Positions 1 to 64,000 of a DNA stretch of 64,000 nt are shown one piece after another (the stretch's first letter is position 1; each line of letters begins with the position of its first letter). A program made the position numbers and the translations under genes. The notes below the pieces were generated by a model. That model did not search any database, was not told the origin of the DNA, and saw only the letters and a program-made list of their open reading frames with translations. Origin of the DNA: Sarea resinae (lineage: Eukaryota); assembly GCA_026026165.1 (NCBI GenBank), contig JAPEUD010000090.1:1-64000 (forward strand), in the 5' to 3' direction.

Positions 1-4
1 GGGT

Positions 5-47
<43 letters not shown>
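1..47. repeat. poly-G tract
   Basis: Near-pure G homopolymer at the window edge; its length may be unreliable. Confidence 0.9.
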
Positions 48-48
<1 letters not shown>

Positions 49-532
49 GGCGGCGCAGGAAGGCTCTTTGGCATTTACTGGAGTACCTAGGATTTCCATC
101 CCCAGGCGGCGTTTTGGCTTTCTGGTCGGGCTCGGTTTCCAAATTCATGAAGAGAATTAATTCATCTTGGGATTTTCTCCTTTTCTTCTTCCAAAGAGTG
201 CTTCACGATGGTGCCGTGCCGCGTGCGACTTGCTTCATGCGCGCCCTTTCTACTTTCTACTTGCTTGCTTCCATTACTGCCTTGGTAACTTGGCAGAATC
301 TGGATTAGGTGTTTAGAGTGGGTGGCTTTTTTTTTGTCCGTAGGTATCTATCTACCTTGGCTATATCACTGGTTTTGGATCCTGAAATTAAACTATTTGT
401 TTGCGTGTAGGGATTAGTATTGGCTGTTTTTTTACATGGAGGTAGGTCATACAAGGCTGAGCTACCTGAAGCTGGGTTGGTCGGGGTAAGGTGGTATGCA
501 TGCAGGCTGGCAGACAGACAGGCAGGAAGAAA

Positions 533-536
<4 letters not shown>

Positions 537-580
<44 letters not shown>
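537..580. repeat. (AG)n microsatellite, ~22 units
   Basis: Directly visible; explains the RERE/SLSL runs in overlapping spurious ORFs. Confidence 0.95.
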
Positions 581-586
<6 letters not shown>

Positions 587-3300
587 GGTGGTGTGTAGAT
601 CTAGAGTTGTATAGAAGTAGTCAGTAGTGATTGTGTAGGACGTGATATAATGGGATGTGATATAATGTGATGGCAATTCCAAATTGGAACCAAGAAGGGA
701 GAAACCAAGATGGACAGGGCAGGGATCGAGAAGGGGAAGAGATGGGAAGAGATGGGAAGAGAAGAAGAAAAGGATCGAGGGCGGTGCTGGCTGCTGTGTC
801 ACGATACGATACGATACAATAAGATATGACAGTGATGTTATTGAACCGTGGAGGGAGGCCACGATAAGATTGGGTTGGGTTGGATTGGTTTGGGTTGGGT
901 AATGCAATACAAGGTAGGTAATATATGGATGTGCTGTGAGATTATGCAGTGTAATGTCATGCATGTCATGGATGGATTCATAGAGGGAGGGAGTGCATAA
1001 GGTAGCGAGGTGCTCATGCAAGGTACCCGACCCGGAAGTAGGACAGACGCTACTATACTCTATCTGTAAAGCGTTCGATGGCGCATAGTAGGCGCATAGT
1101 AGTGAGTAAGGTGTTTAGCATAGAAAAGAGGGAAGAGAACGGAATTAGAAGACAGCTAGAGGGTACGCACGCATGTATGTACGTCTCGATATAAACGCAT
1201 TGTCTTTGATACCTTACAGAGCTGTTGGGATCAAACCGCGTTGGAGATTGTACGCGTGGGTGTGGGTGTGGACTTGTGGGGATGTCTGCTTGCTTGGTTG
1301 TCTGGTCTTTTTTCCTGTCGGGTTGAGGGTGATGATGAATGATACTTGTGGGGGTCGATCGGGTCAGGTTGGTGGGAGGGCAGGTTGAGTTGGTAGATCA
1401 TGTATGTGGTGTGTGGTGTGTGGTGTGTGGTGTAGATAAGGAGAGGTCATTGTTGTGTTGTTAGTCTTGACGCATTCGTGCTTGCGCATCAGATGGATCC
1501 CCAGGTCCATCCATTGGATTCGATGTCAGAGTACCGGTACGTACTCCATCCATACCTGGAGTAGATCCATCTAGCTGATCAAGGGGCATCATGGATGACT
1601 GACTGCAGGTGTTCTGCGATGGCTGGTCATTGGTGTAGGGACGCGTCGGAGGCGGTCGCGGTCGCGGAGGGAGAGGGAGATCGAGATAAGATCACTTGCG
1701 CTCGAAGGCGAGAAATCCCGTCCGGGAATAGGGGTGGTGCCTGGTGCCTGGTGCCTGAGAGATGAGATTGCGCATCACTTTTTGGTGCGACTCGAGCCGG
1801 GTGACATGGCGCCCAAAGGAGCTTGGAGGTGGAGATCATGGATCCTCTTCCACTTTCGATGATCGATAGGGGCTCCGGGGGGGCATGGATCGTGCCGATG
1901 ATGCCGGTGGTGCGCGAGTTCGGAGGTCTTGGGTGCTCTATTTCGTATCTTACTTCGTACTGCCTGACATCAATGGATGTTTCGCGTTGATGATTGCCCG
2001 GTCTCCCTCTCTAGCTATTCTACATACTGTACCTGGCACATTGGTGCGCCGTTCAGGGTCCCAATGCCCACGTTCTCCCTGCGTCGCGAGAGCGTGTTCG
2101 AAGCTTCGTCGTTCGGTTGTTCGCGTCCCCGACAGCTCAACGCCTTGGTGGCGTGCCGCTTGAGCGTCTTGGGCCATGGCGTTCCTGCATCGAGCGGGAT
2201 CACGTCTATCAATGCTGTCCCCACGTTTATGCCGCTAGCATATTTATCCAGATTGCCTTCTAGGGGCCGTACTATGTATAAGCTGCATTATCGGCACTGC
2301 TGATACTCCGTTCCCTGGCATCCATCTATACGGAGTACATACGGAGGACATACTATCTATCACATCCCCCCCCCCAATCTACTCTATTCGTACTGTACCA
2401 CTCTCAATCAAGGCGTTCATCGCACGGTGCGCATCACTCGCACTTGGAGCGAATACTCTAGATCGTGAGCGAGAGTGGGCCCTCTTAAGTCGAAACGGAC
2501 CGTCACTCGGACGGCCGCTTGCCTGCTCTGAGGCGTGCCATCTATCCTGCTTATCCTGCTTGTTCCCAGAACAGACATAGCCCAGCACTCCATCTCCCCT
2601 TTGAGCCCCAATACCCAATCTGATCGATGCTGAGATGCACGACCGTTCCTGATCATCACACGCTTGAGCTGCACATCAATCTATTCGAGGCCGCGACCCA
2701 TGGCGCTAGCGAGATGCAATGATGCCATCTCTTCGAGAAGAGGGCGATCCAGCCCAGACCGGCACTGCTCTTACCACTGTACTCACTGTAAAGAGTGTGT
2801 GTCGAGCGGGTGCTGGCTCTCGAGCCTCAGATCATGTCCATCAAGTTGCGGCTGCTAGTAACGCTGCTTGACCAGGGACAGGCACACCATTCCGATAGGC
2901 ATCACATATTGTAGGAAGATGCAGTTGGACCCTGGGATTGCCGGCTGCCTGGTTCCAGCATGCTGGCTGTCTGCGTTGCTATGTGCTAATCCCTCTGCCA
3001 GATCAAAATGCGGCGCTCGCGCGCTGCTAAAATGTCTATCAATTCCTCACGACGTGTCTTGAGCGACACCTTTCGTCTTCGTGATAACTTCGTCTTTCGT
3101 TGATCCAACGCTCCTTTCCTTCATTTGGGATCTGGTATCCTCTTAGAGAGCTCTGGATTGCCTCGTCATTCTTTACCATCAACAATACTCGCGATTAGCT
3201 TCTGTCGCACATCTCGTCTTGGTTCTTTTGCGTTCTTTTTATTTTTCACCGTCTTTCTCTCACATGGAACCTCTTCGGCACGCCCGAACAACCGTCCAAA

Positions 3301-4919
3301 ATGTCCGCGCTCCTGAATCATACCTTGAATTCCAACATGTCGACACCCTTCAAGACGCGGATCCACTGTCATCTCAGCACCTGTGCGGTAAAGCTCAGTC
3401 TTTACGATTACCGGCCGTCGATCGCCATCAACCTCTTGTTCATCGTCCTTTTTAGCTTGACGGGCTTCATCCATCTATCGCAGCTCATGTTCTGGCCGAA
3501 AAGGTTCTTTTCGTGTGCCATTGGCGTCGGCTGTGTAGTCGAGGTGATAGGCTATATTGGACGGATCATGTCCAACCACAATCCCTTTTCCATAAGCAAC
3601 TACTTTATTCAGTTCATCGGTCTTACCGTCGCCCCGGCCTTCTTCAGCGCCTCCATCTACGTTTGCCTCGGAGAAATTACGAACAGTCTCGGACCCCAAT
3701 TTTCTCGCCTGAAGCCGGAGACGTACTCGAAGATTTTCGTATGCAGCGACCTTGGCAGTCTGGTGCTGCAAGGAACCGGTGGCCTCATCGCACTGTTCCT
3801 CCTCTTGAGTGGGAAAAGCGGCCAGCCCGGTATCGACCTGATGCTCGTAGGTCTAGGCTACCAGATCTTGAGTCTGATAGTCTTCATCTTTCTCGCACTC
3901 GAATTCGCCTGGAAGTTGAGTCAATGGAACAAAGCGCGGGGCGAAACCATCTTCATTCCGGGCCGCTCCGAGGCCCGCTTACAGATCTTCTTGGTCTTCT
4001 TCTGCCTTTCCATCTTTTGTCTTTTCGCACGCTGCATCTATCGGTGCGCCGAATTGAGTGGAGGATTGGAAGGACCTATGCTCCACGACGAGACCATGTT
4101 CATCTTCTTGGAAGGAATGTAAGTATCATGTATCATACCTGTTTGCTGATGACTGAGTTGACCGGCTCTTAGGCTGATCACCATTTGCGTCTTCTCGCTG
4201 AACCTTGGGCACCCTGGAATGCTACCTGCGCCGACTGTCCTTTCTCTGGAGGAGGATTGCGAAAAGGGTCTGCCAGACTTGAAAGGTATACTATACATCC
4301 CTCGATCTTGAGGGTTTGCTGTTTCTCTTCACTGCCTGTTGACCATCTCATCTATCGCATTGATCATCTCCTATCCCTCACTAAGAGTCGGTCGCATGTC
4401 TGAACATATCTGACTTTGTTCTCTCCAGTCACCCTTGCTCCCGAGAGAGATGGGAACGGCACCCCATACCAAGACCCGGCCGAATACGTGATCTGCGAGG
4501 ATCCGTCCGTCCACCACAAGCGGCATTCCGGACTCCGCGATCTGCTCAGCCCGGTTTGCCCCAAGAGATTGTCGTTCCTGTCGCCGACCAATCCATTGAC
4601 CAGCCACCCCAACACCCTCCAAGTCGACTCTTCCGCCGTCAAGGACCGACGACTCAGTCCCGCCAACAGCCTCAACGATATCTATAATATGTACGGTCCT
4701 GGTGGCGAGTTTGCCGGCCATGAACCCGCTCGCTATGGCGAGAAGAGACCGTCCAATAACCCATATTACGTCCCGTCCTCGCCGACCTCGAACAATCCCT
4801 ACGGCAACTACAGCGCAAAGGACGGACAACAGGTACAAGTCATTTATATCCGCGAGGATAGCAATGGAAGACATCTCGAGCGCGTTCAGGAACTACCTGA
4901 ATACTTACCCGGACGTTGA
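3301..4919 (+). CDS. RTA1-family (lipid-translocating exporter-like) 7-TM protein with a long hydrophilic C-terminal tail; exons 3301-4118, 4173-4285, 4429-4919
   Basis: Family-type motifs Y.Y.PS, EVIGYIGRIM, APAFFSASIY, D..SLVLQG.GG, RCIYRCAELSGG..G and HPG. GT-AG introns 4119-4172 and 4286-4428 join the ORFs in frame. The last exon is less certain than the TM core. Confidence 0.85.
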
Positions 4920-5885
4920 ACACTACGACTTTCATCTTGAGCGAGGCCAAGGAGCCCGAGCGATTTTTCAAAAGCAGAGTCGTCACGGTCAACGGTCTCC
5001 ATGTATGATTGCGGCTTGCATCTAGGATTAGGATAGGGCATCTGGTGGAGGATGATGCAATGGGGGAGTTTGGCGTCTGTTCTGTATGTCGTTGGGGAAC
5101 CAGGAAACATCTCCAATCCGTTGAATCACCGAGCATCGTCGAGAGATGTGCGGCATGAGCCATGTCTTTCTCTGTGGCTCTGTCGCTATCCATCTCCCCC
5201 CTACAGTCATCTCTTTACCTGCGGGCAGATGTATCACGTTCATGAGCGCGCTGGCACACTATCAGCTATGATTCACCCGAGAATTCTCTCTCTCTCTCTC
5301 TCTCACTCACACACACAGACCCTCTCACACACACATCCACTGATTCCTCAGCGGAGTCGCACTTGTCCACTATTTCTTTCAATTCTAGCGCCGACGCAGA
5401 GGACGGAAGCGTGACGCACCTTTTTCGTTCTCATTCTTCCTCTTCTCTTCTCTAATACCAGGGCTATGATCCCTGCAATTCACTTGTCTTATTGGTGACA
5501 CCACCAGCGCATCGCGCACATCCACAACAGATGAACGCGTGCCTCATGCTCTGTCCACCTCGTCCCCAATTTTCTACCTTTTGTATTCATCTTAGACTTA
5601 GACAGTCGTCAGGAACCAATCCATTCATTCTTTTTGGCTTGGACTTTCGGGTGTGTGGTGTCGTCATTTTCTGTCCTTGTTGCTGGAGCTTTGCTCTGTC
5701 TCGCGCCTCTCGTGTGTTGTTCGGATATTACTATCTCCTGGGGTATCTATTCTAGGTCTCAATCTTATCTCGACCTAGTCCTAATCTCTCTACTAGATCT
5801 GATAATATATTGTTGTAAGCCTAGATAGTAGCTAGAGTTTCTTCAGTCGTTGAGCAAGTAGTAGGTGTAGTAGGGCGATGCAGAT

Positions 5886-6265
5886 CGCTAAAAAGTGGCA
5901 TCGCCTGTGCGTCAGGAACTAGGTACGGATAAAAGGCCTATGAGGTTGTGTTCTGCCTAGAATGATGTCGAGGAACTTTGGTGATGGTCTCGAGAGAATC
6001 ATCTCTAGAGCCAGGCACTGTGATTCCCTATTTTCCCTGCTGCTACGAACGAACTCAGAGTCAAATCCAACTCTAATTGTAAACCAAAGGAGTCGGCTTC
6101 AATTTTAGAGGTAGTGGTAGAATCCTTCGGGTCAGGCACCCTTTACAATAGAAAGCGTGGAAACGCTGTGGTGGCTGCGATGGCTGTGATGGTGTCCCTT
6201 AGCCTTACACGTCAGATCCGGGGATAGCTCGCTCGTATCGTCGTCCAATCTGCGACTGCGCATCT
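5886..6265. repeat. degenerate dispersed repeat, copy 1 (paralogous to 9176-9470)
   Basis: Shares collinear blocks with copy 2, e.g. gcctatga..ttgtgttct.ccta.a.t.atgtcgaggaact, agcgtggaaa.gctgtg.tggctg and gtgtccctt.gccttaca.gt.a.atccggggat. Confidence 0.7.
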
Positions 6266-6850
6266 CCCGCCGCAGGGCACCCCGCCACGAAAGACGTCTC
6301 CGTCTCCACAACTTGTTGCGTTCTCCCATTACCCGGCTCGCCCAGCATACCTGTTTGGGGATAGGCGGAACTCCAAGTCTTGGGGCCTGTCAGACTGCTG
6401 CCGCGGTGGGCGGTTCTAGGCCTAAATGGGTTTGCTGGGCGACCTTCTGAACTTTCTAGCTTCACGACCTGCATTCCAAGCCAGCCCTAAACATGGATGA
6501 TAGAGGAAGCAGAGCGAGGTGTTCCTGAGTCTAGACGAGCTCTCTTTTGCCTGCACACCCGTCCCATCCTCTTCGTCCAACTTTGGCTTCAAGTCATCAG
6601 TAGGGCTTATTCGACCTGCGCCGTCTGTCGTGGGGACTACGCTAGATTGCTATTACTCAATGCCTCCGCCATGGATCCGAAATGACGGGAGACGTTCATT
6701 TGCTTGTGGCGAAGCCCTGGGCCAGGGTTCGTTGTCGTTTCTTGATTTCATTTGATGTATAAATATTCCGTGTCATGTATTTTCCGGTCTTCTTCTCTCT
6801 ACGCTCCAATTCAACAGTCTCGACTAGACTCTGGCCCCATATCGACCAAC

Positions 6851-8777
6851 ATGAAGCTCTCACTACTTTCTTGGTCGGCTCTGGCGAGCATCTGGCTGCC
6901 GATCTCCTTTGCCTCTACCAACTCGCCAATCCTAGGGCCTGTTTTCCCCAAGCCAACGAATCTATCTTCCAGTCCGATTTTCGACGCAGCAACCTTGAAT
7001 TTTACAAAACTGGTTAACCAAGCCATTGCAGGCGAGAACTCAACCTACGGTCCATTGGACGCACAGAATACGTCCTTTTCCGTTGGCCTTTTCTCTGTCG
7101 ACGAACCGGGCCTTTTGTTCCAATACCATCATTCTGCCCCTTCACTGGCTCTCGAGGGCGTTCAGACGGTGGACGCTGACAGTGTCTATCGGCTGGGGAG
7201 TGTTTCAAAGCTACTGACGGTGTACACATGGCTCATTCAAGACGGCTTCTTGAGATGGAACCAGCCCATCACAGAACTGGTGCCTGAACTGTGGGCTGCG
7301 GCGCAGCAGTATAACGCATCATCGTCTGCGGGAGATGGCATAGACAGAGTCAATTGGGCAGAGATTAATGTCGAGGCTTTGGCGAGCCAATTTTCCGGTA
7401 TCGGGCGAGATTGTGGGTGACCTCCTTCAGACAGCTGGTAGAAGCATTCCGCTGATAGGATCCAAGACGGCGTTGAGGACGTCCTGAATACGCCTGGAAG
7501 TGGCCCCTTGGCTGCTAGCTGGCCCCCAGTGAACACGAACGAGACATTGAGTTGTCCTTCTAGCCAGTGTACTCGAGAAGGTAAGGTTCTTGTTCCTTTC
7601 TATTCATGCTTTCGCTAATACAACGATTAAAGAATGGTTCAAAGGGTTCCTCGACGATGCTCCGGTTTTTGCACCTTTCTATGCCCCCGCATACTCGAAC
7701 AACGCCTATAAGCTATTGGCTTATGCTCTCGAAAACGTCACTGGCTCCACGTTTGAATCTTTGTTTGAGGACAAGCTCGTCAAGCCCCTCAATTTGACTC
7801 GAACAAGCTACGCCAAACCCTCAAACGATTCTTGGGGAGTTATCCCTGGCAACGCGACCACTAGCATGTGGTATGTCGATATTGGAGATGATGCACCGTG
7901 AGTCAATCTTGGGAAGCTCGTGAATAAAGATGATCTGATTTCCTTCAGCGATGGCGGTATGTATTCCAGCCTCTCGGACTTTGCTACTATTGGACGCTCG
8001 ATCCTCTCCTCATCGCTCATTTCTCCAACGAGCACTCGCCGCTGGTTGAAACCCGTCAGCCACACGTCTAATGCTTTGACGTCTGTCGGTGCTCCATGGG
8101 AAATCAGCCGTTATCAGGAAGCGGAATACGACCACTTGGTGGATTTGTACACCAAGAGCGGTGATATCTCTGGCTACACCTCTGTTCTTGTTCACTCCCC
8201 AGATCACAGCGTAGGTTTCGCTGTCCTCGCTGCATCCAGCGACGGGGTTCCCGCAGCAGCAGTCTTGGAGCTCACCAATCTGGTCGCCGACGTCTTTCTC
8301 CCGGCCTTGGATAATGCAGCAAAGGCCGAAGCCGACGCTTCATACGCGGGCCTATATAAATCCACCGATCCCAACGTCAACTCGTCAATCATACTTGCAA
8401 CAGAAGCGGCCAAGCCTGGTCTACACGTCACGCAATTTATATACAACAGTACCGACCTCCTGCCCGCCTTGGCCGTGGCCTACTTTGGCGCGACGGCATC
8501 GGCGGCCGACCTCAGTGCGCGCCTATATCCTGCGCAGCTCAGCTCACCCGCCGTCCCCGGGCAGGCCAATGCGCGGACCCGATTCCGTGCCGTCTACGAG
8601 GACGAGACCGCCTCCTCTACCGGACCCTTTCTGAGTCTGGCCGCCACTTGGATCAATCTGGATGCAGTCACGTATGCGAATGTGGCGCTGGATGCTTTCG
8701 ATTTCGAACTGGGGCCGGACGGCTCGCCGGTGGCGCTCACCCCGGCGTTTTTGAGGACCACTTTGCAAAAGGCTTGA
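6851..8777 (+). CDS. secreted beta-lactamase-related serine hydrolase (peptidase S12 / alkaline D-peptidase-like); exons 6851-7412, 7467-7580, 7633-7897, 7949-8777
   Basis: Signal-peptide-like N-terminus (MKLSLLSWSALASIWLPISFAS). Catalytic motifs SxxK (YRLGSVSKLLT), YxN (YSNNAY), DGGMYSS and KSG (LYTKSGDISGY). Three GT-AG introns keep the frame. Confidence 0.88.
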
Positions 8778-9175
8778 TATGCTGTACAGGGCAGGGTTTG
8801 GAAGGGGGGACGTGGCCGCTCGGTGCATTTTTCTCTTCTAGCGCGGCGAGGGCGGCGGTGGCGGCATTTTTTCATCTTTGGCATTTTCTCCGCATGGCCT
8901 TTTATTTATAGGTTATTCTGTATCTTGTGCGTGTAAGATTATATATTCTACCAAAGATAAGAAAAGATATAAGGCCCAGTGAATAGGCAAACTTGTTCCT
9001 ACGTGCGCCAAAAAGACTACTATAACCCGGTTCGTCCGGGCTATGCCTATTTGCCTACTATATAGCAGCGCACCTCACAAAAGAAAAGAAAGGAAAAGTC
9101 AGACCGGCTCCTAGATGACTTCTAGCTATGGTAGCGTAGGCCGGATTGCCACATATAACCCAGCCAAGGATACTG

Positions 9176-9470
9176 CGCTAAAAAAAACACGAGCTAGAAA
9201 TCAGACATTGCCTCTGTACAAGTTCGAAATTAAAAGTACAGATGAAAAGCCTATGAATTGTGTTCTACCTAAACTTATGTCGAGGAACTCTCTCTACACC
9301 AGAGAGCGTGGAAATGCTGTGCTGGCTGTGCTGGCTGCGATAGTTGTGTTGCGAATGGTTGACAGGTACAATAGCTCTGATAGCTGCGATAGTGTCCCTT
9401 GGCCTTACAGGTTAAATCCGGGGATGGTCCACCAAGGTTGTATTGCTGTCAAATCTGCAAACGCACTGCC
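9176..9470. repeat. degenerate dispersed repeat, copy 2 (paralogous to 5886-6265)
   Basis: Same orientation as copy 1; many visible mismatches are transitions. A further short match (ttctgcctagaatg) lies at ~9585. Confidence 0.7.
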
Positions 9471-9748
9471 CTCACTACGTGACTATGCCTAACTAAGACT
9501 GTGGTTTTCTACTGAACTTCTATGTGCCTGCAGGAACGATACTAAATACCGGCAGATATTCTTAAATAAAGGCATCTGGACCTATTCTGCCTAGAATGCT
9601 CACGACGGCGCCTTCGTGGATCTCAGAGACATACGCGTTCTATTGCTTCGATTCTAGAGGTATATAAACACACTCGAGGACGACTGCGATTCACCTCACC
9701 TCATAGACCACGCAGCTTGAGCTTCGCGTATCCTCGAACGTAACGATC

Positions 9749-10454
9749 ATGGCGGAAAAGCCTCCGGCATATGGCGAGGCCGCTCGTGAACCCACGTCCG
9801 AGGAGCTCGGAATGTCGATAGCGATGGCGAAGATGCACATCGAAGACCTCTGCTCGGTGAGCTCTACCAGATCTATATCCCCATTCCCCCACGAATGGTA
9901 TTCTAATGATGTAGGAACTACGGTTCCTGCAAGAAAAAGGCTCGATGAGTGACGAGATCCAGGATCAACTATCTTCCCTGACGGCCATCATCCAAGCCGG
10001 TTCGCCGAAAGCGCCTCCACCTCAGGAAACGCCGGCCGCGCCGACGACTCTGGCGGATGGGATTCTCAAAGACCCGCTGACCTTTACGGTCAAGGAGCTA
10101 CACACGGGCACACATGTCGGCCACATCGTTGCCGTCCCCGGAGATTCGGTCGTCGTGTATGCGTGGGCAAAGAACAGGGAAATTGCTATAGGATACAATG
10201 AAATGAACAACACGGCTGGCTCGATCCCGGCTTCTATACTTACAAAGGCAGAGTCGCAATCCGCTGGGAACTTGGAACTCTTGATGGCGACCGGGTGTGT
10301 GGAAGCTGGACTTGGATGTCTTGGCTACCAGCCAGGCGACTATGTCAGAGTTTGCATATGGCATGGCGGGAACCCTGGTGGGATTGGATTCAATTTAGTC
10401 ACCCAGGAGATCGGGAAGATTTCCGGTATGTTTGATTTCCAGAAGATTGAATGA
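9749..10454 (+). CDS. small protein with a Pin3/Lsb1-like N-terminal motif, Pro-rich linker and two degenerate SH3-like units; exons 9749-9856, 9915-10454
   Basis: TATATAAA at ~9661. Intron 9857-9914 (GTGAGC...CTAAT...TAG) joins two ORFs in frame. Family resemblance judged by eye only. Confidence 0.7.
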
Positions 10455-11470
10455 AAGCGGGCACGGCTGGCCGTGTCTCTTTGCTTCATGGAATCTGCAT
10501 GGATGACCTGCTTAAGTGCACACGGCGGTGTCAGGATTCTCGACGTCTGGAAACATACAGATCTCCACATTCCCGGTGAGGGGCGGTTTATGTTTTTGTT
10601 CATGTTTCAAGGAGTGAGATTTGGTTTTATAATTCTGGAATTGATACTCTCATCGGCGCATCAGAGTCGAACACTATGAGGAAGAGATTTTCCAATCACA
10701 GTGTCGTTCTAACGGTGGTCTTGGTCGAGGGGGGAAGGGGAGGGGGGGACGGTCTGGATCTTAGAATACCGTACCGAAACAGTCTCAAAGCTTCGAAGCC
10801 CGACACTCCTCCCAGTCCCCTTGTAGGATGCGAATTGTCTGAACAAGCAACGCATCAATGTTCTACCTACCGTCCTGGCAGCTCTGGCATCGTTTCATAG
10901 ACTGCTGTTCCTGCTGTTCTCGTGCCGCGGCTGAGTTTTGGCCACAGATCGTGCGAGTGCCCTGTTTCGCCATCGGTAGTGCCATTTGGGATGAGAGTCT
11001 TGTGGCGCAAGTGATTGTGATTGTTATTGATATTGTAAACGTGTTTGTTCATCAACTTGGTTGATAGAGAAATCAGAATAAAAAGGTGAATAGAAAACGA
11101 GGATCGACCGTGGATCGACCAGTTTTATCGATTCCATCGATCCGGCTTGTTGATGGATTCCGGGATCGATGGGGTATACTACAGTAGCGAATAAGGTGCC
11201 CACCCACGTCATCATCTCCATTCGTCAACATACGCACTCCATGTTGTCAGCGCTGTATGTTGGATCTTGTGCTGACACCGGGACGGCCATGCGACCGACA
11301 GATATGGAGAGGCTGTCATCTCGTTCTCCAGCCATAAGCCCACTCCTATAACCCGAGCTGCTCATTCAAGGCGCCTGAGTGGAGGACGACGGTGATGGAT
11401 CGTGATAACCTCATGTATGACAAGAAGCCTCGGTGCACCTCTACTCTTCCTCACCCTGTGCGACTCTGCT

Positions 11471-13845
11471 ATGGTTGCGATGCCCTCTTCGTCGCCTGCC
11501 GAACACACGTATAGCCCTCGTTTTGGACCGTCTCATCATCGAGAAGCATCGTCAACTGCCGACGTCAATTCTCAATACGCGCTTCGATCCGCCCAAGGAC
11601 GGTCTGACGATGATGAGCTCGATCCCCTTCTCCCGTCCACTTTGTCTTACTCTACCTCTTCTCCTTGCCCTCCCACCTCGACAATGCTCCCCCAAACTCG
11701 CACCATCATCCTCTGTGCTGTTGCTGTGATGTCCATCGACGTCGGCTTGTCTCTGTGTCTGGCCCCGCGCCTCCGCTTAGTCGAGTCCATCATCTGCACG
11801 GATTATTACCGGCTCAAGGATCCAGGCTTGATTGGCAGCGACGGCAGGGTGGAGGAGAAGCACTGCAAGGTGGGACGGGTGCAGGAGGAGGTGGCCATAT
11901 TGATGGGGTGGTTGGGGCTCTGGGAGGGCCTGCCGGGTGTCTTGCTCGCTGTGCCCTACGGTCTGATGGCCGATGTGAGCGGCAGGAGAAAGGTGCTGAT
12001 GTGGAGTTTTGTGGGCTTGTTTGGGTCCACCGTGTGGGGTCTTTGTGTCTGTAAGTTTCGCATTTTCTTCTTTCGACGGGAGTTTGGTTGCTATTGACTG
12101 TGTGATGTGATTTTATATGTTTCGCTCAGATCCTCTAACCAGTTGTTTGTCATGCGCCATGGAAGGCTTCAACTTCCTTGATCTCTATTTTGGTTTTATC
12201 ATTTGGCAGTCATATTCTAAACAACATCAATCGTAGTCTATCTCGCGTTCCCCATTCGCCTGATATGGCTCTCATCCCTCTTCATGTGCATCGGCGGTGG
12301 CCCCATTGTCGCCAGCGCCCTAGTCTTCACCATCATATCGGACATTACCTCAGACGAGCAGCGGTCAGTACACATCCAGTCTGCGAAAACTTACGGAACT
12401 GACAAGAAAGACAGCGCTACGATATTCTTCCAGATTCAAGCCTCGGTACTAATCTCTGACATCGTCGCGCCCCCACTATCTTCCGTGCTGATGTCCCGCA
12501 ACATCTGGGCCCCTCTACTTCTCGGCGCCTTCATCCAAGCACTCTCGATCCTCGTACCAGCGTGTATGCCGGAAACTCTGCATATCACCGCCAGGGAAAC
12601 CGGCCATCCCTCGAGGCAGGAACCTGCTTTTCAACTTGCTGATGATGATGAGATGGACGGTAGATTTGAGGAGACTGATTCGAAGACAAAAGCTGGAGAC
12701 TATGGATCTCGGATAGAGGCGCTGAAAGGAGCAACGTCGTTTCTCTTCCAGGACCGCAAAATCTCGGTGCTGGTCCTCTCGTTGGTTGTCGTCCGGGTTG
12801 GGAAGCAGGCGGTCGAACTGCTGTTGCAATATGTGTCCAAGCGCTATGATTGGAGCCTAGCCAAGGTATTGCCTCCCTCGTCTGTTGTCCGGCTTTAGAC
12901 ATTTCTTTTCCTTTACCTTCGCAGTCCAAGATACTAGACTTGATACTTATACATCTGTCAGGCGGCTTTTCTACTTTCCATCAGAGCCTCCGTCGAGCTG
13001 GTTCTTCTCGTGGCCGTCTTACCAATCTTCGGCAGCTTCCTCCTGACCCGCCACGGTATGGCTGCCGACGTCAAGGATCTGCTGACCATCCGCGTCAGCA
13101 ACTTCTTTGCTATCGTGGGATGCGTCGTTATCGCGCTGGCGCCTGCACCAGGTTTGATGATTGTTGGTTAGTCTTTTATATCTCCCCGTCCATCGCCCAT
13201 CAAATGAACCGAAGAGATCACCTTTTTTCTGTTGTTTGCCGTCAAAACTCGAATGCCCTAATCCCCCTTTTTTGTGTGGGCTAAGGTTGAATGCTTTTCA
13301 ATTTCACTACAATGACAATAACACAAACGACAAAAGAACTGACGCACGCGCGCATGATACTAGGTCTCATCATCTACACGCTCTCGGCCGGCTTCCAAGC
13401 CGCCTCCTTCTCGCTCATCACATCCCTCTCTCTCTCCCATTCCTCATCCTCTCCCAAACCTCGCACTTCTTCCCCACCATCCCCGTTACCCTCTCACGCC
13501 CACCTCCACCCCGATACCCACAAACCAACCACCACCCCCCAAACACACACCGCAGCTCTCTACAGCATCCTCGCCATCATCCTAGCCCTCGGCGGTGTCG
13601 TCGCCGCACCTCTCCTCTCCGGCGCGTTTTCACTGGGTCTCCGACACGGCGGCGCGTGGATCGGCCTGCCGTTCTGGGTCGCGGCCGCCTTGTTTTCGGC
13701 CGCGGGCGCCGTCTTGGCCGTGTGGGCTTTGCCGGGGATGGCGGAGGGGGGAAGGGGATGGGGAAGGGGAAGTGGGGTTGCGGCGAGAGAGGCGGCTGGT
13801 GGGGGGGATGGTTATGGTCGTCTTGAATATGCGGGAGAGGGTTAG
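11471..13845 (+). CDS. MFS transporter; exons approx. 11471-12050, 12237-12363, 12415-12865, 12962-13165, 13364-13845
   Basis: Multiple TM segments and fungal MFS motifs (APRLRLVESIIC..YY, E.HCK...VQ.E.A, PYG.MAD..GRR.V, IGGG, APPLSS.LM, WIGLPF). Canonical GT-AG introns; start codon choice uncertain. Confidence 0.87.
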
Positions 13846-14897
13846 ATGTGGTTTTTTCTTTTTTTCATTCCCGGGCTTTGGGGGGCTTTGGGGTTCTTAT
13901 AGGGTGGATGGATGGCTGGGCGTCTTGGTTGATTCGCCGATGGTTGTGTTGGCGCACAAAAGGCATGCATGTCTGATCCGAGCGTTTTCTTGTTGATTCG
14001 GAAGGGGAAGTCTTCTGTACGTCTTGAATCCAGTCGCTGCAATCATGGTTCTTGCTTCTTGGTTCTTGCTTCTTGCTGGATTGCGTGACTTGCTTTGCTT
14101 GATATTTGCCTGATCGATTGCATATTGCATATTGACCGGTCTGCGCCAATGTAGTAATCCTTCCCCCACGGAGGTCTCCGGCCGAGCACTCACGCTCTCA
14201 TCTCCCCTTTTCCCTCTGCGGTTCCCGAATTGTGAGATTCGATCCACAACCGATTACCCATGCGTTCTACGGACGACCAGAACCGACACACTCCCCTCCC
14301 TCTCCTATCCCCCCATCCAACCCTACTCTGCAATGCTAATGAGCAGTCTTGCTTTGAGTAAGGACTAATCATTATAGACAGAACTGGGTCCAAGAGGAAT
14401 ATCGTCATAAATGAAGTTTGCGGGCTTTGTCCTCACTCGGTAGAAGAACCCATTCCGCGCACCGGTCAACAAAGCTTATGAATGGGAGCAGGGCTAGCGG
14501 ACTGGGAAACGGAAGTGCTCTCCAACTTCAGATGGAGTCAGAGACTGCGACGCCAAACCAAAAGTCGAATTCAAGTCACCACAGCTCTTAAGCAGAGCAT
14601 CCAACACTTCAAACTTAGAGCTGGATACAGTGTGGAAAGAGATGACAAGTGTCTGCTAATAACGCCTTCCTATGGTAACCTCTGTGATGTGGTTACGTAG
14701 CTGGAAACATTTGTGAACCGGTTGGATATAATGCAGATTTCGAAGTACTTACCTGAAAATAGTACCTACGCACCCGAGCTCATCCGCGATGTATCCCTAG
14801 AGCTGTGCGGGCCACAATTAGACTAGACTAATCCCGCGGTTTAATACCTCATTTCACTAGAGTACCCTTACATTACCTCCACCCCCAGAGTACATAT

Positions 14898-14955
14898 AAC
14901 CGAACTTCCCAAAACCGAACTTCCTAGAGCCGAACCTCTCAGAACCGAACCATCA
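14898..14955. repeat. imperfect 15-bp tandem repeat x4 (core ccgaac)
   Basis: aaccgaacttcccaa / aaccgaacttcctag / agccgaacctctcag / aaccgaaccatc. Confidence 0.75.
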
Positions 14956-16946
14956 CAGGCAATTGTCACGACAATCCATGCCTTGCGGCGGGACGTAGTG
15001 GATGTTGCTTCACGCATCCGCTTCTCAATTACTTTCATCTTGCTTACTTTCGCTGCTCTGCCTCCCTGAAGCCGGTGATATTTCTAGAATGCATTCTTAA
15101 CGCTGACCTAGTAAGTATTTAGTCTTCTGTCTATTAACAACATAGGCAAAGCTGCTTACAGCACAGCCACCTCACCTCATCCCTCATCATGCTAACATCC
15201 ACCCAGTCGCGTTTTGTAGCTGAGCTTCAAGTAGCAAAAGGCACAGTGTAAGGGGCAAAGACCGCTACGGCCTCATGATCGTCCGAGGGACAATAATGTT
15301 GGCTTGATCTAGTCACGTTCATTAAACAGAGGCAGACCTAGCAACCAGTTTGTTTGGTTTCGACTATTAGAAACTTTATTGTGTGCCGTGTGATAGGCAA
15401 CTCGGGATCGGATAAGGTTTAGGGAATTTGATTTATAGGGATGTAAACGGTACGCTCAGAGGAGAAGGGCTAGGGTGGGGAGTCTTTAAGGACCATCAGG
15501 TCATGGCGCGCATATTGCCTGGCACTAACCAGTTGGTCAGGTAAAATATATGTCCTTGGCACGGCAGCTCTGGAACGCGGAGGCTCTGTCTCTACGATCA
15601 TCGGCCACAGCTGCCGACGAAGGGGGACTTCAAGGCTGGTCAGCTTACTAGAGCAATATTGAAGCGAAATGAAGATGGTAGGGGGGGATATGAGCTAGAG
15701 GACAGCTGTTCTATCATTGACGATCACGCATTATCCGATCTTGCTGGCTTCTGGTTTCGTTGCACCTTGAAACGGCAGTGGTGGACTTGATCTGCAACTG
15801 CACCTATTAAAATACATCGCGCCATCCCAGGCTGAGTTGAAACAGCGCTTTGATGATACAAATAGGCATAGTGTAGGACAGGGGGCGAGGTGAACACGAG
15901 TACATATCCCTAGTAGTGGCGGTCGCATGGATAGCTAGAGCCTGCTTCGAAGAGGTCCCTAACCGGATCGAACGCCCTTCCCCTCTCATCTGCCAGGTAG
16001 CAATCAGTAGAGCTACAACAAGAAGTGGATAGGGTCTTTACTACTGGGTTGCGGCCTAGGATTAGACGAGTCTAGACTTGGGCTTGGTCTGTTGGTTGGT
16101 GCACTCTTCCCTATGTGTTTCAAATATAAATATATAATGATTAGTTAGAAGAGTGGCGATCATAGGACTGACCCCTTGCATTTTGAGTCGCGACTTTGTA
16201 CCGTTCCCTTAACTTATCATGTACCATGCAATCCTGATCCTCTGCTTCCGCTCCTTGGAATCCCTGAAACTCGCTGTTCTTCTCTAAGAACTCCTTACAT
16301 TGGCCCTTTATGTGATTCAACACCTGAACACTATGTTCAGTAAGACTCTTGCTAGTATCTAATCTGCCCACCCTGATAGTCTCATCGACAAATGACTAAT
16401 GTAGGATTAGTGACTGTTGCTATTCTGTGGCTTTTTACTGTGCAGGGAAAGAAATTGACTTGACTTCTAACGTACATTCAATTTCTCCCGGATCTCATTT
16501 TCTTTGGTGACAATCAACGCCTCACTAGGTCCGTCAACAACCCCAATGATTTGATGATTGAGAGTTGATAGGCGGTTTGGCATGATTCTCTTGGAGTAAC
16601 GCAAGGCGGGGAAGCTGGGCCACTGCGGGGTGTGGCAGCGGAAACACTTTGCACGGTCCAAGAGTGTCAAGGAATGCATTGGTTGGGCGCTGCCCGGGAG
16701 TTCGCTTCCCGGTACCGCGTTACAGTGAAGTTCGATTCGCGATTCAAGAATGCTCGGCTCGCTCGGATGATTGTCGATCGGAGGCAGACCTAGTCCTAGG
16801 CCCAACGGTTGTAGCTTTGAGGAGCGAAACCAATAGCACATGTTCTGCTTTCGAACCCATTTCTATTTTTCCCTCTTAATCCTCTATCTTACTGAGCCGT
16901 TCCAAAATAAGGTATTAGCCTTAGGACTTTATGAATGTTGCGAATG

Positions 16947-17741
16947 TTATCCTTCTAACTGTGGATTGAGAGAAGACATATTGAATTGTTGCGGACCAGG
17001 TAACGAAGTTAGGGGGAAGTGGTGCGAGCATTGATCCTGCTGTAGTTGTGGACCAGGTAACGGATTCGGCGGGAAGTGTTGTGAATATTGATCCTGCTGA
17101 ACTTGATAGGAACTGTTCATTTGAAGAAAAGCCCTGGATTCCTGAATGGTCATATCACTTGTTTCTTAGCTACTAACAGGCCATTTGATGCTTACTAGAT
17201 CGCTGATAGGGTAGGCTCTCGCTGGCATGACACTTAGTGGCTGACTGACAGGTGCGGGCTGGTCGATTACTGATGGTTACTAAAGTCAGCGCTAGGATTC
17301 CGATAGTCTTAGCAAGATGTTCAACTTTACTTGGACCGTGTTTTTTACTGCTCGGCAAGGATTTCCTGAGTTCCCTTGCGTGATGTTGTAGCTCTTCCTA
17401 AGCTTCATCTGATATGCCGAAATATATTCTCAGAGAATCGAGATGGCTGATAAGATTCTTTATTGCCACAACAAATTCATTAATCTCTGTCTGGCAACGC
17501 ATCAGAGCTCTGTATTGTAATTAGCTTTGTGACTGCTGACTGAAGCAGGACTTACTCCTCCACCTTGAGCTGATAGCATGTGCGCTCTAAACGAGCGCAG
17601 CGCTCGCACGCAGGACGTCCTTGGTCGCAAGGTTTCTTCTCCTTCAAACAAGACTGGCAGCCCTTTGTAGATCGTCAGGCACAGTTAAGTCAATGGTTTT
17701 GCAATTATACTGACAACTCGCTATCGCTGTTGCGAGCTCAT
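16947..17741 (-). pseudogene. Zn(II)2Cys6 transcription-factor pseudogene (3' end uncertain, may extend to ~16140)
   Basis: Exon 17662-17556 encodes GCQSCLKEKKPCDQGRPACERCARLERTCY (C-x2-C-x6-C-x6-C-x2-C-x6-C), between GT-AG introns 17714-17663 and 17555-17510. In-frame TAG stops at 17723-17721 (MSSQQR*RV) and 17400-17398. A Q/P-rich segment follows. Confidence 0.8.
16990..17100. repeat. imperfect ~57-bp tandem duplication encoding QQDQ.S.HFP...LPGPQ on the minus strand
   Basis: ggaccaggtaacg...ggg.aagtg.tg.ga..attgatcctgctg occurs twice. Confidence 0.75.
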
Positions 17742-17991
17742 TGTGCGCTTGCTTCATGAAATACTCTAGTTCAAAATCGTCAAGACAGGATAAGCGGCTT
17801 CGAAAGACAGAATCACTGTGATTGCTGTATAGAAGTATGTATTGTGAGGCGAAACCATAGATGCGCGCCTATGGATGGGTAGTGTATACACCCAGAGCTA
17901 CAACCTTATGAAGATTGAAAATTAGAATTCCCATCCCCCTCCTCCTCACCCTCCTTCCCCTCCCTCAACTCCCCACCCGCACACCCGTACA

Positions 17992-19247
17992 TTAACGCAA
18001 CCCCTTCCTCAGTACTGTCCGAAACGGGAAGATCTCCGCACGGTCGAGATCCCACACGCCCTCGGCGATATACGGGTCACTGCGAAGTTTCTCCAGGATA
18101 TGAATCTTGTTGGTTGCGTTGACGACCATGATGGAGCCGGTGAAGGGGCGGCGTGTCGGTTGTGATGGCGAGGGGTGGTGGGTGAATATGGGACCTATTG
18201 AGGGGGGGGAAAGGGGGTGTTAGGTGTGGCTGATGTGGTTGATGTGGGTTGGATGGGGATGGAGAGGTGAGAGGGGTGCAGAAGTGGGGCGTTGGGGTAA
18301 GAGAGATGGTTTATAAGGGGAGGGTCGGCGGAGGTGGTCGGCAATAAGGAAGAGGGGGGATAAGGGAGGAAAGCGAGCGAGAGGTGCGAAGAGCGGTGTC
18401 TCGAGCGGGTGTAAAAGACCACAGGGAAGGAAGGCAGTCAGGAGGCAGCGGAGCCAACATTCTCAAAACCTGCATGAAGATAGTATAAAAGAGGCATGAA
18501 GCTAGTAGAGCCCCCCCCCCCAAAAAAGGATGAGCAATAAGTACACGCGAGCGAGCGAGCAGCGACAGCACTCCAGAAAAAAGCAGGAGTGGAAATTCGA
18601 CCATCAGGGAGAGCAAGCACGTATGTGGTGTTGAGTGATCCGGAACAAGAAAACTGAAATCGGAGTGCTTACCGGCCCACGAGACATAGCCTTCCTGGTG
18701 CAGGCGGACGAAGTTCGGGCTGTGGCGCGGGCGGATCGCGATTCGGTGGTCGAGCTTGAGGAGGTTAGCGTTAGGGATGTGGGGTTGGTTTGTGAGGGTG
18801 TGTGGGGCTGGTGGGGAGTCAAGAGGAATATGGATAAGGGGGATTTTTCGAGAGAGGGGTGGACTGGGGGAGTTTTGAGGGAGATGGGATTGCAATTGCG
18901 AGAAGCTCGAGGACTGGGATTCGGGAGTTGGCCTGGTAGAATGGAAAAGTTGAACACATTTTAAAACACAAGTGGAAGCGGAAAGAGAAGGAAAAGGATC
19001 ACAGTAAGCAGAAGAGTAAGGGAGGACATCTAGCACAAGTAGAGATTATTACCACGCCTGGCTTGTCAGGGAATACGATCAGCCACTCTCTCGTGGACTC
19101 GGACTCCGTGGACGTTGTGCTGAATAGTCTGCTGTTCTGGACGGGAGTTTGAAGGGTGTGATAATATGGCCGTGAGGTGGTGGTAGCCAAAGGTCTTCGG
19201 AGAGCCGCACGAAGAAGGCTGGGTTGTGAGGTCTGGGGCCGGAACAT
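17992..19247 (-). CDS. YCII-related (dimeric alpha+beta barrel) protein with predicted mitochondrial presequence; exons 19247-19053, 18754-18673, 18194-17992
   Basis: Spliced product ...REWLIVFPDKPGV|LDHRIAIRPRH...GYVSWAG|PIF...FTGSIMVV...LRSDPYIAEGVWDL..AEIFPF follows the fungal YCII pattern. N-terminus is Arg/Ser/Thr-rich and lacks acidic residues. Confidence 0.85.
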
Positions 19248-20066
19248 TTTGCTTATGATTTCCTTATCGAGGATGAAGTTGCAGATGGAGTGTGAGTACA
19301 GGGGCTGAGCAAATGTGGGAAATATTCAAGAGGTAGTGGGCTAGGGGTCGATGCTCTCTGTTCCTGTTAGAGGAGAGAGGGGCGAAGGCTGGTGGAGGTG
19401 CTGGATTGAGTGCAGCTGATATAGGAGATTCTACTGTTTGGTAGATACAGTTGATAGCTCCATTGAAATGAGGGGTTATTGTCGCGGGCGTGTTGGAATA
19501 TTGAAGGCTAGACACCGCTCCGTATCAGCATCATTTACACAGTACGCGGCGTGCATTCTCCTCTGCCGTGTGGCACCCGCTTTGAAGCGGATAAAGATGT
19601 TGCCCCGCCATGTGGCGTACACTACGGAGCTATCTCATGCTCGTGATAGCCTGGGGCTTAATGAGGCTTAAGAAGGCTGAGCCTTTGCCATAGTCTTTGG
19701 GACGTCGATATTGCGGTGTAGGCAGCGGCTGGATTATCGACAGGGGTGCCAATATCACCAATTGCCTACGGCTTGAAGACATCTAGAAGCCGCCAGCAAA
19801 ACTCGCATCACTGACACCTCAGTTTCATAGCCCTTGCTTACGATGTACGGCCGCCACGCATTATTTTATCGCTACTTGGTCGTGCTGTGCAACAGGCACA
19901 GCCCATCAGCACGGCCGGATCTACCCCGCTTCACGCTTGTCTGCTAATTGTTCACCAGACGGATTCTTATCGCGGGTTCTATTTTATCATGAAGCCAAGG
20001 TGGAAGAGTAAATAAAAAGATAAGACCAGAGAATGCCCCAGGCGTAACCGTCGCGCTGCAAACACA

Positions 20067-20695
20067 ATGGCTTTGGCAAGACGCTCTGCCGCGGCACTGC
20101 AACTACAAGCACCATGTGGAAACCATGGCCTCGTCTCGCGGACTCGATGCGCAAATACGTCACGCTCGTTCTCCTCGACGCGGACACGGAGTCTAGAGTA
20201 GTAAGACTCTCTCATACCCGCTACTCATCATTGAATCTGCTGTTCTGATCCCGAAGTGCGTTTCTTCAGCTTTGTCATGATATGGGATAAATCAACTACA
20301 TCGCCTAGAACCACCGCCGCCGACCTGAGAAAAAGTAAAAACCTCTCCATCACCTTTGCAGGAGAAATGGCGGCGGTGGAAATGCTGAAGAGTTCGGCCA
20401 AGGCCCCGCCGGCGGGAAAGGAGCGCGGGACGTGTTTCGCGTGTGATGCGGCGAGCGAGGAGGATGTCAGGCAGAGTTTGGAGGAGCATCCACTTTGTAA
20501 AGAGGTGAGCTTTTTCTGCTCTGATCCGAATGAAAAGTACTTGGTAGTCGTGAATCAAGCGAAACTGCCTTTCGGTGCTGATGCTTGCTTTGGGGGAGCG
20601 TCTAGGGTATCTGGAATATTGAGACGATGGTCATCTGGCCGTTGGAGACGGTCTTGACGAGTGATTTACCGGAGGCTGATGATCTCGATGGCTAG
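20067..20695 (+). CDS. divergent YCII-like protein with predicted mitochondrial presequence; exons 20067-20200, 20270-20504, 20606-20695
   Basis: Spliced product MALARRSAAALQ...RSFSSTRTRSLEY|FVMIWDK...GTCFACDAASEEDVRQSLEEHPLCKE|GIWNIETMVIWPLETVL; start and end match the YCII pattern. GT-AG introns keep the frame. Confidence 0.72.
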
Positions 20696-21127
20696 TAAGA
20701 GAGGACCCTTGGCTGGGGTTGATGTGCCTGCATGAACTGTCTTGATTATCCGGATTTGCCCCATGAGATTTGCAGATTGATTCCGCAATACCATGGATTC
20801 AATCTCAAATGTACTAGCCGTCCTTTTCCCATCACAATGAGAGACCGATCACGAAAAATGGGAGCGCACGTTTTCAGCCTTCCACAAGATGATCATGATA
20901 TCCTTGCTGCTGTAGATCAGGCCAGGTAATTGGTTTTATGCAGGTCAGACGCGGTCATCGTCTCTACCCAGTAAGCATCCGTGCGCATTACGACCGTGAC
21001 CAAGCCCCGGAAGCGACTCTACCGCCCTGAAATGCAGCAATGAAAGCCATCAAATACCACAACAACACCACTTTCTCTACCGACCGTTACAATAAATAAT
21101 GATTGAGCAATCGAACGGCCTTTCAGT

Positions 21128-22206
21128 ATGACCCCTCAGTCCCTCTACCAAGACTACGCGCCCAGCCCCACATTTGAAAACATCGCCATTCTACTCATTG
21201 CGCTCTTCCTTCTGAGCAATATCAAAATTCTACCAGGAGTATGGCACGTAAGCATTGAATGACTCGCAGCTGCTCCCTTGGCCCATCTTATCTTATCCGC
21301 TGCCATACACTAAAACACAAACTATAGTACCGGCTCTTCAAAGCGCTCTTCACGCAGTTCATCCTCCATGCCTCGTCACCCACCGCAACGTCTAGAACTC
21401 ATGAGAATACCCCACCATCCCTCTTCCGCCCGCTAGTCACGGCCTCGCACGTCCCACTAGCGGAATGCGACTACAACCTCCACAAGAGCAACAGCACGTT
21501 CTTCACGGACCTAGACATCAATCGGACCCAACTCCTGGCACGCCTATTCAAGTCGGTACTTGGAAAAAGGCGCCCCAGGTCTCGTCGGCATGGCACAGAG
21601 GGCAAGACAACTGAAGGCAATACAGGGAGCGGAAAAGTCGGCCTCGCGCTCGGCAGCGTCATGTGCACTTTTCGCCGACAGATCAGGCCGTTTCAGAGAT
21701 ACGACATCTGCTCGCGCGTGCTGACCTGGGACGACAAGTGGCTCTATGTCGTCAGTCATTTTGTTGAAAAAGGGGCTATTCATGTGACGCCTGCCTTCGG
21801 TCCTGGAGAAGAATCAGTAGTAGCCGCAGACGCAGCCGCAGCCGCAGCCGCAGACGGCGACAAGGAACGTGCACGTGTACATGTGCCCGAGACAGCTATC
21901 TATAGCTCTGCAATCGCGCGCTACGTCTTTAAGGAGGGTAGGATCACCGTCGCACCCTCGGTCGTCTTGGAAGAGGCGGGGTTCCTTCCGTCTTCTGCCA
22001 ACAGTGAAGAAGAGACCGAAGGCACGAGGGCAGAGGTCGAAGGCGACGTGCGGGTCTTAGAGAGAAGCACATGCACCCAAGTGGAGGAGGAACGACGGAA
22101 AGGAGAGAAGTTTGCCCGCGCTTTAGCGATGCTGGGCGATTTGCCCGAGGCGTTTGGTGGAGAGTCAATTCCGCCGTTGGGGCGATTCGGGGATTTGTTC
22201 TGGTGA
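21128..22206 (+). CDS. thioesterase-like hotdog-fold protein (THEM6/4HBT-like fungal family; AtnL-like); exons 21128-21247, 21328-22206
   Basis: N-terminal TM segment plus NIKILPGVWH|YR. Family motifs ECDYNLHKSNSTFFTDLDINR, F.RQI.PFQ.Y, RVLTWD.KWLYVVSHFV and YVFK.GR.TV.P. Confidence 0.85.
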
Positions 22207-22533
22207 GGTGAGAGGGTCGATCGGTGGATGTTCACTTGCCCATCCTCTTGCTCAGAACGGCTCGTCTTCTGAGATACTTTCCTGAGATTCCTCGCCAATA
22301 CAAAGCCATTCAAACGTCCTGTGTTTCTTGAAGCTACAGTCTACGAACTCGGTCGTTGTCAATAGTCTGTTGGCGCCAGCGAATCAACCCTAGCCCCCTA
22401 GCCGAGCGAGCCCTCTCCTCTCCATACATAAAGCGGCACCCATTCTCTCCCGGTGCTCAATGGAACCCTGGAACACTACAACCCTCGTTACCCGCACTAA
22501 CGAACTCTAATGTCCTTCCATGTCGGTAGGGCT

Positions 22534-22838
22534 GCATGTCAGCACCCTAGGTATTGATCTTCAGGGATCGGGGAGCAAAGCGCGCTAATGCGTGTCAGCA
22601 CCCCTTTCGTGCCTCCCGTCCGCCCGCCGCGCGCCATGCCGGATCCAATGATTCCATTAGTCTCAAATGTACCGCCATCATGCATGTCAGCATCTTGCAT
22701 GAGGAACTGTACTGTATTCGCAGGTGCTTGGGTTTGGCGGGGAATAGCCTCGGAACGGTCTTGATGCTGGGAGAGGTCATGCGTGTCAGCATACCCTTGT
22801 GAGGGAGGGAGGGAGGCAGGGAGGGAGGCATGTCAGCA
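22534..22838 (+). promoter_or_regulatory. five same-strand GCRTGTCAGCA motifs upstream of the aminotransferase; candidate TF-binding array
   Basis: Copies start at 22534, 22590, 22682, 22781 and 22828 with unrelated spacers. Regulatory function is inferred. Confidence 0.5.
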
Positions 22839-24073
22839 CTCAATGATCCTCAATTACCCGCCCAGCTCGGCGTTTTCATTCGGTAGGAGGATCTAGGGAC
22901 TTGATTAGCAGAGACGCTGCCATACTAAGAATGTTGATGTTAGGTTTGGAAGACTGCTACAACAGACCATAACCAATATACACAAGCCCTGATGACAGTC
23001 TTTCCTGTCTACCGCGCGTCGAGTCTTCTACTGTGACAGTTGGGAAGAGACAGAAATAGATGTACTGACAGCGAGGGGTTATTCGAGTATTACTATCCGC
23101 GATACGTCGACAGCCGAATAAGCAATGTCAGGTGCTGATGAGCGTAGCGTTATTGATTTACTGTACGCTCGTTCTTTGTGCTCAAATATAGTATTGAATT
23201 ACATATACGGAGAGAGAAGAGATACAGAAAGAAAGGACAGAGAAAGAACGAAAGAGATAAAGAAGGGCTAGCTGGTGGCAAGGCGTGGAAGGGATGTAAT
23301 CAGACCGGTTGATTGATTGATGTCTCCTCCCTCCTTCTGTTCGTCCCTCATCAAGTGTCTAGAGTTGGATCACAGATCCATAGATGCAAGTCATGTCATA
23401 CAACCCAGCCCGTCGCGCGTCGCAGTGAGACGAAGTCATCCATCATCAATCTACACAGAACACTCTACGACCCTTACAACACAGCACAACACAACACGGC
23501 TCCGTAATCCAGCCCACTAAAAATCAAAATCAGGACCAACAGTGCCATCGATCGGCCAGCCCAGCTAAGCAAGCAGATCTTTCAGCCGGGCCCCGTGCTG
23601 TCCTATTTCGCTCCAACTAAGCCAGCCCGGCCTACTTCGTCTAAGAGGGCTAGATAGGTTGAAGGTGACTGGGCGGGCCGATGGCAGGGTCTCGTAGAAG
23701 ATAAATGTAAGTAGAAGAGCGCTCTTTTGGTCCTTTCCAGTCTTGTTCTCGGTCTTGGTGCGGGTTTCGATTGCGAATGAATTCGAATTGAACCAGATCG
23801 AATCAACTTCAATTGATCCGACTGACTCGCTGGCTGGAGTTAAATTGCAAACAACGTGCTTCTCCTCCTTTGACATCTCTTTCCAGACCCGGGAAACCTA
23901 TCGCTCTAGCCGCCACGCCTTCCGTGCAATCAATCAAGCGTCCTCTTTCTTTACTCTATCCCCCTATTTTAACTCCTTTTCTCGACTAATTGCACACCAA
24001 CTCATTCCTCCAGACTTTCTATATATATAATTATCTCCCTCCTGCAATTGTTCGCGAGACCGAGATTGCAAAA

Positions 24074-26177
24074 ATGTCCTTTCCACCACCACCGGTCGAG
24101 CACCTGGGTAAGTCTACACTGAGTGCAGTCTCCTTCACAATCTATCTATAGCCCTGGATCTGCTTTCCTGCTATATATAGCCCTTATCAAGGCGCTCATT
24201 CGCTCCTCATTATTGCGTTTTATGCTGGATACGTCTAGTTGCTAACAAACATCAATACCACAGACTGGGAGAACCTGGGCATTGCAGCGCGGGAGGGTAT
24301 GTCTTTTACCTCTCCCTCCTCCACTCATTCCAAAGGGCTTTCTGTTTCACCGTTCTTCTTTCCCACCGCCTTCCCGTTCCTGCTGCTTTACCATATTACC
24401 AAGGCCCCTATTCCCCAGAGGAAAGAAATCCCGTCCTATAAGCCGCGATTACACCCGAATGAAGCTCACCCTTCCCTCTAAAGTCAAACCAGCACCACTC
24501 CAACTGACACGACCGTAAAAACAGTCAACGGCCACGTCCAGAGCACCTATAGCGCTGCCGAAGGGAAATGGACCGAGCCCGAGTTCGTGCGGGACCCGTA
24601 TCTGCGCGTGCATGGGTTTGCGCCGGGACTGAACTATGGTGAGTGAGTGAATATGTGTACGAGGTTCGAGTCCGAGCGTCAGTCGAATTCTGTTTATTGA
24701 CTAGATATGACCAATTTCTGTGTCAATTACTCTAGAAGACAACGATACTGCTATCATATCTTTTTGGTTTTCGTTTCACTACCTTTCTTCCTTCATTTGC
24801 GCGTATGCGTTTTGAGCTGGTTTTGGCCGTGGCTAAGATAGATCATGTCTGGACTTCCTAGCACATGTTTCATATAAGAGGAGATGGCGTCAAGGCCGAG
24901 GGAGAAAATGGAAAAGAGAAACAAAAGAGAGGAGGGCAGGCTCCTACCAGAAAAGCCCACACACGCAACATAGCTAACACACTCCTCCCTTTCACGCAGG
25001 TCAACAAGCATACGAAGGTCTTAAAGCCTACCGCACGCCGGCCAACGAAATCCAGATTTTCCGACCGCACTCGCACGCGCTCCGTCTGCAGGCCTCGTCT
25101 GCCTACGTGTCCATCCCCGCCGTGCCGACCGAGCTCTTCACGGCGGCCGTCTCGCTGGCCGTCGCGCTCAACGCCGCCTTTGTGCCGCCGAGCTCCAGCG
25201 CCGCGGGCCTGTATATCCGGCCCGTGGTCTTCGGCTCGGGCCCGCAGCCGGGGCTACAGCCATCCCCGACCTACACCTTTGCGGTACTAGTGGCCCCCTT
25301 CACGGCCTACCACGGTCGCAGCCCACTACCAGCCGTCGTCATGGACGACTTCGACCGCTGTGCGCCCCGCGGCACTGGCGCTGCTAAGGTCGGCGGCAAC
25401 TACGCCCCGCTTTTCCGCCATGCCGACGCGGCCCGCCGCCAGGGCTGGCCCGTGACGCTGCATCTGGACGCGGCGACCAGGAGCCAGGTCGAGGAGTTTG
25501 CGACCTCGGGCTTCGTCGGCGTGGGCAAGCGGCGAGATGACACCAAGGGCCAGGGTCAGGGCCAGGGCGACGGCGACCGCGGCGGCGACCGTGACAGTGA
25601 CAACGCCACCACCACCGCCAAAGAACTCATCACCCTCGTCGTCCCGTCCTCGCCCAACGTCCTCCCCAGCATAACATCATCCAGCATCCTCACGCTGGCG
25701 CGCTCATTCGGCTGGGCCGTCGAGCAGCGCGCCATCGCATTCGACGAGCTGGGCGACTTTGACGAGGTCCTGGCCGTCGGCACCGCGGCCGCCGTGCTGC
25801 CCATCCGGTCGATTACCCGGCCGTCGACGGGCCAGACGTTTGTTTTTGGTAGTAGAAGTGGTGGTGATGGCAAGACAGGTAGTGGTGAGATTGAAGGCGG
25901 CGGCAGCCCAGCAGGGCCCGGAGAGTGCTGCCAGCGCCTGCAGGAGGCACTGAGCGGTGTGCAGAAAGGCGAGCGCGCGGACGAGTGGGGCTGGTGTTTC
26001 ACGGTGCATGAGCCCGCGGGCTGGGTCGGCCATGGTGACGGTGTTGCCGTTCGTGCCGTTGGAGGCCGAGACGAGCAGCGAGAAAAGGAGGAGGACGAGG
26101 AGAAGAAGAAGGGATCGAGATCGAGTGTCGGGTTTCTGGGCTGGTTGGTCGGTTGGCTGTGGCCTGGTTGGTCGTGA
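24074..26177 (+). CDS. class IV PLP-dependent aminotransferase, branched-chain amino acid aminotransferase-like (AtnH/AtnJ, TOXF type); exons 24074-24107, 24264-24296, 24525-24638, 25000-26177
   Basis: MSFPPPP...DW.NLG, NGHV, PGLNYGQQAYEGLKAYR, IFRP, YIRP, PLP lysine in AKVGGNY, EEF.TSGF, LPSITS and GTAA. Confidence 0.93.
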
Positions 26178-27064
26178 TTGCTATCGTTGTCGTTGTCGTC
26201 ACTGTCGTCGTTATGACCTGACTCAGAGGGAAAATAAAAAAGAGGACGACAAGGAGGAGGAGAGGGAGGAGGAGGATGAAGAACGGAGGACATGTCCACC
26301 ACGCACATTTCCTGTCCATTTCGTAATGCCTGCCCCCTTCACCAGTTCCCTCCTCTCTTCTCCTCTCTTCTCCTATCGTTTCATATCGTAAAACCCATCA
26401 TAGTTACTCGTCTGTCTTTTCTATCCACTCAGTCTACTTAGTCTAGCTTCTTTCACTTTCCGACTTTGCTTTCCTTTCCTCTTCTCCTCTTTCTCCAGAA
26501 CCATCTTCCCACTTCTCTCTCGCACTCTCTCCGATCCTCCTCTCTACCGTAGAACGCCAGTCTAGCTGAATAAGAGAGGCGTATACACACACACACACCT
26601 GCAAGGGACGTCAACTCATATATCAATTAACAATGACGATCTCAAACCACTGACCAGAAGACAAGACTCCCTGATGTTGACGTTGAGTGATTACACACCA
26701 CCATGACATCACTATTCTCATCATAGAAACAAAAGAAGAAAACCAAGGAGAGGAAGCACGGGCTGGATTATTCTCAGTATTGTATTTTTATCGAGTAGTC
26801 TAATACTTCCCGTGAAGCCGACGGCGAGCCGACGCCGAAGCATCGTCAAGGAAAAGCCACAAAGCAGGAGCATCGGATGGCATGAGAAAAAAGTGACTCC
26901 AACGCCGGCAGAGGCAACGGCCAATGCCTCATTCAGTATCCCCCGGTCCAAGCACGAATCTGGTATACACCTTTTGGAAAGCAATCATGTCAAAAACGCC
27001 TGCACGCACGCACCCACGCGCACCCTCCGCAAGGCATAGGTTGCTTGCCACGCGCATACTCAAA

Positions 27065-28355
27065 TCAAGCATTGTACCCCGAATACCTCGGAACCTCCCC
27101 CGAATAGGTCGGAGCCTGCCCATACTCCGTATGCTGCTGCGCCAACGGAACGTGTACGTCGCCGGAGCCAGCTTGATTCTGCCAATCTCCTCCCCCACCA
27201 TGTCGTCTTCCGCTCTTCTTGGCCGCCTTGCGTGCCACCTTGTCGGCTTTCTTCTCCGCCTTTAATCTCTTCTTCTCCTTGCGACTGATCCGGGGGAATT
27301 CCGACTCGGGACCAACCAGAACCCGGCCGGGATGGGTGAAGTTCATCAGAAAGACGGCGAAGAGCATGGGCATTGCGTCGAGGCAGTACTCGTAGGCTTC
27401 ATGGTTGGGGACCGGATTGCTGGCCGACGTGCCCTGGGCGTATTCGCACATGCGGAAGATGATGCGGACCTGTGGCAGAGAATTAGCATAATCCCCCCAA
27501 AAAAGAGAACAAACGCACGGTGATCAGAGTCAAAGACCCATAGAGACCATAGAACAGCCAGCGCCACTGCATCGACCCACTATAGACCAACGTGCCCTGC
27601 CATTCCATCTTGAGCAACTTCCGATGCAGCGAGATGACGAGAAATGTGAAGATGACAATGAAGAACTGCTGCAGTCCGATGCCGCCCATGTAGATGTGAA
27701 TGCCATTCTCCAGAGTCGATTGCTTGACATTGTTTGAAGTGGTGATGCTAGCGCCGGCCGCCTGGACGATGAAAGACACAATGTCGAGCCAGACAAAGTA
27801 TTTGGAGAACTTGGTCGCATGGATGCCGAAGAGTTTGCGATCGGGAAGGAAAAAGTAGACGAGGCGGCCGAGGATCATGTAGTCGAAAGCATTGATCCCT
27901 GAGAAGTTAGGGATTAGCAGAAGCGCAGGGTCGTGCGGGGCGCGGACTCACAGAGCGGCGCCAGCAGCAGCAGAAGCTGTGAGACGGTATTGTAGGTCTG
28001 ATTGTTCTGATGGCGAGTCAAGAGGGCGCGCATGATAAAGGAGACCGTCTCCCAGGCGGCTCCCATGATGATGACCCAACAAAAGCGCTACCGAGGGTCA
28101 GTGACTATTTGGCTTTTCGATCGCCGTTCTCACCTTTCGAAAGGTCACCGCCTGCAGCATATGCAGACACATGCCGATTCCAAAGAAGAGGGCAAAGATG
28201 ACGGCGGCGGCCAGAGACGGGTGATATGTCAGAATGGAATTGCAGGCCTCGGGCGGAAGATAGCCATTCTTTCCCGGCGTCATCGACACGCAGGATGAGG
28301 TGGCCGCGCTCGTCGCCGTGCGAGTCGCACTGGTGGTGATGGTTGAGGGCGCCAT
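27065..28355 (-). CDS. RTA1-family 7-TM protein (AtnI-like); exons 28355-28134, 28087-27952, 27898-27519, 27469-27065
   Basis: Y.PS.AAA, LAPLWINAFDYMILGR, FVWLDIVSFIVQAAG, IYMGGIGLQQFFI, VRIIFRMCEY, HEAY.YCLDA.PM and HPGR.L.GP.S.FP. Canonical introns. Confidence 0.92.
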
Positions 28356-29960
28356 GTCAATGCGTTGAGGATCGGAGCCTCAGGGTAACGTTTGGGCGCC
28401 GGTAGTGTCTGGCAGCTCGGTAGTCAGATCGGGCGATTTCTAGGATGACATGGCAAAGGAAAGAAGATGGAGATCAAAGTGATGGGAAAGGAAAGAAGAT
28501 GAAGATGCAAAGTGTCTCTTCCGAGGAGAAGTGAAGTAATGAACGTCTCAAGAGGAGGATGAGCGAGTGAGTGATTGCGTGTCGCTGTGCCCGTGCTTGA
28601 TCGTGGGAGACGAAGTGCCAGTGGGAATGAAAGTGGAAGAGGAATAGAGGCAGTCGAGGTCAGTAGAGGCTGGTGGTTGGTGACGCGTCGCCTATCGAGG
28701 ACGACGAAAATGGTCTCGATCACCGGCATGGGATGGCATTCCCTCCTTTGATGCTGCAACGACAACGGCAACAACAATAATAATAGTAGGATGCGGCTGA
28801 GGCTTACGACGACGACGACTACGACGACATGTTCAGGACCTCTTGCCTGGAGAGGGTTGGTCAGTGAAGCAGTCACCACCAGTCACCCAAGGAATGGACG
28901 CTGGCAGGCACCGCAGGCGCCGCAGGCACCACTGCAAACCGCCTCAATGCCAGACAAGGCACGCCAGGGAGGCTGCGTCGCCAACCCCTTTGCTGCCCTC
29001 GGTGTCATCGAGCGGGTACTCTGTGCGCCGTCAGTCGTCAGTGACTCGTTGACGGTCTGTACAGAGTGTCCATGAGAAGGATCGATGGATGCAGGCTGCT
29101 GACCAGCCCCCCTGAGACCATACGGCATTCGTCATAGCTGCCCATGGGGATGACCATCTACCTTAGATCCAGATGATCCAGATGCCGCTTTACTCCGTAC
29201 CAACAAGCGCGAGTGACCGCTCTCGCTACCCCACTGCGCCGTACCTGCCCCACCACCGCTTCGGCAAAGAGATACCTCGTTCCTGGTAGAGAGTGACTTC
29301 CCAAGACCCAACGATCGACGGCACCACCAACACCAAGCGTCGTCACCCCCGTCTCGTATCACTGTCACTGTCAACCAACGGCTGCGCTACCTCTAGCGGG
29401 AGTACCCAACGACCTGCCTTCCCATAGTACCACTGTAGGGCTACCCAACATGGAACGACTTTGCCCATGGATTGTATTACGATGATCATCGAGACAACCA
29501 ACCTCTAGGGCTGCCGCTGGGTGTTCGTACTTACCTTACGCATAAGGTTCAAGGTTCCTTGACTGCTGACGCTCCCTCCCTCTGAGGGGTTCAATGGATC
29601 CATGATGACACACCCACGGGCCAACATTGTTCCTTGCTGACCGTCATGCCCGTGGTCCCTCGGACTTTGCACATACCGACCTGTCGGGCGGATACGGTGG
29701 CTGGCTTCCTGGCTTCCGGCTGACGACGACACTGCACACTCTCTCCGGCGTGTTGACCCTACCGTTCATATCGGCGAGAAGGATGCAGCTCATCTTGAAT
29801 GATTCTTTCGGACAGGAAATTCAAAGCTTCATTCCCAACTAGATTGCTCATTTCCTACTAGATGGAGAATGCCTCTCAAATACGCTTATTCCAATGTAAA
29901 TGCAATGATGTCGTAACGAGGTAAACAACCCCATACGCCAACGAAACTAGAACAGATCAA

Positions 29961-32900
29961 TCAAGCTCTCGCGCGAGTGACGCCCGATCTCCCAAACACC
30001 GTGTCATTATTCCCACGCGCACTTCCACCGTCCTTCGAGCCCATGTATCCCACGCTCTCGAGATACTCGATACTCTTGCGAACACTCCTCCGGATCCCCT
30101 CTCTATTCACCCTCGCAACCTGCGACTCCGGAATCTCCCCCCCGAGTCTTCCCCCACTCGCCTCCAGGAAATGCAGCACAGGCCACATCCGATGCTTGTC
30201 CCCCTTCTCCTCCACATCCGCCCTGATGGCCTCGAGCCACATCTCTCGCTTCAGGGGGCGGAGATCGTAGTGGAATTCTTTCTGTAGCATCTCCCACAGC
30301 TCCGAGACAGGCATGCCGTCCATGAGGTTCGTCTCAACCGGCGGCCTCTCGGCATTCAGAGACACCTCGACAATCACACGCGCCACTTGATCCGCGCCGG
30401 CCACCATGATCCAGCAATTCTCGTCGTCGGCGCTATACGCGCCGATGTCAATGGCGCTTGACACAACGCGCCAGAGGAAATCGTCCGTGTTCGAGATACC
30501 CTCGGCGGCTGTGCCGACCACGAGGCCGGGTTTGACGATAGATATATGACTGCCAGGATGCCTCCCCGCGTAGTCTTTGATGAGCATCTCGGAAAGGAAC
30601 TTCGTTTGTGCGTAGCCGTTCGAGTTCGTTAGCTGAATTGCGGTTTCCTTGTCATTGACCGAATCCATGCGTACTTCACCGCCGGAGATATAAGTGAGCC
30701 GGGGTGCCGATACCGAGGCGCAAGAGAGCGAGGTAAGAAGCTCAAACGTGCCAAGGACGTTCGCCGCCTTGAGAGTCGTATAGTCTGCTCCCCAGTGCAC
30801 AACAGCACCGTTGTGGATGATCGCATCGATGCGGCTTTCGGGCCCGCCAGACCCGCTTAGACGACTCCATTCTGCCTCTCCTAAGCCTAGTCTCGACTCG
30901 GCAAGATCTCCAACCCAGACTTCGAGTCGTTGCGAAAATTCAGACTGCCACCACCGGCCCATTTGAGCAGATGATATGATCCTCTCGTATGCTTGATCTC
31001 TGTTTTGAGCTCTGACGAGAGCAATCACATATTCGACCCCCGGTCGAGTAAAGAGCTCCCGTAGAATTTGGGATCCTAAGAACCCGGTTCCTCCTGTGAC
31101 AAAGATAGTGTGTGGTTGAGCCTTGGAGAATGAGACGCCATTTGGATGAGATGCTCCATTAGTCTTGTGAGACTCTTTGCGAATAAGCTTTTCCTTGAGA
31201 ATGTCGAGTTCGCCAAGTAGGTCAACGCTTGATGGGCTTGCTTGATTGTGGTGGTCTGAACTCTCCAAATATTGGGCAATATCTCGCACCGTAGTGCTAC
31301 TATCCATGAATCGCTCAATCGGAACCGTGATACCAAAATTCTTCTTGATGAAGCCCGAAAGAGAGATGACGTTGATTGAATTGAGACCGGCTCGAGTGAG
31401 GACAACGTTTTTGCCGCATAAAGCCTCCACGTGCTCCTTGTCCTTTCCGCCGAGCAGCTCTGCGAGTTTCTCACTGAGTCGGTAGGCAGTAGTATCCGCG
31501 GGCTCAATCACAGAAATTGAGCCATTCTCAACATCTTCATCGTCCAGAGCAGCTCGTCGATATGTCTTCTCATCCATTGTCTCGAGCCAAGCTTTGAGTT
31601 TTGTTCTGTTGATCTTGCCGGAGGCGAGCAAAGGTATTTCTTCCAGGACAATCCATACGGTGGGAACCATGTACGGCGGTAGATGCTCCGCCAAATGGGT
31701 TCTGACGTGGGTGAGTTTCTCAATTGCGATGTCTCTTACCGCTTCGGCGATAGGTTGAAGATCGTCGTTGGCAGCCTCCGAGCGTCCAAGCCCCTCCAAA
31801 GTGAGAACAGCTACGAGCCGGTTTCCAATCCATCCCTTTGAGGGTAGAGCCACAATCCTGTGTCCGACAAATTTTATGAGGGAGATATGATGTTCAATTT
31901 CGCCCAACTCAAGACGCTGCCCTCGAAGCTTGACTTGCATATCTTTGCGTCCGATAAAGTGGATGGTGCCGTCAGGATTATAGCGGACAAGATCTCCTGT
32001 CTTGTAGAAACGCTTCGGCTCTTTGTAGTCGGAACGATCCCAGAAGCTTCGTAACCAGGAAGGCTCTTCGAAGAAGACAGCAGCGGTCTTTTCAGGCTCA
32101 TATAGATATCCACGTGCGACGATTGGACCCTCGATGAGCAATTCTCCAATAGCACCAATGGGCACCAAGCGATTATGATCATTTGCATCAACAACCCAAC
32201 ACGTGCCACCGACCGCTCGCCCGATGTTTGCAGGGTCCGTGGTGGGTGTGACTTGTGTATTTCCTGCAGCTGCGATTGAGCACTCACTCGGTCCATACCC
32301 GTTGACCAGTTGCAGTTCTCCTGCCCACGTCTCTACATCAGACTTCTGCAAAGCTTCTCCACCTAGAGTCAACGTCTTCAGATGAGGGACTTCCTCTGGC
32401 CGAATAGTCTTGACCATCGACGGGGTTGAGAAGGTCCAGGTAATGCGCATATCGTTAATAATGCCCGCGAGGCCTTGGCTCTTGTCCTCCTCACTCGGCA
32501 CGCAAACGCATGCGCCCGACATGAGGGCAGTCAGGATCTCAAGAATACTTACGTCAAAGTTGTAAGGTGCCACTTGTAGAACGCGGCTTGTAGGTCCAAT
32601 GTTGGTGAGACGAGCGTGGTGCAAAGCTCCGCTAAGGAATGAGGAGTGCTCCACAACGCATCCCTTGGGCTTTCCAGTACTTCCAGATGTGAAGACAACG
32701 TACAATACGTTGCGGGGTGTGACATCCGTTACTGGCACCTTTTCGTGCGATGGGAGATGGTTGAGGTACTCCCGGTCGATTGGAAGAGTTGTCGTTTCGG
32801 CCGGCCACAAAGCTTGCTGCTGGACTGAGGTGATGACTAACTTCGCCTTGACTTGACTGGTAATCTCGAGGAGACGTGCCTGAGGATGAGAGGGGTCGAG

Positions 32901-35900
32901 GAAAACAAATGCGCCTCCAGTCTTGATGACGCCAAGCTCGGCTACAATCGCCCATGCCGACTTTTCGAAGCAAAGAGGAACAATCACTTCTGGACCGATG
33001 CCTAGGCTGACAAGATGATGCGAAAGTCGTGTTGAGAGGTCATCAAGCTCACTGTAAGTAAGTAGTCCATCCCAGGCATTTATGGCTAGAGCATCTGGCC
33101 TTGAAGCCGTCTGCTGGTGTATGACATCATGAGCACAGCCAGTGTATCGCTCCGAAGGATTCTTATTCCATTCTCGAAGCTGCTGTTTGTCAAAAGCTCC
33201 GAATAGATCTAAGCTGGCAATTTTCTGCTCGGCAGACTCTTTGCCCAGCAACTGGAGAACATGCTCAAACAGACCCAGGATATTGCGCATCTGGCCCTCA
33301 ACGAGAATTTTCGGATCATAACCAACTTGGATGTCGACACTGTTGTCATTCGTGGTGCACTCGATTACTAAACCAAATGCGGAGAAGTCTATTTCTGACA
33401 CTGGTAGTCGCTGAAGGCCCAATGGTTCATCTTTCTTTTGATCCCTCGGCTCCCTCGGCTGAATGACTAGTAGATTCTTGAAATTGCAAGCATCCCGGCA
33501 CTCACGGTTAAGGCTCTTGATATGTTGCAGACCAGCGTGTTCAAATTGTATAGACTGAACGGCCTCATCTTGAACTTGGCGAAGATATTCTGCGATGGCC
33601 TGGTTCCCATCTAGAGCTACCCTCACAGGGACAGTAGTTATAGTCGGTCCAACCATTTCAGTAATTCCAGGCACGGGGGCGTTGCGCCCAGTCTGTGTCA
33701 TTCCGAAGCTTATATCCGTAGTGTTCGTATACTGGGAAACGACTATAGCCCAGGCAGCTCGGATCATGGTAGGCGTAGTGACATCGCTATTGGGACTGCG
33801 GTCCAGAGAGATTGTATGGCTCATCATCGTACTTGGATGAGGTTGGTATCCTTGGGAAGGCATCGCGGGAAAGTCAAGTGCTGAGTGCCCAGAAAAGCAG
33901 GTGCGCCAGTAGGAATTCATGGCTTTCTGGTCTGTTCCCTGGATATATTTGATGAAGCGGTTGAATGGAGGCGAATTCTGTACATCAAGCCCATAGTAGA
34001 GTTTCTGTAGTCGTTCAAGCATCAATGAAATGGAAAAACCATCGTAAAGGGCGTGGTGCCCACTCCAAACAAAATACCGATCTTCAGCACGATATCCAAG
34101 AATAGCATAACGGGCAAGGGGCCCACCATATTGTACAGTGATATTTTTGTCTTTCGCAAGGTAATTTTCTAGATTTCCCTCAAAGGTCCAGTTGATGCTG
34201 CTTTGGTTCGGGCGGAGAACAAGCTGACAAGAACCGTGATCATCGTTATGAATGACCCTAGTGCGCAGAATATCCGTCGTTTCCACAAGGGATTCCCAAG
34301 CTCGACAGAAGCGCTCCAGATCGAGAGCAAGAGGCATCTTAAAGGCGGCCTGCAAGAAGTAATGTGCTTGATCTCTCATAGTCAAAGCCATGAGTCCCTC
34401 CTGTAATGGCGTGCAAGGATAGATATCCTGAATCTGATCTGCCTTTATGTTTACCTGAATGGCGGTCTTCAAAATGCTCTCCTTGGCTGAAGGGTCCTCC
34501 AGAAGAGTGAACGGTTCTGGTACCGCTTCATAGTCGGGTTCAATTGCGGTCGGTGCTAGATCCAAAGCCATTTCAGATAACTTGGGATGTTGAAAAATAT
34601 TGGCGATAGTGAGAAGAAATCCATCCTTCCGGGAAAGGGACACCAATCTCATAGCAGAGATAGAATCGCCACCCAATCTGAAGAAGCTATCGTCTGCACC
34701 AATGGAAGAAGCATTAAGCTTAAGGACATCAGCCCAATGGAATTGAAGTGTCTTTTCTACGGCCGTGGTTGGTGCTCGCTTGGTTTGGCTGAGGAGAGAG
34801 TAGACGGCGAGCTGCTCCGTGGTCATCTCACCTGCCGATAGACGTAATTGCTTGCGGTCCGTTTTCATCGATGTCGTCTTCGGAACCCTGCGCAGTGGAA
34901 TATATAGTGACGGGATCATGTAAATCGGTAGTGAAGACGCGAGTGAGTCTTCAAGAAGAGCAGTCTCAGATCGGAATGACTCCGAAAGCTCGTCAAATAG
35001 CTCTGCTGAGCCAGCATTATGCTCCTCAAAGGGGTCCGAAGTGTCGCCGCCGAGGTAAAGGAAAGTTGCAAGCAACGCTCTACTCTTTTGACCGGCTGGT
35101 GTAATCATCTCCACAACAACCTGCGTGTTATCAGAAACCCTGGTTTTGATCTGATGTTCGATTTCTCCCATCTCGACTCGTTGACCACGTAATTTGACCT
35201 GTGTATCCTTGCGCCCTACAAAATCAAGGCTTCCATCAGGACAATACCGCACTAGATCCCCAGTCTTGTAAAATCGGTTCGCCAAAGCAGAATCAAAGTG
35301 ACGCAGCCAAGCAGGACTTTCGATATACGCATCTCTGGTTTTCAACTCGTCTTTCAGATAGCCCCTAGCAAGGATGGGCCCTTGGACCACCAATTCTCCC
35401 ACACATCCGACAGGAACAAGACGATGGTGGTTGTGGGCTTCTGTGATCCAAAGTACAGCTTTGTTCCCGCATCCTATATTTGCTGGTGAGTGCGTAGGTA
35501 GCAGTCTATTATTGCTTGTCCAGATACTGCACTCCGCCGGGCCGTAACTGTTGATCATGCGGACTTTGCCTGCCCATTCTGATAGAAGCTCGCGAGTGAT
35601 GGCCTCTCCACCCAAGGTCAAAGCCTTCAAGGTTGGGACCTCTCTTGGGTGGAGCAGCGCTGCCACTGAGGGTGTCAAAAAGGTCCAGTTGACGCCCATG
35701 CTATTAATAGCTCCAGTGATATCGTTCAGTCGTTGTTCTTCAGATGGAACGCACAGACAGCCTCCGTGCATTAGTGTAATATATGTCTCGGCAATGCTAA
35801 CGTCAAATGTGTACGTAGCATATTGTAGGACGCGAGAATTCCTATCAATACCTACCACGGGAGCATTCTCAATTGCCATAGTGCAGACACCTTTATGTTC

Positions 35901-38900
35901 CAAGACAATGCCTTTGGGCTTGCCTGTACTTCCAGATGTGAACACTACAAATGCCGCATTTTCTGGGGTTGCTCGGTTGTGGATTGGATCGATCACTGTA
36001 GCGATATTCGTGAATAACGACTCTTCGATTGTAACAACGATCTCGGCCAGGTCACGAATCAGATTCGCGTTTCTTGCGCTGGCAAGGACAACGCTAGCTT
36101 CCGAATCATTGACAACGGTTCGAAGACGATCTTTAGGATGAGATGGATCAAGAGCAACGGCAGCTCCTCCGGCTTTGAGCACGCCCAAGATGGACACAAT
36201 CGTCCACGCAGACTTTTCAAAGCAAAATGGCACTAGAACCTCAGGACCGACGCCAAGGTCTTTCAGATAGTGGGCTAGTTGCGTTGACAAGACATCTAAT
36301 TTCTGGTAGGTGAAGCTACCATCGTGAGCGGAAATTGCTGGTGCGTTTGGCTGTCTCTGGGCGGTACGCTGAAAGATAAGATGGACACAGTCCATGGAGG
36401 CTTCTGGGCGACGGCTATTCCACGTCTGGATCTGTGCTCGATCCAACTTACTAAAGAGTTCGAGTTCGTTTAAGGGTCTGTCCGGACCATCGAGAAGACA
36501 GTTGAGAGATGCGCAGAACAAGTCGGCCACACTAGCCGCTTGACGTTCCGACATTGTGGATGACCAGAAAGTGAATACGACTTTCACCTTGTCATTTGAG
36601 ACGCCAATGTTGACTGTGATGTCGTACTCTGTTGGGTCGTGTCCCTCAATCATTTCAAACGATATAGCAGGCTGCTCTGCATTGTCTGACATGTCGGTCT
36701 GCAGGGACATTGTAGTGTTGAAAAGCGGTACCCCAGACAGACCAAGCCTGTGCTGTATTTCGGCCAAAGAAGAATATTGATGGGGAAGACCGTTGATGAA
36801 ATCTTCCTGCGCTATCTCCACTATCTGGCCCAGCTTGCTACTCTCGGTGATATCAGCACGTGATATTAGCATATTGAGGAAAGGTCCGATGGCCTGGTGA
36901 ATGCCATCAATTCGGGCATCGCGCCCAGATGCGAGATAGCCGAAGCAGACGTGATCATTGCCGGTATAGCTTCGGAGAATTAAGCTCCATACTGTTTGTA
37001 AGACGTTCGACACCGTCACTCCTCGAGCCCTGCAAAAGTCGTGCAGTCGCGAAACAACATGCAAGTTGGTTTCAATTGAATGGAGCGTCCTGGGCTCATG
37101 GCTCTCGTTGAGCTGTGGGAAATGGCAAGGCTCGACCCCCTTCAGATACTGGAGCCAGTATTTAAGGGCGGTATCTGCTGGCTGATCCCGTATGTATGAA
37201 ATATAGTCGCTGTATAGCAGGCTTGGGGAAGTGTGGAGAGAGGCGTCATATGCAAGACTGATCTCTTGGAAGAGCACAGACATAGAATGTGCATCGAAAA
37301 TGGCATGGTTCATGTCTATTCGAGTGAACACTCTGCCATCAGGAGTCTGGCAAATCACAAGCCTATGCGGGGGCTGTATCCCATTATCAGACATCGGAGG
37401 GATTTGGCGGAGAGCGTCAACCGCACTGCCAATCTCACTTGAGATTCGAACGACAGATGTCTTGATGTCTTTCAACACCAGCTGGTGAAACAAGTCTCCT
37501 CCAGAAAGTCCTTGAATGAAGAGAGTGCGCAAGGCCGAATGGCGAGAAACAATCATATACCATGCTTCTTCAAGTCGATTCACGTTGATGTGTTTTGCTG
37601 ATTTCCGTGGGATCAAGCCGTGAATCACAGACATCTCATAGCTTCCCGCTTCTTTGGTTTGAGCAAGTAGGAGGCCTTGTTGTACCGGAGAGCACGGATA
37701 GATATCTTCAATGGAATTGATATTCGATATACCCATCTCCGGAAGCTTATTGTGAAGCATTGTGTCGAACTCGCCATAAGTCATAGAAAGAAGCGGGAAG
37801 TCACTCAGTGTATATTCCGGCTGTTTTGAGGCGAGGCGTGTGAGAATACCTTCAACACCTGATTGACAAAGTTCTATCCATCGACCAATAGCATCCTGAT
37901 GCTTCAGATGTTGACTGTATAGAAAGGCGAATTGCATCTTGCCTTGAACGATTTCGACCGATACTTCTATCAGTCCAAACCGGGCAATGTTCTTTCCGAG
38001 ATCGGATGCAACTTTGGGGAGATCCCTTAAGCTGGGCTTCAACAACGCGTCATCGCGCTCTAATTGTTGATACCGGCCGAAGTAGTTGAAGATAACCTCA
38101 GCGGGGAAGTGATCCTCGAACGCTTTGATGCCCTCGGAATTCAGTTGAGAAGAAGCAAAGTATGGCCAACCATTTCCTACTATCGATCTTCGTGTATCTT
38201 TAGTCCGCCGGAGAATGTCAATGATATCCTCTTCTGGATAGCTCGAAGAGGTAACTGGATAGATAGTCGTGAACCAACCCACAGTCTTAGAGACATCAAT
38301 GCTGTTATCCCAAGGCTCTCGTCCGTGACCTTCAGTGAATATATTTGGGAGTGGCCGGTCTTTGAATGCCTTCGAGAAGGAATGAACTAATACCGCCAGG
38401 AGAACATCCATGGTCTCCGTTCGGAGTGCATCATGACACCCGTTGAGGAGCTGGGCGGTTCTTGATTTATCGACGTTGAATACTTTCTTCTCAGTGGCGC
38501 CATACGTATTGCTCTGGTTCTCAACGCCCCAGAAAGAAAGATTCGCAGGTACCACGTCAAAAGGCAAACAAGAAGCAGGACTCAATTGCTTTTGGGTGTA
38601 GTCGCGTTGTAGAACAGTCCATGTCTGAAAAGGCAAGGGGGTCTCCATGGTCAGGGTTTCTGATTTTAGGAGTTGCTCAAGGTCCTCCAAGATTATCCTC
38701 CATGAGACCAGATCGACAAACAGGTGATGAGCTACCAAAAAGAGCTCAGGTTCTTGGTTTTCTTCGATGAAGATGTCCGCTGCAAAGATAGGTCCTCTGA
38801 AGATGTTCAAACTCTGTTGGCGTTGGGCAATAATTTCAGCCATCTCGACCTCTTCACTACTCGTCGCGTGAACACCTATTTGGTAGGACTGAGCAACCTC

Positions 38901-41900
38901 AAGCGTCACCCTTTGAACCCAATCCCCATCAATCGTCTGTTCGAATCGCGCTCGCAGCATCGAATGTCTCTTGACAATTGCTTCGAGCGCTCGGCCCAGA
39001 TTTGCCACTGGTACTGATCGATCGAGGCGTAAGAAGAAGCTCTGATTAAAATGAATTAGGGGCTCCGTTTCTGTGGCATCTTTCGTGGTGCGGCTCCATT
39101 CTTTCATAAACATCTTTTGGATTGGCGAGAGGCCAAATGGAGTGTCAATCATCTCGTCCTTGTCAACTGAAAACGTCACTTTTTTGGCAGACTTCGTGTG
39201 AAGGGCTAATTGCGAGATAGTCTTGCTGCGGAGGATATCTCTAAGGGTGACCGCGATGCCATCCGAATGACATCTACTCATCACTTGCATTGCCGTAATT
39301 GAGTCTCCACCGAGACTGACGAATGATCGATTTACGCCGCAATCGTCAGCACGTAGATTAAGCACTCGGCCGATTATACCCTGTAGCTGCTCCTCTGTTG
39401 CTGTTCGCGGCTTCTCATCCCCAGAAGAAAAACCCATGGCAAGGGCCTCATGATATGTGTTGGCATCAAGCTGTTCAACCCATCTCTTGACAGCTCCCGA
39501 ATCGGTCTTCCCAGAGCTTGACAGCGGAAGCGACTCCAGGACAATCCATACTGTTGGGACCATATATGCGGGGAGCCGATCGAGGAGTTGCTCTTGTATA
39601 GCTGAAATTCGAAGACCAGCAACCTCTCTCCAAATTCCAGAGACGAGCATCAAGTCGTCATTCTCCGTTCTCGAGTCTGGGATCTGGCGCAAAGACATAA
39701 CAGCTGTCAACCGCTGTTTGCAGTGACCGGTACTGGAGAAGATGACTGTAGCATGGCGGATTTCTTCACGAGCCCAGAGATGATGATCGATCTCAGCCAG
39801 TTCAATTCGCTGACCGTGAAGTTTAATTTGTGTATCCTTCCGGCCGATGAAATTCATGGTTCCATCGGGGTTGTATTTTACCAAGTCACCTGTCTTATAT
39901 ATGCGGCGGAGTTTGCTAGACGAACCTTTTAGCCAAGGAGGATTTTCTATAAAGACCTCTGCCGTCCGTTGATCGTCTTTGAGATATCCACGAGCAAGAA
40001 GCGAACCCTGGACGACAAGTTCGCCAACCGACCCCACCGGAGCAAGTTTATTATGATCTTCCGTCATGACAATCCAGGCCAAGCAACCAACGGCCCGTCC
40101 AATCAGCACTGGATCACAGCCTGGAGTCAGTAGTGCCCACTGGCAGCACATTGAACATTCCGTCGGGCCATAGCCAGAGACTAGACGAACACGACTCGCC
40201 CACGTTTCGACATTATCTTGGCCGACCGCTTCTCCACCGAGTATGATCAGTTTGAGCGCAGGGACATCGTCCGGCCGCAGGAGCCGTGCCATTGTTGGGG
40301 TCAAGAATGTCGAATTGACATTCAATTCTCTCATCGCCTTGGCCATATCTCCTGATCGTTGCTCTTCGGAAGGGATGCAGACACAACCTCCGTTGCACAT
40401 CGTCGTGAAGATGTCAAAAATACTTGCATCGAATGTGTATGAACTGAATTGGAACATTCGCGTCCTGGGATTGAAGCCAATCTGTGAACCGTGATGGACC
40501 ATGCTAGTAGCTGCTGCTATATGCTCAATCACCACCCCCTTCGGTTTGCCCGTGCTTCCTGAGGTGAAAATAAGATACATTGGATTTTCGGGAACGACGA
40601 GGGCCTGAATTTGTTCTTTGATGGCAGGAAGGCTCTCAATGAATATTCTATCGATGGCAATAACATTTTCGAGGTATTGCTCAAGGGTAGGCTCTGCAAA
40701 GATTCTCGCATTCCGAGAAGAAACAAGAACTGTCTTGGCAGATACGCTGTCGATGATGAATTGCAGGCGATTGACAGGGTATTCAGGGTCCAGTGCCACG
40801 AATGCTCCTCCAGCCTTTATAACTGCTAGCATTGAGATAATAGTCCAGGGAGATTTCTCAAAGCAGAGCGGCACAATGACCTCTGGGCCAATCCCAAGGC
40901 TAACGAGGTGTCCGGCAAGTCGAGTTGCAAGCCGGTCGAGCTCGAAATAAGTGAATGAGGTCCCTTCTGATGTATATACTGCTGGAGAATCAGGTCGCAA
41001 TCTTGCTTGTCGTTCTATAATCGTATGCACGCATTCGTAGGCCGCCTCTGGTAATTGCCTATTCCACTCCGAGACTTTCAGCGAGTCTTGCGGGCTGAAA
41101 AAGTCAATTTCGTTGAGAGATTTTGACATGGAGGCCGAGCTCAGCTGCTTCACGATATGCTCAACCTGATACGCAAGCTGCTGTATTTTGTCTTTGGATA
41201 TCACATGGCTGTCGAATTCAAAATTTAGAGTCATGTCTTTGTCGCCTAGATAGCATTCGACCGTAAGTGCATAGGTATGCAGGCCTTTCTGAGGAATTTC
41301 GATACGTTCCATACCCAAAATCTCATCACCGGCCATTGAGACAGGTTGGACCACAAAGATATTCTGAAAATTGCAGGCTTCTTGGCAACTAGGACCTAGC
41401 CTGCTGATATGTTGAAGGCCAGCATGCTCAAATGGTATCATCGCAGTAGCTTTATCTTGAACCGACTGAAGGAATTCGGCCACGGTCACCTTGAGATCGA
41501 TGTCTATTCTCATCGGCACTGTAGCAATCGTCGGGCCGATCACTTCAGTGATGCCTGGCAAAGATGCATTGCGGCCTGTGTGGGTCATGCCGAAAATGAC
41601 ATCGGTATTCCCGGAGAATTGAGCGATAACGAGTGCCCAAGCTGCAGACACAATCACGGGTGTCGTCGTGGCTGACGTGGTTATTCGATTGGCAAAGGCA
41701 AATTTGTAGTCAAATGCATCGTCGACGTGTGGCTGGTAAGTCCCAGAGAGGATTTGAGGAAATTGTGTAGGCACGGCGCCGTCCAGTTGTGACCGCCAAA
41801 AACCGTCGGATTTGATAGGGTCAGTCTGTCCGATGTACTGTATATATCGAGCAAATGGCGGGCCGGTATCGAGTGAAACACCCTTATAGATACGCTGCAC

Positions 41901-44900
41901 TTGGTCCAATAGGAGAAGGAAAGACCAACCATCGTAACAGACGTGGGACAGGGTCCAAACGAAGTGCCTGTCCTTCGTCAAGCCGTAGCGAGTAAGTGCG
42001 GAACCATAACCAATGGGAGTCCTGCGATCTTGACAGAAATACTCATCCAGGGATTCCGCTTCCTGCCACTCTATGTTATCTTTGACAACTACTTGAACGG
42101 ATTGTAGGTTTTCGGCTGGAACGATCACGGTACGCAGAACCGGGTTCATCTGCACGACCGTAGCCCAGGCCAGCTTGAAACGATCGATATCCAGGGATAG
42201 GGGTAATTTGAATGCAGCTCGATATATATATGCTTCTGGTTCCTTCATTGTGATGGCCATGAGTCCTTCCTGAAGAGGCGTACATGGGTAGATGTCCTGA
42301 ATGGAGTCACTTGGGATTCCATAATTTGTAGAGATCTCCCTCAAAATGTGTTCGGTCTTGTGATTAGTTCCTACCAACGCGAAAGCTTCCAACGGTACAT
42401 CGTGGTCCGAAGCATCGCTGACATCGCTGACTCTTTCCGCAATAACGGCCATATCGCGTAAATGCGGATAACGAAATATCTCCGATACCCCAAGCGATAT
42501 TCCCACTTTTCGGGAGTTGGAGGCCAGTCGCATGGCGGATATAGAGTCCCCGCCGACCCTGAAGAAGTTGTCATCAGCTCCGACCGATGCAGTCTTCAAG
42601 ACTTGCATCCAGAGCGCCTGAAGCTTGATCTCCATCTCAGTTGAAGGCTGCCGCTTTACATCATCGGCGAGGGAATAGACTGCCAGCTCCGAATCTGGCA
42701 ATTTACTGGCAAAGCTGCGCAAAGTCCCGCGGTCCGTCTTACCGGCACTTGAAAGAGGCATGTGCTGAAGAGGCAGGTACATTTGAGGAACCATATATGA
42801 GGGAAGCAGTTCGCTGAGTTTGGCCTGCAACGAGATCAATCTAGTTCTCAATTCTGGGGTCATTTCGGAGGCGAGGCTGGCTTTAATTTCGGAGCGGCTT
42901 TCGTCCTTGAAAGACAAAAAGGCTGTCAGTATCTGGCGTTGTGAGTCTGTCGTTGGAGCGATAGCGTCGACTGCGATATGAATTGCTTCTGAGAGGTGCG
43001 CCTTGATATGATGCTCAATCTCTCCAAGCTCGATACGTTGTCCATTGACTTTGACCTGGGTATCTTTTCGACCGACAAAGCTTAAGGTCCCGTTAGAGTT
43101 GTAACGGACTAAGTCTCCGGTTTTGTATAACCTAACACTGTGGCTCACGCCTGGGTAAGATTCAAGCCAGGCAGGCGACGTGATGAAACTGATATCTGTT
43201 TTATTCTTATCATTGAGATAGCCACGTCCTAGTAAAGGACCTTGAATGACAAGCTCGCCAACAGATCCGATTGGGGTGAGTCGATGATGATCCGTCGGAT
43301 TTACCACCCACAAAAGCGACCCAATTGCACGCCCAATGACTTCCGCGCGATAGCGTGTTCCGCTCATTGGCGTGTAAACACAGAACACACAGCATTCCGT
43401 GGGGCCATATCCAGAGATGAGATGAACTCTATTGGCCCACGCATCGAGGTTGTCTTGTCCAAGAGCCTCGCCACCAAGGAGAAGAGTCCTCAAGGTCGGA
43501 ATTTCGTCCGGGTTCAACAATCTCACCACAGTGGGGGTAAAAAAGGTGATGTTGGCCCTTGTCCTTTGGATAGCCCCAGCAATATTGCTCATCCGCTCCT
43601 CATCCGTTGGAACGCATACACATCCACCCCAGTAGTAAGTAGTAAAGACTTCCAAGATAGTGGCGTCGAATGTGTATGAGCCAAACTGAAACATGCGAGA
43701 GGTAGGACTGAATCCCATTGCAGCGCCGTGGTATGCAACGCTAGAGCAACATGGGCCGTGTTCCATCAGGACTCCTTTAGGCTTACCAGTGCTACCAGAA
43801 GTGAAGATGGAATACATAGTGTTTTGCGGTGTTACCTCACAATCTTCGAGAGAGGTATCCGTTGGCATCTCGTCGATTGTAGCCGGCGAGACGACGATAA
43901 TGGGCGAGATCACCTTTCTTAGCCGCTCTTCCGTGGTCGGTGAAGCTAGTGCAAACTTCGCGCCAACCTCGGCGATTATGAACTCCAGGCGGCCATCAGG
44001 CTGAGACGGATCAAGGAGAACAAATGCCCCACCTGCCTTCAGAACAGCGACCATGGCAATAATTGTCCAAGCCGACCTCTCAAAGCACAAAGGAACGAAC
44101 ACCTCTGACATGACTCCCATCTCTCTCAATTTGAAGGATAACCGCATCGATAAGATATGAAGATCTTCGTAGGTAAATTCACCATCCCAAGAGCAAATGG
44201 CTAGTGCTAACGGATTTCGGAGAGCATGTTCTTTTATGACCTCATGCATACATCGGTCAACCTCTTCAGGTACGTGACTGTTCCACACCTGCAGTTGTCT
44301 TTCATTGTGCTTGCTGAATAGTTCTACTTGGCCAACCGTGTGTTCCGGCTCTGAGACGATTTGCGCGATGGCTGCGCTGATCTGATTTGCAATGTTCTTA
44401 GCCTGACCATCGGCGATCTTCGAGGTCCAGTACGTCAAATCAATAACGAGCTCTCTTTCAAAGGAGCCAATATTGACCGTCAGATCAAACTCGGTGGGGT
44501 CGAAATCATTTATAGTGTTCAAAGTAATGGTCGATGGCTCCTCGGGAGAATATCTTTGGAATGACATGGCCGTGCTGAATAATCGCTCCCCAGACAAACC
44601 CATGGCGTGCTGAATCTCGGCAAGAGAACAGTATTGATGGGGCAAGCTATCAATAAAATCTTCTCGCATTTTCCGCAGGACCTTTGAAAGAGGAGTAGTT
44701 TCAGTCATATCAAGCCGGCAGATCAACATATTTATAAATGGCCCCACAGCGTCCTGGACTCCTTTCACAGGAGCATCACGACCTGATGCCAAATAGCCGA
44801 AGCAAACGTGGTCGAAGCCAGTAAATGATCGGAGTACAAGACCCCATGCTGTCTGCATCAGGTTGGCTAGAGTAAGATCGTATCGATTCGTGAACTCAAG

Positions 44901-47900
44901 GATGGATTCCCTGCTGACTTCTAATTCGACAGGAACAGACTTCAGCTCCTTGGGCTGGTCTATACCATCATCGAGTAATGGGAAGTGGCAAGGTTCCATC
45001 CCCTGCAAGTAGGATTTCCAATAATCGAGTCCCGACTGTAAGGGCTGCTGTTGGAGGTGTGATATGTAATCACTGTAAAGCGGTCTTGGGCCCTCGTGAA
45101 TATTCCCATCATATGCACGCTTGAGATCACGGAAGATCAATGCCATTGAAGTGCCATCGATGAGAGCATGGTTAATTTCCAACTTGCAGAACGTCTGACC
45201 GGCGCTGGTCCGGCAGACAGTAAGTCGATGGGGTGATCTAGCACCAGTAGCTGTGATGGGGAGCTCCTCGCCAAGCTTTTCGAGAACGTCATTTGACTCC
45301 AGATACACCGTCTCAGCTTGCATTTGCTTGAGGACAATCTGGTCAAAGACTCCATCGCGAGTCGCGCTTTCAGCGAAGATAGTCCTGAGCGAGGCATGCC
45401 GGTCAACCACATGCTGCCAGGCCTTCCCTATCTTTTCGGGTGTAACCTCATTATCGCCAATAATCTCGAAGGTAGTCCAAAATTGGTATGCTCCGGACGA
45501 TTTCATCTGACCGAGCAAAAGTCCCAACTGCATTGGAGAGCACGGATAAATGTCTTCTACCTCATCCGGACTAGTAATTCCCATCTGTGGCAACGTCTGA
45601 TTCAGAAGTATTTTTAAGCCGTCGTAGTCCAGTGGTAGAAGAGGGAAATCTGTCAGAGTGGCTTTCGTCGAGGTTTGAACCAGCCGTTCAACGGCGCTCG
45701 TGAGGGATATCTCAAAGGCCTTCACCCACAGACGTATATCGGCTTGTCTCTGCATGTTGATGTTATAAGCAAAAGAGAACTGCATGCATCCAGAGTCAAG
45801 GCCAGCTTCTATCTCAAAAAGAGAGTAGCGCTGCATCTTTGGGCTAATTTCGTTCAATTCGGGGGTGTTGTTATCGAATTGTCGCAGCAGAGCCCCTTTG
45901 CGCTCAAGTTGCTGATAGAGTCCAAGGTAATTGAACAAGATCTCAATATCCTTATTTTCTGATGCGATTCCAGCAACTTCCAGATTCAGATAGCGAGAGC
46001 TAAAATAAGGCAGGCCATTTCCGGGAATGCGCCGACGCGTATCCTTGGTATATTGCACCATATCAACCACATCGGCGCTGGCACTTTCAACATGGACTGG
46101 ATACATAGTCGTGAACCAGCCAACTGTTCGGGATAGGTCAATATCATCATTCCATGGTTCTCTTCCGTGTCCTTCTAGAAAAACTGCCGGAGAGCTGCGA
46201 TCCGCAAAGGTTTGCTTGAATGAGAGCATAAGGGCTGCGAGCATCACATCAAGAGGTTCCGTCCCAAAGGCCGTATGACAGTCTTGGAGAAGCTGACTAG
46301 TCAATCGAGGGGAGATCTTAAACGTTGATTGCCGTGTCTCTCCAAATAAATTACTGTGGTCTGTCATGTTCCAGTACCCAAAATCTGCGGCTGGGGGAGT
46401 GAAGGGCAAGATATCCGTAGGTGCGACTTGCTCAGTGATGAATCCCGATTGCAGCCTATTCCAGGTCTGGAAGGTCATCGATTTCTCAGACGACATCTCT
46501 CCGCTAGTCAGTATTTCCTCCAAGTCATGAAGTATGATGCGCCATGACACCAAATCGACTACGAGATGATGTACGGTAAGAAATAATACTTGAGTTCCGT
46601 TCAAGTTGAAAAGATTCCCGGCAACCAGAGGCCCCTTTTCAATATTCAGACCGGTTTGGCGGGTACGAACAATATTCATCATTTCTTTGCGGTCACAGAC
46701 CGTGTTGACATCGAAATCATATGCACCAGATACGGTATCCGTCACAAATTGCGCCCATCCGTTGGGGCTTTCTCGGAACCGAGCTCGAAGCATAGGGTGA
46801 TACGAAATGATTCGATCAAGTGCAGGAGTGAGACTTTCGGGCTGCACCCATCTGGTCAATTGCAGCAGGAAGCTCTGATTGAATTGGTTCTCTCCGGCGG
46901 GAGCTAGATCGAAGAACATTTGTTGGATTGGTGAAAGTCCGAACTCTGCACCCGTGACGTCAGTTACCTCGTTCGAGTCCGGATTGTTTTGCGGAGCCTG
47001 CGACGTTGCGTGTAAGGCAAGCTTTTCGACGGTTCTCAGGCGAAGGATATCTTGCACACTGATGCGGACATTTTGGGTCCGGCAGCGCGACATGAGTTGC
47101 ATTGCGGAGATTGAATCACCCCCCAGACTTAAAAAGGAGCTGTCAATGCTGATCTGGTCTCTGCTGAGATTGAGAATCTGGCAAAAGGCCGATTGAATCG
47201 TTTTTTCTGTCTCTGTCTTCGGAGCAGTGAAAGTTCCTCCTTCTGCGAGCTCGGCCACAGAGCGATAAGTTTCTTCGGTCATTTCTTCAAGCCAGGTTTT
47301 AACTACTCGTCTGAACATCTTTCCAGAAGCGTTGAGAGGGATCTTTTCCACGACAACCCAGACAGCTGGAATCATATAAGGTGGAAGCTTCTCAGACAAA
47401 CGACTTCGGACCGTTGCAATTGCCTTGGACGCAACGAGCTTCTGTGGACCTGAAATGACATTGACAGTGTTTCGATCGTCGGTAGGGGAAGACAGGTCCT
47501 GAAGGGATAGGACAACAACAAGACGACCCTGACATTGGCCTTGTGTAGGAACCGATAGCAAAGAATGCCTGATTTCGGGACTGGCCGAGAGATGATACTC
47601 AATTTCTCCCAGCTCAACCCTTTGGCCGTGGACCTTAACTTGGGTGTCTTTTCGTGCTACATAGCTCAATGTCCCATCCATATTATATCGGACAAGATCA
47701 CCGGTCTTATAAAGACGGCGATGCTTTTCTGCACAGTATTTCCCAAGCCAGGGAGGATCCTGGATGAATGCGGCTTCAGTCTTCTCGGGGTCTTTGAGAT
47801 ACCCCCTTGCGACTGTTCGCCCTTGAACGAGCAACTCTCCGACGCACCCAATAGGGGCGAGCTTGTTGTGGTCTGAAGGCTCCGCAACCCATAAAATGGC

Positions 47901-50900
47901 ACCAATCGGCCTCCCAAGATTTGAAGGAAGGCTGCTCTGTGTTGCAGGAGGATTGCCAGAGCAATATATAGAACACTCGGCCGGCCCATAGCAGATTATT
48001 AAATCCAGATGATCAGCCCAGGTCCGTATATTTCCATTCGTAGCGGCCTCGCCCCCAAGGACTAATCTCTTTAGTCCCGGAACGTCGCGGGGGTCAAGTA
48101 AATTAGCCACCGTTGGTGTCATGAAGGTATAGTTGACATTCATCTTGTTGATGACACCAGCAACGTTATTCAGGCGATCGAGCTCCGAAGGAATGCAGAC
48201 GCATGCACCACGCATGATAGTAGTTAGGAAGTCACCCACACTAACGTCAAATGTGTGGGCAGCGAATTGAAACACACGAGTACCAGGGCCGATTCCCCAG
48301 GCGCTGCCGTGCGCTCGGGAGCTCGTACAGTATGAAGCATGTTCGAGTACAATACCCTTGGGTTTCCCTGTACTACCCGAAGTGAAGAGAACCACCGCAG
48401 GATTGTCAGGCTTAGCTCGAGATGGCAAACTGCCTTGCCTTATCGGAAGCTGTTCGAATAATGACGGTCCCGCAAGGACAACGGCATTGACCAAATGTTC
48501 GAATAGATGGCCGTGCTGCGGTGCCGCTACCAATATGGTAGACTCGGTATCCTGGATTATGCCTTGAAGTCGATCAGGAGGGTGGGTAGGATCCAGAGCC
48601 ACACAAGCGCCACCAGCTTTCAAGACCGCCACCATTGCGACCACATTGTAAAGCGACTTGTCAAAGCAGAGCGGAACCAGCATCTCCGGACCTACTCCCA
48701 ACTCTACGAGATGCCATGCCAATTGATCGGAAAGTTCATCGAGCTGAGCGTAAGACAGATCGCCGTCCCAAGCACAAACTGCCTGGGCATCAGGCTGAGC
48801 TAATACCTGTTGTTTGAAGATTCCAGGAATGCAGTCTTCGACAACCTCGGGAGTCATAGAGTTCCACGACAGTATTTGGGCCCTGTCAAACGAACTCAGC
48901 ATATTGATTGCTCCGACGAACACATCGGAAGAGCTTGAAAGCTGATTGACCAAGTGTTCAAGCTGATACATTATATGCTGCATTTGCTTCGTCGAGACAA
49001 CAGAGTTATCAAAGTCAGCCAAGAATTTTATTCCACCCTCACTCAACAAGCACTGCATAATCATAGCATAAGTGTGAAGTCCAAGTGCCGGAACATCTAC
49101 CGTCTCAAGGCCGATACTGCTCCTATGCAGCGCGTCTGCTGGCTGAACGACAAGGAGATTCTGAAAGTTGCAAGCTCGCTTTGAGTCAGCGCTAATGCTT
49201 CTGATGTTCTGTAATCCAGTATGCTCAAATGGGATCATGTCTGTTGCTTGGTCTTGGATCTTTCTCAGAAGATCAGAAACCGGTACAGTATCATCGAGGC
49301 CGACTCTGAGAGGAACCGTACAGATCGTTGGACCAAGTGTTTCAGTGATACCTGGTAGTGGAGCATTTCGGCCAGTCAATGTCACGCCAAAGACAACATC
49401 ATCTTCTGTATGAGAGTATTTCGAAAGAAGAATAGCCCAAGCCGCCCGAATCAATGTCGACGTAGTAATATCTGATTTGTCTGTTCGAGAGAAAGAAATT
49501 TTATGTTCGATGGTTTCATTCACCAAAGGCTGGTAGGCGGCAGAAGGGAGCTGTGGGAATTTTGGAGGCGCAGAGCCGGAAAGCTGCGATCTCCAATATG
49601 CCTTGGATGCCTTGGATGCTTCCACATCTCCGTCAGAAAGGTATTTGATGACGCGCTTGAATGGCGGCGCCGGTTCTACTAAAGATTTGGCATATGCCTT
49701 TTCCACTCTTTCTAAGATGAGCGGAATTGAAAATCCGTCTACGGTGGAGTGATGTGCCGTCCAGACAAAATGAGGCTCGTTGATTCCACTTTCGATGATT
49801 GCAAATCTCGTCAACATTTTGCCATACTCCATGCGATCTTGCCTATCAGCAAGTATGTAGTCTTCGAGACTTGAAGTGAGTTTCCAATTGATTTGGTGAC
49901 GAAGCACGACCTGACAGGAACCTAATTTGTCCGTGTGGATGATTGTAGTTCGCATTAGCTCAGCCTCCTGAAAGACAAGATCCCAAGCTGCACGGAATCG
50001 ATCTAGATCAACATTCTTGGGGATTCTGTACACATTCCGAAAGACGTATGCACTTGGCTCTTTCATTGTGATTGCCATAAGACCTTCCTGGAGTGGTGTG
50101 CATTGATATGCATCTTCGACCCTATCAGCTTCAATTCCGCACGACTCCGTAATCTCCCGAAGAAGGCTTTCAATGTTCGTGTTTTGAAGCAAAGAGAACG
50201 GTTCAATGTCAGGTTCGATGCCGTTTGTCACTGCTTGTCCGAAAAGAGCCATGTCGGAGAGCTTTGGATGTCGGAAAATGTCGGTGACAGCAAGGGATAA
50301 TCCCGATTTGCGTGCAAAAGTAACCAATTTCATTGCCCGAATAGAATCACCTCCAAGCCGGAAGAAATTGTCATCTGCCCCGATGAAATCTGCGGTGACG
50401 TTTAGAGCTTCCGCCCAAAGCGTCTGAAGACGCTTCTCGGCCAATGTCTCGGGATGCCGCTTCTGAGCATCGCCTAAGAAATATGAAGATAATTCCTCTT
50501 TCCGAAAGCTTCCTGCCAGTGAGCGGAGAGTGAGGCGATCCAGCTTCCCCGAGGTTGAAGTTGGCATGAATGCCAGGGGTATGTAAAGGGATGGTACCAT
50601 GTATGACGGTAGGGACTCGGTCAATCGGTCTTGTAGAGATCTCAAAACCGAGAGAAGCTCGTTAGATAACGGCAGTATCAATTTGTCGGAGGTGGCGACT
50701 CGTCTCGTTTCAAAGGCTAAGAACGCTGCTAGAACAGGTTTGTCATTCAAACTTTTCAACCTTATCATCTCCACAGCAGCGGTCTTTACAGCTTGAGAAT
50801 GTCGATTCACATGGGTCTCGATCTCGCCCATTTCAATACGCTGACCAAACATCTTGACTTGCGTATCTCTTCGTCCGATGAAGCTTAGAGTTCTATCCGG

Positions 50901-52882
50901 GTTGTAGCGTACCAGATCACCGGTTCGGTATAGTCTTCTCGACTTACTATTGCGCGGTAGCCAGGCCGGGTCCTCGATGAAGGCAGCATCTGTCTTTGCG
51001 GAGTCTTTCAGATACCCACGAGCCAGAATAGGTCCTTCTATCAAGAGCTCTCCGATACCACCGATTGGACATAGTCGCTGCGGGTTAGAAATCTCAGTAA
51101 CCCACATCAGAGCACCAAGACCAACCCCAATATTCGATGGGGGAGTATCGGCGCTCAGCTGAGCCAGTCCAGTAGACCAGATGGTCGTTTCGGCTGGTCC
51201 GTAAATGTTGATTAGGTAGACCTGATCTGCCCATCTTCTCACGCTGTCTTCTGTGACGGCTTCACCACCGAGAGACAACGTCTCCAGGCCCGGAACATCT
51301 GCAGGATTCAGAAGACTTGCAACCGTTGGGGTGAGATACGCCCAGTTGACTCGTAATCGGCTGATCACTCCTGCCAAGTCGTTCATCCTCTCTTGCTCCG
51401 ACGGGATAATGATACAGCCCCCGTGCATCAAGGTAGAAAATATCTCTCCGATACTGACATCGAAGGTGTATGCGGCGAACTGTAGGACCCTTGATTGTTG
51501 AGAGAGACGCATCGCCGCACCATGCGCTCTTGCACTCGTGCATAAAGCCTGGTGTTCTAAAACAATGCCCTTTGGCTCGCCGGTGCTCCCTGAAGTAAAG
51601 ACAACGAATGACGGACTTGTCGGGTTAGACGGACGAAGTTTTGCATCGAAATGAATGGGGCGTGCTTGGATCGTTTCAAAGAGCGTCGGGTTGACCTTGA
51701 CGATATGCGGTACATGTCCTTTCAACATATCCTCATATTGCTGGCCGACGACGACAACTGAAGCATCGACTTTGCGTATTATGCCCTCTAAACGACTGAT
51801 TGGATGCATAGGGTTCAAGGCCACGCACGCGCCACCAGCTTTCAAGATTGCTAACATGGTCACAACAGCCCAGCGGGACTTGTCGAAACAGAATGGTACT
51901 AAGACTTCCTCGCGGACGCCTAAAAGATGAAGATGGCCCGCTAGAGACGATGCTAGATGGTCTAATTGTACGTACGTGAGAGATCCGTCCCAGGAGACTA
52001 ATGCAGGCGCATCAGGCTGTGTCCGAACCCTTTCTTCTACCAGGTTATGCATGCACGAGGTATATGATTCCGGATAGTCGGCATTCCAAGCGAAGACTTG
52101 TTCCTCGTCATGCTTGCTAAAGAGGTCCAAATCGGATATACTCGTGGAGGAATTTTGTATGATTTCGGACACACATTTGTCAAAGGTACTGGCCAAGTTC
52201 ACAGCCTGAACTTCCGCTAATACCGAGCTCAGAAAGCCAAATGTGACTTCTACCCTTTCTTGTAGAGTATTGATATTGATTGCGATAATGATCTGTGCGT
52301 AACGAGGGTCAGAAACAAGAATATTGAATTCAGCACTTAGTAGAGAAATACCTTGTCCCGTTCAAGTCCAGCAGTATCCCCGGAGATTGGATCTGTTCCC
52401 ATCCCAACATCTCTTCCCATCTCAAATTGCATTAGGGTGTCCGAAAGGGGAGACCCTTCTCGACCAACATATCGATAGATGTCCGAGAATGAATCATTGA
52501 TCGATATCTGGTGAGAAGCTTCGTCGTCGAAAGAGTGTAAAACTTGAGCGGCAGAGACGCCTTCCGCAAGGTCCGCTCGACAGATTCTTGCCTTTGGTGT
52601 CCCTCTATCAAAATTGATTTGATGAAAACAAATGTCCGAGGAGGCCGTGAAGCGTCCTAGGATTGCTGCCCAAGCGGTCTGGAATAGTGCGGGCAAGGCA
52701 ACATTTTGGTTGGCGCAGAAATCATGCAGCTTCTCACAATGCTCTTCAAGATCGAATTGGTAAGTTTGGCGCTCCTTCGCAGCATCGGTGTTTGACAGTG
52801 TCTGGGCGAAATAGCATGATTCGGCACCGGCCAAATATCTCTTCCAGTATTCGGCCGAACTCGACCCTTTGCGGTTTTCCAT
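29961..52882 (-). CDS. hexamodular NRPS, C(partial)-A-T-C-A-T-E-C-A-T-C-A-T-E-C-A-T-C-A-T-R, ~7620 aa; exons 52882-52352, 52292-29961
   Basis: Six FTSGSTG.PKG A-domain motifs (~51590, 48380, 43800, 40560, 35930, 32680). Five GGDS thiolation motifs (~50350, 47120, 42550, 39305, 34670) plus AGLNS (~31380). E domains HHLVVDLVSW (~46560) and HHLFVDLVSW (~38715), each with EGHGRE and TVGWFTT. Five internal C domains. Terminal reductase TGGTGFLG (~31090) and GYAQTK. Intron 52351-52293 joins the upstream 181-aa ORF in frame. Confidence 0.97.
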
Positions 52883-53877
52883 TTCCGCTGCTCAAATTAG
52901 ATCAGCGTGGGGAGAAACAGAGCTCACCTTTGAACTTTGATCGTATTTCGCTCCTCGCAGTGACGTTATCGGCGTTCACCGAGCAATTTTGGACTCCTTT
53001 TTGATTTGATATCGGAATGGGGATTTTCTTCGAGACGATATCTGAAAGGATCTCAGCCTGCGTCGCGGAACTCGTTCTCTGCAATGGCTACTGCTGTATC
53101 TCGTGATGGAAAAATATCAAAGCATCTTGCGGCGACAAGTGAAGTCTTCTGGTTGGAAAGCAAAGGCCCATCAGCTAGATCGAGCTGGAGATAGCTGCGC
53201 AGCGCGAAGCCATCGGGAATGTTTGGCTCCATCACTCGAATTCTAGCCTGGCCACAGTTGGTTCAGGGTCTCATTGATCCATCCAGGTCAGCATCTCAGC
53301 ATCTCAGCATCTGGGCATCTGGGCCTCTCAGCCACATCTCGGCTTGGCCACCATCGACATCGATGCAGCAAAGGAGCGGGTTAGTGTTGGATCAGCTCCC
53401 AGCTATCAGAATTAGCATTATCATCAGCATTCGAGATCCAAAGATCGCCGCATCCCTGCCGGTCCATGCAGTGGAGAGAGCAATGAGAGCCCATCAAGCC
53501 ATCATCTGAAGCAGGAGCCTCATCGTGTCGAGTCCCCGTACGAGCCTTCCTCGCTCACGCCTGGCCAGCGTTGGTAGCTGATGCAAGAGACCCCACGGGG
53601 CTCCACTGTCTGAGCACCGAGGTGGTGTTGATGAGGTGGCTGCGGAAGACGCTGACCCTGCCATGGATCATGTAATCTGTCGAAGCCAAGGTGGTGTTGG
53701 ACTTCCGGGGTACTTTTCTCTCACCTGGTGCAACGCCACGAGCGAGCGAGCGGGCACTACCAGAAGATCCCTGTGAAGATTCAATTCCACCAACAGTCAG
53801 CATCAAAACCATCATCAACACGGTCATCAACACTACAACCATCATCAACGCCATCATCATCTACACCACCATCATCG

Positions 53878-53985
<108 letters not shown>

Positions 53986-54427
53986 ACACCATCATCGACG
54001 CCGGCTTCCGTATGTCACTTCTCCCTGCGATTGAGGCTGATCTGCCTGTTTGCCCCATCCATCTCACACGAACATGGCTTGGCTGCTATCCTTGCCTCTC
54101 CGTCTACCACCAATTCTGTGAAGATTGAGTGCTCGAGATGCTGTCGACCCGGGGGCCGGGCCTACTTTGGCTTCTGCAGCTCAGCCGTGGAGATAGAACC
54201 AGTACGGTATTGCGGTAGCCGTACCGGGATGAGCACTGAGAAAGTGCCCGTCCCTCGAGGCCCCTCTTCCAAGAGCAGCGAGTATGGTAACCCAAGAACG
54301 ACACTCAGTCGGCACCGTTCTCCGCGAACAGTAGCTACCCGTCTCGAAACACCGCAGAGGCCCATCTCCATGCAACGAGCCGTGCCAATCCAAACCCCTC
54401 TCCTCTCAACGTCGCTCGTTTACTACA

Positions 54428-55559
54428 ATGGCCTCCACCGCCCCATCGATGCCGGAAAGAGAAGATTCTTTTTTCCGCCGTTTCCTCCGCTCGCAATTCA
54501 CCGCTTTGCCCTACCCGTCCACCTCGTTCGCGGACCAAACAATCATCATCACGGGCGCGAACACGGGCCTTGGCCTCGAAGCCGCCCGCCACATCGCCCG
54601 CCTTGGCGCAACAACCGTCATTCTCGCCGTGCGCGATCTGAAAAAGGGTCACGCAGCCAAAGTGTCCATCGAAGCGTCAACAAAGCGCACAGATAAAGTG
54701 GTAGAAGTGTGGCAGCTGGACCTGGCTCACACAGAAAGCGTACGCGCCTTTGCCGAGAGGGCGAACGGCTTGAAGAGGCTAGATGCCGTGATCGAGAATG
54801 CGGGCATGGTGACAGAGAAATTCCAGATCGTAAACGACGGGCATAGCGCGGCAGAGAGGACGATCGCCGTCAACGTCATCAATACCTTCCTGCTCGCTCT
54901 GCTTCTATTGCCTAAACTCCACGCCACAGCTAGCGATTGCAACACGATTCCCCGACTTGTGATCGTAGGCAGCGAGGGGTACGAAGTGGCTGCATTCAAG
55001 GAAGCAGAAGCCGACGATATCTTTGCCGCCCTGGCCGATCCAGCAAGATCAGACATGGAAGACAGGTCCGTCTCCTTTCCCCTTCTCCCTTCTTTAGCCA
55101 GAGAAATCGCCATCTCATTAACACGTGTCAAACCGATCTAGGTACAATACCTCGAAACTCCTATCCCTCTACGGCGTCCTCTCCCTATCATCCCACCTCC
55201 CTCATCCCACCAACTCCAAGCTCTCCCCTACCCAACCAGGCATAACACTTACCACCCCCACCCCCGGATTCTGCCGTTCCTCCCTCCTCCGCGAAGCGCC
55301 GTGGTACGCGTCGTGGATCAACGCGCTCGTCCTGAGGCTCCTCGGCCGCAGTGCCGAGGTGGGCAGTCGAACGCTGGTCCATGCTGCCGAACCGCACCAC
55401 CCAGAGACCCACGGGCGTTTCCTGCGCGACTGCCACGTCGAGCCTCTAGCACCGTTCGTGCGCGGTGAGAGGGCCATCGAGGTCCGAGAGAGGGTCTATG
55501 CTCAGCTGATGGAGCGCCTAGAGCGCGTCGCGCCCGGTGTCACGGACCTGCTGATCTGA
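54428..55559 (+). CDS. short-chain dehydrogenase/reductase (retinol dehydrogenase-like; AtnD-like); exons 54428-55065, 55142-55559
   Basis: TGANTGLG Rossmann motif, LAVRD..KG, LDLA, ENAG. Catalytic YxxxK (R|YNTSK) follows the intron, then PGFC.S.L.R and GSRTLV.AA. Confidence 0.93.
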
Positions 55560-56285
55560 TTTGCTCTGATCTGCTCTGTAACTCTGACTCGCACCGTGAT
55601 CAAATGAATGGGCTCGCGCAAGCTTAGTGATCATTCCATCATAGCTCTAGCTAGGTTTATCAAATCAAAATACTCTCGGCCTAGTCTAGCCCACAGGGCA
55701 TCAATTATCGCTAGGAGTGAACACGTAGCGGTAGAAGAGTAAAGTGTTGGTGTCAGTAGGCTAAGATAAAGAAGGTAAGACAGACTTTCGATCCAGACTT
55801 GCTTTGCTTGTTTCACTGTGTACGATGACCCTATTCGACCCCACAGGACGTGATATCGAATGCAGGAAAATGAAAATTACAACGACAAAGACAAAGGTAA
55901 GGAAAGAAATCACACCGAACACAGAATCGCAGATCCATCGGTCATTTTGCCAGACCAAAATCCTCCCTCTCTTTCTTTTTATAGCCCTATTTGTGCCGTA
56001 GGTCCAGAAGAGACTTCGTCCTCGAGCCAGTGCTGTCGATGGTCCGGTGGTCTGGTCCAAGGGTCTGGGTTATTGGACCAGACCATTTGGACCATTGGCA
56101 GCACTGCCTCGAGCCTCTTCCAGGCGCGCCGCTTGCCCTTCCATCACGGCCCTTATTTTGTGGGCTTAGTGCTATACCTCCTAAACCAATTTGCCTCGCA
56201 ATCAAATCTACGTCCTAATCAAACACTCTCTTAGACACACAGAACGTATCAAGTCCCCCCCCCCCCCATCATCACGGCTCCCAAG

Positions 56286-59200
56286 CTAATGGCTCGCGGG
56301 GTCAGATCCGGGCTCGAGATAACTTTCCCACTGTATGCAAGTCAGCACCAAGCACTCCAGCCAGAGCGAGAGAAAGCAAAACAACGACAATATATATGCA
56401 AGCATGCAAGTAAGGCGACAGCCAAGAAGGGTTTACAAGGTACAGCAGAAACTCACGTTATCCAAAATACCCTCGATGACGGAACTCCCAGTAGCAGCGG
56501 CCACGATCTCGAAGTACTCCCTAGACAGCTGGAACGGCTCCGCCACGAGATTTGGCACGTACTTGTCTTCCAGTTTGTCGGCATCGACCGCTTCGGGCGG
56601 AATGTGCGTCGCGAGAAAGTTGCGGAACGGGTCGACGCCTGATCGGAGCAGTCGGCTGTGGAACGGGATGTGGATGCCTCGCAGCGGTATGGTGGCTATG
56701 CCGCGCTCGAGATCGAGCGGATGTGGCTTCTGCTGCGTAAGGAGGGCGGAGGTGGTGATGACGTCGGTGAGAGTGGTGGCAGAGGGGTAGGTGAGAGCCT
56801 TGATGGACGTTTTGTGTGCCGAGAGGCGGTTCAGGACGGATGTCAGGATGTCGAGGGAATCGAGCTGGACGTGGGTTAGATCGCGGACATGTGGAATTTT
56901 GAGAATTGGACAGCGAGAGCAGGAGAGGGCGAATGATAAGAGGGGATTTACATCACCAGCGCATACGTATTGCGTATCTGCTACGTTATAGTTGACGATC
57001 TCGAGGAAACCTCCTCGTACGGCAAGGACGGACTTGATGACGAAGTCGATATCACTTTCGTCAGTTCCTACTCAACAATCAGCACTGACGCAATCTGACT
57101 AGTTGCTGAAACACGAGTACAGTACGCACCTTTGGATACCCGACTAGGATCGATAGCGCACATGGAATAGTTTGTACGCCCTGCATCATCATGCTCAACT
57201 GCGTTCTGCATGGTCAACCCGCGGTAGAAGACAACGGACGCGAGTGTATCGACCGGTATGACTTCAGCTATGGCAGCCAGAGCGGAGTACTCTCCAAGGG
57301 AATGGCCGGCGAATGTTGCTTTCTCGTCTATCAAATGTTTCGCCCGCATGTCTTTGAAATGCGCCAATTCCATCAAAGCCAATGCTGGCTGCGTGAATTG
57401 CGTGGCATGGAGTAGGCCCCGGGGCCCACGGAATGTATAGGATGGTGTGGTTTCGCTGATATCCTTGAAAATCTTTTCGGACTTCATCGTTCCATCTTGT
57501 TGGACAGCTTCGTACAAGAGTTGCATGTAGTTATGGCGAACTCTCACCCCTCGAGAGCCGCCGAAGTGGATGGTCAATTCTTTGGGGTTCTTGCGGATGA
57601 TGTCTGTGATGGCAAAGCCTGCTCTATTTTAGATTCGTCCGAGGCAACGGCATGAGAACAACTTACCGTAGCTGTCCAAGAAGTGAGTGTCGGCCTGATC
57701 CCACACCTGTCGTGCCACTGGACTGGTAGCATATAAATCCATGCCCATTGCCGGCTCCTGGCTGCCTTGTCCGGTAAAGATGTATGCTGTTCGAGGCTGC
57801 TCGATTTCCGCCCGTCCTTGAAGGACTCTTTCGCCGGAACGAGCATTGGTTGCCTCGACGTCCACTAATTTCTTGCCGTCGATCATACCGGAATGTGATA
57901 TCGTAACCAGTAACTCATCTTTCGGAAGGACAATACCCAGGAAAGAACAGTCCCAGTTTCTCATGCTGCCTGAATCAGTCCCCGAGATGCTGGACTCGAC
58001 AAGGCCGCGGACCATAGCACTGGTACACATGCCATGAGTAATCGCCTGCTGATGGCCTGCACATTGCGCAAATATGCGAGACACGTGGATAGGGTTGTAA
58101 TCTCCGGACGCGCGAGAATATGGCTCATTGGACTCGGGCATTTGCAGCCTGAGTTCTGCATGCAAGGTAATTGGTCTTTCGAAGATGAATGGCTGCTTAA
58201 CTGGAGATCCATGCCTTTGGAGGAAATCGGTGACGGCGTTCTTGACGGATGAACCCGCTGAGTAATTAACTGTTGCCACCTCAATGGCCCCTTTCGAGCT
58301 CTGAAGCACGACTCGGCCGGTAGTATCTACACGGTCGTATTGTGTATAGTCGCTATATGAATAGAGGCTTTCTAGATCAAACAACAAGGTTTTGTTCAAG
58401 AGGTCAAGCTTGGCCCCTTCTCCGGTGAGATGAAACCAATCCTTCGAGCCTAGGATTGTCTTGCTTCTCATCGAGTCAATTTCAAGTTGCATCAACGGTT
58501 CCGATTTCTGCTCAAAGGCAGTCTCGAAGTCGTTGTAAGATCCACGGAATAGGAATTGACTCGTGAGAGCTATAATCGGCCTGCGGTCGCGCGAAATGGT
58601 CCCGCGCACTTCAACGACCTTGCCCGAATTTCTTTTTATAGTGATTGACCCTATCTGAGCAGTGGAGTCCAGGATTTCTCCTTGGCGGATTGGCTCAGCA
58701 TCCCCAAGCATCTCAATCGAATTCTTTAGATGAACAAGCTTTAATAAATCACCGTCAATGCCGTTCGGGAATAGAGCTGCCATGATTGCTTTCCAAGCAA
58801 CCACAATAGCAAAATCGAGCGGCACAGAGGCTCCTGTTCCTAGCCCGTCTAGATATGCTTCATTCCGATTATGAATAGCCCCAACAAAGTTTTTGACAGC
58901 AAGGCCGCAAATTCTCATCTCTCCGCCGTCGAAGGTGTCTGATATTGAAGAAAGTGTGACAGTATCATCGATGTTCCAGAGCGAACGGTAGAACGCCTTA
59001 ATGCCGTTATTTCTGTCCTCCATAATCTCCCGGATAGGAGCGGATCCAGTATCCGGATGAAAAGAGAACCTCAGAAGCAAGCCACACGCAGTATTGTACG
59101 AGTTTCTTGATTCCCATAACATCACAAGGATCTCGTGTCTTGAGGGGGAGTAGACCTCTGCAGTGGGCGATGAGAAAGTGTTATCCCGCCGCTGCTCGCT

Positions 59201-62200
59201 CAAGCTTATGATAGCCTTTCCAGCAGCGTTGTCATGCCTGACTTCCACCTTGATTCCACGAGCTGGTGCAAATATTCTCTTGAAAGGATTTGGCACTAAC
59301 CTACGGTTCTGGACAATATGGTCTATGGTGAAAATAGCATGTTGCCATGTATGTTCCGGACAGGCAAGAAGAGAAAACCAAGAGTCTTCATCAGACTCTC
59401 CTAGGCTCTCATTCAGATGATAAGATACCGTCTCCTCCGTCTCCTGGACTTGGAGTCCTCGAATATCAAACTCGGACCGAGGTAAACCAAGTGTACCGCC
59501 GAAGTAGTCAACCACGGGGATATTGGAAGGCTGGCCGGCATGGGACTTTCCTAGAAGTTCTTCAATGTAGGCATTGTTAATCTTGTCTAGAATATCCTTG
59601 ACAGGTTCATCAATAACCTTCGAATGCCTTGCCGCGACTGGCCCTTGTAAGATGCACGTCCGACCAACATCCTCATCCACCACTGACACTAGGTCTTCGG
59701 ATTGCCAGAGTGAGTCTTTTTTGAACCAGTACTCGAAATTCTCATCTAATGCTGGTATAAAAGGCACGGGTTTCTGTCCGGATCGTCTACACAGAACCAG
59801 GAAGTACTGAATGTCCTCAGCAGTGACTGGCTGATGGCGAGAAGCAGGATATGATAGTAGCAAGTCTTCCACGGCTACATATGGTGCATCAAGTTCATCG
59901 TAGCTCTTCAGTACAGCAACGCGGCGATTGGAATTCCGGGGAGCTAGTCGCTCTTCTAATCGCCGGATGAAGTCTCCCGTCAGATTTCTGTACGAAACGT
60001 CGATCCAGCGCTCTTCTTTCGCCACATACATAAGATCCACCATTCTCCAGACGCACTCCGCGTAGGTCATCGTACCAATATCGACGGGCCTTCCAGACTC
60101 GCTTCTTCCAAACCAAACCTTCTGAAAGTCTGTATTCAGCTTCTGGATGATATAATTTCTCTGCCTTAGCAGCTCCGGGACTCGCTTGGATCGTTCAAGT
60201 GCAAATATCTGTTTGTCCATTTCGGCCCAGAAGAGAACGCCTCTTGTAGCAAGCATATGTATTGGCTCACCCATCTCTGAAGTGACGGTGATGATTCCAC
60301 CAGCAGGCCCTTTATAAGTCTGTTCCCAATCGTTATCGTCGAGGCCTTTCGCGTCAACAATGGCTTGCTTTGCGGCAGGACTTGTGTGCGCTTCTTTAGC
60401 AGTCATAATTCGACTTCCTAGCAAAACACCATCAAATGGCATATATGGGAAGCCAAACTTCTCGGACCATGAGCCATTGAGATAAGGGATGGTATCGTCT
60501 GCCCCTCCAAAACCACTGCCAGCAACTAATATGATGTTGTGCATTCTCCTAATCTGGCTATATTTCTCAAGTATCGGCTCATGGAAGTCTTCGAAAGAAT
60601 GATGTCCACCTCCTCGGCCACCTGTCCACTGAAGCATAATTGGAAACCGAGGGTTGGCTTTTGCGATTTCCACAACGGCCTGGATAGCATTGACCGAGCC
60701 CGGCTTGAAGGCTATGTGCGAAATACCTATGTCTCGTATATAGCTATTAGCTGTCTCAAGAGATGGGACCCCAGCACCTATAGTCAGACCCGTAATTGGT
60801 AGGCCTTCGGAGCAGAGCTTAGTGATCAATGGGATCTGCCATCCTATTGACCGCGGATTTGCGTAGATGACATTGCAAGCTATTCCTCGGCCTGGAGAAA
60901 GTACAGCAACTAGCTTATGAATAGCTTCTTCTAAATCTTCGGCATTGTGATATCCTCCACAAGCGAGTTCGACGTAGTAGCCCGAATTCGTGATAGCGGC
61001 GACAAAGTCCCACGGTACGGTGCAAGGGGTCATACCGGCCACCATGATTGGCGGCAAGCCCAAGAACCTGCTCATTTTAGTATCGACAAATGTCTCTGCC
61101 ATAGATGTTTGAATCAAGTGGGGTCCATATGTGTTTCTCCAGTTGACGGCATAGGAAACCGGCCCTTTTGGGCTTGTGATTTCAGGCAAGTAGCCTAGGT
61201 CAGGGTTCGTCCCTTCGAGCGCTGTTGCTAGAACGATTCGTACGCCGGTACCATCCTTTTGTTGATTTGTAAGGCTAACGAGGCCGGTGGTTCCGCCTGG
61301 TCCAAAGTCAAGGATATGAGTGACTTGGCAAAATGCAGTAGCTTTCTGCCAGTAGACCGCATCTCTGGTGATGAGGCATACCATCTCGCGGACCAAATTG
61401 GAGGCCTTTCTAAGATCAGATCCAGTGTGGGTATCAAAGACGGGAATTCTAAGAGCGTCTCCCGAAAGGGAGATGTCTCTGAGATCTTCCATGATTAAAT
61501 CCATTGCCGCGCCTGCGTAAGGACTGTGGAAGGGTACTGTTATGGGTAGAAATCTGCTCGTGAATTGCATGACACGGTCTCCAAACGGGATTCTAGCTAT
61601 ATTCCGTTTGGGATCTTGGTTGGCCTTATAGGGCCGAAGCTTGATGTTGAGGCCGTATAGCGACATGGGCGGTCCCGCAATCACAAATTGGCGAGGTCCA
61701 TTGATCAGAGCGAAATGTATCTGTTTTGTTGATGGAAGATGATGATTGATCTCTTCTATATGCTTTTGCATAACAGCTTTCGGAAGTCCACGAACGCTCA
61801 GCATTGGTGACGGGCTTCCTTCTTCGTACTGCAATGAGTCTTGGATGACGGGAGCGGAGATGGAAGTGTGGGGGAAGATTTGCTGCGTTCGACATCCAAT
61901 CCAGAATAGTGTCCTCACAGCTCCCTGTGATGCTTGCTCGAATGACTTCCATGAGTCAGACATTGAAATGGCGGCCGCAATGACAATCCCCTGGGAATGG
62001 CCCGTGCTACCCCCCAAGAGCCCTCGGAGCTCACCGGGAGTTCTGCCGGATGTTTGGCATATGACAGAGTAGCGCATCAATTGGCCGACTCCGATCAGAG
62101 GGAGGCTCACGGGTGCAGAGAGGAGATATTCCAAGTCAGGTCGACTCTCCGGATTCTGTAACCATCCCAGAAAATCGAGACCTTTCGGATACAGTTCATT

Positions 62201-62860
62201 GACTCTCGAATCACACGAAAGTGACCGCAAGTCCGCCGAGAGTGGTACGAGGAGATCATCGAGGAACCCTGGATACGTATCATATGTCTCTTCCAATTCT
62301 TCAAAGTAGCTCTCTGCGCCTTGGCCATTGAAGATGGCGAAAAGCTGGGCTTTGCCCTCTGCCGCATCTCGGAAGAGGGCCGTCTCATGCTGCGACAACG
62401 GGCGATGAATCATTTGACACGATCTATAATAGGATTTGAGCACGGCTTGCTTCCTATCCTTGCTTCCTGGCAAAGTTGCGACCACAGTGTGAAGGTCGGC
62501 GTCGCGAAGGAAAACCTCTTCAAGCTCGCAGAGAAGGCATTCGAGGATCTTGTTAAAAGATAGTTGGCGATCTTCATCCTCCTCGATTTCGGCTCTTGAC
62601 GTGACTTCATCCACAAACTTCGAAAACAACTCCAATTCCGACAGGGGTTCCTGCCCCGAAAGAGACCCCGCGCGGTATAATCTGAGATCAGAAGTAAACG
62701 AATTCTCAATTTCGGAAATGTGAGCAAAGATCGACTCGCGGACAAAGAAGGAAAAGTGTGTTTCGCCATGTTGTAAAGTCAATAATCGGTCGGACGATGG
62801 ACGCGGTACAGAGATTCGAGTCTGCCAGGATGAGCCTGGAGAGGAGCTTCCTGTGCGCAT
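56286..62860 (-). CDS. fas1: fungal type I fatty acid synthase beta subunit (AT-ER-DH-MPT), ~2083 aa, probably a secondary-metabolism copy; exons 62860-57667, 57618-57130, 57067-56952, 56864-56457, 56330-56286
   Basis: AT GHSQG; ER VAGMTP, FKPGS, GGRGGGHHSFEDFH, WFKKDSLWQSED; DH SGDYNPIH and ITHGM; MPT FTGQGSQ, TQFTQPAL, AGHSLGEY, PFHS. Four GT-AG introns give a continuous frame ending ILDN|WESY. Confidence 0.95.
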
Positions 62861-63498
62861 TTTGGTAAAAGCCTTCAAGAAAATGCTTGAGATACACAGT
62901 TCGAGTCAAATGAAATCAAGAATTGCAAGAAGGCCATCACTCAGATCGATATGGCTGGCCCGTCGCATGGAGGTAATGTCATTGATACGGTATTGATTGA
63001 TGCAGTACCGCTATGTTAGTAAAGTTGAGAGACCAATATCAAACAAGCTTCAGTATGCGAGCCAAACAATGTCTAGGCCGTACAAAACACAAAAGGAAAG
63101 TTGCGCTGACCAAAGACACAGCCGTGTCTAATTTGGTCTTGCAGAGCCACACATGTGGCCGATGTAAGCCAATGGCCAAGGGCCCCAAAAAGCATTTCGG
63201 CTGACGCGAATTAGGTACAGTAATCGTCGGATCGCCTAGGCCGCATAGACCGCTATGAAGTCAAGAACATCAACAATCCTCAAGACCGCATGTTGGCGTA
63301 GTGGTGCAGATCTTACGGATCGCACATCCAAATGGCTTTCATCGACCATTGCGGCGAGTTATCTCAGCACTAGGTACAGGACACTGAGCATACAACTGTA
63401 GGAGATGATCATCTGTCATCTCTTGTCCATCAGCTATCGATCGTTGCCCGCAGGTGCTAGGATGAACTTACCATGAAAAGTCGAAGACGACTGCTGGG

Positions 63499-63546
63499 GA
63501 AGCCAACGCCGAAGCCAACGCCGAAGCCAACGCCGAAGCCAACGCC
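63499..63546. repeat. perfect 12-bp tandem repeat GAAGCCAACGCC x4
   Basis: Directly visible upstream of the FAS beta gene. Confidence 0.9.
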
Positions 63547-64000
63547 AAATTCGCCAGCAGCGGTGGGAGCATCGAACAGCTGCCTATGCGTTAGCTGCCA
63601 ACAAGCTCTCATGTCTAGATGAAGGTTAGTCTCGGAGAAGATGATCCCTCGATTGAGGAGCCCATCATCGCACGTAGACTTTGCGCGTAACATCATCGAT
63701 GTCCTCCTCCCGTATGATCAATTGCCGTTTCCGAAGGAAGAGAGGTGCCATGATAGGCGTTGATGATGATGATGGTGATGATGATGATGATGTTGGTAAG
63801 AGGGTAAGAAGGTAAGAGGCCGTAAGCATCATACATGTAAGGACCAACCTGTTCCCGCAAAGTAGTTCGTTTGTACCTCATAAGCGAGACAACAGACCAT
63901 AACTACCTACCTTGGGTACCTATGTATGTAAGGTAATGGAATTTCATCATCACATTCGGTTCAACATTATTCCGATGGTCAATGCGATAGCACAGTGGAG

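Follow-up and report, generated by a model that had tools for sequence, protein, structure and literature searches.

A candidate aspercryptin-family gene cluster in Sarea resinae, centered on a distant relative of the synthetase AtnA

We describe a locus in Sarea resinae that is most likely (probability about 0.65) an aspercryptin-family, or atn-like, gene cluster whose product would be a linear hexapeptide akin to, but different from, aspercryptin. At its center is a nonribosomal peptide synthetase (NRPS), and because this enzyme is a distant, module-for-module relative of A. nidulans AtnA, a new but related six-residue lipopeptide is the probable product. The locus reveals no new kind of system; it is a distant member of a known family. 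We analyzed a 64-kb stretch (hereafter, the window) out of a contig of 90.8 kb. A first-pass annotation had placed the cluster at 11471..62860, and both ends of that span coincide with start codons, that of a transporter gene of the major facilitator superfamily (MFS) at 11471 and that of a gene for a fatty acid synthase (FAS) beta subunit at 62860. Stop-to-stop ORFs of the window were scanned with Pfam in two rounds. The first took 140 ORFs (85 aa or longer) and assigned a family to 11; the second took 150 more (143 of 50-84 aa and 7 longer ones that were re-scanned) and gave matches with E no higher than 0.05 for six, of which three were meaningful.

A six-module synthetase with a terminal reductase

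The NRPS gene lies on the minus strand at 29961..52882. A splice model with one 59-nt intron (52351-52293), join(52882..52352, 52292..29964), gives a product of 7,620 aa that equals, letter for letter, the database protein P0001, which is annotated there as hypothetical and assigned to a Sarea resinae MAG. An open frame of 7,620 codons cannot be of chance origin. Pfam places in it six AMP-binding domains, seven Condensation domains and an additional N-terminal partial copy, PP-binding domains and a NAD_binding_4 domain, and domain mapping orders them as C*(half)-A-T-C-A-T-E-C-A-T-C-A-T-E-C-A-T-C-A-T-R. The gene model, Pfam and the mapping all agree with the six modules and terminal reductase (R) domain that had been proposed at first sight.

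The catalytic motifs of its full C domains, E domains and R domain are preserved. All five full C domains have their catalytic His and Asp, and the two epimerization (E) domains, which follow modules 2 and 4, both keep HHxxxD, EGHGRE and FNY(L/F)G. In the R domain, an NAD(P)H reductase domain, TGGTGFLGS and YAQTK (of the TGxxGxxG and YxxxK types) are intact, and the last carrier domain has an intact motif of unusual form, GLNSI, as does that of AtnA.

The synthetase is colinear with AtnA but is not a copy of it

To place the NRPS among its homologues, we searched with region 5900-7443, its last 1,544 aa. The reductase family is present in 14 of the 120 matches listed, with the window's own protein counted in. 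Eleven of these 14 align over 99-100% of the query with 45-46% identity; all are from Aspergillus or Talaromyces, and AtnA is contained in one of them, a 90% cluster. The remaining two reductase-bearing matches among those listed, from Cercophora and Podospora, have 34% identity. By sequence, then, AtnA is the closest characterized NRPS among the matches listed, and with AtnA at 46.6% identity, no near-identity to a characterized synthetase was found.

A. nidulans AtnA (AN7884; P0121, UniRef Q5AUZ6) and the Sarea NRPS both have six A-T modules; in each, a half C domain stands at the N terminus, module 2 is followed by an E domain, the last carrier is of the GLNS type and the R domain is terminal. 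The alignment of the two proteins is colinear: residues 11-4540 pair with 13-4545 and residues 4994-7615 with 4560-7214, both at 46.6% identity, compared with 31-38% in off-diagonal alignments. The A domains pair one to one with those of AtnA in six of six cases (45.5-58.6% on the diagonal versus 36.0-44.9% off it), and each C domain is likewise closest to its positional counterpart (39.8-49.2% versus 19.7-42.0%). This position-by-position matching bears out the earlier description of the cluster as aspercryptin-like. The two enzymes differ after module 4, where the Sarea NRPS has its second intact E domain and AtnA has a linker of 56 aa. The single E domain of AtnA, after module 2, is thus not the arrangement found here, and the intact second E domain makes the Sarea enzyme a variant of AtnA and not a copy.

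Uncharacterized NRPSs of the AtnA clade from Talaromyces and Aspergillus, among them those of T. proteolyticus (P0004) and A. homomorphus (P0005), have the module order and R domain of the Sarea protein and are 45-46% identical to it over the last 1,544 aa. In place of the second E domain, the A. nidulans and A. homomorphus proteins show nothing but 56-59 aa of linker. That of T. proteolyticus has a degenerate remnant of 205 aa, with 30% identity to the first 150 aa, and 61.5% to the last 26 aa, of the second Sarea E domain.

We compared the adenylation pockets as well. With pocket positions set by motif anchors of the GrsA-PheA numbering, and not by alignment to 1AMU (22nd in the PDB search), the numbers of predicted pocket residues common to the window and AtnA are, out of ten, 6 for A1, 8 for A2, 8 for A3, 5 for A4, 10 for A5 and 8 for A6. 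The A1 pocket of T. proteolyticus equals that of Sarea, and the A6 pockets of these two agree at 9/10. We take the residue order of aspercryptin to be Ser/Ala-Thr-Ile/Val-2aoa-Asn-2adol, with module 4 of AtnA presumably the 2-aminocaprylate module and module 6 presumably the lipid amino acid module. If these assignments and anchors hold, the lipid-module pockets agree with those of AtnA at 8/10 for A6 and at 5/10 for A4. The first-pass annotation had lipid chains, in the plural, entering the peptide as amino acid side chains; with module 4 at 5/10, sequence support for a lipid amino acid is limited to one position, module 6.

These data bear on whether the locus could be the very cluster known for aspercryptin, or a strict orthologue producing aspercryptins. 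AtnA being the closest characterized NRPS, with the same module order, an identical module 5 pocket and 8/10 agreement in modules 2, 3 and 6, would fit such an identity. However, the two synthetases are only 46.6% identical, the Sarea enzyme has an extra intact E domain, and the pockets of modules 1 and 4 agree at 6/10 and 5/10. In addition, no P450 is visible in the window, and one aminotransferase is visible where the atn cluster has two, according to an excerpt of PMC8262921. We consider it extremely improbable that the locus makes aspercryptin; the first-pass annotation had already judged the product to be probably not aspercryptin itself. Altogether, colinearity with AtnA at 46.6% identity, with pockets that match in part, indicates an aspercryptin-family cluster that is not the aspercryptin cluster.

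Candidate genes for a dedicated acyl chain and its amination

Two genes away from the NRPS, at 62860..56289 on the minus strand, is a gene for a fungal type I FAS beta subunit of 2,078 aa (P0129, mapped onto the window). It encodes the full beta-subunit set of Pfam domains (FAS_N, SAT, Fas1-AflB-like_hel, FAS_meander, DH, MaoC and Acyl_transf_1), in agreement with the earlier call of a FAS beta gene beside the NRPS. Its identity to ten primary FAS beta proteins is 52-53%, whereas those ten are 73-90% identical among themselves, which indicates that it is a specialized, non-housekeeping paralogue. All 120 matches listed for it fall within 50-53% identity, and those with names are fatty acid synthase beta, acyl-transferase-domain or hypothetical proteins. 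We constructed a tree from the 43 of 76 representatives (P0369-P0444) that are 1,650-2,400 aa long, leaving out 33 that are shorter or longer. The primary FAS beta proteins form a clade that excludes the window copy (support 1.0), and the window copy is the lone sister of that clade (SH-like support 0.94), within none of the secondary FAS beta lineages sampled in this tree. The ten named representatives include proteins of Phlyctema, Talaromyces rugulosus, Endocarpon, Penicillium and Colletotrichum, and AtnM was not found among these ten. Grouping with primary-metabolism FAS had been named at the outset as a point that would count against the cluster; the protein is indeed sister to the primary clade, but its divergence goes far beyond that of any orthologue (52-53% versus 73-90% among the primary enzymes).

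A class IV, BCAT-type aminotransferase of 452 aa (P0249; Aminotran_4, E=1e-22) is encoded at 24074..26177 on the plus strand. P0249 has 99% identity in the search table; its best tblastn piece spans an intron at 96%, and its first 11 residues were located at 24074. The lysine motif AAKVGGNY is present. The other 119 matches listed belong to the BCAT family, with identities of 43-52%; AtnH and AtnJ do not appear by name among the 120 listed, and three of the 120 have "TOXF" as their source name. A second BCAT-family protein of Sarea, P0267, is 46% identical and is encoded on a different contig. The class IV assignment made earlier is borne out by the Pfam match, and it is to the BCAT family that AtnH and AtnJ also belong in the excerpt of PMC8262921.

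The window also encodes, as had been noted at first sight, a short-chain dehydrogenase/reductase (SDR) and a hotdog thioesterase-like protein. The SDR gene (54428..55559, plus strand) has two exons and an adh_short match of E=3e-17, and its catalytic motif YNTSK is restored when an intron ending at about 55141 is spliced out. The hotdog gene (21128..22206, plus strand) is 4HBT_2/THEM6-like, with a hydrophobic N-terminal exon. It matches PF13279 (4HBT_2) at E=3e-10, and its protein scores 0.93 in the ESM Atlas to ascomycete 4HBT_2 clusters.

The HC-toxin (TOX2) and apicidin clusters use FAS and a branched-chain aminotransferase (TOXC, TOXF) to make an amino acid derived from decanoic acid. The Sarea locus is like them in logic, with a dedicated FAS subunit and a BCAT-family aminotransferase beside an NRPS. 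Their NRPSs, however, are of a four-module, cyclic-tetrapeptide type that has no reductase, whereas that of Sarea comprises six modules ending in a reductase, with reductive release predicted. The atn cluster belongs to Aspergillus, and the MAG with the locus described here to Sarea resinae. In atn, atnF and atnM are FAS genes according to an excerpt of PMC12918583, and the two atn aminotransferases, AtnH/BatC and AtnJ/BatD, are BCAT-family proteins in that of PMC8262921. In so far as these excerpts describe it, the combination of FAS gene(s) with BCAT-type aminotransferase(s) is common to both clusters, with one aminotransferase visible in the window versus two in atn.

Alternatively, the NRPS could take ordinary amino acids only, and the genes for the FAS beta, the aminotransferase, the SDR and the hotdog protein could be neighbors with a place in some other pathway, or in none at all. 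We found no shared motif in a comparison of seven promoter regions (no 7-mer in at least six, no 8-mer in at least five and no 9-mer in at least four), and CGG-N9-CGG occurs 7 times against 7.0 expected. The FAS beta is nearest to primary FAS beta, and the listed matches of the aminotransferase are generic BCATs at 43-52%. Nevertheless, a FAS beta at 52-53% to all primary enzymes is no housekeeping copy, and the other Sarea BCAT-family protein sits on another contig. All of these genes are less than 30 kb from the NRPS, on both sides of it, and the same combination of families surrounds AtnA in the excerpts of PMC12918583 and PMC8262921. We therefore regard unrelated neighbors as unlikely.

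Putative transport, YCII and regulatory genes

At 11471..13845 (plus strand) is a putative MFS exporter gene of several exons. The MFS_1 match of exon 1 (E=0.0011) falls short of the curated cut-off, but the translations contain the typical motif GLMADVSGRRK (GLMADVSGRRKVL) and hydrophobic segments. An RTA1-like membrane protein, also recognized earlier, is encoded at 28355..27065 on the minus strand, with its start codon read and with PF04479 matches on three exon ORFs (E=7e-24, 5.5e-12 and 2.2e-4).

Of the two YCII genes proposed at first sight, one is supported. YCII-1 (19247..17992, minus strand) is a splice model of three exons, 19247-19053, 18754-18673 and 18194-17992, that gives 159 aa with an N-terminal extension rich in Arg, Ser and Thr. 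Its Pfam YCII match is below the cut-off (E=0.024-0.033), and its first ESM Atlas match, at 0.96, is a "YCII-related domain-containing protein". YCII-2 (about 20067..20695, plus strand), divergent from YCII-1 and with exons read by eye, is tentative: a Pfam scan of its ORFs gave nothing, and its C-terminal exon (20606-20668) shares 38% identity with the YCII-1 C terminus across 21 aa (E=0.011 for a search region of 1.9 kb).

An exon at 17555..17674 (minus strand), a candidate for part of the cluster regulator, matches Zn_clus at 24.8 bits (cut-off 21; E=2.3e-5) and encodes a DNA-binding domain of the Zn(II)2Cys6 type. The frames downstream of it contain many stops. The atn cluster includes a Zn2Cys6 regulator, AtnN, according to a table of PMC8395729.

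Enzymes not seen in the window

No P450 family match was obtained among the 290 ORFs, and a six-frame search of the 64-kb window for the heme-binding motif FxxGxRxCxG was negative. Likewise, Pfam detected no FAS alpha or ketoacyl synthase in the window, its last 1.1 kb included. In the atn cluster, AtnE is presumably the P450 for C-2 hydroxylation and AtnD an oxidoreductase. The presumed P450 of atn and its FAS alpha thus have no counterpart visible in the Sarea window, and the pathway is incomplete as seen. The P450 gene may lie outside the window.

The missing hydroxylase is relevant to another reading, in which the FAS product is used as an acyl group, for example an N-terminal cap or an ester, and the aminotransferase works for a different residue. 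Many fungal lipopeptides carry FAS-derived acyl caps, and the Sarea NRPS does start with a condensation-type fragment. This fragment, however, spans only about positions 170-418 of the profile and is without the HHxxxDG half, and the same half domain is found in AtnA and in the NRPSs of T. proteolyticus and A. homomorphus. Further, the Pfam scans found neither an acyl-CoA ligase nor a free ACP among the window ORFs, and the A6 pocket agrees at 8/10 with AtnA A6, which we take to load a lipid amino acid. An acyl group in place of a 2-amino fatty acid is thus quite unlikely.

The cluster could also be a silent or decaying relic with no product, given that two expected enzymes are absent from the pathway as seen and that the sole regulator signal is one Zn2Cys6 exon followed by stop-filled frames. 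Introns are long in the Sarea genome, so the regulator gene may simply not have been pieced together. Intact frames and catalytic motifs across the 7,620-aa NRPS, the 2,078-aa FAS beta and other genes also speak against decay, and RIP indices flagged none of the 1-kb bins listed. Overall, we judge a relic to be highly unlikely.

Discussion

For the atn pathway, it has been proposed that 2-aminooctanoate and 2-aminododecanoate arise via FAS, P450 alpha-hydroxylation, SDR oxidation and transamination. A comparable route can be drawn for an aspercryptin-family cluster in Sarea. An acyl chain would come from a dedicated FAS, with its beta subunit encoded in the window and its alpha subunit presumably outside, and the hotdog thioesterase would free a medium or long acyl chain. 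Oxidation at C-2 would give a 2-oxo acid; the SDR could take part in this step, for which no hydroxylating enzyme is visible in the window. The BCAT-type aminotransferase would then transaminate the 2-oxo acid. The NRPS is predicted to join X1, a Thr-like residue that is epimerized, an Ile/Val-like residue, a hydrophobic X4 that is epimerized to D, then Asn and finally a long-chain 2-amino fatty acid. Reductive release would yield a C-terminal aldehyde, possibly reduced further to an amino alcohol. The MFS and RTA1 proteins may serve in lipopeptide export or producer protection, and the Zn2Cys6 factor may regulate the cluster.

A more speculative proposal, to which we would give a small chance, is that the Sarea cluster represents the ancestral form of the aspercryptin family, with epimerization at positions 2 and 4, and that the second epimerase was lost in Eurotiales. 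The product would then have a D-configured hydrophobic or lipidic residue 4, and its lipid amino acid(s) would come from a FAS recruited independently from the primary lineage, possibly without a P450 step. The E remnant in T. proteolyticus is in line with such a loss, as is C5, which has kept its post-epimerase character in each of the four species compared. If this were the case, Aspergillus may make up for the missing epimerase through the second atn aminotransferase, recruited separately, which would provide residue 4 directly with the stereochemistry required by C5.

For the main reading, in which the cluster makes a relative of aspercryptin, the locus offers a candidate undescribed lipopeptide from a little-studied fungus, the other full-coverage synthetases of the AtnA type at 45-46% among the 120 matches listed all being from Aspergillus and Talaromyces. 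The Sarea NRPS would serve as an outgroup for the evolution of aspercryptin synthetases, including the loss of an epimerase, changes in the pockets and the recruitment of FAS and aminotransferase genes. It may also provide a second natural example of how adenylation domains choose long-chain 2-amino fatty acids.

The Sarea NRPS is a distant relative of AtnA

The window encodes a six-module NRPS that is kin to AtnA, the aspercryptin synthetase of A. nidulans. A stop-to-stop scan of this fungal DNA gave an open frame of 7,466 codons on the minus strand and a second open frame of 1,758 codons to its right. The NRPS gene comprises exons 52882..52352 and 52292..29964 (-), joined across a 59-nt intron with GT..AG borders, and its 7,620-aa model is identical to a database protein (P0001, "MAG: hypothetical protein M1819_007259 [Sarea resinae]") from a contig of 90,838 bases. 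With Pfam and our own profiles, the domain order reads C*-A-T-C-A-T-E-C-A-T-C-A-T-E-C-A-T-C-A-T-R, where C* is the C-terminal half of a condensation domain only. The catalytic His and Asp are kept in all five full C domains, and HHxxxD, EGHGRE and FNY(L/F)G are intact in both E domains. The last carrier motif is GLNSI, and the reductase has intact TGGTGFLGS and YAQTK motifs.

AtnA (AN7884, "Nonribosomal peptide synthetase atnA", P0121) belongs to the 90% cluster of one of the database matches, P0008. The two synthetases align in two colinear blocks (residues 11-4540 of the Sarea NRPS against 13-4545 of AtnA, and 4994-7615 against 4560-7214), each at 46.6% identity, as compared with 31-38% for off-diagonal alignments. 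Every A domain has its best match at the corresponding position of AtnA (45.5-58.6%, versus 36.0-44.9% for other pairings), as does every C domain (39.8-49.2% versus 19.7-42.0%). When the last 1,544 aa of the NRPS were used as query, the reductase family was present in 14 of the 120 matches listed, including the window's own protein; 11 of these 14, all from Aspergillus or Talaromyces, had 99-100% query coverage and 45-46% identity, and two, from Cercophora and Podospora, had 34% identity. Together, the colinear alignment, the pairing of domains and the reductase-bearing listed matches indicate that AtnA is the closest characterised enzyme among the matches listed. On these sequence comparisons, the Sarea protein is a distant orthologue or family member of AtnA, not identical to it. 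The first-pass annotation, which proposed an aspercryptin-like cluster, was right in outline. In the literature searched, no paper that mentions "Sarea resinae" also mentions "biosynthetic gene cluster".

Genes surrounding the NRPS

The first-pass annotation had placed the cluster between positions that are exactly the start codons of the MFS gene (11471) and the FAS beta gene (62860). Our ORF scan covered 140 ORFs with a length of 85 aa or more, then a further 150, mostly of 50-84 aa, with follow-up checks, and the gene content named earlier was confirmed apart from the second YCII gene, which is only tentative. The genes are an MFS transporter (starting at 11471; weak Pfam match, typical motif), a Zn2Cys6 exon (17555-17674 (-); Zn_clus E=2.3e-5), YCII-1 in three exons (19247..17992 (-); weak Pfam match, Atlas 0.96), the tentative YCII-2 (about 20067-20695 (+)), a 4HBT_2 hotdog protein (21128-22206 (+)), a BCAT-type aminotransferase, P0249 (24074-26177 (+)), RTA1 (28355..27065 (-)), an SDR (54428-55559 (+)) and the FAS beta, P0129 (62860..56289 (-)). 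The introns of YCII-1 (298 and 478 nt) and an intron of the aminotransferase (about 350 nt) are long by ascomycete standards, and for this reason the small genes are poorly visible in ORF scans.

Several further features were observed. After the Zn2Cys6 exon come an intron of canonical appearance and a frame resembling a coiled coil (17200-17800 (-)), with no Fungal_trans domain or long open frame over the next 3 kb; no other part of the window is as rich in AT (GC 0.46), but there is no RIP signature. By eye, both YCII genes seem to open with Arg/Ser/Thr-rich, acid-poor N-terminal extensions resembling mitochondrial presequences (19053-19247 (-) and about 20067-20200 (+)). A low-complexity insert rich in Gly and Asp is found in the aminotransferase, whose C-terminus is extended by a long stretch ending in a hydrophobic W/L/G-rich tail (25500-26177 (+)), and the first exon of the hotdog gene encodes a hydrophobic, helix-like segment (21128-21250 (+)); both proteins may be membrane-attached. 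Between the NRPS and SDR genes, a long serine-codon microsatellite (53656-54100) reads in one frame as a run of over 40 Ser, in a kilobase with extreme dinucleotide ratios (TpA/ApT 0.18). To the left of the proposed cluster lie a second RTA1-like gene (3199-4400 (+), E=2.8e-56) and, in three exons, a gene of the beta-lactamase family (PF00144; 6746-8774 (+)). GC skew is unusually high at 1-2000 (0.37) and 18001-20000 (0.30), all other bins being within about 0.14 of zero.

The FAS beta has a full domain set. It shares 52-53% identity with ten primary FAS beta proteins drawn from different classes; among themselves, these ten share 73-90%. We placed it in a 48-sequence tree together with 43 library representatives and four named primary enzymes. 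There its long branch joins the tree as the sister of the primary clade (support 0.94), and a primary clade without it has support 1.0. It fell in none of the secondary lineages sampled in this tree. The low identity to primary enzymes and the position in the tree argue that this FAS beta is a specialised paralogue.

The aminotransferase is a BCAT-family protein that retains the lysine motif. Its listed matches, other than itself, have 43-52% identity; one, at 46%, is another Sarea protein (P0267) on a different contig, and none is named AtnH or AtnJ. AtnH (BatC) and AtnJ (BatD) are described as BCAT-family proteins with only 28.9% mutual identity, recruited separately (PMC8262921). In four cases, BCAT-like and NRPS matches from the same species are on contigs of equal size (Venustampulla, 593283; Amylocarpus, 113488; A. 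aculeatus, 73804; Polytolypa, 186199), and a number of other fungi may therefore have BCAT-type aminotransferases in the vicinity of large NRPS genes.

The complete pathway proposed earlier goes beyond what the window holds. No P450 was found there, either as a Pfam match among the ORFs scanned or as a heme motif in six frames, and Pfam and ORF scans of the window found no FAS alpha. Both may lie outside the window, which the source contig exceeds by about 27 kb.

Predicted product

Ten pocket positions per A domain were read off alignment columns anchored on the FDxS, xLTPT, GGE, YGPxE and SGK motifs; the correspondence to GrsA-PheA numbering is taken from these motif anchors rather than computed. 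The pockets of A5 are identical in the window and AtnA (DVAFTGSIWK, 10/10), and 8/10 positions are shared in A2 (DVGFVGCIYK in the window, DVGFTGCVYK in AtnA), A3 (DALFLGGVFK, DALFMGGVYK) and A6 (DVLFTGGIAK, DVLFIGGVAK). Fewer are shared in A1 (DVGYSGIIWK, DLGLSGMILK; 6/10) and A4 (DAFFIGGMCK, DAMMVGVMIK; 5/10). In the AtnA-clade NRPS of T. proteolyticus, the A1 code is the same as the window's and A6 agrees at 9/10. Aspercryptin is Ser/Ala-Thr-Ile/Val-2-aminocaprylate-Asn-2-aminododecanol. Given this residue order and the pocket matches, residues 2, 3, 5 and 6 of the Sarea product are probably like those of aspercryptin, residue 6 probably being a long-chain 2-amino acid reduced by the R domain, and residues 1 and 4 are predicted to differ. 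A4 has a hydrophobic pocket in which two of the positions that are small in A6 are likewise small (G, C). A lipid amino acid at position 4 is possible but not supported; the earlier proposal of two lipid residues overreaches, A4 sharing only 5/10 with AtnA.

In the pathway we envisage, the dedicated FAS would make a medium or long acyl chain, which the hotdog thioesterase would free. Oxidation at C-2 would give a 2-oxo acid (an SDR is present; a hydroxylase was not seen in the window), and the BCAT-type enzyme would transaminate it. A6, and possibly also A4, would load the lipid amino acid, residues 2 and 4 would be epimerised, and the R domain would release an aldehyde, which may be further reduced to an alcohol. 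The MFS and RTA1 proteins could serve in product export or cell protection.

An extra epimerase after module 4

The gap between the two NRPS-AtnA blocks is an extra E domain of about 450 aa after module 4 of the Sarea NRPS, whereas AtnA has no E domain there. The expectation that the product is not aspercryptin itself is borne out by this domain, by the 46.6% identity to AtnA and by the differing A1 and A4 pockets. In outline, the cluster is aspercryptin-like.

In T. proteolyticus, the 205-aa linker after T4 aligns with the second E domain of the window at 30% over its first 150 aa (E=3e-19) and 61.5% over its last 26 aa, and is closer to that domain than to any E domain following module 2. 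This segment (P0004 residues 4534-4738) looks like a degenerate E remnant. In a C-domain tree of Sarea, A. nidulans, A. homomorphus and T. proteolyticus, the C3 and C5 domains of the four group together in a single clade, set apart on a long branch (support 1.0) from C2, C4 and C6; C3 is preceded by an E domain in all four. AtnA C5 (P0121 residues 4545-5027) thus clusters with the post-epimerase C3 type, though no E domain precedes it. Together with the T. proteolyticus remnant, this prompts one to ask in which configuration 2-aminocaprylate is incorporated as residue 4 of aspercryptin. The simplest reading of these sequences is that the ancestral synthetase carried one E domain behind module 2 and another behind module 4, both kept in Sarea and the second lost in Eurotiales.
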